Below are positions 1 to 64,000 of a stretch of 64,000 nucleotides of DNA, piece by piece. Made by a program: the position numbers and the translations under genes. The notes beneath the pieces are model-generated. The model did no database searches. It saw only the letters and a program-made list of their open reading frames with translations, and was not told the origin of the DNA. The stretch's first letter is position 1. Every line of letters starts with the position of its first letter. The stretch is from an uncultured Lachnospiraceae bacterium (GTDB lineage: Bacteria; Bacillota; Clostridia; Lachnospirales; Lachnospiraceae). The stretch is taken from positions 14,894 through 78,893 of the forward strand of contig CAMBLG010000008.1 in the NCBI GenBank assembly GCA_945868435.1, in the 5' to 3' direction.

Positions 1-1887
1 CTCCATGGCAAATCGTCCCATAGTCCGGCGATACTGTTCATAAACCTCAGGACATTTGTCCTTGGAGGCGATGATATTGTTGTATAGAATTGCCATCTTC
101 TTATATGGCAATGTACTGTCATACTGAAAATACATCTGTATGATCTTCGGCACCGGAACAATTCCACGCTCATCGAAGGACAACAGATACGCCTCATACA
201 GGCTTGTAATGCGAAGTTCCAGTTCGATGCCCTTCTCAAACCATACATGGTACTGCTTATCAAATTTCTGAGCCTTGATCAGATAGCTGCAGATCATCCC
301 GACATACTCCGGCTTCGGATCCACCTCGTATGCGGAAAGAAGCAGAGTAAACTGCACCTCATCAAAGCCTTTTCCAAACTCTACTATCTGAAAAATCTGG
401 GCCGCCAGATCTTTGTTCAAGGCACGTCTTCTCACTGCCCACCGCAAAATCCGAAGTTCAAAGGCACCCAGCTTCGTCAACAGATACGGATCCTGACAGA
501 TGAGATAATAAGCTTCCAGATACAGATACGGAGATGTGCATCCCTTCATCACCCAGTACTCAATCGCCTTCAGCTTGTGGGCACTGTTGTTGTAATACTC
601 TTCCTCAAGGAAAGAAAGTACCCAGAATAAGAGCACCGAATCCGGATTCTCGTGAAAGATCAGTTCAATCTCCCTCGTCATTCTATCTACATAAGACGGT
701 TCCCGCTCCATCAGCGTCATAATATACAGATAATATCCCCAAACCGGTGATCGGCGATCCGGCCATTCTCTTCGAAAGTCTTCTAATATCCACTCTGCCT
801 CCTGACGCTGGCGGTTAATATGCAATGCCTGCGCCTTCATGAGCAGGTACATTGGCTCGTCCGGATCCAGTGCATGGAGATGATTCAGAATATCCACCGT
901 CTCGTTGGCCCACACCCCCGTCACAATACGCTTTAGACGGTATGCCTGATACAGTTCCATAATGCCGACCTTGCATTCCTTGATCTGCGCACGCACACTG
1001 TCAGAGCGGTCTGTCAGCGGCCCCTTGTGTGCAGACACCTCAAGATACAGAGTCTCATATGTGCCTCGAAAACAAATGCGGCCATAATTCCACCCTGCAT
1101 GCATCTGATCATAATCCACCAGATACTTGTATGTATAGCTGCTGCCAAGGAAATCATCCGTTGTAATCGCATCATCAGACAGACGGATAAAATCTGCATC
1201 TGTGGAGATCCGAACGGAAACGTATCCCCACTCATTCTTGCGGATCACAGCCTCCTGCTGGCTTGTCTCCGTCAGTTCCCGAATACAGCAGCCTGTCTGT
1301 TCCAGACTGATATGCACCGGATTCTTCTTCTGAATGCCTACCAGAAATTCCTCCATGTTCTGCTGAGAGGGCTTGGCACTTACAATCCCCCGATAGATCA
1401 TGGCTTCCTTCTGTTCCTTGGCGTTAATGATATTGGAAAAACCTTTATGATAGAATAACTGGTACGCCTCGCTCCATTTCTCTTTAGCCAGACAGGTAAA
1501 GTCATACAGACTCCGTATGGTTCCCATGGTACTTTCCGCGTACAGCTTGGAAACGGACACATCAAAAGAAAGGCTCCTCTCCTCCTGCTCACAGACAATC
1601 ACAAAGTCGCCGGTTTCCACATCGCCTTCCACAAGGCCTTTGCTATGAAATTGATACCGAATCCGTACCTCTTCTCCTTCGAACTGGGGAGTCAGACACT
1701 CCATACGCGGGCTGGTGGAATAGACCAGGCCCCGAACCTGTACATGATTGCTGCTGGTAATCGTAAAACTGCCGGAATACTCCTGTCCCTCTGTCACCTG
1801 CAGCTTCAGTTCCTCCTCAGAAAGAGAAATAAGCGGTTTCTCATAATCAAATCTTCCTCTGGCAATCTGCCTGATTCGTTTCCGCAC
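1..1887 (-). CDS. Large hypothetical protein, DUF5717-like; 3' end runs off the window
   Basis: Absent from the ORF track because its stop lies outside the window. Manual translation from GTG at 1887 gives MRKRIRQIARGRFDYEKPLISLSEEEL..., and the same frame is open at the window edge (...DSTLPYKKMAILYNNIIASKDKCPEVYEQYRRTMGRFAME). The middle was not read codon by codon. Family name is from recollection. Confidence 0.7.
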   Translation of the reverse strand, partial: MRKRIRQIARGRFDYEKPLISLSEEELKLQVTEGQEYSGSFTITSSNHVQVRGLVYSTSPRMECLTPQFEGEEVRIRYQFHSKGLVEGDVETGDFVIVCEQEERSLSFDVSVSKLYAESTMGTIRSLYDFTCLAKEKWSEAYQLFYHKGFSNIINAKEQKEAMIYRGIVSAKPSQQNMEEFLVGIQKKNPVHISLEQTGCCIRELTETSQQEAVIRKNEWGYVSVRISTDADFIRLSDDAITTDDFLGSSYTYKYLVDYDQMHAGWNYGRICFRGTYETLYLEVSAHKGPLTDRSDSVRAQIKECKVGIMELYQAYRLKRIVTGVWANETVDILNHLHALDPDEPMYLLMKAQALHINRQRQEAEWILEDFRREWPDRRSPVWGYYLYIMTLMEREPSYVDRMTREIELIFHENPDSVLLFWVLSFLEEEYYNNSAHKLKAIEYWVMKGCTSPYLYLEAYYLICQDPYLLTKLGAFELRILRWAVRRRALNKDLAAQIFQIVEFGKGFDEVQFTLLLSAYEVDPKPEYVGMICSYLIKAQKFDKQYHVWFEKGIELELRITSLYEAYLLSFDERGIVPVPKIIQMYFQYDSTLPYKKMAILYNNIIASKDKCPEVYEQYRRTMGRFAME

Positions 1888-1953
1888 ACTTCTACCTTCT
1901 CTTACTCTAAAACGTGATATAAATATGACAATAGCGATTGTCACCCGAGAATA

Positions 1954-1982
1954 ATTATAAGATAAAACTTCCCGGGTTGCAA
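1954..1982 (-). promoter_or_regulatory. SigA-type promoter for the DUF5717-like gene
   Basis: Minus strand TTGCAA-17 bp-TATAAT. A palindrome TGACAAT-agcg-ATTGTCA lies just downstream at 1926-1943. Confidence 0.55.
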
Positions 1983-1999
1983 CCGCTACACCTTGAATT

Positions 2000-4417
2000 T
2001 TATGATTCTTCCGACACCTTATGATGGAGAAGCCGGATTTTTCCATAGCTCCATTCCACGAAACGACTCAGGTATCGAAGTGTTGGCTCCGTAATAATTG
2101 CAAATACGATCATCAACATTGCACACTGCTTGGATATGCTTGTAATCGCAAAGAAATGACTGACAAAGAGCATACAGAACAGCCATCCTCCCACCAACCC
2201 CACCATCATGATCACATGGCTGGCCTTCATCGGCTGCGCGATCCGGTACAGAATCATAAAGCCAACGATTGCCACCAGTATGGTGCAGGATGTGGATAAA
2301 CATTCGGGATCCACGGAAAACTCCCTGCAGAACACCACAAGCCCGCTTACCACAAGAAAATCCGTAAGACCTGCCGGAAGCGCCTTCACCAGCACATTGG
2401 TGAGAAAATGTCCTTTGATAATGTCATGATTCGGCTCCAATGCCAGAATAAAGGACGGAATACCGATGGTAAACATACTGATCAATGTCACCTGTGACGG
2501 CTCCAACGGATATCCCAGCATTAATATGACGGAGAAAATTGCCAAAAGCATTGAAAAAATGTTCTTCACAATATACAAAGAAGCACTTCTTTGTATATTG
2601 TTGACCACCCGACGCCCCTCCGCAACAACCGAAGGCATACGGGCAAAATCAGAATCCATCAGCACAAGCTGTGACACGTTGGACGCCGCATCACTTCCGC
2701 TGGCCATGGCAACACTGCAATCGGCATCCTTTAACGCCAGCACATCATTGACGCCGTCTCCGGTCATTGCAACCGTCTTCCTGTGCTTCTTAAGTGCCTG
2801 CACAAGCTGACGTTTCTGGGTCGGAGTCACACGTCCAAACACCATATATTCCTCCACCGCTTTATAGTAATCACTCTGAGCCTTAAGCGTAGAAGCATCT
2901 ACATACTTCTCAGCCCCTGCAATTCCCGCTTCTTTCGCGATCACAGACACCGTCAGCGGATTATCTCCAGAAATCACCTTGATATCCACACCATTCCCTG
3001 CAAAATATTGGAAGGTTTCCTTTGCACCGGAGCGGATCGGATTGGCAAGCATCACAAACGCCATGGGCGTTACCGGTTCGGTCAACGGTTTTTTTGATAA
3101 CGTTCCCTCGTATTCGCCAAATACAAGCACCCGGTATCCCATACTGCTGTATGCCTTAATCTGCTCCTGGTATTCCGCAAGCTGGCTCCGCAAAACAAAC
3201 TCCGGTGCCCCCAGCACATAGGGTGTTCCCTCTAACACCGCACCGGAAAACTTGGTCTCAGAAGAAAAAGAAAATACTTCCTGCGCTCTCACACCATGCC
3301 CCCTGTCAAAATGCTTTTGCATGGCCTCCATGGTTGCGTTATCCGTATTCTGTGCCGCCACAAAATCCGAAAGCACCGCAAAGGTTTCTTCCTCCTCCAG
3401 ACCGTCCAGCGCTTCAAATGCATAGACATGCATACCCGGCTCTGTAATGGTTCCGGTCTTATCTACGCACAGCACATTGACCCGCGCCAGTGTCTCGATG
3501 CACTTCATGTCATGAACCAATACCTTTTTCTTGGCCAGACGCATGACAGAGACCGCCATAGCCACACTGGCCAGTAAATATAACCCTTCCGGTATCATTC
3601 CGATGATTGCCGCGACCATTCCGGTAACGGAATCCCGAAGCGTCTCCTCATTGTACAGAAACGCCTGCACAAACAATGCGATTCCAATGGGAATGATGAT
3701 AATCCCCATCACCATGATCAGATAATTCAGGGAACGGATCATCTCCGACTGCTCCCCCTTTTTGCTCTTAGTAGCCTGAAGTGTCAGCTTTGATATATAG
3801 GAATCTTTTCCCACCTTGGTCAATCTTGCATACGCATTTCCGGATACAACAAAGCTTCCGGACAAAAGCTGGCTTCCCACATCCTTACTGATTTCATCGG
3901 ATTCTCCTGTAATCAGAGACTCATTGACCTGAAGAGTTCCCTTCACAACGGTTGCGTCTGCCGGAATCTGACTTCCCGCAGAAAAAATAACGATGTCATC
4001 CAGCACCAGTTGTTCCGCCCTTACCTGCTGCTTTTTTCCATCCCGCACAACCATACATTTGGGTGCGTTCAGAATGGATAGACGATCCAGCACCTTCTTA
4101 GAATGAATCTCCTGAACAATACCAATACAGGTGTTAGCCACGATCACGGGCAGAAACGTCATATCCCTCCATGCCCCCACCATAGCCAATAACACTGCAA
4201 TAATTGCAAACACAAGGTTAAAGTATGTCAGGACATTGGATTTAATGATTTCCGCTACCGATTTGGTGGAAGATTCCACCTTGTAATTATCTGCATGGGC
4301 AGCAAAGCGCACCTCCACCTCTTCCCTGGTCAGTCCCGTCTCCGGCTCTGCCTCAACACGGGAGAAGGTAACTTCCTCCATATTCTCCTGTTCCTGTTGT
4401 TTTGTTCTATCTCTCAT
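2000..4417 (-). CDS. Cation-translocating P-type ATPase (CtpE-like)
   Basis: DKTGTIT phosphorylation motif, TGES, IPEGL, TGDGVND, multiple TM helices. Confidence 0.93.
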   Translation of the reverse strand: MRDRTKQQEQENMEEVTFSRVEAEPETGLTREEVEVRFAAHADNYKVESSTKSVAEIIKSNVLTYFNLVFAIIAVLLAMVGAWRDMTFLPVIVANTCIGIVQEIHSKKVLDRLSILNAPKCMVVRDGKKQQVRAEQLVLDDIVIFSAGSQIPADATVVKGTLQVNESLITGESDEISKDVGSQLLSGSFVVSGNAYARLTKVGKDSYISKLTLQATKSKKGEQSEMIRSLNYLIMVMGIIIIPIGIALFVQAFLYNEETLRDSVTGMVAAIIGMIPEGLYLLASVAMAVSVMRLAKKKVLVHDMKCIETLARVNVLCVDKTGTITEPGMHVYAFEALDGLEEEETFAVLSDFVAAQNTDNATMEAMQKHFDRGHGVRAQEVFSFSSETKFSGAVLEGTPYVLGAPEFVLRSQLAEYQEQIKAYSSMGYRVLVFGEYEGTLSKKPLTEPVTPMAFVMLANPIRSGAKETFQYFAGNGVDIKVISGDNPLTVSVIAKEAGIAGAEKYVDASTLKAQSDYYKAVEEYMVFGRVTPTQKRQLVQALKKHRKTVAMTGDGVNDVLALKDADCSVAMASGSDAASNVSQLVLMDSDFARMPSVVAEGRRVVNNIQRSASLYIVKNIFSMLLAIFSVILMLGYPLEPSQVTLISMFTIGIPSFILALEPNHDIIKGHFLTNVLVKALPAGLTDFLVVSGLVVFCREFSVDPECLSTSCTILVAIVGFMILYRIAQPMKASHVIMMVGLVGGWLFCMLFVSHFFAITSISKQCAMLMIVFAIITEPTLRYLSRFVEWSYGKIRLLHHKVSEES

Positions 4418-4553
4418 GCACTCACCAACTCTTATGTATTTTGCTTACGGTTCGCAACCTATTATACCCGATTTAAAGGCAAAATTTACCTGTTTTGTTC
4501 ATCTTTAATAATTATTTAATCTTTGCCGGAACAAATTGCTTCCGTAACAGCGC

Positions 4554-4582
4554 AAAAAAGAGCGGCACAAGCCGCTCTCTTT
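4554..4582 (-). terminator. Intrinsic terminator after nfnB
   Basis: GAGCGGC-ttgt-GCCGCTC hairpin followed by a T run on the minus strand. Confidence 0.8.
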
Positions 4583-4594
4583 GCATACATTTCT

Positions 4595-5980
4595 TTATTT
4601 CGCTGACAAATACTCGTGAATTCCCTTTGCTGCTGCCTTTCCTGCACCCATAGCAAGAATAACGGTGGCTGCACCGGTCACAGCATCTCCGCCGGCATAT
4701 ACAGCTGCCTTACTGGTTGCACCGGTATCCTCAGTCGCAACGATACACTTGCGACGGTTGACCTCCAGACCCTCAGTAGTGGAAGAAATCAACGGGTTTG
4801 GTGAAGTTCCCAAAGACATGATTACGGTGTCACACTTGATCTCATACTCGGAACCCGGAATCTCTACCGGGCTGCGGCGTCCGGACTCATCCGGCTCACC
4901 CAGTTCCATCTTGATAATCTTGATTCCCTTCACCCAGCCGTTCTCATCTACAAGAATCTCGGTCGGATTCTGAAGAAGGTCAAAAATGATACCCTCTTCC
5001 TTTGCGTGGTGAACCTCTTCCTTACGTGCCGGAAGCTCCTCCTCGCCACGACGATATACGATATGTGTCTCAGCACCGAGACGAAGTGCCGTACGCGCTG
5101 CATCCATTGCCACATTACCACCGCCGACAACAACAACCTTCTTGCCACGTGTGATTGGGGTCTCATACCCCTCCTCAAAGGCCTTCATCAGGTTATTTCT
5201 GGTCAGGTACTCGTTGGCCGAGAATACGCCATTGGCCTGCTCTCCCGGAATTCCCATAAATCTTGGAAGACCGGCTCCTGAACCAATAAATACGGCCTCA
5301 AAGCCCTCTTCTGCCATCAGCTCGTCAATCTTCACAGACTTACCGATGACCACATTGGTTTCAATCTTAACACCTAAGGCCTTAACATTCTCCACTTCAG
5401 CCGCAACTACCTTGTCCTTCGGCAGACGGAACTCCGGAATTCCGTAGCTCAATACGCCACCGGCACGGTGAAGTGCCTCAAAAATCGTCACATCATAGCC
5501 AAGCTTCGCGAGATCTCCCGCACAGGTCAATCCTGCAGGGCCGGAACCGATCACTGCAACCTTATGTCCGTTCATGGATTCTGCCTTCTTCGGCTTAATT
5601 CCATTCTCCCTTGCCCAGTCAGCAACAAAGCGCTCCAGCTTACCGATGGCAACCGGATCCCCCTTAATTCCACGGATACATTTGCCCTCACACTGGCTCT
5701 CCTGCGGACATACACGACCACAGACTGCCGGAAGTGCCGAAGACTCCGAAATGATCTGATAAGCCGCCTCGAAATTGCGGTTTTTCACCTGCTCGATAAA
5801 TGCAGGGATATTGATGGAAACCGGGCAGCCCTTCATACACTGTGCATTTTTACAATTGAGACAACGGGAAGCCTCAGCTACAGCCTCCTCCTCGTTGTAT
5901 CCATAGCATACTTCTTCAAAGTTTGTGGCACGAACCTTTGGCTCCTGCTCACGAACCGGAACTCTCACTAATACATCCAT
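4595..5980 (-). CDS. nfnB: NfnB/SudA-type flavoprotein (glutamate synthase small-subunit homolog)
   Basis: CLNCKNAQCMKGCP and CGRVCPQESQCEGKC Fe-S motifs, GSGPAG and GGGNVA Rossmann motifs; coupled to the upstream nfnA-like gene. Confidence 0.85.
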   Translation of the reverse strand: MDVLVRVPVREQEPKVRATNFEEVCYGYNEEEAVAEASRCLNCKNAQCMKGCPVSINIPAFIEQVKNRNFEAAYQIISESSALPAVCGRVCPQESQCEGKCIRGIKGDPVAIGKLERFVADWARENGIKPKKAESMNGHKVAVIGSGPAGLTCAGDLAKLGYDVTIFEALHRAGGVLSYGIPEFRLPKDKVVAAEVENVKALGVKIETNVVIGKSVKIDELMAEEGFEAVFIGSGAGLPRFMGIPGEQANGVFSANEYLTRNNLMKAFEEGYETPITRGKKVVVVGGGNVAMDAARTALRLGAETHIVYRRGEEELPARKEEVHHAKEEGIIFDLLQNPTEILVDENGWVKGIKIIKMELGEPDESGRRSPVEIPGSEYEIKCDTVIMSLGTSPNPLISSTTEGLEVNRRKCIVATEDTGATSKAAVYAGGDAVTGAATVILAMGAGKAAAKGIHEYLSAK

Positions 5981-6870
5981 TACTTGTCACCTCCGCAATG
6001 ACCACAACCGCCGTGATGAGTATCTCCCTCTTCAAACGCCAGCTTTGCGCGGCCTTCTTCTGTCTTATACTGCTGCTGACGCTTCATTGCCTGGTCAAAA
6101 TCTACCAGATGACCATCAAACTCCGGTCCGTCAACACATGCAAATTTCACTTCATTGCCAACCACCAGACGACATGCTCCACACATTCCGGTTCCGTCTA
6201 CCATGATCGGATTCATGGAAACAATGGTCGGAATCTCAAGCTTTTTCGTCAGAAGGCAGGTAAATTTCATCATGATCATAGGTCCGATTGCAACCGCCAC
6301 ATCATAGTGCTTTCCCTCGTTGACCAAAGCCTCCAGCTGCTGGCTGCCGTTGCCGTGGAACGCGTATGACCCATCATCGGTACATACATACACATTCCCA
6401 GCAACTGCCTTCATCTCTTCCTCATAGAACAGAATGTCCTTATTGCGGAAGCCCATGATGACATCCACATCGACACCGTGCTCATGCAGCCACTTTACCT
6501 GTGGATAAACCGGTGCAGTACCAAGTCCTCCTGCGATAAACACAATATTTTTCTTTTTGGTTTCCTCAAGGTTCTCTTCCTGACAAAGCTCAGAAGGACA
6601 TCCGAGCGGTCCAACGAAATCCTCCAGGGCGTCTCCCTCCTGCAGCATCATCATGCGCTCTGTTCCCGCGCCGATTGTCTGAACCACGATGGTGACAGTC
6701 TCCTTCTCTCTGTCGTAATCACAAATAGTAAGTGGAATTCTCTCTCCCACTTCATCCGTCTTCGCAATAATGAACTGTCCCGGCAGACACTCCTTTGCTA
6801 CACGCGGAGCCTTGATATCCATCAAAATGATGTTATCTGCCAATTTTTCTCTTCGAACAATTGGATACAT
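5980..6870 (-). CDS. nfnA: NfnA/SudB-type FAD/NAD-binding 2Fe-2S subunit
   Basis: PGQF, ERIPLTI, GGLGTAP and MVDGTGMCGACR..CVDGP motifs; start moved to ATG 6870 because AGGAGG precedes it. Confidence 0.85.
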   Translation of the reverse strand: MYPIVRREKLADNIILMDIKAPRVAKECLPGQFIIAKTDEVGERIPLTICDYDREKETVTIVVQTIGAGTERMMMLQEGDALEDFVGPLGCPSELCQEENLEETKKKNIVFIAGGLGTAPVYPQVKWLHEHGVDVDVIMGFRNKDILFYEEEMKAVAGNVYVCTDDGSYAFHGNGSQQLEALVNEGKHYDVAVAIGPMIMMKFTCLLTKKLEIPTIVSMNPIMVDGTGMCGACRLVVGNEVKFACVDGPEFDGHLVDFDQAMKRQQQYKTEEGRAKLAFEEGDTHHGGCGHCGGDK

Positions 6871-6938
6871 AATTTGTCCTCCTAGCCTATGTATACTCTG
6901 ATTCCTGCGCACAAAAAGAGGTGCGCAATGCACCTCTT

Positions 6939-7013
6939 ATTGTAAAGGAAATCATAAAATTTATCAATATGTTTCTGTCGCCCCATCATATAAAAATGTT
7001 ATGGTCTTCATAA
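6939..7013 (-). promoter_or_regulatory. SigA promoter of nfnAB with two candidate Rex boxes
   Basis: TTGATA-17 bp-TACAAT at 6967-6939. Rex-like 18-mers TTGTAAAggaaATCATAA (6940-6957) and ATGTTATggtcTTCATAA (6996-7013). Confidence 0.55.
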
Positions 7014-7032
7014 TCTTACAAACAATCCACCT

Positions 7033-7977
7033 TTATGAGAAATAAACCAGTTCATCTTCCGGCTTCTGGGCCTTTTCAATCGCAACCGGATACAATACCG
7101 GTCCTTTTCCTTTATACTCTCTTGCGAATTCCACGTGAATCTCTGCGGTAATGTCAATCCACGACTTGTGAGGAAGTTCCTCTTCCCTGTCGTATTTGCA
7201 TTTAAATCCGATAAAGGTCACATCCTCGATACAGCAGGTCATAGCAAAACGCCCCGGAACAAAAATTCCCTTTTTGAGTTTCTCCGGATTATAGACCAGT
7301 GCACGGAATTTCACCTTTTTCTTCTCATACTTCTTGTAATTCTCCATGGCATCCATATACCAGATAGCATAATCCGCATCGGAGAGTTCAATGATGTCCT
7401 GATTAATGTCAAATGGCAGCTCCTCCGGCCGCTCATCAATCGTGCCATCCTTCCTCTCATAGACAATCTGCGCCTTGCGGTTGATTGCCTTGATCATACG
7501 GCGCAAACGGCCTCTGTCCGTATCGTCGTCTGTCCGGTTAAAAATGACCACATCGCTGGAAAATACCTGCTCCTGCATCATGGCACGCATATTGTTCATA
7601 TACATGTCAAAGGTCGTGGAATCCACGGTTGCAAGAGACTGGACAATCACCCATCCCTTTGGCAGCTTTGCCTCAAGAAGCTTATCCATTCCCCAGGTTC
7701 CGTTATACTCGATAAACACCTGCTCCGGCAGATATTCATCGTTGATCTGCTGCAGACGTTCTTCGGTGAAATCCTCCTCATTCTCAATGCCGGTCAGCTT
7801 GAAGTTCACGGTGGCAAGCTTTGCCTCATCGTACTCCTTCTCACCATCCTCGCACATGATGATCACACCCTTGGCGCCCTCACCAAACTCATTTTCAAAC
7901 AGGGTTTCCTGAACAAGACTGGTTTTGCCACTGTCCATGAAACCGGTAAATACATATACTGGTATCTCCTGTGCCAT
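7033..7977 (-). CDS. CobW/COG0523-like GTPase fused to a C-terminal TIGR03943/DUF1980-like domain
   Basis: FTGFMDSGKT Walker A, IEYNG, and C-terminal GRFAMTCCIED motif. Confidence 0.75.
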   Translation of the reverse strand: MAQEIPVYVFTGFMDSGKTSLVQETLFENEFGEGAKGVIIMCEDGEKEYDEAKLATVNFKLTGIENEEDFTEERLQQINDEYLPEQVFIEYNGTWGMDKLLEAKLPKGWVIVQSLATVDSTTFDMYMNNMRAMMQEQVFSSDVVIFNRTDDDTDRGRLRRMIKAINRKAQIVYERKDGTIDERPEELPFDINQDIIELSDADYAIWYMDAMENYKKYEKKKVKFRALVYNPEKLKKGIFVPGRFAMTCCIEDVTFIGFKCKYDREEELPHKSWIDITAEIHVEFAREYKGKGPVLYPVAIEKAQKPEDELVYFS

Positions 7978-8013
7978 ATCTGCTCCTTTTACCTTCTATC
8001 CTTGCAAAACGAT

Positions 8014-9144
8014 CTAGTTCAAGCCGAATAATTCCTCCAGCTCATGCTCGTGAATCTCCGTACCGATTACCACGATACGCCCGGTGTAATCCGGCTCACC
8101 CTCGCGGATCTCATACTCGCCCGGAACCATATCAAAGTAGATCCATCCGCCTTCCACATTCTCAACCATGCCCTTGGCACGAAGAATATTGTCAGACTCC
8201 GCAAATCCCTTTAATATCTCTTCGATCTTCGCGCGCTCAAACTTATGAGGCGTCTCCTTACCCCAGCTGGTGAACACATCATCTGCATGATGATGGTGGT
8301 GATGCTCATGATCATGGCAGCCGCAGGTGCAGTTTTCATCGTGCTCATGATGATGCTCATGTTCCTCCTCATGGTCGTGATCATGGTGACAGTGCTCGTC
8401 ATGGTCATGATGATGGTGCTCATGCTCTTCCTCATGGTCGTGATCATGGTGACAATGCCCGTCATGATCATGATCGTGGTGATGATGCTCATGTTCTTCC
8501 TCGTCATGAGCATGACGTGCTTCCGCCAGCGTCTTCATCTCCAGATTATCCTGTCCCTCCATGGCCTTTAAGATCTGCTCACCTTTTATTTCATCCCAAT
8601 TGGTGGTGATGATGGCAGCCTTCGGATTCAATGCCTGAATCTGCTTTACACAGAACTCCAGCTGCTCAGGGGTTGCATTCTGGCTACGGCTCAAAATTAC
8701 TGTGGTCGCATATTCGATCTGATTGTTGAAAAACTCGCCAAAGGCCTTCATCTGCTTGCTGGCCTTTAACGCATTTACAACAGTGACAAGAGCATTGAGT
8801 TTGACATCCTGCGCCTTCTCAATATCAATGACAGATTTCATGACATCCGAAAGCTTTCCCACACCGGAAGGCTCGATCAGAATTCGATCCGGATGATACT
8901 TGGTAATCACCTCATTCAGATTCTTTCCAAAATCTCCCACCAAAGAACAGCAGATACAGCCGGAATTCATCTCTGTGATCTCGATGCCCGCATCCTTCAG
9001 GAAACCGCCGTCAATGCCGACTTCACCGAACTCATTCTCGATCAGCACAATCTGCTCACCCTGAAATGCCTCATTGATCATTTTCTTGATGAACGTTGTC
9101 TTTCCGGCTCCCAGGAAACCGGAAATAATATCAATTTTCGTCAT
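8014..9144 (-). CDS. COG0523/CobW-family metallochaperone GTPase with His-rich insert
   Basis: SGFLGAGKTT, ENEFGE, GCICC, IEPSG, long His/acidic tract, CobW_C-like RAKG. Confidence 0.92.
   Translation of the reverse strand: MTKIDIISGFLGAGKTTFIKKMINEAFQGEQIVLIENEFGEVGIDGGFLKDAGIEITEMNSGCICCSLVGDFGKNLNEVITKYHPDRILIEPSGVGKLSDVMKSVIDIEKAQDVKLNALVTVVNALKASKQMKAFGEFFNNQIEYATTVILSRSQNATPEQLEFCVKQIQALNPKAAIITTNWDEIKGEQILKAMEGQDNLEMKTLAEARHAHDEEEHEHHHHDHDHDGHCHHDHDHEEEHEHHHHDHDEHCHHDHDHEEEHEHHHEHDENCTCGCHDHEHHHHHHADDVFTSWGKETPHKFERAKIEEILKGFAESDNILRAKGMVENVEGGWIYFDMVPGEYEIREGEPDYTGRIVVIGTEIHEHELEELFGLN
8287..8515 (-). repeat. Intragenic tandem repeat encoding the His-rich tract
   Basis: About 2.5 copies of EEEHEHHHHDHD(x)HCHHDHDH; DNA unit cctcatggtcgtgatcatggtgaca occurs twice. 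Confidence 0.75.
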
Positions 9145-9287
9145 AGTTATCGCTCTCCTTATCTATCATACTTTATAGCTTAGTTTGTCCAATATCGTAC
9201 CTAACGTATTCTACTCTTTTTCCATGTAAAATGCAAGAAAGAGCATCGTTCACGCTCCAGTACCCTACAGTATCGTTCAACCTGTTC

Positions 9288-11018
9288 CTACATATGCATA
9301 TGATACAGCTTCTCGTACACGCCACCCTTTCTTAGAAGCTCCTCGTGCGTGCCGGACTCCGCAATTCCCTCCTCCGTCAGCACCAGGATTTTCTCGGCAT
9401 TCTGGATGGTGGTAAGACGGTGTGCAATGACAAAAGTCGTCCGGTTCTTTGCCAGCTTCTCCAACGAGTCCTGCACAACCTTCTCACTCTCGTTGTCCAG
9501 AGCCGAGGTCGCCTCGTCAAAGATCAGGATCGGCGGATTCTTTAAGAACACCCGGGCGATGGACAGACGCTGCTTCTGCCCTCCGGAAAGCTTGATACCC
9601 CGCTGTCCGATATCGGTCTCGTATCCGTCCGGGAAGGACATAATAAATTCATGTGCATTGGCATTCTTTGCCGCCTCAATCACTTCCGCTTCCGTGGCAT
9701 CGGGCTTTCCGTAACGGATATTTTCCATGATAGTTCCGGCAAACAGATACACATCCTGCTGGACCATACCAATCTGATCCCGTAAACTCTTCAACGTCAC
9801 CTTGCGGATATCCTGTCCATCCACAAGAATCCTTCCGTCTGTCACATCATAAAACCGCGGGATCAGAGAACACAGTGTGGTCTTACCGGCACCTGATGAT
9901 CCAACCAACGCCATGTAGGCACCTGCCGGCACCTGAAGATTGATGTGGTTCAGCACATTTTCCTGATTCTCCTGATACTGGAAGGACACATTCTCAAAGG
10001 TGATATCTTCTTTTACATGTGGAAGAACCACAGCATCCTTCGCGTCCTCTATATCCGGCTGAATGTTCATAATCTCGCGAAACCGCTCAAAGCCCGTGTA
10101 TCCATTCTGAAACTGCTCGGTAAAATCCACCAGCGTGCGGATTGGATCCGTGAACACACCAATATAGAGCAAAAATGTAATGAGGTCGCTGATGTCAACC
10201 TTCTGGTAGGCAATCAGAATTCCACCCACTAAAATGACATTAACCTGGATCAGCGTAGTGAACACACCAACCCCCGCCTGAAAACTTCCCATATAGTGAT
10301 AGCTGTTCTTCTTTGCCGCCAGAAATCCGTCATTTCCGATCTTGAACTTTTCTGCCTCTATGTCCTCGTTGGCAAAAGACTTTACCACACGAATGCCGGA
10401 CAGGTTATCCTCAATCTGTGCATTGATCTCCGCAATCTTTTCCCGGTTGCGTTTGAAGGCGCCTCTCATTTTCTTATTCAACAAAAACGCAAAGGCAAAC
10501 ATAAACGGAAGGACAATAAAGGCTGCCAAAACCAGCCATCCGTTGATATTCATTAAAATGACAAAAGCTCCTACAATCTTAAGCACAGAAAGAATGATAT
10601 TCTCCGGACCATGATGCAACAGCTCTGTAATGTCAAACAGATCCGACGTAATACGACTCATAAGCTGTCCGACCTTCGCATCGTCATAGAAGGAAAAAGA
10701 GAGCTTCTGCATATGCTCGAATATTTCCTGCCGCATATCATACTCCATCTTTGCCCCCATCACATGTCCGTAATTGCCTATGAAAAAGCGGCTGTAGCAG
10801 TCTACTGCCAGCAGTACAAACAGGCCGATTGCAATATAGACCATCTGGTGAAGGATTACATCCGCTTCACAGTAGATCAGCGTGGAGGTCACATACCGCA
10901 CCACCAGAGGGATGACCAGAGCCACTCCGGCAGACAGCGTTGCAAAAAACATATCTGCCCAAAAGATATGCAGATATGGCTTATAGTAACTGATCATTTT
11001 CTTCAAATTCTGTCTCAT
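9288..11018 (-). CDS. ABC exporter, fused permease and ATP-binding domains
   Basis: N-terminal TM domain, GSSGAGKT, LSGGQKQR, DEATSALD; start at ATG 11018 after AAGGAG. Confidence 0.93.
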   Translation of the reverse strand: MRQNLKKMISYYKPYLHIFWADMFFATLSAGVALVIPLVVRYVTSTLIYCEADVILHQMVYIAIGLFVLLAVDCYSRFFIGNYGHVMGAKMEYDMRQEIFEHMQKLSFSFYDDAKVGQLMSRITSDLFDITELLHHGPENIILSVLKIVGAFVILMNINGWLVLAAFIVLPFMFAFAFLLNKKMRGAFKRNREKIAEINAQIEDNLSGIRVVKSFANEDIEAEKFKIGNDGFLAAKKNSYHYMGSFQAGVGVFTTLIQVNVILVGGILIAYQKVDISDLITFLLYIGVFTDPIRTLVDFTEQFQNGYTGFERFREIMNIQPDIEDAKDAVVLPHVKEDITFENVSFQYQENQENVLNHINLQVPAGAYMALVGSSGAGKTTLCSLIPRFYDVTDGRILVDGQDIRKVTLKSLRDQIGMVQQDVYLFAGTIMENIRYGKPDATEAEVIEAAKNANAHEFIMSFPDGYETDIGQRGIKLSGGQKQRLSIARVFLKNPPILIFDEATSALDNESEKVVQDSLEKLAKNRTTFVIAHRLTTIQNAEKILVLTEEGIAESGTHEELLRKGGVYEKLYHMHM

Positions 11019-11141
11019 TCCAAACTCCTTTCGCATGGTTTTTTATTTTACCAAGTTATTTCCTTCTTGTCAAAATTTCATAAGAGCATTATTCTATTCA
11101 TGAATCATCTTTTTTATACAAAATCTATGGAGGAATGACCT

Positions 11142-11780
11142 ATGAACATTCGCGAAACATACAATGCCAAACTTGCCGACACCGTAATCGGCAACCTGAA
11201 AAAGCGCCAGATTGAAGCCGTGTACTGCGCTACCGCACAGGAGGCCTGCACCACTGCCCTGTCCTATGTAAACCCAGGGGACAGCGTATCCTTCGGCGGT
11301 TCCATGACCTTAGAAGAGGCCGGAATCCTCAGTGCCCTGCGGGATCGGTCCGATATCGCACTGATCGACCGGGCGAAGGCCCAGACCCCGGATGAAACCG
11401 CTAAAATGTATCACGATGCGCTGTCCTGCAACCGATATTTTATGAGTGCCAACGCCATCACCCAAAGCGGTGAGCTTGTGAACATTGACGGCAACGGCAA
11501 CCGCCTGGCGGCCCTGATCTATGGCCCGGAGCAGGTAATTGTCGTGGCAGGAATGAACAAGATCGTACCGACTGTCACGGATGCTGTGGATCGGGTTCGA
11601 AACACTGCGACTCCCTTAAACTGCATTCGCTTAAACCGGGCCACCCCCTGTGCTTCCACCGGTGTATGCGCGGACTGCCTGTCTTCGGACTGCATCTGCA
11701 ACCAGATCGTAGTTACAAGGCGCAGCGGTAATCCCGATCGGATTAAGGTGATCCTTGTGGGAGAAGTCCTGGGTTATTAA
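11142..11780 (+). CDS. LUD-domain (lactate utilization family) protein
   Basis: GGSMTL, SANAIT, NIDGNGNR, GPEQVIVVAGMNKIV and a Cys-rich C-terminus; GGAGG RBS. Confidence 0.85.
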   Translation: MNIRETYNAKLADTVIGNLKKRQIEAVYCATAQEACTTALSYVNPGDSVSFGGSMTLEEAGILSALRDRSDIALIDRAKAQTPDETAKMYHDALSCNRYFMSANAITQSGELVNIDGNGNRLAALIYGPEQVIVVAGMNKIVPTVTDAVDRVRNTATPLNCIRLNRATPCASTGVCADCLSSDCICNQIVVTRRSGNPDRIKVILVGEVLGY

Positions 11781-11798
11781 GGAAATTAGTATCTATTA

Positions 11799-11830
11799 AA
11801 AAATACCCCCGGGAATCTCCCGGGGGTATT
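11799..11830. terminator. Terminator between the convergent LUD gene and rpsU
   Basis: AATACCCCCGGG-aatct-CCCGGGGGTATT stem with an A run on the left (U tract on the minus strand). Confidence 0.85.
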
Positions 11831-11840
11831 GATCACAACT

Positions 11841-12017
11841 TTAGTTGTATTTTCTTTTTCTAGCAGCTTCAGACTTCTTCTTGCGCTTAACGCTTGGCTT
11901 CTCGTAATGCTCACGCTTACGAATCTCCTGCTGGATACCAGCCTTCGCACAGTTTCTCTTGAAACGACGTAATGCGCTATCTAAAGTCTCATTCTCTTTT
12001 ACGATTACACTAGACAT
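11841..12017 (-). CDS. rpsU: 30S ribosomal protein S21
   Basis: Not in the ORF track (58 aa). Translation [58 protein letters not shown]; GGAGGGAGG RBS. Confidence 0.98.
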
Positions 12018-12088
12018 CTACACCTAACCTCCCTCCAGTTGCGATATTGTGCATCAACTGTAAGGTAATCTGAATTGCACTATCGAAT

Positions 12089-12116
12089 ATTTTATCAAAA
12101 AATCCGCATTTGTCAA
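12089..12116 (-). promoter_or_regulatory. SigA promoter of rpsU
   Basis: TTGACA-16 bp-TAAAAT with an extended -10 TG. Confidence 0.65.
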
Positions 12117-12174
12117 TAGATTTTACAAATTTCATGTAAAAACCATCCAACACCTGAAGCGGACCGTAACCGGA

Positions 12175-12366
12175 TTACAGCTTGGTGAAAATTGCGGTCT
12201 CATTCATAGAATTCTTTAGGGTATCCGTGCGCTGTTTAAACTCACCCATCACACCCTCTATATTCTGATCGATTGCATCGGAATAATCTGAAATTGCCCC
12301 ATTGGCAAGGGAATAGGCCCCTTCATTATTGCCGGCGGCACTGTAGGCCATAAGATTCTCACTCAT
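12175..12366 (-). pseudogene. Possible remnant of a methyl-accepting chemotaxis gene
   Basis: 63-codon frame with no clear RBS. LMAYSAAGNNEGAYSLANGAISDY and IEGVMGEFKQRTDTLKNSM resemble separate parts of clostridial MCPs by eye only. Confidence 0.3.
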
Positions 12367-12385
12367 ACCATTTTGTAAAGGTATG

Positions 12386-12429
12386 AAAAGCCCCACTCTT
12401 CTATTTTTCACAAAAGAATGGGGCTTTTT
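12386..12429. terminator. Terminator after alaS
   Basis: AAAAGCCCCA...TGGGGCTTTT inverted repeat with flanking A and T runs. Confidence 0.75.
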
Positions 12430-12457
12430 GCTTGCATTTTGTTCAATTTTACCAGTT

Positions 12458-15148
12458 TTAAGAAAGCATACCTTCCAAGGCTCCGGTAGCTGCCGCAATC
12501 GCCTCCGGGATACCTGCCGGATTCTTTCCTCCTGCCTGAGCCATATTTGGACGTCCGCCGCCGCCTCCTCCGACAAGACCGGCGATCGCCTTGATCAGAT
12601 TTCCTGCATGCGCTCCCTGCTTCATGGCTGCATCTGTAGCCATGGCAATCAGGTTCACTTTTCCGTCACATTCAGAAGCAAGTACCACAACGCCCTCACC
12701 AAGCTTATCCTTCAACTGATCTCCCAGTTCTCTGAGTCCGTTCATATCGACACCTGCCACACTGGTAGCAAGAAGCTTCACGCCTTTTACCTCTGTGACA
12801 CGGTCCATCACATCTCCCAGAGCCTCCTTGGCAGCCTTGCTCTTCAAGGATTCATTCTCACTCTGCAATGCCTTCATCTCTGCCATCAGCTTCTCCAGAC
12901 GATCCTTTAAGTTCGCCGGAGTTGCCTTGACAACCTTGGCAGCCTCATGGAATTCTTCCTCCAGTTTTGCATAATACTGAAGTACATTTCCACCGGTCAA
13001 TGCCTCAATACGACGTGTTCCCGCTGCGACACCGCTCTCGGAAATAATCTTGAACGCACCGATATCACCGGTGTTCTTCACATGGGTACCACCACAGAAT
13101 TCTTTCGAGAAATCCCCCATAGAAACAACACGAACTGTCTCTCCGTACTTCTCTCCGAAAAGTGCAATGGCACCGGTCTTCTTTGCCTCATCTACCGTCA
13201 TCACTTCTGTGACAACCGGAATCTTCTCTGCAATCTTCTCATTGACCAGCTTCTCAACCTTTGCCAGTTCTTCCTGAGTCATAGCAGAAAAATGGCTGAA
13301 GTCGAATCTGGTTCGTTCCGGATCCTGGTAGGAACCTGCCTGCTCAACATGTGTACCCAGTACCTCACGCAGTGCCTTCTGTAATAAATGGGTTGCAGAA
13401 TGATTGCTGCAGGTCTGCGCGCGCAGCTTTTCATCCACAGACAGGCGAACCTCCTCTCCCATGGAGATCATACCGGATTCCATATAGCCGACATGTCCGT
13501 ATTTATTACCGACAAGCTTCACAGTATCCTCCACAACAAACTTGCCGTTGCCGGTCTCAATTACACCCTTATCTCCCTGCTGGCCACCCATGGTCGCATA
13601 GAATGGGGTCTTTTCCACAACAATGGTTCCGTGCTCACCCTCTGCAATGGCGTCAGCTAATGCAGAAACCGCAGCACCTTCTCCATTGTCGGCAGCTGTG
13701 GCAATAACCGTAACCTTTGATGTACAGACCAGATTGTCATAACCGACAAACTCCGTTACAATTGCCGGATCCACCTGCTCGAATACGGTTGCGTCAGCAC
13801 CCATATAATTGGTCACCTTGCGGGCATTGCGGGCACGGGTTCTCTGTTCCTCCATGCATGCGTGAAATCCCGCTTCATCATAAGAGAATCCCTTCTCCTC
13901 CAAAATCTCAGCTGTCAGATCTACCGGGAATCCGTAGGTATCATAAAGCTTAAAGGTATCTTCACCGGAAAGTACCTTGGTTCCATTCTTCTCCATGTCC
14001 GCCATCATATCGGAAAGGATTGCAAGTCCCTGATCGATCGTCTTGTTGAAGCTCTTCTCCTCCTCGGTCAGAATCTTAAAGATATAATCCTTCTTCTCTT
14101 CCAGCTCGGAATATCCATCCTTGCTCTGGTTAATAACGGTCTCAGACAATTTTGCCAGAAACAGTCCGTCAATGCCAAGCATTCTGCCATGTCTTGCGGC
14201 ACGGCGGATCAGACGGCGAAGTACATATCCTCTTCCCTCATTGGACGGACGCACGCCATCGGATACCAAAAACGTTGAAGAGCGGATATGATCCGTGATC
14301 AGACGAATGGATACGTCATCCATCGCATCCGTATGATATGTCTTGCCTGACATCTCACAGATCTTGTCCCGGATAGCCTTCATGGTATCAATGTCAAATA
14401 CAGAATCCACATCCTGCATTACCACTGCAAGACGCTCCAATCCCATACCGGTATCGATATTCTTCTGGGCCAGTTCCGTATAACCGCCCTTACCGTCTCC
14501 CTCAAACTGAGTGAATACGTTGTTCCACACCTCCATAAAGCGGTCACACTCACAGCCCACTTTACAGTTCGGGTCTCCGCAGCCATACTTTTCACCGCGG
14601 TCATAATAGATCTCGGAACACGGTCCGCAAGGTCCTGCACCATGCTCCCAGAAGTTATCGCACTCTCCGGTCACCGGATCACGATAGAACCGGGTAATCC
14701 GATCCTCCGGAATGCCGATCTCCTTGTTCCAGATCTCAAACGCCTCATCATCCTCACCATAGATGGACGGATACAGGCGATCCTTCTCCAGACCAAGCAC
14801 CTCAGTCAAAAATTCCCATGACCAGGCAATTGCCTCATGCTTAAAGTAATCTCCAAAAGAAAAATTGCCAAGCATCTCAAAAAAGGTAAGATGTCTTGCT
14901 GTCTTACCGACATTCTCAATATCACCGGTCCGCACACACTTCTGGCATGTGGTGACGCGTCGTCTCGGTGGAATCTCCTGTCCCGTAAAATAAGGCTTGA
15001 GCGGTGCCATACCCGCATTGATCAACAGAAGACTGTTATCGTTGTGCGGGACAAGCGAAAAGCTCTTCATTGCAAGATGATCCTTGCTCTCAAAAAATTC
15101 CAGATACATCCGGCGCAGTTCATTCACGCCATAACTCTTTTTCATCAC
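12458..15148 (-). CDS. alaS: Alanine--tRNA ligase
   Basis: NAGMAPLKPYF, RHLTFFEMLGNFSFGDYFK, GPCGPCSEI, HSATHLL, FCGGTHV, GGGGRP. Confidence 0.99.
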   Translation of the reverse strand: MMKKSYGVNELRRMYLEFFESKDHLAMKSFSLVPHNDNSLLLINAGMAPLKPYFTGQEIPPRRRVTTCQKCVRTGDIENVGKTARHLTFFEMLGNFSFGDYFKHEAIAWSWEFLTEVLGLEKDRLYPSIYGEDDEAFEIWNKEIGIPEDRITRFYRDPVTGECDNFWEHGAGPCGPCSEIYYDRGEKYGCGDPNCKVGCECDRFMEVWNNVFTQFEGDGKGGYTELAQKNIDTGMGLERLAVVMQDVDSVFDIDTMKAIRDKICEMSGKTYHTDAMDDVSIRLITDHIRSSTFLVSDGVRPSNEGRGYVLRRLIRRAARHGRMLGIDGLFLAKLSETVINQSKDGYSELEEKKDYIFKILTEEEKSFNKTIDQGLAILSDMMADMEKNGTKVLSGEDTFKLYDTYGFPVDLTAEILEEKGFSYDEAGFHACMEEQRTRARNARKVTNYMGADATVFEQVDPAIVTEFVGYDNLVCTSKVTVIATAADNGEGAAVSALADAIAEGEHGTIVVEKTPFYATMGGQQGDKGVIETGNGKFVVEDTVKLVGNKYGHVGYMESGMISMGEEVRLSVDEKLRAQTCSNHSATHLLQKALREVLGTHVEQAGSYQDPERTRFDFSHFSAMTQEELAKVEKLVNEKIAEKIPVVTEVMTVDEAKKTGAIALFGEKYGETVRVVSMGDFSKEFCGGTHVKNTGDIGAFKIISESGVAAGTRRIEALTGGNVLQYYAKLEEEFHEAAKVVKATPANLKDRLEKLMAEMKALQSENESLKSKAAKEALGDVMDRVTEVKGVKLLATSVAGVDMNGLRELGDQLKDKLGEGVVVLASECDGKVNLIAMATDAAMKQGAHAGNLIKAIAGLVGGGGGGRPNMAQAGGKNPAGIPEAIAAATGALEGMLS

Positions 15149-15183
15149 TCGTTTCCTCCATCTAACTTATACTGCGCAATCTG

Positions 15184-15348
15184 TTACTTTCCGGCACCTT
15201 CCGGCAATTCCTCCGCTTTTGCAGACGCTGCCTTTGCATCCTTCGACTTGCGCAATTTGATTCCGATAAATCCACCAAGTATTCCGATTCCGGCCAGAAT
15301 GACCATGATAATCACATACTGGACAATACACAATAGAAAATCAACCAT
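15184..15348 (-). CDS. Small single-TM membrane protein (54 aa)
   Basis: GGAGG RBS, hydrophobic helix followed by a Lys-rich tail; co-oriented upstream of alaS. Confidence 0.7.
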   Translation of the reverse strand: MVDFLLCIVQYVIIMVILAGIGILGGFIGIKLRKSKDAKAASAKAEELPEGAGK

Positions 15349-15415
15349 CCCATTACCTCCTATGTTCCGTGGCTTGTACCACTTCCACAACTATCTTATT
15401 ATATATGAACTTATT

Positions 15416-16180
15416 TCATAATTCAAGTAGTCCGTCAAAGTCAAACACCTGATTCTCCCCAGTGATATCCATGAGCCTGTCTGCCATACCCGAATTCGGG
15501 ATGCGCTTTTTGTACTCCTCAATGCCGGAATAATCCTGCCACATGTGCATCGGAAACACATACTTTGCATCGGTATTCTTCAGGAAAAAGTCCATGCCGG
15601 CCCATTGGTGCTGCCCAAGCCTTGGGTCCATTGGCACAAAAGCCACATCAATCGGGCGTTCGGCAAGTTTCTTGATCTCATGCTGATAGGTTCTTCTCAT
15701 TTTGCCGTTGATCAGGTCTCCTGCCCCCTCCATACGCCAGTCGTTCAGGTCTCCCGCATGGAACAGCTTTACCCCGTCCGAAATCACATAAAAAGCCACT
15801 CCGGCATCCGTCGACTGTAATGTGTAAATCTCAAGATCGTCCACCTCGAAATGCTTGTCCGGATTCACAAAGGTCACGCGCTCCCGGACCGCCGGATCGA
15901 TCCCGTGCTTGCGCAAAAAGTTGGGACTGATACGGATATCCTTCGATAAAATATAATGAATATTTGCAAATCGTTCACTTAGGCGCAGAATATCCAAATC
16001 AAAATGATCCTGATGGCTGTGGCTGGCAAACAGATACAGCCGCGTATCCGGTGCATAATCCGGAAGACGGCCTGCAAAATGATAGCCATTGACCCGCTCC
16101 CCATCGAAGTAATCAAATACAAGCACCTTATCTGCAAGCTCCACTGCAAAGCAGCTGTGATGAATAAACCTTATCTGCAT
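15416..16180 (-). CDS. MBL-fold metallo-hydrolase
   Basis: HSHQDH (HxHxDH), FHAGD, PMH motifs. Confidence 0.88.
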   Translation of the reverse strand: MQIRFIHHSCFAVELADKVLVFDYFDGERVNGYHFAGRLPDYAPDTRLYLFASHSHQDHFDLDILRLSERFANIHYILSKDIRISPNFLRKHGIDPAVRERVTFVNPDKHFEVDDLEIYTLQSTDAGVAFYVISDGVKLFHAGDLNDWRMEGAGDLINGKMRRTYQHEIKKLAERPIDVAFVPMDPRLGQHQWAGMDFFLKNTDAKYVFPMHMWQDYSGIEEYKKRIPNSGMADRLMDITGENQVFDFDGLLEL

Positions 16181-17007
16181 GTTTTTCCAATCTCCTCTAT
16201 TGTTCGCGTGACAAGCGCCTTAAACTGCGGTGCCACCTTATCTGCCGCCTCCTGAACCTCCTTGTGCGACAGCGGTACCGGAGAAATTCCGCAGGCCAGG
16301 TTGGAGATACAGGATATCCCCACGATCTTCATTCCCATATGGTTGGCTGCTACCGCCTCACAGGCCGTACTCATGCCCACGGCATCCGCCCCCAGCGACC
16401 TTGCCATGGCGACTTCCTGCGGAGATTCATAGGCCGGCCCCGTGAACTGCAGATACGTGCCTTCCTTTAGATCTATGGAAAGCTCCGCCGCACACTTACG
16501 CACAATTTGAATAAGATCCCGGTTGTAGATCTCACTCATATCCGGGAAACGAGGTCCCAGCTCGTCCAGATTCGCCCCGATCAATGGCGATGGAACGAAG
16601 CTTGCGATCTGCCCGGTGATCAGCATCAGGTCTCCACTGTGCATTCCCAGCTGCACACCGCCTGCCGCATTGGTTAAAAACAAGACCTGTGCGCCCATGA
16701 GTTTCATCAGCCGTGCCGGCAATACCACATCACTCATGGGATAGCCCTCATAATAATGGACGCGTCCCTGCATGCAGACTACAGGCACGTCCCCCACATA
16801 GCCAAATATAAACTGTCCCTTATGCCCCGGAACCGTAGACACCGGGAAACCCTCGATATCATGGTAATCCAGTGTGGCTTCCACGCGTATGCTCTCCGCG
16901 TAATCCCCCAGTCCTGACCCAAGCACAAGGGCCACCTGCGGTGTAAAATCAATTTGTTTCCTGACACTGTCATAGCATCGCATCAGTTTTTCGTATACCT
17001 CACCCAT
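16171..17007 (-). CDS. punA: Purine-nucleoside phosphorylase (trimeric type)
   Basis: LGSGLG, STVPGH, QGRVHYYEGY, TNAAGG, VGMST. Confidence 0.93.
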   Translation of the reverse strand: MGEVYEKLMRCYDSVRKQIDFTPQVALVLGSGLGDYAESIRVEATLDYHDIEGFPVSTVPGHKGQFIFGYVGDVPVVCMQGRVHYYEGYPMSDVVLPARLMKLMGAQVLFLTNAAGGVQLGMHSGDLMLITGQIASFVPSPLIGANLDELGPRFPDMSEIYNRDLIQIVRKCAAELSIDLKEGTYLQFTGPAYESPQEVAMARSLGADAVGMSTACEAVAANHMGMKIVGISCISNLACGISPVPLSHKEVQEAADKVAPQFKALVTRTIEEIGKTCR

Positions 17008-17032
17008 CTGTTATCCTCCGTTTCATTTCAAA

Positions 17033-17686
17033 CTACTTTTCTTCAAAAAATCTCTGAATATGTCTGCTGACCCATGCAGCCACCGGTCCAATGGCAAAAG
17101 CCATAATAATGGTCACGATACCGACAACGCCTCCGATTGCAAATCCGATTACCGTCACCGCGCAATCCCAGATCATCCGCACCACCCGAAAGGAGAACTG
17201 CTCCTTTGCATCTGCAATAATAAAAGGCATGGCATCGTAAGGAGCGGTTCCCAGATCCACTGACATGTATACTGCCACCGCCAATATGAACATTGCCAGC
17301 ATGACCACCATGAGTACAAGCCTGAGTCCAAGGCTCATGGATTCCAGCGTAAGTTGTGGCCAAAGCCGTTGGCGCAGCCATGTCATAAAATCACAGGCAT
17401 ACCCCACACAGATCATGTTGAACAGCGTACCAAATCCGATTTTCGAGTGGTCTTTGACAATCACAATGACAAAAAGCACCGTGTTAAAGATGACCAGCCA
17501 GTTTCCATAGCTCATATGAATCCTCTCTGCGATCGCCAGATTCATAACTGAATAGGGATCAGTTCCCAGATGGATCAGATTGAGCCAGGACACTCCAAAC
17601 CCCATAATGCAAACAGCAAGGAAGCAGAATAACATCCGCTTCCAGAAATGGGGTTTCTGATACATCCCCTGAATAAATTCTCTCAC
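17033..17686 (-). CDS. YczE/YyaS/YitT-family membrane protein
   Basis: Duplicated LGTDPY / LGTAPYD motifs and multiple TM helices. Confidence 0.8.
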   Translation of the reverse strand: MREFIQGMYQKPHFWKRMLFCFLAVCIMGFGVSWLNLIHLGTDPYSVMNLAIAERIHMSYGNWLVIFNTVLFVIVIVKDHSKIGFGTLFNMICVGYACDFMTWLRQRLWPQLTLESMSLGLRLVLMVVMLAMFILAVAVYMSVDLGTAPYDAMPFIIADAKEQFSFRVVRMIWDCAVTVIGFAIGGVVGIVTIIMAFAIGPVAAWVSRHIQRFFEEK

Positions 17687-17778
17687 ATTCTCTCCTCTGT
17701 ACTTTAAGCAAATTCTTTTTCTTTTTAGTATAACAGATATCGTCCAGAAATAAAGCTAAAATATTCTGTTTCTATGTA

Positions 17779-19287
17779 TCAAATAATAATGCAGATCATT
17801 CCACCATTGCTGTCATTCACGATTTTCTGCATGGTGTCCTGCAGCTTCAACTGACACTCGTCATCCATCTGCATAATTTTGCTTCGGATTCCGTCTTCCA
17901 TCAATTCTCCCACAGATTTTCCGAATATGTTGGTGGTCCACAAGCCCTCGCCGCTCTCTTCCCCCGCCTTAATATATTCAATCAGGTCTTTTGCCTGCTC
18001 TTCACTGCCTACAATCGGAGCAATCTCCGTCTCGATATTGGCTTTGATCATATGGATGGAAGGAGAAATTGCACGCATTTTTACGCCGTATTTACCACCG
18101 TGCTGGATCAGAACCGGGTCCTCCATCTTGATGTCCGCCAGCCCCGGCATCACGACCCCGTATCCTTTCTGTTCCACTGCATACATGGCATCTTTTACCT
18201 TTTCATAATCGGCTTTCATAGCAGACAAGCCCCGCAGCATGGAAATCATCTGATATTCCCCGGTAATCTGTACCCCGGTCATATCGCTGATATACGCAAA
18301 ATAGTACTTGTCATCAACCTCCATGCGGACGGTCACCGTTCCGGTGGACAGATTCATTCCGGCGATCTGAATCGCCCCTACCGGCTTTTCCTCCATGTAA
18401 AACGCCTCTTTTGTCCGTTCTCCTGACAGTGCATGCACATCCTTCACCTTATCGATTTTTGCAAGCATCCCAAGAGCAGCATCCAGAATCGACGCTTTGA
18501 TGGGATGTTCCCTGGGAAGCATCTCTGTCCACTTGGGAATAAAAAAATCCATTTGTGTCACCGGAAATTCCAGCAGAATTGCATTCATAATATTGGTCAC
18601 ATCTTCACGATGCATCTGCTGGCAGTTGACCGGAATCACCACCGCCTGATACGTCTGCTCCATGGCTTCTGCCAACCGTCTTGTCTCCTCACTGTAAGGT
18701 CTGGCACAGTTCAATACGATGACATACGGTTTGCCGATCTCCCGGATTTCCTCAATGGTGGCACGCTCCGCTTCCAGATAGCTTTCCCTTGGCAGTTCAC
18801 CGATGGTTCCATCCGTTGTGATCACAACGCCGATGGTTGCATGGTCCCGAATAACCTTCTTCGTCCCTACCCGGGCAGCATCCACAAAGGGAATTTCTTC
18901 CTCAAACCAGGGCGTCTTGACCATCCGGTTCTCGTCCCCCTCCATATGCCCACTGGCGCCTTCCACCATAAAGCCGACACAGTCGATCAGACGCACCCGA
19001 ATATCACTCTGATCCGCCAGTGTGATGGTTGCCGCCTCCTGGGGAATAAACTTAGGCTCCGTAGTCATAATCGTCTTGCCTGCTGCAGACTGCGGCAGTT
19101 CATCCATCGCACGCTGTCTTACATTCTCATCTTCTATGTACGGAAGCACGAACAGATCCATAAAGCGTTTGATGAATGTGGACTTTCCGGTCCTCACCGG
19201 TCCGACAACACCAATGTAGATTTCGCCTTTCGTCCTTCCCTGGATGTCTTTATATAAGTCAAAATCTTTATTTTCCCTGCTATCCAT
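17779..19287 (-). CDS. spoIVA: Stage IV sporulation protein A
   Basis: GEIYIGVVGPVRTGKSTFIKRFM, DELPQS..GKTIMTTEPKF, C-terminal GGMICIII. Confidence 0.98.
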   Translation of the reverse strand: MDSRENKDFDLYKDIQGRTKGEIYIGVVGPVRTGKSTFIKRFMDLFVLPYIEDENVRQRAMDELPQSAAGKTIMTTEPKFIPQEAATITLADQSDIRVRLIDCVGFMVEGASGHMEGDENRMVKTPWFEEEIPFVDAARVGTKKVIRDHATIGVVITTDGTIGELPRESYLEAERATIEEIREIGKPYVIVLNCARPYSEETRRLAEAMEQTYQAVVIPVNCQQMHREDVTNIMNAILLEFPVTQMDFFIPKWTEMLPREHPIKASILDAALGMLAKIDKVKDVHALSGERTKEAFYMEEKPVGAIQIAGMNLSTGTVTVRMEVDDKYYFAYISDMTGVQITGEYQMISMLRGLSAMKADYEKVKDAMYAVEQKGYGVVMPGLADIKMEDPVLIQHGGKYGVKMRAISPSIHMIKANIETEIAPIVGSEEQAKDLIEYIKAGEESGEGLWTTNIFGKSVGELMEDGIRSKIMQMDDECQLKLQDTMQKIVNDSNGGMICIII

Positions 19288-19293
19288 AAAAAG

Positions 19294-19343
19294 TCCCCCT
19301 TCTCATATATTGCTAATATATGAAAAGGGGGATACGTTTATTC
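19294..19343 (-). promoter_or_regulatory. SigE-like promoter of spoIVA overlapping an 18-bp-arm inverted repeat
   Basis: Minus strand gAATAAAcgtatccccctttt-CATATATT; the inverted repeat covers both the -10 element and the RBS. Confidence 0.65.
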
Positions 19344-19367
19344 CTTCATTTCTTTCATACCGGACTA

Positions 19368-20900
19368 TTATTTGTCAACTGCCTCGTCAGCCTGTTCCTT
19401 CACTGCTTTCTTGCAGTTGTCTTCTTTGCAGCGGCCGTACATTTCCATATAACGATACAGCTTCTTTGCAAGTGCGTTCGTAATCTGATCCTCTGTCGCG
19501 CGCCACTTCCAATTGTCGCCCAGCGTAGATGGCGTGTTGATTCGAGCCTCAGAGCCCAGCCCCAACAGATCCTGAATCGGAACAATTGCCATATCTGCCA
19601 CGGAAGACCATGCAGCACGCATCATGCCCCAGTTATATCCTTCCTCCTGCGTCAGATTCAGGTACTCCTTGGCAAACTTCACAGATGCCTTCGGTGCCGT
19701 CTTCATCCAGCCCATAGCCGTATCGTTATCATGTGTACCGGTATAAACCACACAGTGGGTCGGATAGGTGTGCGGCAGATAATCGCTGCCTTCGCGGCTG
19801 TCAAACGCGAACTGGATCACCTTCATGCCCGGGAAGCCGGAATCCTTTAACAGCTTGATTACGGACGGAGTCAAGAAGCCCAAATCCTCAACAATGATTG
19901 GAAGTCTGCCAAGCTTCTCCTCCAATTTGTTGAACAGATCCATTCCAGGTCCCTTCTTCCACTTACCGTTCTTGGCCGTCTTATCGCCTGCCGGAATCGC
20001 ATAGTAGGAATCGAATCCGCGGAAGTGATCGATACGCACAATATCATACAGGGAAGCCATGGCCTGAATACGCTTAGTCCACCACGCATAATCATCCTTC
20101 TTCATCGTGCTCCAACGGAACAGTGGATTGCCCCACAGCTGTCCGTCAGCGGAAAAAGCGTCAGGCGGGCATCCGGCCACCTCAATCGGATTCAGATCCT
20201 TATCCAGATAGAACTGCTTGGGATTCGCCCATACATCTGCGCTGTCCCCGGCAACATAGATCGGCACATCTCCGATAATCTGAATTCCCTTTTCATTGGC
20301 ATAAGCCTTCAGTTCCTTCCACTGCTTGAAGAACAGATACTGCAGCATCTTATAGAACTCGATATCGTCCGCATACTGCTTCTTCGCCTTATCCAGTGCG
20401 CTCGGCTTGCGGCGCTTGATATCATTGTCCCATTCAAGCCATGCAACACCGCCGTTGGCATCTTTCAGAGCCATGAACAGTGCATAATCCTCCAGCCAGT
20501 CTGCTTCCTTCTTGCAGAACGCTGCAAAATCCGCCGGAGTCTTTTTGACAAAACGCGCATATGCCTTCTTCAGCAGAGCGTATCTGCTGACATACATCGT
20601 TCCGTAATCCACATACTGCTCGCTTCCTCCCCAGTCAAAGGATTCGCACTCCGCCTTCGTCAAAAGTTTGTCTTTGCACAGATACTCCAGATCAATAAAA
20701 TACGGATTCCCTGCGAAACTGGAAAAAGACTGATAAGGGGAATCTCCATAACTGGTCGGACATATCGGAAGAATCTGCCAGTATGTCTGTCCTCCCTTTA
20801 CAAGGAAATCCACAAATTTTCTTGCAGCCTTTCCCATGGTTCCAATGCCATATGGTGATGGCAGTGAAGAAATTGGCATAAGCACGCCACTCGTTCTCAT
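19368..20900 (-). CDS. malQ: 4-alpha-glucanotransferase (GH77)
   Basis: SGVLMPISSLP, SPYQSFSSFAGN, RIDHFRG, EDLG, YTGTHDN. Confidence 0.96.
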   Translation of the reverse strand: MRTSGVLMPISSLPSPYGIGTMGKAARKFVDFLVKGGQTYWQILPICPTSYGDSPYQSFSSFAGNPYFIDLEYLCKDKLLTKAECESFDWGGSEQYVDYGTMYVSRYALLKKAYARFVKKTPADFAAFCKKEADWLEDYALFMALKDANGGVAWLEWDNDIKRRKPSALDKAKKQYADDIEFYKMLQYLFFKQWKELKAYANEKGIQIIGDVPIYVAGDSADVWANPKQFYLDKDLNPIEVAGCPPDAFSADGQLWGNPLFRWSTMKKDDYAWWTKRIQAMASLYDIVRIDHFRGFDSYYAIPAGDKTAKNGKWKKGPGMDLFNKLEEKLGRLPIIVEDLGFLTPSVIKLLKDSGFPGMKVIQFAFDSREGSDYLPHTYPTHCVVYTGTHDNDTAMGWMKTAPKASVKFAKEYLNLTQEEGYNWGMMRAAWSSVADMAIVPIQDLLGLGSEARINTPSTLGDNWKWRATEDQITNALAKKLYRYMEMYGRCKEDNCKKAVKEQADEAVDK

Positions 20901-21025
20901 AAACTTTTCCTCCTAAAGCTTTACTCCTGATTTATAATATACCATCTTTTTGTCTTCTTGTAAAAAGTATTTTTCAATGCTAATATAAAAGAAAACGAAA
21001 TTTATTACAAAGGATGGTTTTTATC

Positions 21026-22285
21026 ATGAATGATATGATCAAACATAAAATACAACACAACGCGCGCCGGGCAGTCACCTCTGTCAAATGGGTGGTCTTT
21101 GCCATTCTGGTTGGTGTTGTTGTGGGCATCTGCGGAACGGCCTTTTATTTCGGTCTCTCCTTTGTCACACTCCTGCGCACCCAGAATCCATGGCTGATTT
21201 TTCTTCTTCCGGTCGGCGGTCTGGCAATTGTCGGTCTGTACCATCTGTTCAAAGATGAAGATGACTCCGGAACCAATCTGGTCATCTCTGCCATTCATTC
21301 CGGCGATAAACTTCCCTTCCGCATGGCTCCGCTGATCTTTATCTCAACACTGATCACACACCTCTTCGGAGGTTCGGCCGGTCGCGAGGGTGCGGCTCTC
21401 CAGCTGGGCGGAAGTCTTGGCAACTCCATCGGACGCCTGTTCCGCTTTGACGAAAAGGATAAACATGTCATGATCATGTGCGGCATGAGCGCCGCTTTCT
21501 CCGCACTCTTCGGCACACCGATGGCTGCTGCCATCTTCTCCATGGAGATGGTCAGTGTCGGCGTCATGTACTACATTGCACTGGTTCCATGCGTGATCAG
21601 TTCCCTTGTAGCCCACGGCATCGCCTACTCCTTCGGTGTATCCAATGATCTGTTTCTCATTGAAGCCATCCCGAAGTTCACCATCCTGTCTGCCGTAAAG
21701 ATTACTTTTCTGGCAGTCCTGTGCGCACTGGTCAGCATTCTCTTCTGTATTACCCTGCACAAGACGGAGGAGCTATACAAGCACTTTTTCAAAAATCCAT
21801 ATCTGCGCGCCTTTGTGGGCGGCTGTATCATCATCGTTCTGACTCTGCTTGTAGGCAATCAGAACTATAACGGAACCGGCATTACCATGATCGAGCATTG
21901 CATCGCGGGCACCGTTCATCCGGAAGCATTCATTCTCAAGATTGTATTTACTGCCCTGACGCTTGGAGCAGGTTACAAGGGAGGCGAAATCGTCCCCTCC
22001 TTCTTCACCGGTGCCGCGCTTGGATGCCTCTTCGGCAATCTGCTGGGATTCTCGCCAACGCTTTGCACCGCTGTGGGAATGACCTCACTGTTCTGTGGTG
22101 TGACCAACTGCCCGATCACCTCACTCCTGATCAGCTTTGAGCTGTTCGGCTACGACGGAATGCCTTACTTTTTACTTGCAACGGCATTCAGTTATATGCT
22201 GTCCGGCTATTTCGGCCTGTACCGAAGCCAGCGCATCGTTTACTCCAAGTATAAAACAAGCTACATCAATAAATCAACTCATTAA
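21026..22285 (+). CDS. CLC-family (EriC) anion channel or antiporter
   Basis: GGSAGREGAALQ, FGTP, GGEIVP and many TM helices; start could be 21014. Confidence 0.9.
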   Translation: MNDMIKHKIQHNARRAVTSVKWVVFAILVGVVVGICGTAFYFGLSFVTLLRTQNPWLIFLLPVGGLAIVGLYHLFKDEDDSGTNLVISAIHSGDKLPFRMAPLIFISTLITHLFGGSAGREGAALQLGGSLGNSIGRLFRFDEKDKHVMIMCGMSAAFSALFGTPMAAAIFSMEMVSVGVMYYIALVPCVISSLVAHGIAYSFGVSNDLFLIEAIPKFTILSAVKITFLAVLCALVSILFCITLHKTEELYKHFFKNPYLRAFVGGCIIIVLTLLVGNQNYNGTGITMIEHCIAGTVHPEAFILKIVFTALTLGAGYKGGEIVPSFFTGAALGCLFGNLLGFSPTLCTAVGMTSLFCGVTNCPITSLLISFELFGYDGMPYFLLATAFSYMLSGYFGLYRSQRIVYSKYKTSYINKSTH

Positions 22286-22318
22286 ATTAACACAGTTATT
22301 CATCGTATTTTGTAACGG

Positions 22319-24235
22319 CTATACACGGGCGAGCACATATGCGGCCACAGGCTCCATAGGAAGCTCGCCTTTCAGCTGTGCCAACGGCGTAACGCCTGCA
22401 TGTGTCTTATCAACATACACGTCATAACATCCACCCGGAAGCTTCACTTTTACCGGCTTTGGATTCGCATTATATGCCACCAAAAGCACCTCATCTGCAT
22501 AATCGATGGTGAATACCACCACGTTTTCCGGCAGGTCATCTATAAAATGAATGCACTCCCTCACCTCGACGCCCTCAGAAAGGCGAAGCCCTCTGTGAGC
22601 TTTTCGAAATGCAATCAGTCCCCGATAGTACGCGTAAAGCTCCGCATTTTCCTCTAAAAGCCCATATCGGAGCGCATTGGTATACAATGGCAGATTGTAG
22701 CTGTTCTCGGAGACCTCATTGCTTCCCTCGATTGGCTTGGACCGTCCGAACTCTTCTCCCTGCAGGAAAAACGGAATTCCCTGCGAGGTAAAAACCATAG
22801 CGGCCGCCAGCCGGTTCATGGCAAGACATTCCTCTTTCGTACTCTTCGGACACGAAATGGTCAGTTTATCCCACAACGTCAGATTATCGTGACATGACAC
22901 ATAGCTGATTACATCCGTCGGATTCTCTGCCCAGGTCCCACCCGGCGTGTAAGCATATCCCGCATAATCCACCTGGGGATGCCATACCCCGGCAGTCGCC
23001 GCATAGCGAACGCTGTTTTCCATATTCTGCTGTCCGTTGACAAAGCCTTTGACATCCTCGTAGAATACATGCCCTTTGACTGTATCCCGAATATCATCGG
23101 AAAACATACCGATGTCATGAAGCATCCGGACATTCTTTTTCTGCGCCCGCAGATATTCCGGAAGAACGGAATCGCCGCCGGTCCATCCCTCACCATAGAG
23201 AATGATAGAAGGATTGATTTCCTTCAGCCGTGCACTCAATTCATTCAGGGTGACAATATCCAGAACCCCCATAAGATCAAACCGAAAGCCGTCAATGTGA
23301 TACTCCTTTGCCCAGTAGCACACGGATTCTACAATATATTTACGCACCATCGGATGCTCTGATGCCACTTCGTTTCCACAGGCAGAAGCATCGGAATACC
23401 GCTCCCCATTTTTTCGGAAAAAGTAATCCGGTTCCACCTTCTGAAAACAACTGTTATCAACATCAAAGGTGTGATTGTATACCACGTCCATGATAACGCC
23501 AAGGCCTGCCTTATGCAGTGCCTGTATCATCTGCTTAAACTCCCGGATGCGGACTTCTCCGTGGAACGGATCCGTGGAATAAGACCCCTCCGGCACATTA
23601 TAATTCACCGGATCATAGCCCCAGTTATATTGCTCCTCGTCCGGCTTCGACTCATCAATACTTCCGAAATCAAAAGACGGCATCAGTTGTACATGTGTCA
23701 CGCCCAATTCCAGAAGATGATCCAACCCTAACGGATTTCCCTTGGCATCTTTCAGTCCACGCTCCGCCAGTCCCAGATATTTTCCCGGATAACTGCTGCC
23801 GCAGGAGGCATCCGACGTCGTATCTGCCACAGAGACCTCACACACAATGATATCTGTTTTACGCTCCGGTCGCGGACCTTCATCCAGAGCAAAGCCTTTC
23901 GGATCAGTCTCCTTTAAGTCCAGTACCATACTTCGCGCACCGTTTACTCCAACCGCAACGGAATACGGATCCTGCGTCTCCTGCATCTTGCCACCATGCC
24001 ATACCTTATATGTATAATAGATTCCATTCAGATTGCCCTTCTTAACGGTGGTCCAGGTTCCACCCTCGCTCTCCTGCATCGGAATGTGTTCCAAAAGGCA
24101 GTCTCCATCCCCCTCGCTGTACAGACAAAGAGTTACGGCCTCTGCCGACGGTGCCCACAGCCGAAAAGATGTTGCCTCTTTTCCATAAACAGCTCCCAGA
24201 TCATTTCCAAAGTAATACGGTTCCTTTGCTACCAT
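22319..24235 (-). CDS. pulA: Type I pullulanase (GH13)
   Basis: YNWGYDP, MDVVYNH, DGFRFDLMG, YGEGW, SCHDN. Confidence 0.95.
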   Translation of the reverse strand: MVAKEPYYFGNDLGAVYGKEATSFRLWAPSAEAVTLCLYSEGDGDCLLEHIPMQESEGGTWTTVKKGNLNGIYYTYKVWHGGKMQETQDPYSVAVGVNGARSMVLDLKETDPKGFALDEGPRPERKTDIIVCEVSVADTTSDASCGSSYPGKYLGLAERGLKDAKGNPLGLDHLLELGVTHVQLMPSFDFGSIDESKPDEEQYNWGYDPVNYNVPEGSYSTDPFHGEVRIREFKQMIQALHKAGLGVIMDVVYNHTFDVDNSCFQKVEPDYFFRKNGERYSDASACGNEVASEHPMVRKYIVESVCYWAKEYHIDGFRFDLMGVLDIVTLNELSARLKEINPSIILYGEGWTGGDSVLPEYLRAQKKNVRMLHDIGMFSDDIRDTVKGHVFYEDVKGFVNGQQNMENSVRYAATAGVWHPQVDYAGYAYTPGGTWAENPTDVISYVSCHDNLTLWDKLTISCPKSTKEECLAMNRLAAAMVFTSQGIPFFLQGEEFGRSKPIEGSNEVSENSYNLPLYTNALRYGLLEENAELYAYYRGLIAFRKAHRGLRLSEGVEVRECIHFIDDLPENVVVFTIDYADEVLLVAYNANPKPVKVKLPGGCYDVYVDKTHAGVTPLAQLKGELPMEPVAAYVLARV

Positions 24236-24390
24236 TTTGCCTCCTCTTTTTACTCCCGGTTATGGCTATCTGCCTAAAAAGCCAATTGTAGTTTTCGTAT
24301 TTTTTCGTATTCATTATATTTTATTTGTCCACAGATGTAAATTGGGATTTTTACTAAGATTTTTAGACCATTTTGTGTAAAAAGACGAAA

Positions 24391-24418
24391 GAAAAGATGC
24401 CCCTTTTCAGGAGCACCT
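24391..24418 (-). terminator. Terminator of the trp operon
   Basis: Minus strand AGGTGCTCC-tgaaaa-GGGGCATCT followed by TTTCTTT. Confidence 0.65.
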
Positions 24419-24473
24419 ATCAGCCTGTTTTTATATATTGGTTAACAACTGGTAACAATCCGACTATACTCAC

Positions 24474-25481
24474 CTACTTTGAGGCAGCCACCAAAGCCTC
24501 AAGGGTCTGAAGTGCTTTTCCGGAATCAATGGTTTCCGCTGCCATACGGATACCATCTTCAATACTGTCCGCAAGTCCTCCGACATACAGGGTTGCGCCT
24601 GCATTCAGGAGAACGATCTCACGCTTTTTGCCCTTTTCCTTTCCGGCAAGAATATCCTTCGTAATCTGCGCGTTGACCGCTCCGTCCCCGCCCTGCAGCT
24701 CCTTTAATTCACAGCGCTCAAATCCAAACTGCTCCGGCGTAATCCTGTACACACGTACTTCCCCGTTCTCAATCTCGGCAACCATGGTCGCTCCGGTCAG
24801 TGTAATCTCATCCATTCTGTCCTCGCCGCTCACCACCAGGCCACGCTCAACCCCCAGATCTGCCATAACCTTTGCGATGGACTCCGCCAGCATCGGGTTA
24901 TATACACCTACCACCATTTTCTTGGCACGGGACGGATTGGAAAGCGGTCCTAGAATATTGAACACGGTGCGAATACCGAGCTGGGAGCGAACCGGCCCCA
25001 CATATTTCATACACGGGTTAAAATGGGGGGCAAACATAAATCCAATGCCCACACCCTCCACACATTTCTCCACGACCTCCGGGTCTGCGGAAATGTTGAC
25101 ACCCAGAGCTTCCAACACATCTCCCGCACCGCTCTTGGAGGAAATGGAGCGATTGCCGTGCTTTGCCACCGGAAGTCCTGCCGCTGCTACCACGAACGCA
25201 GAGGTTGTGGAAATATTAAAGGAAAATGTACTGTCTCCACCGGTTCCCACTAGATCTACATAATTGGACAGCTTAGGGCTTATGGTGTTAGCCTTCTGGC
25301 GAAGCACCGTTGCAAAACCGAGGATCTCATCCACCGTCTCTCCCTTCATCCGAAGCGCAGTCAGCACAGCACCGATCTGTGCCTCTGTCGCCTGTCCGGT
25401 GAGAATCAGCTCTGCTATCCGCTCCGCCTCCCCGCGCGATAAGTCTCTTCCCTCTGTCAGTGCTTTAATTGCTTCCTTCAT
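24474..25481 (-). CDS. trpD: Anthranilate phosphoribosyltransferase
   Basis: VGTGGD, NIST, KHGNRSISSKSG, RTVFNILGPL. Confidence 0.96.
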   Translation of the reverse strand: MKEAIKALTEGRDLSRGEAERIAELILTGQATEAQIGAVLTALRMKGETVDEILGFATVLRQKANTISPKLSNYVDLVGTGGDSTFSFNISTTSAFVVAAAGLPVAKHGNRSISSKSGAGDVLEALGVNISADPEVVEKCVEGVGIGFMFAPHFNPCMKYVGPVRSQLGIRTVFNILGPLSNPSRAKKMVVGVYNPMLAESIAKVMADLGVERGLVVSGEDRMDEITLTGATMVAEIENGEVRVYRITPEQFGFERCELKELQGGDGAVNAQITKDILAGKEKGKKREIVLLNAGATLYVGGLADSIEDGIRMAAETIDSGKALQTLEALVAASK

Positions 25482-25568
25482 ACCATGATACCATCCTTTC
25501 CTGTCATCCAGCTCAACTGTTTCTTGTACTTTTTATTTCCATACTCTTATGTATGGTGTATCCATTTC

Positions 25569-26378
25569 CTACAGGGCGTTCAATTCCCTCTTAAATGTGC
25601 TGCAGTACTCTGCCGCCGCCTCCGGCGAAAATGCATGTTCTCTCATCAGATTGATAAAATGTGTTCCTACGATTGCACCGTCGATTACATCCTTCATCGG
25701 TGCCACATCCTCCGCCGTGCGGATTCCGAATCCCATCATCACCGGAATCTTTGATATCTCCTTCACATTGGCCAGATAGCCCATAACCTCCCTGTGGAAG
25801 GAAGCCTCCTGTCCCGTTACACCCATGGAAGATACGCAGTATACAAAGCCTCTGGCATTCTCAAGAATCATCGGCACACGGTTCTTTGACACCGGAGATA
25901 CCAGCTGAATCAGAATGGTCTCCTGCTCTGCCTTCGCATTGCTCTCATCCAGCGCATTCTGCAGTTCCTCCTGCTCCTCAAAGGGAAGGTCCGGAATGAT
26001 CAGACCGTCCACGCCGCAAGCTCTGCATTTTTCCGCAAAAGCCGTCATTCCATAGTGTAGCACCGTATTGTAATACATCATAAACACAATTGGAAGTTTA
26101 ACGCCCTCCTGGCGCAGTTCTTTCATGCAGGTAAAGGTTTTCTCCAAAGTCGCACCGCCTAAGATTGCATCGTAGGATGCCGCCTGGATAACCGGGCCAT
26201 CTGCCACCGGATCCGAAAATGGAATTCCCAGCTCGATGATGTCCGTTCCTGCCTGCTCCTGAGCCTTGATGATAGCCTTGGTTTTTCCGTAATCCGGAAG
26301 ACCGGCGGTAATATATGTGATAAACGCCTTTTCTTTTTTCTCCTGCAGTCCTGCAAGAGCCTGTTCGATTCGATTCAT
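25569..26378 (-). CDS. trpA: Tryptophan synthase alpha subunit
   Basis: ELGIPFSDPVADGPVIQ, IIPDLP, GVTG, GFGI. Confidence 0.97.
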   Translation of the reverse strand: MNRIEQALAGLQEKKEKAFITYITAGLPDYGKTKAIIKAQEQAGTDIIELGIPFSDPVADGPVIQAASYDAILGGATLEKTFTCMKELRQEGVKLPIVFMMYYNTVLHYGMTAFAEKCRACGVDGLIIPDLPFEEQEELQNALDESNAKAEQETILIQLVSPVSKNRVPMILENARGFVYCVSSMGVTGQEASFHREVMGYLANVKEISKIPVMMGFGIRTAEDVAPMKDVIDGAIVGTHFINLMREHAFSPEAAAEYCSTFKRELNAL

Positions 26379-26422
26379 AATTTTCCTCCTAATCTATGAA
26401 CATCCGTCTATGGTCTGAACGA

Positions 26423-27610
26423 TTAATTTAAGTATCCTTTGCCCGCAAGGTAATCTGAGATGGTGTTGACATCCTTATCTCCACGCCCGGACAGGCAGAC
26501 GATCATGCTCATGTCTTTAGTCATCTCCTTCGCCTTTTTCATGGCGTAGGCAACCGCATGGGCACTCTCGATTGCCGGAATGATTCCCTCCAGCTTACAG
26601 AGCTCCAAAAGAGCATCCATGGCCTCCTTATCGGTGATGGACACATAGGTAGCTCGACCGCTGTCCCGCAGGTACGCATGCTCCGGTCCCACTCCCGGAT
26701 AATCCAGACCTGCAGAGATGGAATGTGCCAGCTGGATATTGCCGTCCGTATCCTGAAGCAGATACGAACGCATTCCGTGAAGTACGCCCGGCTCACCAAG
26801 AGCCATGGCAGATGCATGCTTTCCGGTCTCGATGCCGAGTCCTGCAGCTTCTACGCCGATCAGCTCCACATCCTTTTCCTCTATAAACTCCGCAAACATA
26901 CCGATGGAGTTGGAACCGCCTCCCACACAGGCCATTACCACGTCCGGGTTACGCCCCTCAACCTCCATATGCTGGCGCTTTGCCTCCTTGCTGATGACGC
27001 TCTGGAATTCCTTGACCATCTTCGGATACGGATACGGTCCCACCGCGGAACCAATTACATAGAAGGTATCTTCAGCAGTCTTGGCCCAGGTCCGAATTGC
27101 CTCGTTGGTAGCATCCTTTAAGGTATTGCTTCCGGATTCCACTGACACGACCTTTGCGCCCAGCATCTCCATACGCATCACATTCAGCTTCTGTCTCTCA
27201 ATATCCTCTTTTCCCATATACACGGTACACTCCATGTCAAAGAGCGCCGCTCCCGTGGCGGTTGCCACACCGTGCTGTCCGGCTCCGGTCTCTGCGATAA
27301 CTTTCTTCTTACCCATGCGCTTGGCGAGAAGAATCTGACCAATCACGTTGTTGATCTTGTGGGCGCCCGTATGATTCAAATCCTCACGCTTCAGATAAAT
27401 CTTCGTTCCGTATTTCTCACTGAGGCGCTCCGCCAGATACAGCGGGGTCTCTCTTCCCACATACTGGCGCAGATATCTGTGATATTCCTCCATAAACGCC
27501 GGATCATGGATAGCCTCCTCAAAGGCCCGGTCCAATTCCTCCAATGTATTCATCAACGATTCTGCCACATACTGGCCACCGAATTCTCCATAATATGCTT
27601 TCTTATTCAT
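26423..27610 (-). CDS. trpB: Tryptophan synthase beta subunit
   Basis: [42 protein letters not shown]. Confidence 0.98.
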
Positions 27611-28256
27611 AATCTCTTACCTCTCTGATAAATGTCATGATCTTATCCATGCTTTTTGCACCTTCGTCCTCCACACCGGAGCTGACGTCCACCACATCTG
27701 GGTCAAACAGCCGTATGCCCGCCTGCACGTTTTCCGCCCGAAGACCGCCTGCAAGGATCAGTTTTCTTTCCGTAAATTCTTTTTGGCTGCGCCATCGCCT
27801 CACTGTCTGCTTAGCGTTCACATCCCAGGCAAAGGTTTTGCCGCTTCCATACTGTGCTCCGTCCATGACAAAGCCATCGATTTTCTCTGCCAGAGCTTCC
27901 GGCAGTGTTCTTATCCCCGACAGGCGCTCTGTCAGTTCTTCCGTCTTGGACAAGTTCACAGCAAACCAGATGGGAAGCTCTGCCAGCTCCAGAACCTCGT
28001 TCGATAAAGTTCCGTGAATCTGCAGAATGTCAAAGCCGGCTTTCTGAACCATCTCCACTGTTGCCACCTCCGGCGACACCATAACGGCCACTTTTTTTAT
28101 TCCCGGATTTAATGCTTCCATAATTACTTTTGCTTCTTCAATCGTTACGTTTCGTCTGCTGGGCGGATGAAACACAAACCCGGCATAGTCCGCGCCTGCG
28201 GCATTTAGATACTGTGCCTCCTTTGGTCTGGTCAGACCGCATATTTTAATCTGCAT
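27603..28256 (-). CDS. trpF: Phosphoribosylanthranilate isomerase
   Basis: IKICGLT, QIHG, GSGKTF, LAGGL, DVSSGVE; start at ATG 28256. Confidence 0.93.
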
Positions 28257-28296
28257 ACGTTTTCCTTTCTGATAGGCTGGCTTCCTGTTCTGCATG

Positions 28297-29091
28297 CTAC
28301 CGGGATGCTTCTTCGTAGATCTGTTTCCAATGCTGCGCCACCGTCTTAGGATCTTCCGCTTCCATAAATGCTCTTCCGATCAGGAATGCATCCACGCCGC
28401 AGGAATTTAAGAACTGCACGTCCTCATCTCCCATAATGCCGCTCTCCGCCACAAACACCTTATCCGCAGGGACATAGGGACGAAGCCTTCTGGTATTTTC
28501 CAGCGATATGGTAAAATCCTTAAGATTGCGGTTATTTACGCCAAGTATTCTCGGATTTATTTTAAGCGCACGCTCCATCTCTGCCTCATCATGGGTCTCT
28601 ACCAACACATCCAGACCAAGCTCTCTTGCCAACTGATAGAAGTCTCGAAGCTGCGCGTCATCCAGAATCGCAGCTATGAGAAGCACTGCATCTGCACCGA
28701 TGGCTTTGGCCTCATAGAACTGGTATTCCTCGATCATGAAGTCCTTTCTCAAAATGGGCAGCTTGCTCTTCTCTCGAATCTGCTTTAAATAGTCCACATT
28801 CCCGCAGAAGTGATCCTCCTCCGTCAGGCAGGAAATGGCATCCACCGACGCATTGTAGATGTCGATGCGTTCCATCAGATCAATCTTCTGTGAAATCTGC
28901 CCCATGCTTGGGGATGCCTTCTTGAACTCCCCGATTATGGAAAGCCCCGGCTTTTTCAGATTCCGGTAAAAACAATCGGCATCTCTTGTGGGGGTCTGCT
29001 CCGCAAGCCTGCGCATCTTTTCTTCACTTACCTTCGCTTTGTGCTCCAAAAGGCGTTTTTTCTTATCTTCTACAATCTGGTCTAAAATCAT
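28297..29091 (-). CDS. trpC: Indole-3-glycerol phosphate synthase
   Basis: IGEFKKASPS, LRKDF, GADAVLLI, GVNNRNL, AESGI. Confidence 0.96.
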   Translation of the reverse strand: MILDQIVEDKKKRLLEHKAKVSEEKMRRLAEQTPTRDADCFYRNLKKPGLSIIGEFKKASPSMGQISQKIDLMERIDIYNASVDAISCLTEEDHFCGNVDYLKQIREKSKLPILRKDFMIEEYQFYEAKAIGADAVLLIAAILDDAQLRDFYQLARELGLDVLVETHDEAEMERALKINPRILGVNNRNLKDFTISLENTRRLRPYVPADKVFVAESGIMGDEDVQFLNSCGVDAFLIGRAFMEAEDPKTVAQHWKQIYEEASR

Positions 29092-29122
29092 TGTTGTTCT
29101 TCCCTTTTCTTGTTCAATGGTT

Positions 29123-29155
29123 GTACCTATTCAGAACCACCTTACGAATAGTTAC
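29123..29155. mobile_element. Minimal 33 bp member of the CTATTC..GAATAG MITE-like family
   Basis: GTACCTATTC / GAATAGTTAC ends. Interior shares CTATTCAGAACC and CCACCTTACGAAT with the 61599-61795 element. Flanks CAATGGTT / CAACAGTT match at 6 of 8. Confidence 0.6.
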
Positions 29156-29165
29156 CAACAGTTTT

Positions 29166-29735
29166 CTAAATCCGGTCATTCACAAAGTTCTCGATCAATC
29201 GCTTTCCGTGTTCCGTATAGATGGACTCCGGATGAAACTGCAACCCCACCACCGGATACTCCTTATGGCGGATTGCCATAATCTCACCGTCATCGGTTCT
29301 GGCCAACACCCGTAAGCACTCCGGCAGATCATCTTCCTGCACGGCAAGAGAATGGTAACGAGCTACTTTGATCAGCGAATCAATACCGGTAAATATACTG
29401 CTTCCATCGTGGGCTATCACGGACTGTTTGCCGTGAAACAGCGCTTTGGCATAGGATACGGTTCCGCCGAAGGCTTCCCCGATGCACTGATGTCCAAGGC
29501 AGATACCGAGAATCGGGATCTCTCCGGCAAAGGCCTTTACCACATCCATACAGATGCCGGCCTCCTTCGGGCTCTTTGGTCCCGGCGACAGAACAATCCG
29601 CTCCGGCTTCAGATTACGGATTTCCTCAATGGTTATCTTATCGTTTCGAACAACCCGAATATCCGCATTGAAAATTCCAATATACTGATACAGGTTATAC
29701 GTAAATGAATCATAGTTATCGATCATGAGAATCAT
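29166..29735 (-). CDS. trpG: Anthranilate synthase component II
   Basis: IDNYDSFTYNL, SPGP, GICLGHQ, RYHSL, QFHPES; ATGA overlap with the trpE stop. Confidence 0.95.
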   Translation of the reverse strand: MILMIDNYDSFTYNLYQYIGIFNADIRVVRNDKITIEEIRNLKPERIVLSPGPKSPKEAGICMDVVKAFAGEIPILGICLGHQCIGEAFGGTVSYAKALFHGKQSVIAHDGSSIFTGIDSLIKVARYHSLAVQEDDLPECLRVLARTDDGEIMAIRHKEYPVVGLQFHPESIYTEHGKRLIENFVNDRI

Positions 29736-31144
29736 AAGTTTTCCTCCTCTACCAGCGTCTTTGCCAACGCCATAACCTTGTTGCAGCATTCCTGATACTC
29801 ATTCTCCGGAATAGAGTCCGCTACAATTCCGGCGCCTGCCTGCAAATATACCTGATTTCCTTTCTTTACCATGGTTCGGATGGTAATACAGAAATCCATG
29901 TCGCCCGAAAAGTCGACATATCCGGTAGCACCACCGTAGAGTCCTCTCCGCACACTCTCCAGCTCATCAATGATCTCCATGGCACGAATCTTCGGAGCTC
30001 CACTTAAGGTTCCCGCCGGAAGGAAGGAGGATACCAGGTCTAATGGATGAAACTCGCCTTTTTTTCTGCCCTCCACCATAGATACAATGTGCATCACATG
30101 GGAATAATTCTGCACTTCCATGAACTGGGTAACCTTTACCGTTCCGAATTCTGCGATGCGTCCCATATCGTTTCTTGCCAGATCCACCAGCATGACATGC
30201 TCGGCGCGCTCCTTTTCATCCTGAAGCAGGTCATCCTTCAAAAGCGCATCTTCCTCCGCATCCACACCGCGTCTGCGTGTTCCTGCAATGGGACAGGTGA
30301 AAACGCGTTTTCCCTGCTGTTTTACGATCATCTCCGGCGAACTTCCGATCACCTCAAAGTCACCATAGTTGAAATAGTACAGATATGGGGATGGATTTAA
30401 CTCCCGCAATTGTTTATACAGGTCAAATCCCTTTTGCTGTGTCTCCACCGTCCAACGCTGCGATAATACGGTCTGGAAAATATGGCCTTCCCTTATGTAC
30501 TCCTTGATCTTCTCAACTTTTCCGGAATAATCCTCCAGTGTGTCGGATTTTTTGACGATCACGCCATCTCTTAAAACCTTCTGCGCGGAAGCCTTCACCG
30601 GCTTCCTCAGTGCCTGATCGATCAATTCCTGTGCTTCCTGCAGGCTCTCCTTTTTGCCTTCTTCGCTGTCCGCTCCCAGAATCACGGCTGTCAGGGTTTC
30701 CGCTTCATGATCCACCAGGATGAATTTTGTCATCAGCATCATCTGGATGGTATCAATTCCAATCTCATCGGGATTATTATCCGGCAGTACCTCCGCGTAC
30801 CGAACAAAATCATAGCCCAGATTTCCAACCAGTCCGCCGCTGAAGGAAAGCTCCTCGTTGTCCTTCACAATGTCAAACTCGCTGTAGTATTCCTTCAGGC
30901 GTTCCAGGGGATTGCCCTCCCGCACCTTTCGGCTTCCATCCTGCTTTGTGATAACCAGCGCATTGCCCTCGGATGTGATAATCTCCTCCGGCTCCTTTCC
31001 GAAAAATGTATAGCGGTCATAATTCTTGTCATAACTTTCCAGAAGAAAGCCCTTCTTTTCTCCCACCAGACTCTCATACATATCAGTGGAGGTCTCATTT
31101 ACAATACTGACCGTCTTCTTGTATACGCGCAATCTTCGTTTCAT
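29732..31144 (-). CDS. trpE: Anthranilate synthase component I
   Basis: LLES, NPSPY, SSPE, PIAGTR, EHVMLVDLARND, GTLSGAPK. Confidence 0.95.
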   Translation of the reverse strand: MKRRLRVYKKTVSIVNETSTDMYESLVGEKKGFLLESYDKNYDRYTFFGKEPEEIITSEGNALVITKQDGSRKVREGNPLERLKEYYSEFDIVKDNEELSFSGGLVGNLGYDFVRYAEVLPDNNPDEIGIDTIQMMLMTKFILVDHEAETLTAVILGADSEEGKKESLQEAQELIDQALRKPVKASAQKVLRDGVIVKKSDTLEDYSGKVEKIKEYIREGHIFQTVLSQRWTVETQQKGFDLYKQLRELNPSPYLYYFNYGDFEVIGSSPEMIVKQQGKRVFTCPIAGTRRRGVDAEEDALLKDDLLQDEKERAEHVMLVDLARNDMGRIAEFGTVKVTQFMEVQNYSHVMHIVSMVEGRKKGEFHPLDLVSSFLPAGTLSGAPKIRAMEIIDELESVRRGLYGGATGYVDFSGDMDFCITIRTMVKKGNQVYLQAGAGIVADSIPENEYQECCNKVMALAKTLVEEENL

Positions 31145-31165
31145 AATCTCATTCCCTTTCTTTTA

Positions 31166-31360
31166 GTTACTATTCACAGCCCTCCACCCACATGCGCACT
31201 CGTCGCCTCTTAGAGGCTCCAGTCCCGCTCCTTACGGAGCTAAGACTGCTTATGTGGGTGGAATTCCTGCTTCGCAGGCTCGATATGAATTCACAGACAG
31301 CCTCTTACATGCGAGCATGACGAGTCTGTCTGTGAATCCATATCGGCAGCGAATAGTAAT
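31166..31360. mobile_element. 195 bp structured MITE-like element between the T-box terminator and trpE
   Basis: GTTACTATTC / GAATAGTAAT ends, nested hairpins, and a conserved core shared with 61599-61795. Confidence 0.7.
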
Positions 31361-31369
31361 CTTTAAATC

Positions 31370-31740
31370 AAAATATCCCTGATACAGATTATTCTGCATC
31401 AGGGACGAATCATCGTGGTGCCACCCTTGTTCGTTGCGTGCGTCCTTGCGGAGCATTTTTGTCGTATAGGAGACGAAGTTTCCTATACGATAAGAAAGGC
31501 AGATACTTCCGCATCGGAAATATCTGCCACCAATCACGCAACCTCTTAGATACGGACAAGCTATACTCTCCATATCCGAACCCCTGTAACGTGGGGATAC
31601 GGCTCAGCTACTTAGGATTCCCCCTGTTCACCTCGCATCTAACGAATCCATTCCGGTCAAACTATCCCATCAGCTTCCACCAACCGCTGACTCTCTGTGC
31701 GGAATCACCTGCCGTACTTACCTTCGCTCAATGATTTTAT
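31370..31740 (-). ncRNA. Trp T-box riboswitch (transcription attenuator)
   Basis: AGAGA and GGTGGAA stem I distal motifs, specifier gaaTGGa (TGG at 31648-31650), T-box AAGGGTGGCACCACG, and terminator TCCCTGATGCAGA/TCTGTATCAGGGA-TATTTT; lies upstream of trpE. Confidence 0.93.
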
Positions 31741-31760
31741 GTTCTGTTTAATTGTGTATC

Positions 31761-31789
31761 AGTTTACCCTATTAACGTGAAAATGTCAA
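31761..31789 (-). promoter_or_regulatory. SigA promoter of the trp leader
   Basis: TTGACA-17 bp-TAAACT immediately upstream of the T-box. Confidence 0.75.
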
Positions 31790-31804
31790 CACCCAATTTT
31801 TATT

Positions 31805-32749
31805 TTATGCTTTTCCGTTGGCCAGCTCGCACAACTCTGCCAGCATCTTCGGCAGTTCCGTCTCCATGTTCTCATCAGAAAACTGGCAGGTTCCGACCTT
31901 TTTGTGTCCGCCACCGTTGTACTTGAGCATCAGACTTCCCACATTCACGTCAGAGGTCTTGTTAATGATGCTGTAGCCGACCGCCGCAGAGCAGCCCATA
32001 CCACCGCGTCCACTGACAATCCATGCAGAAATATTCTGCTCTGGATACATACTGTAGATCAGAAAACGGTTGCCGGTATAAATGGGATCCACACCGCGCA
32101 GATCCGAGATGATCACATTCCCCTCCACCCGGGTATACTTGGTAACCATCTCCTTGAACTTCTCCGTCTGCTCATTGTACACCTCAATGCGCTCCTGCAC
32201 ATCCGGCAAAGCCAGAATCTCCTCGGTGGACATGGTACGGCAGGCTTCCATCAGCTTCTCCATAAGCTGATAGTTGGAAATGGTAAACTTGCGCCATCTG
32301 CCCAGACCGGTTCTTGGATCCATCAAAAATCCCACCAGAATCCATCCTGTCGGATTCAGCACTTCATCCACCGTAAGATTTCCGGAATCCACCTTATCCA
32401 CAGCCTCCATCATATCGTCAAACTGTGGAAAACGCTCTCTGCCGCCATAATATTCATAAATGATTCTTGCACAGGACGGCGTAATACGACTCTCACCCTT
32501 ATACTTTCCCTCCAATGCCAGCCGCTCATGTTCGCTGGAATGATGATCGAACCATAAACCACAGCCCTCCACAAAAGGCACATTGGCCAGACAGTCATTC
32601 TCATCCACCTCTACCAGTCCATCCTGCAGATCCTTCGGATGTGCAAACCTCCAGCTGTCTATAATCCCAGCCTCCAGAAGCAATGCCCCACAGGCAAGCC
32701 CATCAAAATCAGAACGTGTTACTAATCGCACTTTGGTACCCTCCTTCAC
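31805..32749 (-). CDS. DHH-family phosphoesterase (exopolyphosphatase-like or nanoRNase-like)
   Basis: TRSDFDG, FDHH and GGGH motifs. Confidence 0.85.
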   Translation of the reverse strand: MKEGTKVRLVTRSDFDGLACGALLLEAGIIDSWRFAHPKDLQDGLVEVDENDCLANVPFVEGCGLWFDHHSSEHERLALEGKYKGESRITPSCARIIYEYYGGRERFPQFDDMMEAVDKVDSGNLTVDEVLNPTGWILVGFLMDPRTGLGRWRKFTISNYQLMEKLMEACRTMSTEEILALPDVQERIEVYNEQTEKFKEMVTKYTRVEGNVIISDLRGVDPIYTGNRFLIYSMYPEQNISAWIVSGRGGMGCSAAVGYSIINKTSDVNVGSLMLKYNGGGHKKVGTCQFSDENMETELPKMLAELCELANGKA

Positions 32750-32798
32750 CTTCTCATTCTGTACATTCTCTTATAGAAAAAGTGTACCATATTCTACG

Positions 32799-33575
32799 TC
32801 AAAGTCCAAGCTTTTTCTTCTGCTGATGACCGGTAATTCCAATGTACATATCCTGCGGCAAAAAGCGTCCAAGCGTGGTTGCTGCCTTCATGTAAAGGCT
32901 CGGCACAATCACCGTCTTGCGCCGCTTCATTCCTGTGATGGCAGCCTCCACACACGCCTCTGCCGTAATTCCCGGCAATGCGAAGGACACATGGGCCACA
33001 TCATTAAATTCCGTGTCCACCGGTCCCGGGCACAAGGCCCCGATGTACACCTTACTTCCCTGCTCCTTCAATTCTTTTGCAATCGCACGAGTCAGGCTTG
33101 CCACATAAGCCTTCGTCGCATAGTAAGTTGCCATATAGGGTCCTGCCGGAATCAGCCCCGCCGAGGATGCCACATTCAAAAGATACCCGCCACCCTGCTC
33201 CTGCATTTTCTTAAGCACCAGCTTGGTAAGCACATGCATGGCCCGCACGTTGACATCGATCATGTCCAATTCCCTGTTCAGATCCGTCTCCAAAAACGGA
33301 CCGCAGTCACCAAAGCCCGCATTGTTGACAAACACGCCTACGGAAAGCCCGGACAAACGCTCCATCAACCGGACACATTCCTCTTTCCTGGACAAATCTA
33401 CCACAAAAACAATGCTCTCGATGCCTTTTTCCCCAAGCTCTTGTGCCAATGCCTCCAGTCGTTCTCTCCTTCTTGCCACCAGCACCGGCCGATACCCTTC
33501 CGCCGCCAGTCTCCTTGCAAACTGCGCTCCAATGCCGGAGCTGGCACCGGTCACCACCGCATATGATTTTTTCAT
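32799..33575 (-). CDS. SDR-family oxidoreductase
   Basis: TGASSGIG, NNAG, YYATK (YxxxK), CPGPVDT. Confidence 0.92.
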   Translation of the reverse strand: MKKSYAVVTGASSGIGAQFARRLAAEGYRPVLVARRRERLEALAQELGEKGIESIVFVVDLSRKEECVRLMERLSGLSVGVFVNNAGFGDCGPFLETDLNRELDMIDVNVRAMHVLTKLVLKKMQEQGGGYLLNVASSAGLIPAGPYMATYYATKAYVASLTRAIAKELKEQGSKVYIGALCPGPVDTEFNDVAHVSFALPGITAEACVEAAITGMKRRKTVIVPSLYMKAATTLGRFLPQDMYIGITGHQQKKKLGL

Positions 33576-35927
33576 TTATTCTGTTTCCTCCACCTGTTCC
33601 ATAAAATAAATCCTTGATCCAAAATCCTGGAAATACCGGGTCTCGTCATTGTATCCGGTGCCCGCAAACGCCTGGTGGATCTTCACACCGGACATAAGGC
33701 TTCCTCCTGTGGCAGTGTAACACTCCGTCTCCCCGGGCATGGTCACAAATTTGGCAAGCACATTGTGTATGAGGGAATCCTGACGGATGTGAATCGGAGC
33801 CACCGTATTCACCAGGTCTCCAAATTCCTTTACATTATAACGCAGATTGCGATTGGTGAACACATATTTTTTCTCCGCATCAAGCCCTTTTGCACAGTAT
33901 TGGTCGAACTGGGAATTGGCCTGTACCAGCTCCTGCATGAGAAGTCCCACTGCCCGGGTCTGATCCTGTGACACACAGCTCCACTCATGAATATTGTCAC
34001 AACGGCCCCGGTAAAAACGCCCGGTCTGCAGTACCTCTCTCCATGCCTTGTAAACGATAATCTGGTTTTTGATTTCCTCCAGATCTTCCTTTTTCATGTC
34101 ACAGAGATTGCATTCGTATCCGAAGGAACCGAATGCCGCCACGTTAAATCTGGTGGAAAGAGGTGTCGTCCGCAGGGTCTGGTGATTCGGACATGCGGAC
34201 ACATGAGCGCTGACCGTATTCATGGGATATCCATAGCTGTATCCGGTCTGTCCCTTCACGCGGTACAGCGCATCCGTGTCATCACTGGCCCAGATTTGCG
34301 GGAAAAAGCACAGGATGCCCAGATCAAACCGATTGCCGCCGGAGGCACAGCCCTCAAAGAGAATTTTCGGAAAACGCTTCACCAGCTCTCCCATCACACG
34401 ATACAGTCCCATGATGTAGCGGTGCGCCACTTCCCCCTGGTGCGCCGCATCCAGATACGGGGAATAATAATCCGAGAAAATGCGGTTCATATCCCATTTC
34501 ACATAGGCGATGTTGGCACTGCCAAACACCTTTGTCATGGTCTCAATGATATAATCACACACCTCAGGATTAGCCAGATCCAAAATGCGTTGGTTTCGCC
34601 CCTCCGAATGAGGTTTTCCCGGAATTTCCATCACCCAGTCCGGATGCTCCCGGTACAGATTACTGTCCACATTGACCATCTCCGGCTCCACCCAGATGCC
34701 GAAATCCAGCCCAAGAGCATTGACTTTCTTACAAAGACCATCCAGTCCGTTGGGAAGCTTCTTCGGATTTACCTCCCAGTCACCCAGAGAGCGCCTGTCA
34801 TCATTCCGCTCTCCAAACCACCCGTCATCCATGACAAACAGCTCAATGCCCACATCCTTTCCGGCCTTGGCCAGGCGGAGCAGTTTTGTTTCACTGATAT
34901 CAAAGTAAGATGCCTCCCAGCTGTTTAGAAGCACCGGACGAAGCTTATCTCTCCATTCGCCCCGCACAACACACCGGCGCACAAAGTCATGCATATGCTG
35001 GCTCATTCCGTTAAACCCCTCATTGGAGCACGTCAGTACAGCCTCCGGGCTCTCAAAGGACTCTCCCGGCTCTATAAGGAAGCAAAAGGACTGCGGATTG
35101 ATTCCCGACACGAAACGGGTTTTGTCAAAAGAGCTGACCTCCACTGCCTCGTAATGATTGCCGCTGTATATCAGATTCATGCCATAGCATAGACCGGTAT
35201 CTTCATCCGTCTTTGCCTCTGAAATCATTACAAAAGGATTGGCGCGGCTTCCGGAGCTTCCGGTATAGGAAGAATTCACCAGCTTTCCGGCAGTCACCAC
35301 CGTATCATGCCGCATCATCTCCCGCGCCCAGCCACCGTTGAAGGTAGAAAACACAAATCCGCTTTTTTCAAAGTCCAGCTGCGCACTCATCAGCCGAAGA
35401 AGCCGGATGGTATCGCCGCTCATATTGATCAGCTTGGACCAGCGGGTAATGACATCCTGTGTCTCAAACACACAGTAGTGAAGCTCCAGTGTCAACTCAT
35501 AGGAAATATCCGTCAGGGTAACCACCAGTTCCTCTGTGCATCCGCTGTCATCATATGAGGACGGCAGCGTAAGGAGCGGTGTCTTTTCTGTCTTAATCTC
35601 TGCACTTTCATACCGAAAATCGCTGGTTCGGCTGCCATCTGCATGCACCACTTCCACAAACGGCTCCCGGATATCGCCTTTGCCGTAGGAAGACATCTCC
35701 AGCCGCATATCCTCCAGGGAATACTGCGGATGATCCTGGTCATAGATATTCGTATTTCCCGGCGCAAAGGCATGCTTTTCCCGAAGCACCTCCGCCTCCG
35801 CTTCCGATTCGATCACAATGCTCGGTCCATAATACAGATGCTCCAGTTGTCCTGTTGGCAGAAGACCAAAGCAGTATGTGGTATGCCCGGTATCCAATAC
35901 CCATATATTTCCCATCTGACAAATCAT
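33576..35927 (-). CDS. Alpha-galactosidase (GH36)
   Basis: NSWEA, FVMDDGWFG, FGIWVEPEMV, KWDMNR, CASGGNRFD, WASDDTD; start at ATG 35927 after GGAGGAG. Confidence 0.95.
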   Translation of the reverse strand: MICQMGNIWVLDTGHTTYCFGLLPTGQLEHLYYGPSIVIESEAEAEVLREKHAFAPGNTNIYDQDHPQYSLEDMRLEMSSYGKGDIREPFVEVVHADGSRTSDFRYESAEIKTEKTPLLTLPSSYDDSGCTEELVVTLTDISYELTLELHYCVFETQDVITRWSKLINMSGDTIRLLRLMSAQLDFEKSGFVFSTFNGGWAREMMRHDTVVTAGKLVNSSYTGSSGSRANPFVMISEAKTDEDTGLCYGMNLIYSGNHYEAVEVSSFDKTRFVSGINPQSFCFLIEPGESFESPEAVLTCSNEGFNGMSQHMHDFVRRCVVRGEWRDKLRPVLLNSWEASYFDISETKLLRLAKAGKDVGIELFVMDDGWFGERNDDRRSLGDWEVNPKKLPNGLDGLCKKVNALGLDFGIWVEPEMVNVDSNLYREHPDWVMEIPGKPHSEGRNQRILDLANPEVCDYIIETMTKVFGSANIAYVKWDMNRIFSDYYSPYLDAAHQGEVAHRYIMGLYRVMGELVKRFPKILFEGCASGGNRFDLGILCFFPQIWASDDTDALYRVKGQTGYSYGYPMNTVSAHVSACPNHQTLRTTPLSTRFNVAAFGSFGYECNLCDMKKEDLEEIKNQIIVYKAWREVLQTGRFYRGRCDNIHEWSCVSQDQTRAVGLLMQELVQANSQFDQYCAKGLDAEKKYVFTNRNLRYNVKEFGDLVNTVAPIHIRQDSLIHNVLAKFVTMPGETECYTATGGSLMSGVKIHQAFAGTGYNDETRYFQDFGSRIYFMEQVEETE

Positions 35928-35952
35928 ATCGTTCTCCTCCTCTGTCCTATTA

Positions 35953-36506
35953 TCTATGTGTTTGTGCCCCTCGCAGAACGAAGGAATGCATATCAATTTT
36001 GCGGCTTGCTCACAATCCTTCTACTCATGGATCCAGAATCACGACTTTGTTGCAGCATGGATTTCTCTTTTCTTATGATTCGTGTCCGCCATAGTCTCGA
36101 ACAATTTCCGCCGGATTGTTCGCCCAAGAGTGAGAACGGCTTAGAGTGATTCGCATTTGCCTTACATGGGCGCATGAACAAAATGTGCCGCCGCAGGGCA
36201 ACTGTTTGAGCAGCACAACATGGTGGCATATCGCTTTACTTGAAGCGAGTTTTGCCCAAGGCGGCTCATATCAACTTTGTGAAGGCGCCCATTTAGGCAA
36301 ATTCGAGGAACGGGTTAGCCTTCTCACTTGGGCGGACAACCGGCGGGAAATTGTCGACACGCATTTCGGACACGAACGTTCAGAAAAATCCATGCCGCTA
36401 ACAAAGTCAGCAATTCTGTCTAAATCGTTAGAAGGATTCGTGAGCAACCTCGCAAAAAAGACAATCGTTTTTTGCGTTCTGCGAGGAGCATCCTCAAACA
36501 CCTACA
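35953..36506. repeat. 554 bp rod-like imperfect palindrome filling the melB-GH36 intergenic region
   Basis: Collinear paired blocks 35969-35980/36475-36486, 36014-36023/36429-36438, 36079-36088/36367-36376 and 36166-36173/36285-36292; flanked by TATTA direct repeats. Confidence 0.9.
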
Positions 36507-36508
36507 TA

Positions 36509-37906
36509 TTACTTGCTACGGGTCCGAATCTGCGCATCGATTTCCTCCAGCTTCTCATCTGTCAGGAAATAATGTCTCTTGAACACCACAAATCCAATAA
36601 CCAGCACAACAATTGGCAGAATCGTCATACATCCCCGAAGCCCAATCCGCTGTCCGTCTGTGAGCACGGAAAGCACACCGGTCTCGTCCTTCTTGATGTG
36701 GAATACCGTCAGAACTATAGACGCCACAAGGGCAGAAAATCCGGATGCCAGCTTTACTACAAAGGTTTGCATGGAAAAGATCACCGACTCATCGCGGCGT
36801 CCGTTCTTCCACTCTCCATAGTCTACCGTATTGGCCAAAAACACTGTCACAATGACATTGAGCATTCCCACAGCAGCCATAATGAGGAATGCCGGGATCA
36901 AGAGCAGATATACATTCTGCGAGCCCGTGGCTGAAATGATCAGGATCATCACATATCCGGCCATTGCCATACCAAAGCTCACCGCAAACAGCTTCATCGA
37001 ATTCATGAACTTTCGAAGAAGCGGAAACAGAAGCATCATGGCAAGAATCTGAAAGACTCCGCCGCAGGTGTTAAACAGCGTGTAATTGCCCTCCCAATCA
37101 GCCGGACTGAAATCGTATTTGAAGAAGTAGATTAGAAGATTCTGGGTGATGTATAACGCCGTATTGATCATAACGATTGCAATCACCATCGTCATCGCCT
37201 GATCGTTCTGTATCAGTGCCTTAAACATATCCTTAACCGATGCCGACTCCATCTGAACGGAGGATTTTTCCTTGATGACCGTACAGGTGACGGTGATAAA
37301 TACCACAAAAGTAACGGCTACAATAAGAGCAACCAGACGGTATCCGATGCGCTCATAATCCGCATCGGTACCAAAAGCATGCCCCAGTGCACTGACTGCC
37401 ATAACCGTCACTATGGATATGATGGCGGAACCCACTCCCGCGCAGGATCTGGCCAGGGCAGAAAGTCCCTCCCGCTCTTTACCGGCCTCCGTGAATGCCG
37501 GAACCATGGACCAGTACGGAATATCCATCATGGTGTAGGTCACGCCCCAGAGAATATACGTCACCGCCGCATACGCAACCAATCCGTTACCGGAAAGACT
37601 TGGTGGAGCGGAAAACATCAGGAAAAGTACCACCGCATTGGTCAGTGTTCCAATCATAAGCCAGGGGCGGAATTTGCCCCATCTGGTTTTCGTCTTTGCC
37701 ACCAGAATCCCCATGACCGGATCATTGAACGCATCAAACACGCGTGCAACTGCCAGAATGATTCCCATGGCAATCGCACTGACCCCCATCACATCCTGAT
37801 AGTAATACAGAATATATGCTGCGGACAGCATGTACACCATATCCTTGCCTACCGCACCGATGCCGTAGGCAAACTTCTCTCCCCCGGATAATTTCTTTGT
37901 TTCCAT
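36509..37906 (-). CDS. melB: Glycoside-pentoside-hexuronide:cation symporter (MelB-like)
   Basis: AYGIGAVGKD, FDAFNDP, TRWGKFRPW, YTMMDIPYWS, VDYGEWK. Confidence 0.88.
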   Translation of the reverse strand: METKKLSGGEKFAYGIGAVGKDMVYMLSAAYILYYYQDVMGVSAIAMGIILAVARVFDAFNDPVMGILVAKTKTRWGKFRPWLMIGTLTNAVVLFLMFSAPPSLSGNGLVAYAAVTYILWGVTYTMMDIPYWSMVPAFTEAGKEREGLSALARSCAGVGSAIISIVTVMAVSALGHAFGTDADYERIGYRLVALIVAVTFVVFITVTCTVIKEKSSVQMESASVKDMFKALIQNDQAMTMVIAIVMINTALYITQNLLIYFFKYDFSPADWEGNYTLFNTCGGVFQILAMMLLFPLLRKFMNSMKLFAVSFGMAMAGYVMILIISATGSQNVYLLLIPAFLIMAAVGMLNVIVTVFLANTVDYGEWKNGRRDESVIFSMQTFVVKLASGFSALVASIVLTVFHIKKDETGVLSVLTDGQRIGLRGCMTILPIVVLVIGFVVFKRHYFLTDEKLEEIDAQIRTRSK

Positions 37907-37933
37907 ATATTACAGCCTCCTTATTGTTACCAG

Positions 37934-40375
37934 TTATTCTACAGTAAACTCTATCATCTCAGTGCCTGCCTGCCCGCCTTGAATCATAAGCTTCGCCAGT
38001 CCTGTTTCTCCGATGGTCCTGATATATACACCTGTCATTCCACCCCGAAGTGTCACAACAGACGGACCGATCAGAGCAATGGGGCCTTCCGTTTTCAGCT
38101 CCAGCGGCTCCTGGTAAAACGGCAGCGGATTGTCATTGTTGTCTAACGCCCGTATCCGAACCTCCGCCACATCATAGCTGTTCTTCTCTTCCAATTTCGT
38201 ATGTGACGGCTTTACCTCCAAGTGCAGACTTTGCATGGGTTCCTTTACAACCCGCTTGACCACCTGTCCATCCTTTATGGCATCAAACCGATACACCGTG
38301 GCAGTCTCACCCCAGTTTCCGACATACTCGGTATACAATCTCACCACATCCTTGGGCTTCATATGATAGAAGGTCAGGCATTCCAGTGCACTAAGAATAT
38401 GTTTTATCGGCAGGTGAGCATATCCATATACAGCAGCGTAATTTAATGCCGATTTAATAATATCCGCCTGATGTGTCGTAAAGGATTCCTTCTCATGAAT
38501 TTCATTCCCAATAAAGTCATCAATCAGGATGGGGCCATGCGCCAGATTCCGGTAGGGGGAATCCTCTGCCCGGTATTCCTTGATAAAAACATCATTCTTA
38601 TACATCCGCACCCGCTCTGCATTCGTAAATATATAGATTTTTCCGCGATTGCAGGCCGGATGTTCCCCGATATCCATAGAGGAGCTCAGCTCCAATATCG
38701 GCGTCTCCTCCTGCTGACATGCATAAATCAGTGCCGCAAGCTTGGGATTCCGGTACATGTCCAGCACCCCATGATAGCAGATCCGGTCTCCGCTCCCGAA
38801 ATCCTTATGGGTATTGTAGTCAAACATACACCAGCCAAAGCTTCCCGCGATATCCGCTTCACCTGCTACCGCATCCAGTACATTTGCGTGACGAAGCGCA
38901 TGTTCCACCCGGTGTTCTTCACAGTCAAAGGGTTTTGTCGGATACATGTGCCCATTATATTCGCTGATGAGATACGCCTTGTTGGTATCCGAGGTTACCT
39001 TCGCCTTTGGCTCACACCCCGCCGCCTTTCCGTCATGTACGAAATCGTTATAGGTATACACATCCTCCAACAACTGGCTCTTCTTATGCGCCCGCACACC
39101 TCCGGTACAGCGCCCGTCTCTCTGGGCGTGCGCCATCTCATTGGTCCGGCGGTAGAATTCCTCGTCATCCACAGACTCATTGATCCGGACGCCCCACAAA
39201 ATGATGGACGTGTGATTCCGGTATTGTTCGATCATTTCCCTTACATTTTCGACCGCCTGATCCTTCCATTCCGCATCACCGATGTGCTGCCAGCCCGGAA
39301 TCTCCATAAACACCAGAAGCCCCAATTCATCACACCGGTCTACGAAATAGTGGGACTGGGGATAATGGGAAGTGCGAACTGCATTGCAGCCCAGCTCATA
39401 CTTTAAGATATCGGCATCCAGCTTCTGCATGGACTCCGGCATGGCATAACCCACATAGGGATAGCTCTGATGGCGGTTCAGCCCCCGAAGCTTTAACTTC
39501 TTTCCGTTCAGGTAAAAACCGTCTGCCCGAAAATCCGCCACACGGAATCCAAATCGTGTAGTATTCTGATCCATGCAGACTCCATCCCTGAGAAGCTGCG
39601 TCTCAAGCACATAGAGAACCGGAGACTCTGTGGACCATAATCGCACGTTTGTCAGGGAAAAGGTATCTTCTCTCTCTGATTCTGAGAGCACCTGCTCCGT
39701 CAGAAGCCGGCTTTCCTCCCCACAGGATTCATCTGCCGGTTTTAATGTTCGGCGAATGGTGTATCGACTTCTATCCGTTTCACTGCTTATTCCAGCAATC
39801 TTAATTTTTGTTTTAAGTTTTGCATTCATCACTTTTCCATCATATGCAGTTTCCAGAGCCTCTCCCGATATATCCGTCTGTACAAATTCAGCTTCAATAT
39901 GTACTTTCTCTCTCACATCCAGATACACATCCCGATAGAGACCACCATATGTCATATAATCAATGACAAATCCAAAGGGCGGAATATTCTGCTGTTCCCT
40001 GCTGTCTACCTTGATTACAAGCACATTGTCTGTACCATAGCGAAGCTTCTCTGACAGTTCTACAGAGCAAGCGGTATATCCGCAATGATGTTCTTTTATT
40101 AAATCCCCATTTAAATAAATCCAAGTTGAGTGTGCAGCACCCTCAAGAGTAAGACTTACACTTTTTCCTTCCCACTCTTCCGGGACCTTCCACACCTTCC
40201 GGTATCCACACACCATCTGATACAAACTCTCATCAAAATAATGGAACGGGGTTTCCTTACATGTGTGTGGCAGACGCACGGTCTGAGCACTCTCACTTTG
40301 GTAATCGTCCCCCAAAAGTCGATCCGTGTACCGCTCTTCAAAAATCCAGTTATCGTTTATATAGATTCTTCCCAT
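37934..40375 (-). CDS. Glycoside hydrolase family 2 (beta-galactosidase)
   Basis: GLNRHQ, VRTSHYPQ, WGVRINES, SEYNGH. Confidence 0.92.
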   Translation of the reverse strand: MGRIYINDNWIFEERYTDRLLGDDYQSESAQTVRLPHTCKETPFHYFDESLYQMVCGYRKVWKVPEEWEGKSVSLTLEGAAHSTWIYLNGDLIKEHHCGYTACSVELSEKLRYGTDNVLVIKVDSREQQNIPPFGFVIDYMTYGGLYRDVYLDVREKVHIEAEFVQTDISGEALETAYDGKVMNAKLKTKIKIAGISSETDRSRYTIRRTLKPADESCGEESRLLTEQVLSESEREDTFSLTNVRLWSTESPVLYVLETQLLRDGVCMDQNTTRFGFRVADFRADGFYLNGKKLKLRGLNRHQSYPYVGYAMPESMQKLDADILKYELGCNAVRTSHYPQSHYFVDRCDELGLLVFMEIPGWQHIGDAEWKDQAVENVREMIEQYRNHTSIILWGVRINESVDDEEFYRRTNEMAHAQRDGRCTGGVRAHKKSQLLEDVYTYNDFVHDGKAAGCEPKAKVTSDTNKAYLISEYNGHMYPTKPFDCEEHRVEHALRHANVLDAVAGEADIAGSFGWCMFDYNTHKDFGSGDRICYHGVLDMYRNPKLAALIYACQQEETPILELSSSMDIGEHPACNRGKIYIFTNAERVRMYKNDVFIKEYRAEDSPYRNLAHGPILIDDFIGNEIHEKESFTTHQADIIKSALNYAAVYGYAHLPIKHILSALECLTFYHMKPKDVVRLYTEYVGNWGETATVYRFDAIKDGQVVKRVVKEPMQSLHLEVKPSHTKLEEKNSYDVAEVRIRALDNNDNPLPFYQEPLELKTEGPIALIGPSVVTLRGGMTGVYIRTIGETGLAKLMIQGGQAGTEMIEFTVE

Positions 40376-40383
40376 ATCTTCTC

Positions 40384-40953
40384 CTATTCGTTTACAATTC
40401 CATCGACCAAAATGTTCACCACTTCATTTAATGCATCCTGATAACTGATCCGGTTTACCACCAGAACATCTCTCTGAAAAAATTGCTCCAGCGTGGCCTC
40501 CATCATAGTCTTAAACACAACTACATTGACTGGACGGATGACACCTTCTTCAATTCCCTGCTGGATCAGCTCAATCGTTGCCTCCCACCCGGTTTCCAGT
40601 CGTTCCTCCACCTTGCGGTAGATATTCGGATATTTATCCTTCAACTGATACAACTGTCCAAAGTCAACATCGACATAGCTCTCCGGAAGCACACACAGGA
40701 TTGCGCGGATCTTTTCCACCGTACTCAGAGTTCTGTTATGTACAACCTCAGCCTCGCTCTCTTTGATCCGGTCAAAACAATAATCCACCATCTGATAGAA
40801 CATCGTCTCTTTGTCCCGGAACACGCGATAGATGGTCTTCTTGCTCATGGACAACTCTGCGGCGATATCGTCCATGGTAAATTTTAATCCTTTTCGATTA
40901 AATACTTTCATGGTTGCCTCTAGGATTTTCTCCTTGTTTTCCTGACCTTCCAT
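40384..40953 (-). CDS. TetR/AcrR-family regulator
   Basis: N-terminal HTH FTMDDIAAELSMSKKTIYRVF; first gene of the galactoside operon. Confidence 0.92.
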   Translation of the reverse strand: MEGQENKEKILEATMKVFNRKGLKFTMDDIAAELSMSKKTIYRVFRDKETMFYQMVDYCFDRIKESEAEVVHNRTLSTVEKIRAILCVLPESYVDVDFGQLYQLKDKYPNIYRKVEERLETGWEATIELIQQGIEEGVIRPVNVVVFKTMMEATLEQFFQRDVLVVNRISYQDALNEVVNILVDGIVNE

Positions 40954-40991
40954 TCCACAATTTCCTCTTCTTCTGTAATCTTACAACTGCC

Positions 40992-41083
40992 GGAAACTAT
41001 TTTTCGTCATACCGTTTCCACATGTTTATTCTAGCATGTCTGAATGCAGCATACAAGAAACTATTCTCACAAAATTGGTTTCC
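40992..41083. promoter_or_regulatory. Two candidate TetR operators
   Basis: GAAACTATT-N12-GTTTCC at 40993-41019 and 41057-41083, same length, 64 bp apart. Confidence 0.6.
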
Positions 41084-41209
41084 TGTTTTTATGCATTTTT
41101 ACAAGACAAACGATGGAAAACTTGGTATAATATGATGCAAATGCATAAGAATTGCAGAGATTACAAGGAATCAAATTCCGCATAACATAAAGGAAGGGAG
41201 ACATCAAAT

Positions 41210-42481
41210 ATGAAGACCTTATATATAGAATGTAAGATGGGCGCCGCCGGCGATATGCTGACAGCCGCGCTCTATGAGCTGTTGGATGAGCCGCAGAAAC
41301 AGGACTTTCTGCGACAGATGAATACCATGTTCGGATCAGATGTGCAGGTTTGCGCCTTACCAAACACAGTAAACGGCATCTCGGGAACCCACATGCAGGT
41401 TCGGGTTCTCGGACAGGAAGAGGGACACGATCATTCGTTGTCTCACCATCATAATCACAACGCAGATGCTGCACATGTACACGCACACTCTTCAGAAGAA
41501 CATTCCCACATGCATCATGACGAACATACACATCATGAACACCATACGTACCAGTCCATCCTGGATCAGATTCAGAAACTTCCTCTTTCCGAAACTGTGC
41601 GCACCCATGCGTCCACAGTTTACCGGCTGATCGGAGAGGCCGAATCTGCGGTTCATGGAAGTACACTCTCCCAGATTCATTTTCACGAGGTGGGCTCGTT
41701 GGATGCTCTTGCCGATGTAACCGGGTGTTGCCTAATCCTCGACATGATACAGCCCGAACAGATTCTTGTGTCTCCCATCCATGTTGGAAACGGAACGGTA
41801 CACTGTGCCCACGGAATTCTCCCCGTGCCCGCCCCTGCCACAGCAGAGCTCTTAAAGGGCATCCCCTATTATACCGGAGATATTCAAAGTGAACTGTGTA
41901 CCCCCACCGGAGCGGCTTTGCTCAAGCACTTTGCAGATGGCTTCTGCGATATGCCTGCCATGTCTGTAAATGCAATCGGTATCGGACTCGGAACCAAAGA
42001 ATTTCCGGTATTAAACGCAGTCCGTGCTTTTCTCGGCGATATCCCGACTGATAAACACGCCGATCAGATTGCAGATATCTCCTGCAATCTGGATGATATG
42101 ACCGGCGAAGCATTGGGTTACTGTATGGAACAGCTGTTTTCGGCAGGCGCATTGGATGTATTCTATATCCCCATCCAGATGAAAAAGAATCGTCCCGGTA
42201 TTCTTCTTCACTGCCTCTGTGAACCGGAAAACCTGGATAGCTTTTGTCAACTCATCCTGCGCTGCACAACCACCCGGGGAGTCCGATATCAGTTCTTTAA
42301 CCGAAAAAAGCTTTCATCCCACTTTGAGGATGTTTCGACAGCCTACGGTACAATTTCCCGCAAGGTAAGCGAAGGATACGGGATTCGAAAAGCAAAATAT
42401 GAGTTCGAAGATATGAAGCGTATCGCAAGTGACAACAATCTCTCCATTGAGGAGCTCGTGAAACGCTTACCACAATACTAA
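41210..42481 (+). CDS. larC: Nickel pincer cofactor biosynthesis protein LarC (single chain)
   Basis: GAAGDM, His-rich tract, HFHEVG, HGILPVPAPAT, TPTGAA, NLDD, MKKNRPG. Confidence 0.93.
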   Translation: MKTLYIECKMGAAGDMLTAALYELLDEPQKQDFLRQMNTMFGSDVQVCALPNTVNGISGTHMQVRVLGQEEGHDHSLSHHHNHNADAAHVHAHSSEEHSHMHHDEHTHHEHHTYQSILDQIQKLPLSETVRTHASTVYRLIGEAESAVHGSTLSQIHFHEVGSLDALADVTGCCLILDMIQPEQILVSPIHVGNGTVHCAHGILPVPAPATAELLKGIPYYTGDIQSELCTPTGAALLKHFADGFCDMPAMSVNAIGIGLGTKEFPVLNAVRAFLGDIPTDKHADQIADISCNLDDMTGEALGYCMEQLFSAGALDVFYIPIQMKKNRPGILLHCLCEPENLDSFCQLILRCTTTRGVRYQFFNRKKLSSHFEDVSTAYGTISRKVSEGYGIRKAKYEFEDMKRIASDNNLSIEELVKRLPQY

Positions 42482-42486
42482 ATGCA

Positions 42487-42522
42487 ATAACGGTATCGCA
42501 TTTATCTCTGCGATACCGTTAT
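42487..42522. terminator. Hairpin between convergent larC and a hypothetical gene
   Basis: ATAACGGTATCGCA-tttatctc-TGCGATACCGTTAT perfect 14-bp stem; weak U tracts. Confidence 0.55.
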
Positions 42523-42936
42523 ATTTGCACTCTGCGGATTCTTTCGATACTGTTCCAAAATCGACAGCCACAGCATATGTATATCGTATATCAACATTTG
42601 ATCAGCCTTGACCGCATAGGGCGCCAGCGTATCCAGATCAAAAAAACGAATTCCAAGTGGCGGCAGGAAAATCAGATTTTCTGATTTTTTATTCTCGCCG
42701 TTGGAATATAGTTTCTCATAAGTTATCATGAGAAACTCCTTGTCCTGATGTGTACAGTAATAAGAGACAAAACACTCATCCACAATCCAGTCGACACCAT
42801 CCTCCTTCTCCACCTGCTTATCCGCCGAATCCTTATATTCCGTCGTCTGGCATTGAATTTCCCAAACCTTGTGTCCGGACTGCGTTTCCTTTATCAGTTC
42901 TGTCACACTTCGCAACAATTCTGCTTCCTTTTTCAT
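42502..42936 (-). CDS. Hypothetical protein
   Basis: Open frame directly downstream of greA with a GAAGGA RBS; no family recognised; start could be 42951. Confidence 0.7.
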   Translation of the reverse strand: MKKEAELLRSVTELIKETQSGHKVWEIQCQTTEYKDSADKQVEKEDGVDWIVDECFVSYYCTHQDKEFLMITYEKLYSNGENKKSENLIFLPPLGIRFFDLDTLAPYAVKADQMLIYDIHMLWLSILEQYRKNPQSANITVSQR

Positions 42937-42956
42937 CGTAATTCCTTCCATTCCTG

Positions 42957-43460
42957 TTAAAACTTTCGCAGTTCATCGCTGCCATCATCAATCGTATTTT
43001 CAATTTTTCGGATTTCAACAAAATAGGAATAATCGTCGTTTACTTTCACCTCGCAACGGTCTCCCACCTTATGACCAAAGATTGCTGCACCCAACGGGGA
43101 TTCCCGACTGATCAGATTTTTGAGAGAATTGCTGCGAACGGTTGTAACGATCTTGTAGGTCTCCACCTCGTCATCATCCTCGAAGTACACATCTACCGTA
43201 TTGTTCATTCCCACTTCATCTTCAGCAGAATCCTCTGAGATCACCACCGCAGTCTTGATCATCTTCTCCAGATATCGGATACGGCTCTCGTTTTCATTCT
43301 TGAACTGTTTTGCCGCCTTGTACTCAAAATTCTCGCTCAGATCTCCCTGCGCTCTTGCGACCTTCACATCCTCCAAAGCCTGCTTACGAACCACAAGCTT
43401 TCGATGTTCAATCTCCGCCTCCATCTTCTCAATATCCTTTTGGGTCAATTCATCGTGCAT
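42957..43460 (-). CDS. greA: Transcription elongation factor GreA
   Basis: ARAQGDLSENFEYKAAK and ISRESPLGAA; AGGAGGT before ATG 43460. Confidence 0.93.
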   Translation of the reverse strand: MHDELTQKDIEKMEAEIEHRKLVVRKQALEDVKVARAQGDLSENFEYKAAKQFKNENESRIRYLEKMIKTAVVISEDSAEDEVGMNNTVDVYFEDDDEVETYKIVTTVRSNSLKNLISRESPLGAAIFGHKVGDRCEVKVNDDYSYFVEIRKIENTIDDGSDELRKF

Positions 43461-44097
43461 ACGAAACCTCCTGTATATCAATCTCTTCTTTCCATTTCCC
43501 ATTCTTTTCTGCGGGGCAGCATATACTGCACTGATATCCCGGAATCAATTCCCTGGTCTCAAATATCGCATCCTGCAGCGTATCAATTTGTTTAAACTCC
43601 ATGCCAAGCCCTTTCCCCACAGCCTTCGCATAGCTCTCTTTTCTGGTCCATATCCGTGCGAACTGCTCTGCAGGATTTGTCCCCCCGGAAACAGTCAAAA
43701 GCTCGTCCTGCGAAAACGCCCGGCGCGCAACCCCGTCCCATCGTCTTTTCTCTTCAAAACGCACAATCTGTTCCACATCGATCCCAACGGGCTGATCTGC
43801 CAGCACACATGCCGCAAGCTCCGCTCCGTGGCTCAGATTAAAAAAAGGCGCATCCGGCATGACAAGGGAAGGCTTTCCGCCCTCCCGTTCTTCGAACACA
43901 GCAGTCTCATAATCAATTCCTGCATTCTCCAGAGCCCTTTTTAAAAGCAACCCCGCCGCCAACGTCCTGCACTGATCCGACTCAGATTTACAGCGGAGAA
44001 CTTTTGCTCTCCGCCGCTCATTTACCAAACGCATTCCATATTCAAAATTCCCCTGCTCCCGCAAAGGCATAATGTCTGCATAAGAAACCCATATCAT
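43450..44097 (-). CDS. Sfp-type 4'-phosphopantetheinyl transferase
   Basis: GKP, FNLSH, VGIDVE, WTRKESYAKAVGKG. Confidence 0.9.
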   Translation of the reverse strand: MIWVSYADIMPLREQGNFEYGMRLVNERRRAKVLRCKSESDQCRTLAAGLLLKRALENAGIDYETAVFEEREGGKPSLVMPDAPFFNLSHGAELAACVLADQPVGIDVEQIVRFEEKRRWDGVARRAFSQDELLTVSGGTNPAEQFARIWTRKESYAKAVGKGLGMEFKQIDTLQDAIFETRELIPGYQCSICCPAEKNGKWKEEIDIQEVSYAR

Positions 44098-44960
44098 GCC
44101 AACACTCCCGTCAGGCCACACAGAAGCACCAGTCCTCCCAGCACAATCCGATACCAGCCAAAGACCTTGAAATCATGCTTTTTGATATATCCCATCAAAA
44201 AGCGGATCACAATCAAAGAAACCATAAAAGCCACCAGCATGCCTATGATCAAAATCATTCCTTCCTCCATGGTGAAAGAGAACCCGAACTTCCACAATTT
44301 AAGCAGACTGGCACCAAACATGACAGGAATTGCCAGGAAAAATGTATACTCTGCAGCCACAGTTCTCGACACACCAATGAGGAGTGCACCTACAATTGTC
44401 GCACCGGAACGGGATGTCCCCGGAAATACTGCCGCGATCAACTGAAACAGACCGATCAGAAGCGCCGTATCATAGCCAATATCCTGTAACGCAGTAATCC
44501 TTGCGTTTTTCCCCCTATGTCTGCTTTCGATAATAATAAACGCAATTCCAAACAAAATCAGCATAACTGCCACCGTCTGGTAATTGTAAAACAATCTCTC
44601 AAACAGCTCATCAAAGAGAATACCGACGATAGCTGCCGGCACACAGGATACCAGAATATGAAACCACAGTGAGAAAATATCCGTCTTGATCCAGGCTCCA
44701 ACGCCATGTTCCGTCAGAGGCTTTTCGTTATTTTTTTTGCCAAAAGGCCAGATCTGACTCCAAAACAACACCACTACAGCAAGAATAGCGCCAAGCTGAA
44801 TTACCACCTCGAACATGCTGTAAAATTCCTCGCTCACATTCAGCGTCACTACCTCATTTAACAGAATCATATGCCCTGTACTGCTGATGGGCAGCCATTC
44901 TGTAATTCCCTCTACAACACCGAAGAGAATTGCCTTTAGTATCTCAACAAAAAAATCCAT
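44094..44960 (-). CDS. uppP: Undecaprenyl-diphosphate phosphatase
   Basis: VEGITEWLPISSTGH, IQLGAILAV, PGTSRSGAT. Confidence 0.96.
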   Translation of the reverse strand: MDFFVEILKAILFGVVEGITEWLPISSTGHMILLNEVVTLNVSEEFYSMFEVVIQLGAILAVVVLFWSQIWPFGKKNNEKPLTEHGVGAWIKTDIFSLWFHILVSCVPAAIVGILFDELFERLFYNYQTVAVMLILFGIAFIIIESRHRGKNARITALQDIGYDTALLIGLFQLIAAVFPGTSRSGATIVGALLIGVSRTVAAEYTFFLAIPVMFGASLLKLWKFGFSFTMEEGMILIIGMLVAFMVSLIVIRFLMGYIKKHDFKVFGWYRIVLGGLVLLCGLTGVLA

Positions 44961-45027
44961 AAAACCATTGGTCTCCTTTACCAAGCATTTTAAAAATTAT
45001 ATCCATCATACCATTCCTGATGAAAAA

Positions 45028-47724
45028 TTACCACTCTGATTTTCTCAAGAACGAAATTCCGAAAGTTCCGATACCGCAGTTACAGCCATTGGACACGGAA
45101 GCATCTTCGATGATCAGTTTCTCAAACTTCACATATTTGCAGATCTCACTCCGAATCATTTGCAGCTGCCTCACAGACAGACCTACATGGGTGATATACA
45201 CAATCGTTGTATTCACTCTCTTTTTATTCAAAAACAGAATATGAATATATCGTTTCCACGCCCGTTCCAAATTTCCATTCAAACAGCCGCATACGCACAA
45301 CTCGCTCTGATCCATATGAAGCACCGGGTGAAGGCAGAACCGTTCACACATCTCGTTGACAAACCGCCCGGTATATCCCCTCTCATAAAAAATCCGCGAG
45401 GTAGGCATCACAAAGCTTGTTCTCACCTTTTCTTTCATTCTCATCAGTGCATCACAGATTTCTACAGCATTCTTACCATCCTTTGCAAGCTGCGCTGCGT
45501 AGAGCACCACCAGCGCCTGACCACAGGAAATCTGTCCGGAATCAATGATATGCACGTGCCCAAAGCCCCTGGCAGCCTGTTTTGCAATGTCATAAGTCTT
45601 TCCTGCTTTCGCTGCCATGGAAACGTGAATGACTTCCTCTGCCTCCGTAAGCCTCTGTGCAAAGAATTCTTCAAATTCTTCCATCGTTGCACTGTCCGCA
45701 AATGCCCGACTCCTGTTACCGGAAACATACTGTTGCAGATTGCCCGAGGTTATCTCCTTGGTATCCTGAAATCTTCCGTGTTCGGTCTTTATGTACAGAT
45801 AAATCATCTTCACATCATTGGCATCTGCCAGTTCCTGTGACATATCACACACACAATCCGTCGTAATACAAAGCTTTTTGCGGATAGGTACACCCTGATG
45901 ATCTCCCCCCTGCTCCGTAGTCCCGGATAGATTGTGAACTGCCGGTCGCACCGCCTGATAATCCAGAAGCTCCTCCGGAATAAACGGCAGAATTGCCTCT
46001 TCCAGCCGGTTTCCCCGGATTGGCTTCTCCAGATATCCATCAAACCCATATTTGCGGTAGATTTCCTCGCTTCCCGCCACCGCATTCGCTGTCATCGCAA
46101 TGACCGGTGTATCTTTACAACGTCCATTTTCCTGCCTGCGAATCTCCTGTAAGGTGTCCACACCATCCATCTGCGGCATCATATGGTCAAGAAGAATAAC
46201 CTGATACTCCTTTTCTCTGGTAAGAGAAAGACACTCCTTGCCGCTTCCCGCCATATCAATTTGAAGTTTTGTCGGCTTTAACAGCTTTTGCACCACCATC
46301 CGGTTCATCTCGTTGTCATCAACAATCAGCACCTTTCCCAACGCAGCCTCAAAGCTCTGTTTGTAATGGCCACGTTCCCCCTCATGATTGGACAGGTAAT
46401 AATTGACTGCTCCGATTGGTGTTCGATCCACAATTTTTTGTTCCAGAATCAATGTAAAATCAGATCCCTTAGTATAGATACTGTCCACCGTAATCTGACC
46501 GCCCATCAAATCCGCCAGCTGTCTGCAGATAAACAGTCCAAGTCCGCTTCCCTCAATCTTGCTGTTCGCCCTCTCATCCCCTCTGTGGTATGATTCAAAC
46601 AGGTGCTCCATATCCTCTTTCCGGATACCGATACCTGTATCACTCACAATAAACGTAAGACGTATTCGCTCCTCATCGATCAGTTCTCCCTGAACCGTGA
46701 AACTGATGCTTCCTTCCTTTGTATACTTAACAGCATTCGTCAACAAATTAATGAGGATCTGTTTGACACGTTTTTCGTCTCCATACAACACCGACGGCAG
46801 AGTCCGATCCACATTCATGACATAATTCAGATTCTTCTCACTCATCCGGACGCGAATCATATCCACCAAATCTCCAAGCATAGTTTTCAGCGGATATTCC
46901 GTCAATACCAGTTCCATCTTCTGATTTTCCAACTGGGATACATCCAAAATATCATTGACCAAAGAGAGCAGAATCTTGCTGGCGTTCTGGATGTTGACGG
47001 CATTCTCCACAACCTCCTCCGGAAGCTTCTCTTCTCTCAGAATCAACTCGTTTAAGCCCATAATCGAATTGATCGGAGTACGGATCTCATGACTCATACT
47101 GGCAAAAAACTGACTCCTGGATTTGCCCAGAACCTCCAGTTCCTGCGCCTGTTTTTCCGCAATTTCCCTCTCTTTTCCGTGCTGAAACACCGTATACTTC
47201 AGCAGAGCTCCTACCGATAACCCAACCGCAAGAACCGCAAATAGCGAGTCGAAATAAATATCCTTGCGATCCTCAATCTCCAATATCCTCTGTGGATGCA
47301 AATAGGCCATGATATACGTAGCACTGTCCCAGATGACAGCAAATACCGTAAATGCTATCATCTTTTTCCCCGAATACATAACAAAGATATAAAATAGTCC
47401 AAGTACAAACCAAACGGACGCCCCGCTGTTAACCCCGCCACAGGAAAAAAAGATTGCCGGAAACGTAAATACAACCATGGAAAATCCCACCAAAAATATG
47501 GCAATCTCGCCCTTCTTTAATCCAAAGGTCAGATAGTTACTGACCAGCATCACCAGCAGTAGTAATCCCTGTGCAATCAGATTTGACATCTCCATTTCCA
47601 TAAAAATGCTCTCAATTATCGCACACACAAGAAGAAATGTTCCGGCCACAATAACCAGACGAAAAATTTTCTCCCTCAGGTCCAGCTTTGAATCCTGAAA
47701 ATATCTCCTTATCTTTCTTATCAT
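45028..47724 (-). CDS. Membrane hybrid histidine kinase-REC with a C-terminal DegV-like domain
   Basis: About 6 TM helices, SHEIRTP, NLLTNAVKYT, DTGIG, GSGLGL, REC (IVDDNEMN..LDHMMPQMDG..KPI), then ITTDCVCD..IIDSGQISCGQ..GIGTFGISF DegV-like region. Confidence 0.88.
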   Translation of the reverse strand: MIRKIRRYFQDSKLDLREKIFRLVIVAGTFLLVCAIIESIFMEMEMSNLIAQGLLLLVMLVSNYLTFGLKKGEIAIFLVGFSMVVFTFPAIFFSCGGVNSGASVWFVLGLFYIFVMYSGKKMIAFTVFAVIWDSATYIMAYLHPQRILEIEDRKDIYFDSLFAVLAVGLSVGALLKYTVFQHGKEREIAEKQAQELEVLGKSRSQFFASMSHEIRTPINSIMGLNELILREEKLPEEVVENAVNIQNASKILLSLVNDILDVSQLENQKMELVLTEYPLKTMLGDLVDMIRVRMSEKNLNYVMNVDRTLPSVLYGDEKRVKQILINLLTNAVKYTKEGSISFTVQGELIDEERIRLTFIVSDTGIGIRKEDMEHLFESYHRGDERANSKIEGSGLGLFICRQLADLMGGQITVDSIYTKGSDFTLILEQKIVDRTPIGAVNYYLSNHEGERGHYKQSFEAALGKVLIVDDNEMNRMVVQKLLKPTKLQIDMAGSGKECLSLTREKEYQVILLDHMMPQMDGVDTLQEIRRQENGRCKDTPVIAMTANAVAGSEEIYRKYGFDGYLEKPIRGNRLEEAILPFIPEELLDYQAVRPAVHNLSGTTEQGGDHQGVPIRKKLCITTDCVCDMSQELADANDVKMIYLYIKTEHGRFQDTKEITSGNLQQYVSGNRSRAFADSATMEEFEEFFAQRLTEAEEVIHVSMAAKAGKTYDIAKQAARGFGHVHIIDSGQISCGQALVVLYAAQLAKDGKNAVEICDALMRMKEKVRTSFVMPTSRIFYERGYTGRFVNEMCERFCLHPVLHMDQSELCVCGCLNGNLERAWKRYIHILFLNKKRVNTTIVYITHVGLSVRQLQMIRSEICKYVKFEKLIIEDASVSNGCNCGIGTFGISFLRKSEW

Positions 47725-47757
47725 GTACTTCTCACCCTCTCGTATACACCGGTAACA

Positions 47758-50553
47758 CTATTTCTGCGACAAGCGTTCCTTCATTTTCAACACCGCAGAC
47801 AATGCAGACATATAGTCCTCCATCTCCAGTTTCTTGCGGATCGACTCCAGCTCTGCATCCAGACACACACCACAATAGATACTGTCTTCCAGTTCATCCA
47901 CCACACACTGCATAGTCTCATGATCGAGCGCGTAGACCGCCTCCTCCAGTGTCTCTGCCAACCGGTCGAACGCCTCCTCGGAAAGTTCTTTTCTCACCTT
48001 AGTCTCCCTGGATTCGTTCATCTTGCATTCGTCTTCTGTATCACTATCCCGTGTCAGCAACGACTCTAAGACCTCCAGAATCCGCTTATATTCCTGCATC
48101 ATCGGCGCATGGAAGGACATGATAAAATGCACATCCATCGCCTTAGCGGCAGACTCAAGCTTCTTTGCCATGTCAGACAGCTGAATCGCACCGATGCTCA
48201 TCATCGAACTCTTCAACGCATGCACATAAATCGCATACTCATTCCAGTCCTTCTTTTCATACAGCTCCTCCAGCTTATCCCGGTTGTCCCAACCATCATC
48301 CCGATGCATCTGCAGAACTTCCATATACCCTTCCAGGCTTCCGCAATACAAAATGCCTTTCTGCGGATCCAGCTCATGCTTCTCAAGTTCCTCCAGCAGC
48401 CACTGTTCGTCCCTCGTTTCTCCTCTTTGTCCCACTTCACAGGACTCCGCCCGGACAGACAATGGATTCTCGTTATTCTCTTCTTTCTGAACCAGTTTTT
48501 TCTCCGGGATAAATCGCCTGAGAATACGCTCCAGTGCAGACAGTTCGATGGGCTTTGCCAGAAAACCGGAAAAGCCTTCCGACAAAAACATTTCCCGCAT
48601 ACCGGACACAGCATTGGCAGTCAATGCCACAACCGGCAGCATTTTGTAATATTTTCCCGGCATACTGCGAATTCTCCTCAATGCCTCAATCCCATCCATT
48701 TCCGGCATCATATGGTCCATAAACACCAGATCGAAATCCCTTTTCTCCAGACACTCCAAAGCCTTTGCACCGCTTTCTGCCATTATAAGCTGTATTTTAT
48801 ATGGTTTCAACAGATTTTCCAGCACCTTCAGGTTCATCCGGTTATCATCTACGGCAAGAATTCTGGCCTCCGGTGCTTCGAACCGTTCTCTGTGACTGGT
48901 GTTCTGATTAATCCCCTCCACCGTAGTCTCTCCGTTTAACGTTCGTATAACAGAGATCGTAGAAAGCGGCTTATAAATTCTTAAAAATCCGGGATTTACC
49001 ACCTTCTCTTCTTCAAACCGGTCAAGAACCACAACAATGGAGATCTGTTTTGCCAATTGATCAAAATAGCCTGGTTCTTCCAAATACTCTTTCACGCTGA
49101 TAAACACATGGGTGAAATACGCCCGTTCAATTTTACGTTTGAGTTCCAGAAGATTTCGGCATACACTACAGGATACGCCTGCCTGTGCCACAATATGCCG
49201 AATAAAATTTGCATACGCGTCACGTATTTCCATACGTTCAAATTGTTCCATGTCAATATATACGGCCACATGAAGCTCCTTCGGATTCCGTATCGGCAGA
49301 GTCGGCTCCCAGTCCACCACTTTCTGCGGAATCGTAAACTGAAGCCGGCTGCCTTTTCCAAACTCGCTCTGTACAGACATAAAACCACCCATTTTGTTGA
49401 TGATTGCCTTGGAAATTGCAAGTCCCAGACCGATTCCACCCTCCTGACGATTTCTTTTGCTGTCAACCTGACTGAAAACCGTAAAAATCTTCTCGATATG
49501 CTCTTTTCTCATTCCAATACCGGAATCTTTCACCGTAACCGTAAGATTGACACCATAGTCCTCTTTCCGATAGGATATGCAGATACTGACAGCGCCCTCC
49601 TCTGTAAATTTGATGGCATTACTGACCAGGTTCATGATTACACGGCGGATTTTCTGTTCATCTCCCACCATGACAGACGGAAGTGTAGGGTCCATCTCAA
49701 GCACCAGTTCAATCGGCTTATCTGCCTTCTTTGCGGCACTCATATGAATCACATCATTGGCCAGTGATGCAATGCAGTATTCCTCCTCCTCCAACTCTAC
49801 ATGGTCTGCCTGTAATTCGGAAAAGTCTAAAATATCACTTACCACAGACAGCAGATTCTGCCCCGCATTTTGAATGCTGAACACCTCTTCCCGCATCTGC
49901 TCCGGAATATGTTCCCTGAGAATGGTGTCACTCATACCACAGATGGTATTGATCGGAGTTCGAATCTCATGGCTGACATTCGCGAGAAAATCGTCCCTGC
50001 TCCGCTCCGCATCCTTCAGTTCCTCGATTCGTGTATCCTTCTCCTGGCATACTTCTCCCTGCCTTTGAATCACAGAGTACACAACAAACTGTACGATATA
50101 TAAAGTTGCAATCTGAATCGCAAGTCTCACATCCTTAAGCGTTCCCGTAAAGTAAAGACTTTTTGAGATGAAAAGATGATACATAAGCTCAAAGGTGTAT
50201 GCGATCAATGTAATGTTAATCAGCTTAGGCAAACCATATAGCACAATAATCAAGGTTGCGGCTACCATACTTGAAAAGCTTTCCTCAATCCGTTCCACAT
50301 GGAGCAGATAAAGCAGCATGGATAACTGAAACATCCCATAGGTCAGATAAGCACGAAACCGGTAGTCTTTGTAGCGAAGCAGGTAAAACATCCATGTCAA
50401 CACAAAAAAGACAACAACCGTGATCAGATCCCACGTTGCCCAGTGATGTGCCATAATAAGTGCCATAAAGCTGATTGCATATAACGTGCAGATAATCAGC
50501 ACAATCAGTTCTATATTTCGCTGTCTTTTTGTGTCATATTCAACATAATTCAT
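47758..50553 (-). CDS. Membrane hybrid histidine kinase with REC and HPt domains
   Basis: N-terminal TM helices, SHEIRTP, NAIKFT, REC AVDDNRMN..MDHMMP, HPt VHALKSS. Confidence 0.9.
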   Translation of the reverse strand: MNYVEYDTKRQRNIELIVLIICTLYAISFMALIMAHHWATWDLITVVVFFVLTWMFYLLRYKDYRFRAYLTYGMFQLSMLLYLLHVERIEESFSSMVAATLIIVLYGLPKLINITLIAYTFELMYHLFISKSLYFTGTLKDVRLAIQIATLYIVQFVVYSVIQRQGEVCQEKDTRIEELKDAERSRDDFLANVSHEIRTPINTICGMSDTILREHIPEQMREEVFSIQNAGQNLLSVVSDILDFSELQADHVELEEEEYCIASLANDVIHMSAAKKADKPIELVLEMDPTLPSVMVGDEQKIRRVIMNLVSNAIKFTEEGAVSICISYRKEDYGVNLTVTVKDSGIGMRKEHIEKIFTVFSQVDSKRNRQEGGIGLGLAISKAIINKMGGFMSVQSEFGKGSRLQFTIPQKVVDWEPTLPIRNPKELHVAVYIDMEQFERMEIRDAYANFIRHIVAQAGVSCSVCRNLLELKRKIERAYFTHVFISVKEYLEEPGYFDQLAKQISIVVVLDRFEEEKVVNPGFLRIYKPLSTISVIRTLNGETTVEGINQNTSHRERFEAPEARILAVDDNRMNLKVLENLLKPYKIQLIMAESGAKALECLEKRDFDLVFMDHMMPEMDGIEALRRIRSMPGKYYKMLPVVALTANAVSGMREMFLSEGFSGFLAKPIELSALERILRRFIPEKKLVQKEENNENPLSVRAESCEVGQRGETRDEQWLLEELEKHELDPQKGILYCGSLEGYMEVLQMHRDDGWDNRDKLEELYEKKDWNEYAIYVHALKSSMMSIGAIQLSDMAKKLESAAKAMDVHFIMSFHAPMMQEYKRILEVLESLLTRDSDTEDECKMNESRETKVRKELSEEAFDRLAETLEEAVYALDHETMQCVVDELEDSIYCGVCLDAELESIRKKLEMEDYMSALSAVLKMKERLSQK

Positions 50554-50565
50554 GCGCTATCTCCC

Positions 50566-50597
50566 AAAAAAACCGGCGTCGCATCTCGACGCCGGTA
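50566..50597 (-). terminator. Intrinsic terminator after the MCP gene
   Basis: Minus strand ACCGGCGTCG-agatg-CGACGCCGGT followed by a T run. Confidence 0.88.
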
Positions 50598-50610
50598 GTC
50601 TGTCTGACCA

Positions 50611-51981
50611 TTAATATTTACCAAAATCCTCGCCCAGCGAAATAATCGGTTCAGCCGTCCTGTCAGCCTCTTCGACCGGAGCCTTGTGAACATTTCCGGT
50701 CTGTGGAATTCTTTCATAACTGTCTGTACCATTTCCAAGACGATATACAGACAACAATTCCCGCATACGGACTGCCTGATTTGACAGCTCTTCAGAAGCT
50801 GCTGCACACTGCTCACTGGTAGCGGAGTTGGTCTGTACCACCTGCGATACCTGACCGATGGCCTGATTGATCTGTGCCACTGCTGTCGCCTGATAATTGG
50901 AGGAATCCGCGATCTCACGAATCATACCCTCACTCTGGCTGACATCCCCCGTGATAGCGTCTAACGCCTGAGCCGTATCGTCCGCAATCTTGGAACCGGC
51001 CGCAACCTTATGGATGGAGTCTTCGATCAGTTCTGCTGTCTCCGCAGCCGCTGCCGCACTCTTGGCTGCAAGATTACGAACTTCCTCAGCCACAACGGCA
51101 AATCCCTTGCCGGCCTCTCCTGCTCTTGCGGCCTCAACAGCTGCATTCAGTGCCAGAATATTCGTCTGAAATGCAATATCGTCGATGACCTTGATGATCT
51201 TGGAGATACTCTCAGAGGCATTGTTGATTTCCTCCATAGCGGCCATCAGATCCTGCATCTGTACATTGCCCTGTTTCACATCCTTCAATGCTTTTGTCAT
51301 AAGCGTTGACGCTTCTGTTGCCTGACCTGCATTCTGTTTTGTCTTCTGCGCAATCTCGCTGATGGAAGCAGTAATCTGCTCAATTGCGCTGGCCTGCTCT
51401 GTGGAACCCTGCGCCAGGGACTCGCTGGCACTGGCCACCTGTGAGGCACTTGTCATGACCTGATAAGCGGCATCATTGATGTTGGTAAGTGCGTGATGGT
51501 TGCGTTCTACCAAAGTCTTAAGTGCATTGCCAAGTACATCGACATTACTTCTCGGCAGAACATTCACCGTCAGGTTACCGTCTGCAACCTTATCTGCAAT
51601 CTCAGCCAGATATCTGGTATTATCAATAACCGTCTGAAACTCATCAATGATTGTACCAAACTCGTCGTTCCTATATTTTTCCAACGTCACATCCACTTCA
51701 CCGGCCGCAATCTTCTTGGTTGCCTCCGTCACTTTCTCGGATCCTTTTCTCAGTGCCTTTGGAATCGTGATAGAAAGAAATGTCATAATTGACATCAGTA
51801 TCACAAACATAACTACTGTATAGATGTCATAACTGCGTAAATAATGCTCCGGATTCTCCATACTAAGGATGTCATGCATGGAATTACGGCTGAATATCAA
51901 TGTAGCGATCATGCAGATATCAATCGCAACTAATGCGGTAAGCAATTTTGTGTACAATTTTGTTATTTTCTTTTTCTTCAT
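50611..51981 (-). CDS. Methyl-accepting chemotaxis protein
   Basis: 2 TM helices, HAMP region, [37 protein letters not shown] hairpin, C-terminal DFGKY. Confidence 0.96.
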
Positions 51982-51983
51982 GT

Positions 51984-52487
51984 CTATTCTTCTCCTTCTC
52001 CGTTTTCCTCTTCTGTTTCCACCTGGTTGATTACCGCCAGGTCTTCATCATTCAACAACCGGTCCGGGTCTAATAGCAGCTTCACTGCATCCCCCACCTT
52101 GCCGATTGCATATACATACTTATTCTGAGACTTGTCGGCTTTCCCAATCGTTGGAGACGGAAGAATGTTTTCCTCCTGTATCTCAACCACCTCTGCGATT
52201 TTTTCCACAATCAGCCCCACCACCGTATCACGGAAATTAATCACTATGATACAGGTTCTGTCATTGTACTCGAAGGGCTCCTGTTTAAATCGTATCCGCA
52301 CATCAATGACGGGAATGATCTTGCCTCTCAGATTAATCAACCCCTTAATGTAATCCTCACTCTCCGGGATCTCCGTAATCTCCTGAAAAACAATGATCTC
52401 GTTGACATACTCAATTTTCAATCCGAAGTATTCGTTTCCCGATTTGAAGGTCACATACTTATCTTTTTGCGTATCGTGCTCCACCAT
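51984..52487 (-). CDS. cheW: Chemotaxis adaptor CheW
   Basis: [22 protein letters not shown]. Confidence 0.94.
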
Positions 52488-52528
52488 ATTTTCTGCTTCC
52501 TTTCTTCTGCATGGTATCTTCCGGCGTT

Positions 52529-54682
52529 CTACTCGCTCACTCCTCCCGGATCAAGAATCAATGCGATACTTCCGTCTCCCAGCTGCGTACAACCGGAAAG
52601 TCCTCTCACCTTTTTCACATAGGACGGAATCGGCTTTACTACAATCTCCTGCTTTCCGATCAGATTGTCCACAAACAGGCAGATCTGACGGCCCTCTACC
52701 TCTAGAATGACCATCATTCCCTCTTCCACATTGGTTTTATATCCCGACAGATGATACCAGTCACCCAGCCTTCTTACCGGATAACATTCGCCTCTGATCA
52801 TAACACTCTCAACTCCTGACGGGTCATGGATCATCATATCCTCCGTCACACTGACAAACTCTTTGACAACTCCGGTCTCAATAACAAAATTCTGATTGCC
52901 GACCTTCATGACAATACCGTCAATGATTGCAAGCGTCAGCGGAATTTTCAGATACATGATACTACCTTCACCGGGCGTACTCTCGATTTCCAGTGTACCG
53001 CCAATCTGCTGCAGATTGGACACAACCACATCCATTCCCACACCTCGGCCGGAATACTCCGTGACGGTCTCATTGGTCGAGAATCCGGGAAGAGTAATGA
53101 ACTGATATACTTCCTTATCGGAGTATACGCTATCCGGCTTTGTCGGATCAAGAAGTCCATTCTTTCTTGCTTTCGCCAAAATCTTGACACGATCCAGCCC
53201 TGCACCGTCATCCTGTACCCCGATCCAGACCTTGCCGGACTCGGTCTTGGCCGACAACGTTACCTTACCCTTTTCCGACTTTCCGGCCGCCAGACGTTCT
53301 TCCTTTGTCTCAATTCCATGATCCACGGAATTTCTTACCAGATGCATCAGCGGGTCAGAAATATGCTCAATAATATTTTTATCTACCTCGGTAGTCTCAC
53401 CGATCATTTCAAATTCAATATCTTTGCCAAGCTTTCTGGAAACATCAAAGACGATACGGTTCATTTTCTGGAACGTGTTTGTCAGCGGAACCATTCGCAT
53501 GGACATAATCACATTTTGCAAATCCGTCGAAATCTTGGACATCTGTGCAGCGGCCTTATTAAAATTGTCCAGTTTAAGCCCCGGCACCTTCAAATCCGGA
53601 TTTTGCAATACCACCGATTCCGAAATAACAAGCTCTCCGATCAGATCCATCAGCATATCCATCTTGCTGATGTCTACACTGATAAAGGTTGCTTTTTCCG
53701 CCTTCCTTGGTTTGTCCTTTGCCAGCTTTTTGGACTGTCCCGGTGCTTTAGACTGGATGACAAAGTCACCAGGCGCAGGTGCCTTGGTCTCCTGTTCCTT
53801 TTGGATCTTAGCCTCTGCCTTTGCCTCAATCTCCTCCACACTGGAATTCAGATCAATGCGAATTTCAGAACCAATTCCATCAAAGCCCTGCTGAAACTCG
53901 GCCGCCGTGCATTCATAGATATCTACCTTTTTGATATCATACCCCGGCTTTATGATGGTCCGAAGTTCCTCCTCGGTACTCTGGGACTGTAAAAGGATTT
54001 TAAAACCGTCATCGATAATCCTCTGTGCGCTGCTCTCATCCGTGATGATGTCCTCCGGAGAATACATCAGGTCTTCCGCAATCTCCTTCAGTGCATATAC
54101 AATCTTGTAAGCATGCACATTGGCAAGTTCTATCTCGGGATAATACTCCAGATAGATCCGATAAAAATGACTGGAAGCGGATGCCATAGGCGCAATATAG
54201 AACTGCTGAGCCGCAGGAGCTTCTTTCTTCACCTCCGCTTTCGGTTTCTCCTCTGTTGTATCAACACCGTTCTCGCCTTTGATCTTGGCAAGGAACTTGT
54301 CCAATTTTTCGATCAGCTGAGAGGAATCGCCGTCTGCCTCCTCACCATCCTGAATCTTGTCCAACTCTCCGCTGATAAAATCAGCCACATCCAGTACATG
54401 GGTCACAAGTTCCACATGCGGAACGTTCTGGGGATGGGATTCTCTCAGATAATAAAATACATCCTCCAGTTTATGAGCAACCTTTGTAATGTCGTCGAAC
54501 ATCATAATTGCGGATGAACCCTTGATTGTATGCATCGCACGAAAGATCTCGTTAATGCTGTCCTCGTCAAAGTACTCTTCATCCTTTTGATCAAGAACGA
54601 TTTCCTGCAGGTTTTCCAGAAGCTGGGAATTCTCAAAAAGATACATTCCCAGCATGTCGTCCGTGTTAAAGTCCTCCGCCAT
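52529..54682 (-). CDS. cheA: Chemotaxis kinase CheA
   Basis: FRAMHTIKG P1, LIGELVI, HLVRNSVDHGIE, SGRGVGMDVV, PLTLAII, C-terminal CheW-like P5. Confidence 0.97.
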   Translation of the reverse strand: MAEDFNTDDMLGMYLFENSQLLENLQEIVLDQKDEEYFDEDSINEIFRAMHTIKGSSAIMMFDDITKVAHKLEDVFYYLRESHPQNVPHVELVTHVLDVADFISGELDKIQDGEEADGDSSQLIEKLDKFLAKIKGENGVDTTEEKPKAEVKKEAPAAQQFYIAPMASASSHFYRIYLEYYPEIELANVHAYKIVYALKEIAEDLMYSPEDIITDESSAQRIIDDGFKILLQSQSTEEELRTIIKPGYDIKKVDIYECTAAEFQQGFDGIGSEIRIDLNSSVEEIEAKAEAKIQKEQETKAPAPGDFVIQSKAPGQSKKLAKDKPRKAEKATFISVDISKMDMLMDLIGELVISESVVLQNPDLKVPGLKLDNFNKAAAQMSKISTDLQNVIMSMRMVPLTNTFQKMNRIVFDVSRKLGKDIEFEMIGETTEVDKNIIEHISDPLMHLVRNSVDHGIETKEERLAAGKSEKGKVTLSAKTESGKVWIGVQDDGAGLDRVKILAKARKNGLLDPTKPDSVYSDKEVYQFITLPGFSTNETVTEYSGRGVGMDVVVSNLQQIGGTLEIESTPGEGSIMYLKIPLTLAIIDGIVMKVGNQNFVIETGVVKEFVSVTEDMMIHDPSGVESVMIRGECYPVRRLGDWYHLSGYKTNVEEGMMVILEVEGRQICLFVDNLIGKQEIVVKPIPSYVKKVRGLSGCTQLGDGSIALILDPGGVSE

Positions 54683-54714
54683 ATCGTTCTCCTTTCTCTT
54701 TTTGTATCACACTT

Positions 54715-55107
54715 CTAGATCATTCCCAGTTTTTGCAATGCCTGCTCAAACTTCGCCTGATCAATGGGCTTACCGGAATACACCGTGCATCCCAGCTCAA
54801 ATGCCATTTTCACATTCTTCTCATCATTCAATGCAGTGGCCATAATAACCTTCGCCTGCTTCTCTTCCGGCACATTATGCGCCTTCTCCAAATTGCGGAT
54901 TCCAACCAATGCCTGGTAACCGTCCATCACCGGCATCATGATATCCAGGCACACCAGATCATACGGATCATCATCCTCCAATGCCATCATATATGCATCG
55001 ACGGCTTCCATTCCATCTACCGTAACATCACAATCCCCATACTTCGACAGGAAATTCGCCATAAACTTTCTTGTGACAAAATCATCTTCTGCCAATAAAA
55101 TCTTCAT
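54715..55107 (-). CDS. cheY: Single-domain response regulator (CheY-like)
   Basis: LLAEDD, CLDIMMPVMDG, MATA, KPI; lies between cheB and cheA. Confidence 0.8.
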   Translation of the reverse strand: MKILLAEDDFVTRKFMANFLSKYGDCDVTVDGMEAVDAYMMALEDDDPYDLVCLDIMMPVMDGYQALVGIRNLEKAHNVPEEKQAKVIMATALNDEKNVKMAFELGCTVYSGKPIDQAKFEQALQKLGMI

Positions 55108-55117
55108 CGTATACCTC

Positions 55118-56161
55118 CTACATTTTGTTCAACAAGCTGTATGTTCTCTTTGGAATATCGCCGAGCTTCTCCTGGTACTGCACTGCTCCGAGATCGTAAG
55201 CAACCTTCGGCATTCCATATACTACACAGGTGGACTCATCCTGACCAATGGTTTTCGCGCCGGCTTCCTTCATGGCTAAAAGCCCTTTTGCACCGTCTCC
55301 CCCCATTCCGGTCAAAATAATGCCAAGTGCACGATTTCCGACCACTTTTGCAACGGAATCAAACAACACATCCACGGATGGACAATGACCGTTCACCTTC
55401 GGGCCCGCCTTGCACTCTACCTGATATTGATTTCCAACTTTCACGACTCTCATATGCCGGTCTCCCCCGGGAGCAATGAGAACCTGCCCGGGCATAACCA
55501 CATCTCCGGTCTCAGCCTCTTTCACTCTCACCCGACACTGGTCATCCAGTCTTTTTGCATACATCTGGGTAAATCCCGCCGGCATATGCTGAACGATCAC
55601 AACCCCCGGGATATCTGTACCGAATTCCTTAATGACAGAAGCAATCGCCTCCGTTCCTCCGGTGGAAGCACCGATTGCAACCATAAGATTTCTGTCCTTA
55701 TCTGTACCACGCAGACCCACGGATGCGTGTTCCGCAAGATCAAGAGTCTTTTTCTTAATTCCGCTGATTCTCGCCGTGGACGCAATCTTAATCTTGAGCG
55801 GAAGCTCTGTTTTTAAAAACGATTCCAGCTGGGCTCTGTCTGAGTTTCTCGGCTTGGCAACGAAATCCACCGCGCCGGCCTGCAGTGCATCAAACACCTT
55901 GTCGCTCAAAGAGCTTATCATAACAACCGGAAGCGGATATTGCGGCATCAGCTTTCTCAAAAATTCAATTCCATCCATGCGTGGCAGCTCGACATCCAGA
56001 GTCATGACATCCGGTCTGTGCTCCAATATAGCATCTCTGGCCTGAAAAGCATCCCCTACTGCAGCTACAACTTCTATGGCCGGATCACTCTTCAAGCATG
56101 CAACCAACAGTTCCCGAAAGACCAGCGAGTCGTCAACCACCAATACTCTTATCTGGCGCAT
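55118..56161 (-). CDS. cheB: Chemotaxis methylesterase CheB
   Basis: REC domain plus IGASTGG, VQHMP, PSVDVLF, LTGMGGDG. Confidence 0.97.
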   Translation of the reverse strand: MRQIRVLVVDDSLVFRELLVACLKSDPAIEVVAAVGDAFQARDAILEHRPDVMTLDVELPRMDGIEFLRKLMPQYPLPVVMISSLSDKVFDALQAGAVDFVAKPRNSDRAQLESFLKTELPLKIKIASTARISGIKKKTLDLAEHASVGLRGTDKDRNLMVAIGASTGGTEAIASVIKEFGTDIPGVVIVQHMPAGFTQMYAKRLDDQCRVRVKEAETGDVVMPGQVLIAPGGDRHMRVVKVGNQYQVECKAGPKVNGHCPSVDVLFDSVAKVVGNRALGIILTGMGGDGAKGLLAMKEAGAKTIGQDESTCVVYGMPKVAYDLGAVQYQEKLGDIPKRTYSLLNKM

Positions 56162-56162
56162 A

Positions 56163-57002
56163 TCAATTAATTCCTTCCTGTTTTCTAAATATGGACGGTT
56201 TGATCATGGTAAAAGGCGTTGTTCCGCGATCAAGCGTCTCCGTCCTTCCTATAAACAGATAACCGCCCGGCACTAAGGTATCATACACCTTTCGAATCAG
56301 TTCTGTTTTGGTCTTATCATCAAAATATATCATAACATTCCGAAGAAAGATGACATGCATCTGTTTGCGGAATGGAAATTCATCCATAAGATTAAATTTA
56401 CGAAACAACACTTCTTTTTTTAATTCATCAGTAGCCCGATATTGCTCTCCATCCGGCAACGCGCGGAAAAACCGCCTTTTCCAGGCTTCCGGCAGCGCAT
56501 TTACCTGCTCGCTGCTGTACACACCCCGCATGGCCTGCTGCAGCACATTGGTGGAAATATCCGTTGCGAGCACCTGCGTATCCCAGTCGTCAAATTCCAG
56601 CCCGAAGAACTCCGCAAGCACCATTGCAATTGCATAGGGTTCCTCCCCTGTAGAGGATGCCCCACACCAGATACGAACATCTTTGCTGCGCTGCTCTCTC
56701 TGGCGAATCCAGGGAAGAACTTCCTGCTTTAGATAATCAAAATGCTCGGATTCCCTCATAAAAAATGTATGATTGGTGGTCAGCATATTCACAAGCTTTT
56801 TTTCTAAAGATCCGCTTACATCCTGATCCATGGCATCCATAAACTCTGTATAGCTGTTCCACTCGCTGGACCTAAGGAAATTATCCATTCTTCCATTCAT
56901 AATCTCCTTTTTCCGGCTCATGTCAATTCCATACCGCGTTTTTAAGAAGCGGTAGATCCGATTAAATTCTGCGTCTGTCATCACCGTCGTATAATCAGAC
57001 AT
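56163..57002 (-). CDS. cheR: Chemotaxis methyltransferase CheR
   Basis: TTNHTFFMRE, SSTGEEPY, ATDIS, RNVMIYFD. Confidence 0.96.
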   Translation of the reverse strand: MSDYTTVMTDAEFNRIYRFLKTRYGIDMSRKKEIMNGRMDNFLRSSEWNSYTEFMDAMDQDVSGSLEKKLVNMLTTNHTFFMRESEHFDYLKQEVLPWIRQREQRSKDVRIWCGASSTGEEPYAIAMVLAEFFGLEFDDWDTQVLATDISTNVLQQAMRGVYSSEQVNALPEAWKRRFFRALPDGEQYRATDELKKEVLFRKFNLMDEFPFRKQMHVIFLRNVMIYFDDKTKTELIRKVYDTLVPGGYLFIGRTETLDRGTTPFTMIKPSIFRKQEGIN

Positions 57003-57038
57003 ATTTCACCTCTTTTGTAACCATACTTCCGCTCCGTC

Positions 57039-58097
57039 TCAGTGAAGCTGACGGGAAATCTTCTTACATATATCAACCAATTCGGGATTAAACTTCACAC
57101 CGGATTCCAGATCCAGGATTTCAAGGGTATCCTCTCTGGAATACGAACTTCTGTATCCGCGCGATTCCGTAAGTGCACAAAAAGCACCCATAAGCGCCAC
57201 CACCTGCGCCGCCAGAGGAATCGCATCCCCCTTCAGACCGCAGGGATAACCGCTGCCATCCCAGTTTTCATGATGATAATGTGCAATCTCCATGGACATC
57301 TGAATAAAATCATTGTAATCATCCGCAAGCACATCCTTTAAGATATCCGCCCCCACAGTCGTATGCGTATGAATCAGTTCCACCTCATCCTTAGTCAGCC
57401 TTTCTGTCTTGGTCAGGATCTCACTTGGAATAGCCACATTGCCCAAATCCTGCAGTGGTGCGGCAATTGATATGGTCTCCACAAAGCTGTCGGAAACCAG
57501 ATCCTCATACTTTGGCGAGAGCTGCATTGCGCGGGAAAACACCTTACTGTTGTACTGCAGCCGCTCCATATGGTCCTCGTCATAACCGGCACTCTTTCTG
57601 GCCACACTGACCATGGCATAGAGAACCTTCTTTTTCTCTTTTTCCATCTGTATCAGCTGCTCATTGACAGACGCCTGCAGCCGCCTGTTGGTTTCGGCCA
57701 GTTCCTGCGCTGCCTGATGCAGCTTTAAATGTGTGCTGACACGAGCCTGCACAACTTCCTGAATAAACGGCTTTGTGATATAGTCCTCACCGCCAAGACT
57801 AAAACCGGTAATAATATCATCCGGCTCATCATACGCAGAAATAAAAATAATCGGGATATCTCTTGTCACAGGATCTTCCTTCATGAGCCTGCAAAATTCG
57901 TATCCATCCATCTCCGGCATGGAAACATCCAAAAGGATCAGCTGAGGGCGATGTCTCTCGACAATGCGAAGCGCCTGCACACCATTCTCCGCAAGAATCG
58001 GCTGCAGTCCCATATCGGTTATTATATTGCGCAAAACAAATCGATTGGTCTCAACATCGTCAACGATGAGAATCCATGGCGTATCCCTTCTGTCCAT
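57039..58097 (-). CDS. REC-HD-GYP protein with degenerate active site
   Basis: REC domain, HHENWDGSGYP; HD motif reads LQDLG. Confidence 0.88.
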   Translation of the reverse strand: MDRRDTPWILIVDDVETNRFVLRNIITDMGLQPILAENGVQALRIVERHRPQLILLDVSMPEMDGYEFCRLMKEDPVTRDIPIIFISAYDEPDDIITGFSLGGEDYITKPFIQEVVQARVSTHLKLHQAAQELAETNRRLQASVNEQLIQMEKEKKKVLYAMVSVARKSAGYDEDHMERLQYNSKVFSRAMQLSPKYEDLVSDSFVETISIAAPLQDLGNVAIPSEILTKTERLTKDEVELIHTHTTVGADILKDVLADDYNDFIQMSMEIAHYHHENWDGSGYPCGLKGDAIPLAAQVVALMGAFCALTESRGYRSSYSREDTLEILDLESGVKFNPELVDICKKISRQLH

Positions 58098-58127
58098 GCG
58101 TTTCCATCTCCATCTTTTACTACACTT

Positions 58128-59546
58128 TTATCTTTTGGGAAGCAGAGCCTCCAGGTTACTGTGTGTTTCCATTGTCTTATCGTAATCAGCCTTCTGTACC
58201 GCCATCTTCAACCGAAGCGTCGCGGTCTTGATCTCACGGGGCGCATTTTCCGTCAGTTGCCGGATTACCTCCATGAACATCTCGGCCTTTTCCCAGTTAT
58301 CCATCTCAACGGCCAGAACAAGCTTCGACATCTTGTCCTCTAACTCATTGCTGTTATCTTCTGTGCCAAATACGTAAAGTGTATTTTCCTCTTTCTCCGC
58401 TGTCTCGAAGAAGCTCTGGGTCTTGTCGTCTAACTCCATCGGAACGGAATCCACTTCATCCTCCGGGATATCTACCCACACGGAAAATGTGAAATTCGTC
58501 CCCTTATTCTTCTCACTCTCCACATTGATGCTGCCACCCATCAGCGTAACCAGCTGCTTGCTGATGTTCAGCCCCAAGCCTGTGCCGCCGTACTTTCTCG
58601 ACACCGAGGCATCCACCTGAGAGAAGCTCTTGAACAGCTTGTCCTGATCGGCTTTATCGATACCGATTCCCGTATCCGTCACAATGAAGAATAATTCCAA
58701 ACGATTGGCTTTGCGTGATGTCATAAGTACCTCCAGGGATACTTTACCCACGGACGTAAACTTGCACGCATTCGACAAAATATTGTTGAGCACCTGCACG
58801 ATTCGAAGTTCATCGCCAATCAATCGTTCCGGAATCTCCGGAGATACGGTCACAAAGAACTGGAGCCCCTTCTCTGTAATCTTAGGCATGTGGTTTGCCT
58901 TCACATAATCAATCATGGACCGGAAATCAAACTCCCTGATCTCCAATGTAAATTTTCCTGCCTCCAGCTTGGAAAAATCCAATATATTGTTAATGATATT
59001 GTTCATATCATTACAACCGCGTTCAATCAACCGCAGCGTTCCCGCCAGTTCCGAATCCGTAATTTTCTCCTGCAGGATCCGGACATTACCCAGAATCCCG
59101 TTAACCGGAGTCCGAAGTTCATGGGTCACGTTAGCCACAAATTCCGACTTGACCTTCGCCGCCTCATCCGCCTCCTGCTTCACCTGCGTGATGCGGCGCT
59201 CCAAAAACACCTCATTGGTCACATCAATCAGGAGACAAACATACTCATATTCCGGGATTCCCGCATGAATGTAACGGAATCTGGCCGGAAAACAGGTGCG
59301 GTTTCTGCGATATACCATCACGGGTTTCTCTGAATCTCCAAAGGACAGTTCTGTCCGAAAGCCCTCCGGTGTCTTTTCAAAGGTTCCGGCAAACACCTCA
59401 CTGATATGGACTCCCGCAAGTCCCATGGGATAATCCAATGTAACATTCGCCGCAGGATTCGTATGTGTGATCACACCCTGCGCATCGAATGATACACTCA
59501 TCTCCACTGTGTTTGTCTCAAAAAATTTAAGGATCTGCTGATTCAT
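58128..59546 (-). CDS. Soluble PAS-like histidine kinase with a helical C-terminal domain
   Basis: PAS-like N-terminus (ITHTNPAA), THELRTP, NACKFT, DTGIG, GGTGLGL; no TM helices. Confidence 0.88.
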   Translation of the reverse strand: MNQQILKFFETNTVEMSVSFDAQGVITHTNPAANVTLDYPMGLAGVHISEVFAGTFEKTPEGFRTELSFGDSEKPVMVYRRNRTCFPARFRYIHAGIPEYEYVCLLIDVTNEVFLERRITQVKQEADEAAKVKSEFVANVTHELRTPVNGILGNVRILQEKITDSELAGTLRLIERGCNDMNNIINNILDFSKLEAGKFTLEIREFDFRSMIDYVKANHMPKITEKGLQFFVTVSPEIPERLIGDELRIVQVLNNILSNACKFTSVGKVSLEVLMTSRKANRLELFFIVTDTGIGIDKADQDKLFKSFSQVDASVSRKYGGTGLGLNISKQLVTLMGGSINVESEKNKGTNFTFSVWVDIPEDEVDSVPMELDDKTQSFFETAEKEENTLYVFGTEDNSNELEDKMSKLVLAVEMDNWEKAEMFMEVIRQLTENAPREIKTATLRLKMAVQKADYDKTMETHSNLEALLPKR

Positions 59547-59574
59547 TGCCCGTGCCCCCGCATCCTAACTATTA

Positions 59575-59603
59575 ATTATAGTAAATTTGTACCAGAAAAT
59601 CAA
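59575..59603 (-). promoter_or_regulatory. SigA-type promoter of the kinase-che operon
   Basis: TTGATT-17 bp-TATAAT directly after the degV stop. Confidence 0.6.
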
Positions 59604-60491
59604 CTAGTCCACACGTTCTTTTCCCCAAAAGAACAGAGCAACTGTTCCCGGCCCTGTATGACTGCCGATGGTTGTACCAATGGAATTGATCTCCACCTTT
59701 CCGTTCAGCTTCGGGAAACGGGCTTCCACCAGCTCTGCTACTGCCTTTGCATCTTCCTCACAGGCAGAATTGGAGATATAGCATTTGCCGTCATAATCCA
59801 ATCCGTTTTCCGCATTCTGTTCCATCCTGTCAACAATTTCCGCAATAACCTTCTTCTTAGTACGTACTTTCTGACGCGGAATCAGCTTTCCCTCAAAATT
59901 CACATTTAAGAGTGGACAGATATTCATAACATTGCCGATAAAACCGGCTGTCTTGGAGACACGTCCTCCCTTCACATAGAAGGTCAGGTCCGTGGAGAAG
60001 AACCAATGCTGTAGCTTCTTCTTATTTTCCTCAGCCCATTTCCTCACCTCATCAATGCTTTTGCCTTCATCCCGCAGGTCCGCTAGCTTATCCATCAGCA
60101 GTCCGTAACCGGAAGAAGCCGCCAGTGAATCTACAATAAAAATGTTGCGCTCCGGATACTTTTCCCGAAGCATTCCCTGCGCAATACGTGCAGAATTGAC
60201 AGAACCGGATATGCCGGAGGAAAGTGTCAGATGAAGGATATCCTTCCCTTCCTGTAAAAAGTGCTCAAAATATTCACAATATTCTTCTACATTAATCTGT
60301 GATGTTTTGGTATCTGCGCCGTCTGTCATGCGCTGATAGAATTCGTCGAAAGGAATGGACTTTCCCAAATCATCCATATACGGAGTTCCATCCAACTCAA
60401 AATGAAAACAGATAAAAGAAATGCCGCGTTTTTCAAAATGCTCCCTGCTTAAGTCCGCAGTGGAACAGCAGCTTAATATAAAATCAGCCAT
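59604..60491 (-). CDS. DegV/FakB-family fatty acid-binding protein
   Basis: KTSQIN, LSSGISGS, VDSLAASSG, GGRVSK, SHTGPG; promoter TTGTCA-17 bp-TATAAT at 60583-60555. Confidence 0.93.
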   Translation of the reverse strand: MADFILSCCSTADLSREHFEKRGISFICFHFELDGTPYMDDLGKSIPFDEFYQRMTDGADTKTSQINVEEYCEYFEHFLQEGKDILHLTLSSGISGSVNSARIAQGMLREKYPERNIFIVDSLAASSGYGLLMDKLADLRDEGKSIDEVRKWAEENKKKLQHWFFSTDLTFYVKGGRVSKTAGFIGNVMNICPLLNVNFEGKLIPRQKVRTKKKVIAEIVDRMEQNAENGLDYDGKCYISNSACEEDAKAVAELVEARFPKLNGKVEINSIGTTIGSHTGPGTVALFFWGKERVD

Positions 60492-60622
60492 GTCGCCATA
60501 TCCTCCTATTCGTTGTCCGCCGGGTCATACACATACTTTCCGGACGATACCACTATTATAGTATAAAACACGGCGCATGACAAGGTAACGCTCTCAAAAA
60601 CTCTCTCAAAAAATGTGCTGTT

Positions 60623-61567
60623 TTAGGGAAGTTCCGTCATACCGCCCAGCAGAATCCCAATATTATCCCGGTAGATTTTCTCAAACTGGCTCATAGGAAG
60701 CGGATTGATGCCGAGACCGGCCTCGATTGTATATCCCGGCCGGTCGTAGCTCTCTATAAACCAGTCTTTGTATCCCGCATAGCCGGAAGCAATCGGAGTC
60801 TGTTCCACCGTATATCCGCTCACACGCCCAAAGTACTCTGCGATCCGTTTTGAATTCTCCGGCTCATAATTCAAATACTTCCAATAAATAACCTCGCCCT
60901 GCGTATGATACGCCAGAATCAATTCAAAGTTATGATCGATTGTGAAATCATACATCGCCCGGCTCTCCGGCGCAATGAGAGGTGCAACTCCCACATAATC
61001 CCGGGGTGCCGGCTTTGTATACCCCTGCGCAAACTTAATTTGTTTTGCATTTTCCCATCCTGCCGGGAACTGCAGATTCAGATCCACACCCTCGATATTA
61101 GCCTTCCAGCCTGTGGGAAAGGAAATCTGTGGATACTGTTGCCCGATGCTTTTGGCCCTGCTGTAATATTCTCCCTCTGTCAGTGCCCCGTTCACCAGAT
61201 CCACACCATCGGGATTCACCATGGGAATCAGATACAGAGAAAACTGTTCAAAGAGAAGTCTCGGATACACACCCAGCACGGTATCCCCAGCCACATACTG
61301 TTCCATCAACTGCTCCGCAAACCGCAGCAGCACCGGCGTTGTAATATTCTCATTGGCATGAAACGAGGCATTATAGCACACCTCTCTCGTTCCCTTTCCC
61401 AATTTGAGATAATAGATGTCCTTGCCCATTACGCTTCGCCCGATCGTCCCCATCTCGATATACGGATACTTTGCCACAAGATTGTCAATGACCGTTGCCA
61501 AAAGCTCGTATGTGTAGTTTTGGTCTACCGGAACAACTGAGTTATACTGTTCAATCAGATCAGCCAT
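60623..61567 (-). CDS. M14 gamma-D-glutamyl-meso-diaminopimelate peptidase-like protein
   Basis: FHANE zinc motif, PMVNPDG, WKANIEGVDLN, AYHTQG, GYKDW. Confidence 0.85.
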   Translation of the reverse strand: MADLIEQYNSVVPVDQNYTYELLATVIDNLVAKYPYIEMGTIGRSVMGKDIYYLKLGKGTREVCYNASFHANENITTPVLLRFAEQLMEQYVAGDTVLGVYPRLLFEQFSLYLIPMVNPDGVDLVNGALTEGEYYSRAKSIGQQYPQISFPTGWKANIEGVDLNLQFPAGWENAKQIKFAQGYTKPAPRDYVGVAPLIAPESRAMYDFTIDHNFELILAYHTQGEVIYWKYLNYEPENSKRIAEYFGRVSGYTVEQTPIASGYAGYKDWFIESYDRPGYTIEAGLGINPLPMSQFEKIYRDNIGILLGGMTELP

Positions 61568-61598
61568 ACGTCCACTCCATTTGATACATTTCTATTTC

Positions 61599-61795
61599 GT
61601 ATCTATTCAGAACCCTTCCCCATACATTCGCAAAACCGCACGACAAATCGTGCTTTCTCGCTGCTACGCAGCTAATTTTGCTCATATACGGGGCGGTGAC
61701 TCTATTCGAGCCACCTTACGAATTAGATAATCAGCTTCTTACATGCAAGCATGACGATTCTGATTATCTAATTCTAAGGGGTTCTGAATAGATAC
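61599..61795. mobile_element. 197 bp MITE-like element with 17 bp TIR and 8 bp TSD
   Basis: GTATCTATTCAGAACCC / GGGTTCTGAATAGATAC perfect inverted ends; TCTATTTC duplicated at 61591-61598 and 61796-61803. Confidence 0.9.
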
Positions 61796-61987
61796 TCTAT
61801 TTCATAATATGTTGCGAGACCGGCTTCGTTCCAACGGATTATTTCCCGCGCATTTTACAGAATTGCAAATATAGGGGTTCCCAGACGAATAAAAAATGGT
61901 ATAATTATCGTAGTGGGCAAATGCTTATCGTATGATTGCAATCGGATGCAACGCCCAACACCAGCAGCGCGAATATGGGAGGTAAAC

Positions 61988-62140
61988 ATGGAAGAAAAGG
62001 TATACAAGACCATGGGCTCTACAGGCGGCGGTTCACTCGCCATCGGAATCTGTATCCTGGTAACCGGAATCGTATCCGGCGTTCTCTTAATCGTAAATGG
62101 AGCAAGATTATTAAAAAACAGGGAGCGGCTTACTTTCTAA
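61988..62140 (+). CDS. Small membrane protein (50 aa)
   Basis: GGGAGGT RBS; MEEKVYKTMGSTGGGSLAIGICILVTGIVSGVLLIVNGARLLKNRERLTF. Confidence 0.75.
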   Translation: MEEKVYKTMGSTGGGSLAIGICILVTGIVSGVLLIVNGARLLKNRERLTF

Positions 62141-62156
62141 GCCCTCCCTGTGCTTT

Positions 62157-63008
62157 TTATTTTTTATCCAGATATTCTATGATACTGTGTGCAGCCACAT
62201 TGCCCTCCCCCACAGCCTTCGCGTACTGATAAGGACGCCCTGTACAATCTCCGGCCGCATAGCATCCGGGAAGATTGGTCTCCATTCGCCGGTTCACCAC
62301 TATGTGTCCGTCTTCCACCGCAAGCTTTTTTAAAAGCGTTGTCGGTGCAATTGCATTCCGCAAGATGAAAAATCCATCGATGGCAAGCACCTCTCCGCTG
62401 CGGAGCGTAAGTGTTGTGACCTTCAGACTTCCTTCAATTTTCACCGGATAGTCGGTACTTACTCTCACATTTTCACGCTGCACTCCCGCCTTAGGATAAG
62501 CCGGGAAAAAAAATACTTCCTCTGCCAGATCCGCAAGAAATTCCACCTCATGCTCATATTTTGCCGCGTTGCAGTACACCGCGATCTTTTTTCCCCGGTA
62601 AAAATTCCCGTCACAGGTGGCACAATAGCTGACTCCCCGTCCCAGAAATTCCTCTTCTCCTGCCAACGGCTTCGCGTTCACAACGCCCATGCACAATGCC
62701 AGCGTCTTTGCCTCATACATCTCATTGTCCGCCAACACCATGTAATGCCCGGACACAGGCATAATATTTGTAACCGTCTTTTCCGTAATTGTAATTCCCA
62801 TCCGTGCCCGATGTTCATCAAAGCGGGAAAGCAGCTCCTGTCCGCCGATTCCCGGAAGCCCCGGATAATTATCGATCATTTGTGCCTTTTTGATCTTATC
62901 ACTCATATCCCGGCTTCCAAACCACACAAAGCTTTTCTCATGTATCTGAAGATTTAAAGCCGTCGACAGACCTGCCGGCCCGGAGCCGATTATGATTGCA
63001 TCATACAC
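62157..63008 (-). CDS. Thioredoxin reductase-like FAD oxidoreductase
   Basis: IIGSGPAG, GVSYCATCDG, YAAGD; the usual NADPH-binding GGG motif is not evident. Confidence 0.85.
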   Translation of the reverse strand: MYDAIIIGSGPAGLSTALNLQIHEKSFVWFGSRDMSDKIKKAQMIDNYPGLPGIGGQELLSRFDEHRARMGITITEKTVTNIMPVSGHYMVLADNEMYEAKTLALCMGVVNAKPLAGEEEFLGRGVSYCATCDGNFYRGKKIAVYCNAAKYEHEVEFLADLAEEVFFFPAYPKAGVQRENVRVSTDYPVKIEGSLKVTTLTLRSGEVLAIDGFFILRNAIAPTTLLKKLAVEDGHIVVNRRMETNLPGCYAAGDCTGRPYQYAKAVGEGNVAAHSIIEYLDKK

Positions 63009-63065
63009 ATCGATTGCCTCCTGTCTGATTCCATTCCTTCTTTATCATCCCCGATCTGCACAAAA

Positions 63066-63809
63066 TTATAGCTTCTGTTTTGCAAAAAACGCATCAATAT
63101 CGCTCTTGATCTGTGCCGGCTCCCTGCTTTTCAGAATATAGCCCTCAGGTTTTGCCGCCATTGCCTTCATAATGCTTGCCTTGTCATTTTTGCTGGTCAA
63201 AAAGATAACCGGAATATCACAGAATTCCATATCAGCACGAATCATCTCCAGCACCTGACTTCCGTCAACAATCGGCATCTCATAATCCAATAGCACAAGA
63301 TCCGGTCGGTTGGTTGCCAGATATTTAATTGCCATAGCACCGGAATTCGCCAGAATTACCTGATAATCGTTCTCCAGCCACTCCTTCACACTCCGAAGCA
63401 TTGCACCGGAGTCGTCCACCACAAGAATTTTCTTCTTGGTGTGCTTACCGTGATTGCGGATAAACTCATCCATTTTACGGGCAGACTCTTTGACATCGAT
63501 CGGACGTGTAAAGGTATCTTTTAACACGTTGGCCGGAATAATACTCTGCAATTCTGCCAGTTCCTCCCCGATATAGAAGATAGGAAGATTCTCTTCCAGT
63601 GCCTTGTCCCGCAAATATACAAGCTCCTGTGTCTTATCTTTTACCTCGTTCTCCATGTACAGAAGAAGCGCCTCAAAATTTTCCTTGAGTTCTGAAATCA
63701 TCTGCACATCCAGTTCTGACATCACAACGTTGTAGCCATATTCCTTCAACTGATCTGCCATCGATCTTCCCACAAAACTGTTTTTCTCTGATACTACTAA
63801 AATATTCAT
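63066..63809 (-). CDS. Response regulator with a pseudo-REC and a REC domain
   Basis: C-terminal ILVVDD..LLDYEMP..FLTS..K; N-terminal REC-like region lacks the acidic pocket; AAGGAG before ATG 63809. Confidence 0.85.
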   Translation of the reverse strand: MNILVVSEKNSFVGRSMADQLKEYGYNVVMSELDVQMISELKENFEALLLYMENEVKDKTQELVYLRDKALEENLPIFYIGEELAELQSIIPANVLKDTFTRPIDVKESARKMDEFIRNHGKHTKKKILVVDDSGAMLRSVKEWLENDYQVILANSGAMAIKYLATNRPDLVLLDYEMPIVDGSQVLEMIRADMEFCDIPVIFLTSKNDKASIMKAMAAKPEGYILKSREPAQIKSDIDAFFAKQKL

Positions 63810-63831
63810 ACATGAACTCCTTTCTAATCCC

Positions 63832-64000
63832 CTATTCTTCCTTGGTATGTAATCTGTCACATAATTCCTGCGTCAGTCTCATGACGTCCTCCATAGCAAC
63901 ATCCCGCACGTAGGTTCCAAGCTGTTCCACCATGGGTTTTATCTCCGGTGAAAAGGCATAGCCTTCCAGCTTCTTCATGGCTTCATCTGCCGCATCCAGA
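63832..64000 (-). CDS. C-terminal fragment of an upstream gene, possibly a hybrid kinase
   Basis: Open frame LDAADEAMKKLEGYAFSPEIKPMVEQLGTYVRDVAMEDVMRLTQELCDRLHTKEE*; helical like the tail of 47758-50553. Confidence 0.55.
   Translation of the reverse strand, partial: LDAADEAMKKLEGYAFSPEIKPMVEQLGTYVRDVAMEDVMRLTQELCDRLHTKEE

Follow-up and report, generated by a model that had tools for sequence, protein, structure and literature searches.

Intergenic elements of a Lachnospiraceae genome with IS66-type ends and a Clostridiales-1-related core that may act as single-stranded DNA

Two elements in the window (the whole 64,000-nucleotide stretch of Lachnospiraceae DNA analyzed here) share their ends and a branched fold, which raises the question of how they spread and what the fold is for. 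An earlier note on this DNA proposed a mobile family, possibly undescribed, in which compensatory change maintains a protein-recognized RNA or single-stranded DNA (ssDNA) structure. Both elements, copy A (31166..31360, 195 bp, subfamily A) and copy B (61599..61795, 197 bp, subfamily B1), lie where that note placed them, with all eight of its named stem motifs, and the structured strand of each is the minus strand. The CTATTC/GAATAG ends it described are present but incomplete, the true ends being 10-bp inverted repeats, GTWWCTATTC (in copy A at 31166..31175 and 31351..31360, the latter with its last base changed). In copy A, arm 1 (31183..31262, with inner hairpins 31205-31217 and 31227-31240) is followed by a middle hairpin (31266..31278), whose triloop reads c(GAA)g in the minus-strand sequence, and by arm 2 (31281..31345), which has a gCTCGc apex and an internal loop. 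In copy B, arm 1 (61618..61693, inner hairpins 61638-61653 and 61660-61672) carries basal tandem G-A pairs on the minus strand, followed by the middle hairpin (61695..61715) and arm 2 (61720..61774, gCTTGc apex), all on that strand. The 21-mers at 31303-31323 and 61737-61757 do differ by a single base; however, they do not form the loop that had been proposed: each makes a 4-bp stem, closed by a gCNNGc tetraloop, over a small internal loop, and their near-invariance holds within the A/B clade only (exact in 0/27 covariance-model homologues, ≤2 mismatches in 2/27). The stems said to be rewritten have indeed diverged, but they are not unrelated: the A and B1 consensus sequences are identical at 132/201 aligned positions, and the stems are thus diverged homologues.

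Copy A is placed between a T-box leader (31398..31740, minus strand; 88.6 bits against a cut-off of 93; terminator at 31375-31406) and trpE, encoding anthranilate synthase component I (29732..31144, minus strand, 21 bp from copy A). A 33-bp, internally deleted B-type remnant within the trp operon (29123..29155) retains both ends and 6/8 positions of a target duplication. Copy B lies 31 bp from a gene for an M14 zinc carboxypeptidase (60623..61567, minus strand). A 107-aa open reading frame across copy A and the miRNA matches returned by the window search were read as by-products of the hairpins.

Copies A and B are almost certainly MITEs with IS66-type ends. The genome holds 23 full copies in three subfamilies (seven copies in subfamily A) and 43 partial loci; the full copies are 195–197 bp long, non-coding, and all located between predicted genes. 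An 8-bp duplication is perfect in 11/23 full copies and has at most one mismatch in 16/23; it is perfect at 17 of the 43 close end pairs, and none of the 206 distant pairs shows one even when a single mismatch is allowed. Copy B is bounded by perfect 8-bp duplicates (TCTATTTC, 61591..61598 and 61796..61803), and a near-identical strain (run X8) has an empty site at this position from which precisely 197+8 bp are missing, as one 1289-base contig jumps 205 bases and the 8 letters fit either side. Copy A, whose left 8-bp flank (31158..31165) has a degenerate right duplicate (6 mismatches in register), is missing from the orthologous trp loci of two genomes (G413 and G023). The element is present in 46/150 genomes sampled at one genome per genus. 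Inverted ends, target duplications, many copies and an empty site together bear out the mobile family that the earlier note had suspected.

Longer elements with the same ends that encode a transposase, for which that note advised a search, exist in congeners and belong to IS66. The B-type element L051 is a 1797-bp IS with a single IS66 transposase (260 bits vs. a cut-off of 180) in one 484-codon frame, with no tnpA/tnpB; each of its ends is identical to the B consensus over the initial 17 bp, and it has an 8-bp duplication. The ends of the IS66 elements L060 and L061 are identical over 14 bp to the A end, including the first 14 bp of copy A. The A-type partners are 2.2–2.9 kb long, with 350–550 bp upstream, and their transposases score 149–155 bits, under the NCBIfam cut-off of 180. 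Among the nine autonomous IS66 elements listed, one has a perfect 8-bp duplication and one more has 7 bp. No IS66, IS256, ISLre2 or Y1 HUH transposase was found in the elements' own assembly (83.7% complete), and the mover is therefore inferred from congeners. ISDge4, a member of the ISBst12 group, is described in the available part of PMC12898284 with ends like these, a single ORF and a repeat of 8 bp; the window elements resemble that group in ends that start GTAAC/GTTAC, in the 8-bp duplication, and in the 14–17 bp of identical end shared with the IS66 elements of congeners. They differ from it in having no transposase, in an interior that holds no remnant of an IS body (no match in 10 autonomous IS bodies, with 2 hits at chance level), and in two end types that map to transposase clades only 24% identical. 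The elements are very probably non-autonomous miniature transposons with IS66 (ISBst12-type) ends and 8-bp duplications, for which IS66 transposases acting in trans are the likely movers. Two other candidate partners were rejected: classical three-gene IS66 elements, which at 30 loci with detectable ends mostly carry GTAAGCG and have the MITE end in one, and ISLre2, with matching ends at 0/25 loci.

Complex branched ssDNA structures are rare in bacteria and hard to distinguish from RNA, according to the accessible part of PMC5737381. That the stems change in a compensatory way is confirmed by 32/44 pairs changed on both sides. In the two window copies the fold z is −8.4 and −10.3 with DNA parameters on the plus strand, and −12.5 and −15.6 with RNA parameters on the minus strand; 0/200 shuffles equal each. 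Loops were counted over 42 non-redundant elements, and these counts are not independent, as homologous positions are counted repeatedly. GNA triloops make up 43/56 triloops on the minus strand and 0/54 on the plus strand under either energy set, against a genome background of 551/3317 triloops (both strands pooled). The loops consist of GNA triloops and GNAB/GNYA tetraloops; UNCG is not preferred, nor is GNRA (GNRA 8 vs. GNYA 9). Mismatches are G·A in 33 cases vs. C·T in 0, with 23 tandem GA/GA, and G·T in 18 vs. A·C in 13 (p 0.47). Of the two states between which the earlier note did not choose, ssDNA is favored by the loop evidence, and RNA-compatible signs are also present; we consider that the fold probably acts as ssDNA.

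The core is not without known relatives, contrary to the suggestion that the family may be undescribed: besides the IS66/ISBst12 ends, there is a sub-cut-off resemblance to Clostridiales-1 (Rfam RF01699). No Rfam family matches anywhere in the window at its cut-off, but copy B matches Clostridiales-1 weakly (61609-61785, 29.9 bits vs. a 48-bit cut-off), as do other genome copies (26–32 bits, also under the cut-off), with copy A unmatched; at an E-value of 0.001, our covariance model (R1) recovers none of 13 loci of canonical Clostridiales-1. With Clostridiales-1, as presented in the available part of PMC2864571, the elements share strand, multi-stem layout, GCUUGC apex and tandem-GA arm; the Rfam entry is a small RNA, whereas the present data describe mobile DNA. 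The canonical Clostridiales-1 copies examined are themselves 214-bp MITEs and, unlike the window copies, have IS1182-like ends and 5–6 bp duplications; G·T outnumbers A·C in their cores (4–10 vs. 0). We did not find a mobile reading of Clostridiales-1 in the literature as far as it was available, and the MITE catalogue of PMC11602168 or file S1 of PMC2864571 may include these elements or comment on them. A third class has no inverted ends and directly follows the −10 boxes of sigma-A promoters, a location in which the structured strand would be transcribed. Its middle loops fall in DNA-stable classes in 56/58 cases, 39 of which (cGNAg, cGNABg) are not special in RNA, and the 42 of its 49 downstream ORFs that were tested for an autonomous form include no transposase. 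An identical 19-mer is common to the IS66-ended, IS1182-ended and promoter-adjacent elements, and the GC-RR-GC apex occurs in ~23/27 covariance-model homologues and 30/30 Clostridiales-1 cores, the tandem-GA motif in 28/42 and 17/18. It is likely that the same cassette has passed between end types, namely those of two IS66 clades, an IS1182-like element and the promoter-adjacent class.

The promoter class is also among the observations that would fit a fold acting as RNA, either closing on itself, which would let an insertion in a leader or spacer be tolerated or undergo processing, or serving as a small RNA, the class that Rfam assigns to Clostridiales-1. The minus strand is the more stable as RNA and uses more G-U (0.046 vs. 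0.025 on the plus strand), two copies lie directly upstream of a 16S rRNA start, and both window copies are sense to the next gene; the gCUUGc loop and tandem GA are stable in RNA too. Such an RNA is nevertheless improbable, given GNA triloops and GNAB/GNYA tetraloops where GNRA or UNCG is not preferred, full copies oriented at random to transcription (flanks ++ 9, −− 7), and neutral decay of inserted copies, in which paired and unpaired positions show equal change per site in all three subfamilies. Random orientation and unrelated neighboring genes do not fit a cis-regulatory RNA or riboswitch. In view of one-strand DNA-type loops, random orientation and neutral decay, the fold likely serves, as ssDNA, the mobility of the element and not host regulation.

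Neutral decay, together with a surplus of compensated doubles (8 vs. ~0.5 expected; broken doubles 0) that fits mutational stem repair, would also be expected if the fold had no function, being an inherited fold-back whose stems stay complementary by template switching and which travels as a passenger between MITE ends. The persistence of short forms agrees with this reading: forms of 32–98 bp, and in the IS1182 class of 38 bp, occur commonly with their duplications retained. As the autonomous IS, too, are mobile without the core, it is not strictly required. Template switching, however, leaves unexplained why loops vary only within DNA-stable classes and on one strand, why G·A mismatches number 33 and C·T 0, and why elements with three types of end and with rewritten stems have an apex in common, and we give a functionless fold little credence.

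A more specific alternative is that the core is an ssDNA signal for a host or third-party protein (a second-strand priming site on an excised circle, or an HUH substrate) that DDE-type ends have captured repeatedly. It would account for the retention of a sequence-specific GC-RR-GC apex and tandem GA across end types, for the position of the class lacking inverted ends directly behind −10 boxes, where DNA melts, and for tandem arrays (L009, L099 and L322). The HUH nuclease that the earlier note envisaged finds no counterpart, though: the core occurs beside 0/48 Y1 loci, including 18 RAYT-like ones, and in the five promoter-class genomes searched the motif is absent at 3 IS110 and 4 Y1 loci. 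No junction of a circle was seen in the sequencing runs either, although their contigs could miss one. Nor do replicons point to such a protein, as the 19-mer and the promoter-class motif occur in 0 viral contigs (17 other viral loci lie outside this count) and the sole full plasmid match is a 252-kb Agathobacter replicon; this alternative is unlikely. With related MITEs otherwise on five unannotated scaffolds of putative plasmid origin, a plasmid or phage origin of the family was likewise rejected. Internal loops are small in the window copies, compared with the large internal loops of IS110 bridge RNA.

Among known repeats, Correia/NEMIS, ERIC and RUP are MITEs that are non-autonomous, intergenic and fold-back, with many decayed copies; RNA-level effects are described for them, with one transposase family each. 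The window family is like them in the former respects and differs in a core with a one-strand, DNA-type loop code and in its several end types. In REP/REPIN and IS200/IS605, hairpins with GNA loops form on one strand; these repeats depend on a Y1 HUH enzyme and are not known to combine terminal inverted repeats and 8-bp duplications. The one-strand hairpins and GNA loops are common to the window family, which has terminal inverted repeats and 8-bp duplications and for which no Y1 association was found, and identity with these systems was therefore rejected.

On balance we lean toward an IS66-ended MITE whose Clostridiales-1-related core was likely selected as a fast-folding ssDNA that aids mobility, and not as a host regulatory RNA. 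The structured strand could be exposed on the lagging-strand template, in a transcription bubble, or on being displaced during copy-out. In deleted copies (G000) it is the lagging template in 29/41 (p 0.012); the excess over full copies, in 12/23 of which it is the leading strand, is not significant (Fisher p 0.18) and is not repeated in deleted copies of the IS1182 class (10/25; G062/G020), and a replication-strand bias was rejected. Once exposed, some 195 nt would fold up compactly, with capping loops that resist nucleases. Folding might then bring the two ends together, paired into a duplex that the transposase could use, for which a stiff 200-bp duplex would be poorly suited; we propose this juxtaposition step only tentatively. 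New subfamilies would descend from copies whose fold is intact, and the compensatory changes would come from template switching between the arms. That Clostridiales-1 is no RNA gene but a portable ssDNA device, swapped between end types and raising the mobility of the MITEs that capture it, is a bolder and rather doubtful extension, and it would imply an ssDNA step in DDE transposition.

The orphan Rfam motif, which is common among gut bacteria, gains a concrete identity: the canonical copies examined are MITEs that expanded recently and have an IS1182-like partner. The small-RNA annotation is thus likely misleading. The IS66/ISBst12 and IS1182 transposases are poorly understood, and the element gives them a small substrate that can be tested; its loop code is one means of separating ssDNA from RNA structures. 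If the ssDNA reading is true, the element would be one of a small number of bacterial ssDNA structures with a complex, branched form. Since the element is widespread and inserts in leaders, such as the trp T-box leader, it may incidentally change the expression of host genes.

Copies A (31166-31360) and B (61599-61795), whose structured strand is the minus strand, are present with every stem named in the earlier note, and both fold far more stably than shuffled sequences, on either strand. The CTATTC/GAATAG ends described there are indeed shared; they are not the full extent of the termini, the actual ends being 10-bp inverted repeats. An 8-bp duplication is exact around copy B and degenerate around copy A. 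Copy A separates the trp T-box terminator from trpE, copy B precedes an M14 peptidase gene, and a 33-bp remnant of a B-type MITE (29123-29155) lies in the trp operon. The trp T-box leader also holds a second small hairpin repeat (31443-31501), which has six further loci in the genome, several directly ahead of terminator-like hairpins; a piece resembling it is nested in arm 2 of another retrieved element (L104).

A search with a covariance model made from 25 homologues gave 23 full copies in the genome, which fall into subfamilies A (n = 7), B1 (n = 7) and B2 (n = 9). Members of one subfamily are on average 92-97% identical, and A and B1 agree at 132 of 201 positions. The 8-bp duplication is perfect in 11 of 23 full copies and has no more than one mismatch in 16 of 23; in the control, end pairs at most 260 bp apart had a perfect duplication in 17 of 43 cases, and distant pairs had one with at most one mismatch in 0 of 206. 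Besides the full copies there are 43 partial loci, many of them internal deletions at short repeats that retain both ends and the duplication. The decisive result for copy B as a MITE is its empty site: a 1289-base contig, from one of the four runs aligned, omits 205 bases (197 + 8) and keeps 8 letters compatible with either side of the gap. The aligned trp loci of two congeners are without copy A. The mobile family proposed in the earlier note is thus borne out by copy number, inverted ends, duplications and the empty site at copy B. Across the family, with one genome per genus, the model matched in 46 of 150, and the named records holding close copies are Lachnospiraceae, which points to this family for the host. 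Another IS66-type subfamily, with worn ends and no middle hairpin, is represented in the same genome (G000:C18:32009-32183). At L009, L042, L098, L099, L152 and L322 the MITEs form arrays, head-to-tail tandem or mixed, and in some of them the ends abut. IS66-type MITEs are also carried by five 'Bacteriophage sp.' scaffolds in GenBank (L041-L045, marked unverified), in one case adjoining a tRNA-like sequence; these scaffolds may be bacterial DNA.

By their sequence, the MITE ends are of IS66 type. The genome's own assembly (83.7% complete) yielded no transposase of the IS66, IS256, ISLre2 or Y1 kinds; IS66 is present in 49 of 121 genomes of the genus. The B end occurred at one of the first 30 IS66 loci, and whole elements were obtained from divergent matches. 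One of these (L051, 1797 bp, a single transposase frame scoring 260 bits against the NCBIfam IS66 cut-off of 180) has an 8-bp duplication and two ends that are both identical to 17 bp of the B consensus. Two others (L060/L061) have 14 bp in common with the A end, and their transposases score 149-152 bits, under the NCBIfam cut-off; A-type and B-type transposases are 24% identical. Among nine IS66 elements one duplication is perfect and one is of 7 bp, and collapsed assembly may account for the remainder. ISDge4, of the ISBst12 group, resembles the MITE in its ends, has a single ORF and is associated with a repeat of 8 bp (PMC12898284). An HUH nuclease, which the earlier note proposed to look for, was not found as a partner: none of the 48 Y1 loci searched carries the core. 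The RAYT-like Y1 proteins of the genus (L395-L412, ~200-320 aa) have flanks almost without stable-loop hairpins.

The fold is real. Among the 25 sequences, which are related to one another, 32 of 44 pairs have changed on both sides, as the compensatory change claimed earlier implies, and 91.7% of cells pair, compared with 74.3% after shuffling and 33-38% with partners slid. It also looks like a DNA-type fold. Nakano in 2002, cited in PMC3201870 and PMC10085684, reportedly named cGNNAg, cGNABg, cCNNGg and gCNNGc as stable DNA loop classes. In 42 non-redundant elements of 79, counted with loop bonuses off and with the same outcome under DNA or RNA energies, GNA accounts for 43 of the 56 minus-strand triloops and for 0 of the 54 on the plus strand (genome background 551 of 3317, both strands pooled). 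GNA loops are described as DNA-stable in PMC3201870. Tetraloops show no GNRA preference (GNRA 8, GNYA 9, UNCG once), and mismatches, counted like the loops at homologous and hence non-independent positions, are G.A in 33 cases versus C.T in 0, with tandem GA/GA 23 times and no significant excess of G.T (18) over A.C (13). In one homologous hairpin of the promoter class, the third class of core-bearing elements, 56 of 58 loops are cGNAg (18), cGNABg (21) or cGNRAg (17); these are DNA-stable classes, which favours the DNA-type reading. Signs that would fit RNA are G-U use of 0.046 on the minus versus 0.025 on the plus strand and, in canonical cores, G.T 4-10 versus A.C 0.

The core is absent from 10 autonomous elements and derives from elsewhere than the autonomous IS body. 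Copy B matches the Rfam motif Clostridiales-1 (RF01699) at 29.9 bits, below the cut-off of 48, and copy A has no match. The earlier suggestion that the family may be undescribed is not supported in that form: it has known relatives, through the IS66-type ends and this sub-cut-off match. One true Clostridiales-1 member (121.7 bits, different ends) is present in the same genome, and within the genus 39 of 101 genomes carry true members; ten copies from one genome (G055) are 214 bp each, one of them differing by a single change from the other nine, which are identical. Duplications of 5-6 bp flank 13 of 18 full Clostridiales-1 copies, versus ~14% for mismatched flanks. An element of 1871 bp (L277, G096:C103:7-1877), with ends matching those of canonical Clostridiales-1 MITEs, encodes a DUF772 + DDE_Tnp_1_6 transposase, which at 137 bits against a cut-off of 270 is termed IS1182-like rather than a member. 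Since the target duplications of these MITEs are TATAA-like in many cases, -10 boxes may be their preferred target. PMC2864571 classes Clostridiales-1 as a probable RNA, not cis-regulatory. Among the papers listed in literature searches no mobile reading of it came up; the supplementary text of PMC2864571 and the MITE catalogue published with PMC11602168 may mention such elements. An exact 19-mer from the arm-2 apex occurs at 118 loci, which rough patterns sort into 55 IS66-ended, 14 IS1182-ended (a few of them misfiled), 10 of the third class and 39 others, one Bacillales genome being among the sources of the last. Outside Clostridia, a different element that shares the arm-2 apex is present seven times in Pseudalkalibacillus caeni (L118, L134, L140, L148, L168, L174, L202). 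The covariance model built here (R1) gave no match at 13 canonical Clostridiales-1 loci, and the 21-mer once thought near-invariant is matched exactly in 0 of 27 homologues found by the model; both argue against close homology.

The promoter class (L413, L415-L442, L462-L527) lies directly 3' of sigma-A -10 boxes, following TATAAT, and is without terminal repeats like those of the IS66- and IS1182-ended classes. At 60 distinct metagenome loci, scored in flank that lay outside the search pattern, the -10 box is preceded by TG (54 and 57 of 60), and 38 of 60 show TT at position -35. Transposases are 0 of 42 downstream proteins, and no mover of the class was found. Its 5' end is conserved, with internal tandem repeats and unrelated downstream genes. 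Core-bearing structures also lie immediately 5' of the 16S rRNA 5' end at L100 and L192.

Full copies are randomly oriented: the structured strand is the leading strand in 12 of 23, and co-directional flanks number 9 versus 7, with flanking genes called by a simple custom script. Change rates at paired and unpaired positions are equal or nearly so in the three subfamilies (0.016/0.016, 0.044/0.048, 0.025/0.026), which means that the fold of an inserted copy is not maintained by the host. Compensated doubles number 8 (7 distinct events) versus ~0.5 expected, and broken doubles 0; together with neutral decay, this fits selection among mobile lineages plus template-switching stem repair. Of 41 partial copies, 29 are oriented so that the structured strand serves as lagging template (p 0.012), a lean expected if the strand folds at the fork; partial and full copies do not differ significantly in orientation (p 0.18), and the lean is not repeated in the IS1182 class (10 of 25).

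The mobility of the element, the identity of its ends, the covariation of its stems and the DNA-type code on one strand are shown by the data. In the mechanism we propose, IS66 enzymes would move the MITE in trans; the exposed strand would fold, bringing both ends together as a protected duplex, and this juxtaposition would make it easier to excise or copy out a segment whose shortness hinders looping. The core cassette would have switched end types. Because short forms exist and autonomous IS elements are without it, the core is at most an enhancer.

Follow-up and report, generated by a model that had tools for sequence, protein, structure and literature searches.

The window, that is, the whole stretch of 64,000 nucleotides analysed in this work, contains a long foldback sequence between two genes that are both read from the minus strand. 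Upstream lies the gene of a GPH-family (MelB-like) sugar:cation symporter (36509–37906, minus strand; TIGR00792 over cut-off). Downstream follows a glycoside hydrolase gene (33576–35927, minus strand) with a weak NCBIfam match, its GH36 label being taken from the preliminary description of this locus. The Shine-Dalgarno-like sequence of the hydrolase gene, which starts at 35927, occupies 35932–35941 of the minus strand, 13 nt outside the left end of the foldback. Elsewhere in the window, 25569–31144 holds a tryptophan biosynthesis gene run, by sequence recognition putative trpE, G, C, F, B and A.

Our analyses confirmed that the rod between the symporter and hydrolase genes is a real fold. Every helix quoted in the preliminary description of this many-helix foldback could be located in the sequence, for example, 35965–35980/36475–36490 and 36014–36039/36413–36438. 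Compared with shuffled controls, both strands fold far more stably (z −15 to −17): as RNA, 35940–36520 reached −267 kcal/mol on the plus strand (z −15.3) and −282 kcal/mol on the minus strand (z −17.5), with 0 of 100 shuffles as good in either case, and as DNA the plus strand of 35955–36504 reached z −16.1. Two plus-strand ORFs, 35643–36149 and 36146–36934, cross the element. They run antisense to real genes and are not preserved in other copies, and the earlier statement that no credible ORF lies inside hence stands.

The whole unit comprises 550 bp (35955–36504; intact relatives have 543–549 bp). Its limits are set by remnants of an insertion-sequence terminal repeat, a weak one on the left (35955–35970, plus strand; 9/15 to the repeat, profile p 0.07) and a better one on the right (36489–36504, minus strand; 11/15, p 0.002). 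Further inwards, comparison of copies delimits an outer stem found in the window copy only, in which 35971–35995 pairs with 36458–36488 (both plus strand), and then the part common to the host-genome copies (35996–36457; 86–96% identity in blastn). Nested within the latter is a genus-wide core (36025–36428) of covarying helices between conserved bulges and internal loops, roughly the part that switches orientation between strains. The apical TCGCTT/AAGCGA hairpin noted earlier is present in the window but varies among copies; according to the alignment of copies, the conserved apex is instead the flanking motif pair, the near-invariant TGTYTGAG (36202–36210, plus strand) and CGAGTT (36245–36252, plus strand). 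By eye, these halves could pair as tandem G·A with a 5-nt bulge, which would resemble a kink-turn; in that motif, tandem G·A pairs come after a bulge and lie between two helices, and proteins of the L7Ae family bind it. The TATTA direct repeats of the preliminary description do exist (35948–35952 and 36507–36511), but a clean target duplication is absent. They sit within a 9-nt pair, 6/9 alike (35946–35954 and 36505–36513, plus strand; the right one overlaps the melB stop codon at 36509–36511, minus strand), just outside the ends set by the repeat at 35955 and 36504. As it adjoins these ends, the pair may be a worn target duplication; the insertion sequence itself makes 11–13 bp.

In the host genome, an assembly of 84% completeness, the search for further copies yielded eight, one of them internally deleted, all intergenic and in either orientation to their neighbors, which are unrelated genes at the copies inspected. 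An adjacent transposase, for which the preliminary description had advised looking at other copies, was found at none of those inspected in the host or its relatives. The outer 40–60 bp per side differ between host copies yet pair within each copy, and outer-stem and end sequences are more variable than the core within a genome. Variant blocks look shuffled among the host copies, which suggests exchange between them. The host also has other long imperfect palindromes that do not match the family (G000:C11:8537–8900, C18:40429–40735, C3:76115–76296 and C16:993–1160).

Orthologous melB–hydrolase spacers from relatives were short in 29 of 29 cases (−17 to 288 nt; the 30 best loci were taken, one being the window itself), and four of these short-spacer genomes bear the element elsewhere (G087, G113, G130 and G161). 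This spacer is a frequent landing site: in other species it holds unrelated hairpins or tandem repeats of 159–288 nt (L050, L040, L056 and L048). In two public runs, a short allele of the species lacks 562 bp, 35939–36500, whereby three letters fit either side. It does not match the predicted empty site with one TATTA, and since a clean pre-insertion site would be longer by 3 nt, it may represent a later deletion by slippage. Among metagenome contigs, we found no same-species alleles of the window locus.

Sequence and pattern searches led to relatives of about 70% identity in genomes titled Agathobacter or Lachnobacterium, and from one distant member a second subfamily was reached. Of 151 genus genomes searched with a covariance model of the inner 143 core positions, 53 contained the core, and the closed genome G063 alone gave 53 matches; among 150 Lachnospiraceae genomes from other genera, 10 contained it. 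Many of the 98 genus genomes that gave no match are incomplete. A pattern scan of GTDB returned 30 loci, of which 28 match the core profile and two, in unrelated taxa, do not. The element was not matched in plasmid and phage collections. A strict pattern matched 0 viral contigs and a looser pattern 13, the best model E being 3e-5; two weak model matches among viral contigs bear the apex motif (L358, E 3e-5; L357, E 2e-4). Our full-text literature search, from whose scope most subscription journals fall out, returned no description of this element family.

Of the 115 pairs predicted for the approximately 400-nt core, 68 change on both sides in an alignment of 24 copies, and 93.8% of alignment cells pair, compared with 30–43% in slid controls; these counts use a structure derived from the same alignment and take related copies individually. 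Rfam scans, including ribozymes and TwoAYGGAY (RF01731), gave nothing at gathering score, all five matches lying far below, and no already described family was thus recovered. The preliminary description had named a single copy with neither empty-site orthologs nor covariation, or a match to a known Rfam or ISfinder element, as reasons to give up its reading; eight copies, short orthologous spacers in relatives, strong covariation and no Rfam match were found. The best-kept letters across 103 distinct cores are the apex pair and short motifs at loop edges, and unpaired and paired columns are on average equally conserved (0.81 vs 0.81). G·U use favors neither strand of the core, and G·U counts gave no strand assignment. 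Covariation alone is no proof of selection, as template switching can yield compensatory blocks, according to the part of bioRxiv 10.1101/2021.04.15.439925 that deals with them. A better argument for selection would be that bulges, asymmetric loops and apex persist against homogenization, at 59–72% mean identity and across genera. Whether it is on RNA that selection keeps the rod core we regard as an evenly balanced question.

Several copies carry the end motif TAGGCGTTTGCGAAA, of which 107 matches were among those listed, in 38 of 157 genus genomes, compared with two for the reversed control. The motif equals the terminal repeat of a 1742–1767-bp insertion sequence with a DUF772+DDE transposase found in relatives, and three of five complete copies of it have perfect 11–13 bp duplications. 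This 1.74–1.77-kb insertion sequence (L390, L392 and L393 in G062; L395 and L396 in G102), to which NCBIfam assigns no family, strongly prefers sites just upstream of ribosome-binding sites. Ten rod-bearing units with the same terminal repeats were found (505–561 bp), five of which, all ten being from relatives, have 10–12 bp target duplications with at most one mismatch. Units bounded by insertion-sequence repeats, half of them with a target duplication, are therefore MITE-like. Anti-SD sequence stands 8–30 nt outside an end at 25 of 30 loci (5–9% in controls), and five of seven host copies are placed in this way. Neither blastn nor profile comparison revealed homology between the core and the insertion sequence, and the core is therefore cargo rather than a deletion derivative. 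The same terminal repeats also enclose other interiors in small MITEs of 73–225 bp (L361, L386, L402–L405 and L408). At three further loci (L383, L384 and L391), ends and arms are intact and the apex sequence is replaced.

In the host, 6 of 14 copy ends reach p<0.01 against the repeat profile, each lying 271–280 nt from the apex, and 8 of 14 fall short; the profile included a few chance strings. Copy C25 has near-perfect terminal repeats. No clear target duplication was seen at the seven full host copies, and none is evident in the G063 rods. Judged by its sequence, the window copy is a decayed family member with worn ends. A DUF772 search of the 84%-complete host assembly gave no match. Of the cognate transposase, just an 89-aa fragment of 71% identity was found there, and the enzyme is probably dead in this genome by now.

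The preliminary description had suggested a non-autonomous mobile element that travels as ssDNA or RNA. Its mobility is supported by the eight copies, by the short spacers in relatives and by other copies that have insertion-sequence ends and target duplications; the ssDNA or RNA route is not, as the likely mover is a DDE transposase acting on dsDNA. As candidate partners, Y1 transposases and reverse transcriptases were both rejected, neither co-occurring with the element (Fisher p=1 each; 151 genomes plus G118 set against 157, with unlisted genomes scored negative). Y1 transposases were found neither in the host nor in several high-copy genomes, and one weak RVT_1 match was found in the host genome (E 4e-13). 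Since neither enzyme tracks the element, both an HUH-type ssDNA route and an RNA route are disfavored. An HUH peel-and-paste element of REPIN or IS200/605 type is accordingly very improbable: covarying arms and a conserved tip are combined in an imperfect hairpin in REPINs as well, but 10–13 bp target duplications and DDE-type ends speak against such an origin, as does the missing Y1 transposase.

Under strict patterns, 66 of 103 cores scored "none" for a terminal repeat, many of them in sister species. Homologous cores are flanked by IS1182-type ends in G075 (14 of 26 ends) and, more loosely, in G063 (11 of 52, control 1 of 52), and by eye further end types surround cores in other genera. The IS1182 elements of the genus (L304 and L317–L346) fold at each end into a small terminator-like hairpin. 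We rejected an IS1182 derivation of the window lineage: 0 of 14 host-copy ends reach 10 bits against IS1182-type ends, and the transposase matching the window-type ends scores 77–80 bits, below the IS1182 cut-off of 270 (NCBIfam NF033551). The tree calls for a minimum of one switch in end type and gives no resolution beyond that. A tree test of one clade for IS1182-type ends (p-AU 3e-6; 26 of 103 cores used) was rejected as evidence, because unlabeled rows nest within the clades. At the family level, the element fits most of the MITE definition, and we are highly confident that it spreads in the manner of a MITE. It is evidence against a young MITE that the ends are more variable than the cores within a genome, the reverse of what would be expected.

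Among sister species, 3 of 7 shared-locus groups show both core orientations, and once metagenome contigs were added, 11 of 12 groups did so (68 of 86 loci had enough flank). Flank identity across flipped pairs reaches 98–100%, breakpoints fall mostly in the outer stem, 195–285 nt from the apex, and orientation counts are near even among strains. The longest perfect stems are at most 25 bp in four flipped groups, which makes assembler error unlikely there; in five groups they measure 46–69 bp, and mis-orientation by the assembler is possible at these. We think it quite probable that the core truly flips in place. In two studies, RNA contigs connect the flank of copy C12 with the arm from the other side, as would be seen in a flipped strain or through an artifact of reverse transcription. 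In G075, one inner core is inverted relative to its own outer arms (L222), and one short rod is closed by host flank that was copied in inverted form, perfectly over 12 bp (L219).

Some element loci are kept across sister species. At L096 and L098, with empty orthologs, the outer stem consists of host flank and a new imperfect inverted copy of it. At L094, three "empty" orthologs still have the outer stem, and in one of them a remnant of an arm is left; we rejected them as pre-insertion sites and read them as deletions. Orthologs of L102 and L104 are too diverged to read. At L124 and L126 (G118), L398 and L401, the apex is lost symmetrically, and the remainder still forms hairpins. Flank copying and core deletion are expected marks of template switching.

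Three host copies (C1, C2 and C12) carry an 81-nt insert of two hairpins at the position corresponding to 36090/36091, which is absent from the window copy and has 21 nt in common with the P12 region of rnpB. The host RNase P RNA (G000:C18:31467–31878, minus strand; L265 and L268) has its P12 helix extended by this two-hairpin module, as in the three rod copies. The module further occurs in RNase P RNA P12 of four other genomes (L273, L276, L277 and L279) and, in three more, between genes as a repeat that is free or in tandem (L270, L274 and L275). Given this distribution, capture of host RNase P RNA by the rod was rejected as a sign of RNA recombination, and the module is a separate small repeat, to all appearances a small mobile hairpin that enters structured RNAs.

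RNA data were taken from five metatranscriptomes of three pig-gut studies as contig depth only, with strand, ends and true level outside what contigs give. In X15, depth for the window element was 4,700–15,800 compared with 25 on the flank, and 30- to 400-fold over flank at the C12 copy; the window copy is missing from this strain, whose deep contig most resembles C12, with seven differences in 355. Depths on the element compared with the flank were 46–234 vs 3–7 in X14 and 95–268 vs 0–6 in X16, in both up to about 40-fold or more, and up to 84 vs 0–5 in X18, about 20-fold. X17 gave 18–105 vs 0–25, a 5- to 14-fold ratio that is not clearly above that of DNA; in the DNA runs X3 and X6, the element lies about 4–12-fold over its flanks, as copy number predicts. 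In four of five RNA runs, element depth thus mostly exceeds the flanks 20- to several-hundred-fold. Library preparation may favor structured RNA and inflate these depths; still, the element probably gives rise to abundant RNA. No circle back-joint was among the contigs listed in either of the two contig alignments, although contigs can attest to a presence and not to an absence. A sigma-70-like promoter was not found in the window copy, and read-through is therefore the likelier source of RNA there. That a structured RNA may be cut from the operon transcript, as the preliminary description proposed, agrees with the high RNA contig depth.

Taken together, the element in the window is probably a worn copy of a non-coding, MITE-like foldback element of about 550 bp that likely yields abundant rod RNA on read-through. 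The DDE transposase of the insertion sequence, borrowed in trans, would mobilize it via the common terminal repeats. Once the element is in place, the outer stems could be perfected by recombination or template switching from arm to arm, and the same arm events could copy neighboring host DNA into the stems, flip the core or delete it. Exchange between copies would keep the cores alike, and selection on a folded single strand, most likely RNA, would maintain core bulges and apex. Transcription of the host operon through the element would then leave a rod-shaped RNA that is both stable and abundant. A double-strand RNase, for instance RNase III, might cut the well-paired outer stem and thereby release the core, and the same cut would process the operon mRNA immediately before the ribosome-binding site of the next gene; we put forward this release of the core by RNase III tentatively, and the odds are somewhat against it.

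The alternative that survives best, although we consider it rather unlikely, is a parasite at the DNA level only, whose ssDNA or cruciform fold is kept by template switching and the needs of transposition, with RNA as a stable by-product without a role. The lack of G·U strand bias agrees with it, and the flips, the symmetric apex deletions (L124, L126, L398 and L401) and the copying of flanks all take place in DNA, which can form tandem G·A pairs, too. However, template switching should erase asymmetric loops, yet bulges and apex persist, as described above. DDE transposases act on dsDNA ends, and a folded interior is not known to be required by them.

Unlikely to a somewhat greater degree is a broader proposal in which a rod RNA, selfish or functional, makes up the approximately 400-nt core and predates all of its carriers. 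Borne by different insertion-sequence ends across Lachnospiraceae, flipping in place and present at hundreds of times the level of neighboring transcripts, possibly with RNA-templated copying, it would be a bacterial counterpart of SINEs and retroviroids. In a stricter version, which we find improbable, a SINE-like or viroid-like RNA is copied back to DNA or replicates as RNA and lands in existing MITE hairpins or terminators, so that the terminal repeats are targets and not the vehicle. Homologous cores between at least two end types (the window-type repeat and the IS1182 type, others by eye) could be read in this sense, as could small MITEs of 73–314 bp with the same ends and no full core, the equal folding of both strands, the very high RNA contig depth in X15 and the short rods of G075 with host-derived inverted flanks. 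Against this, units of end plus core have target duplications and common outer stems at unrelated loci, and ends and core therefore moved together. Moreover, the listed contigs gave no circle, reverse transcriptases do not co-occur with the element, Rfam holds no ribozyme match and the tree forces just one change of end type.

Slightly less probable again is a host-domesticated family of regulatory RNAs that serves the neighboring gene as a processing or stabilizing element or as an orientation switch. Landing beside ribosome-binding sites, the near-even orientation counts and the loci kept across sister species would suit such a role. The distribution is patchy, however, with 98 of 151 genus genomes unmatched (many incomplete), the neighbors are unrelated genes, the core is deleted at several loci and a sigma-70-like promoter is missing from the window copy. 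In preference to these alternatives, we hold to a MITE-like element with a conserved rod core.

With this reading, vehicle, target rule and conserved payload can be named for a repeat family present in about one-third of the searched genomes of a common gut genus. The element also bears on the question why interiors of MITEs such as bcr1 and ERIC keep their folds, offering a near-invariant apex, alleles with and without core, two orientations and public runs in which the RNA looks very abundant. If the RNA has a life of its own, a novel type of selfish RNA in bacteria would be at hand; otherwise, the element is still one that settles next to ribosome-binding sites and may alter operon mRNAs differently in different strains.

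Viroids, retrozymes and Obelisks have a bulged rod fold, stability in both polarities and abundant RNA, and retrozymes have DNA copies as well. The element described here differs from them by DDE-type ends with target duplications and in that no ribozyme, circle or ORF was seen. The IS1182 family (NF033551) and the related DUF772+DDE element supply both rod end types, their transposases each having PF05598 and a DDE domain. Some MITEs, not all, have interiors derived from an insertion sequence, which our element does not, and the inversion of Correia elements is a precedent for flipping. In mobile insertion cassettes of the MIC231 type, insertion-sequence ends enclose unrelated cargo, as here, although the cargo is a gene there and a non-coding rod in our element. 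These cassettes are named in sections of PMC6542083. As characterized in portions of PMC3184786, bacterial MITEs (ERIC of 127 bp, Correia/nemis and RUP) are likewise non-coding, intergenic and multi-copy, with insertion-sequence terminal repeats, target duplication, long stem-loops and co-transcription, and some of them change mRNA stability. They are given there as "generally less than 200 bp, some about 400," compared with about 550 bp here, and with a TA duplication in contrast to 10–13 bp. Moreover, a covarying rod, its loops and apex conserved, takes up the entire interior of our element, and the same core stands between different end types. From the excerpts on ERIC, Correia and bcr1 in PMC3184786 and PMC6542083, it is size, a deeply conserved rod core unrelated to the carrier, the variety of end types and frequent flipping that set our element apart. 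bcr1 of the Bacillus cereus group, as portrayed in the same excerpts, is comparable in being mobile and transcribed, in a fold kept by compensatory changes and in tens of copies per genome. It differs in its length of about 155 bp, its cruciform shape, its 5-bp repeats and the absence of a named transposase from these excerpts, a comparison by description in which homology is not expected.
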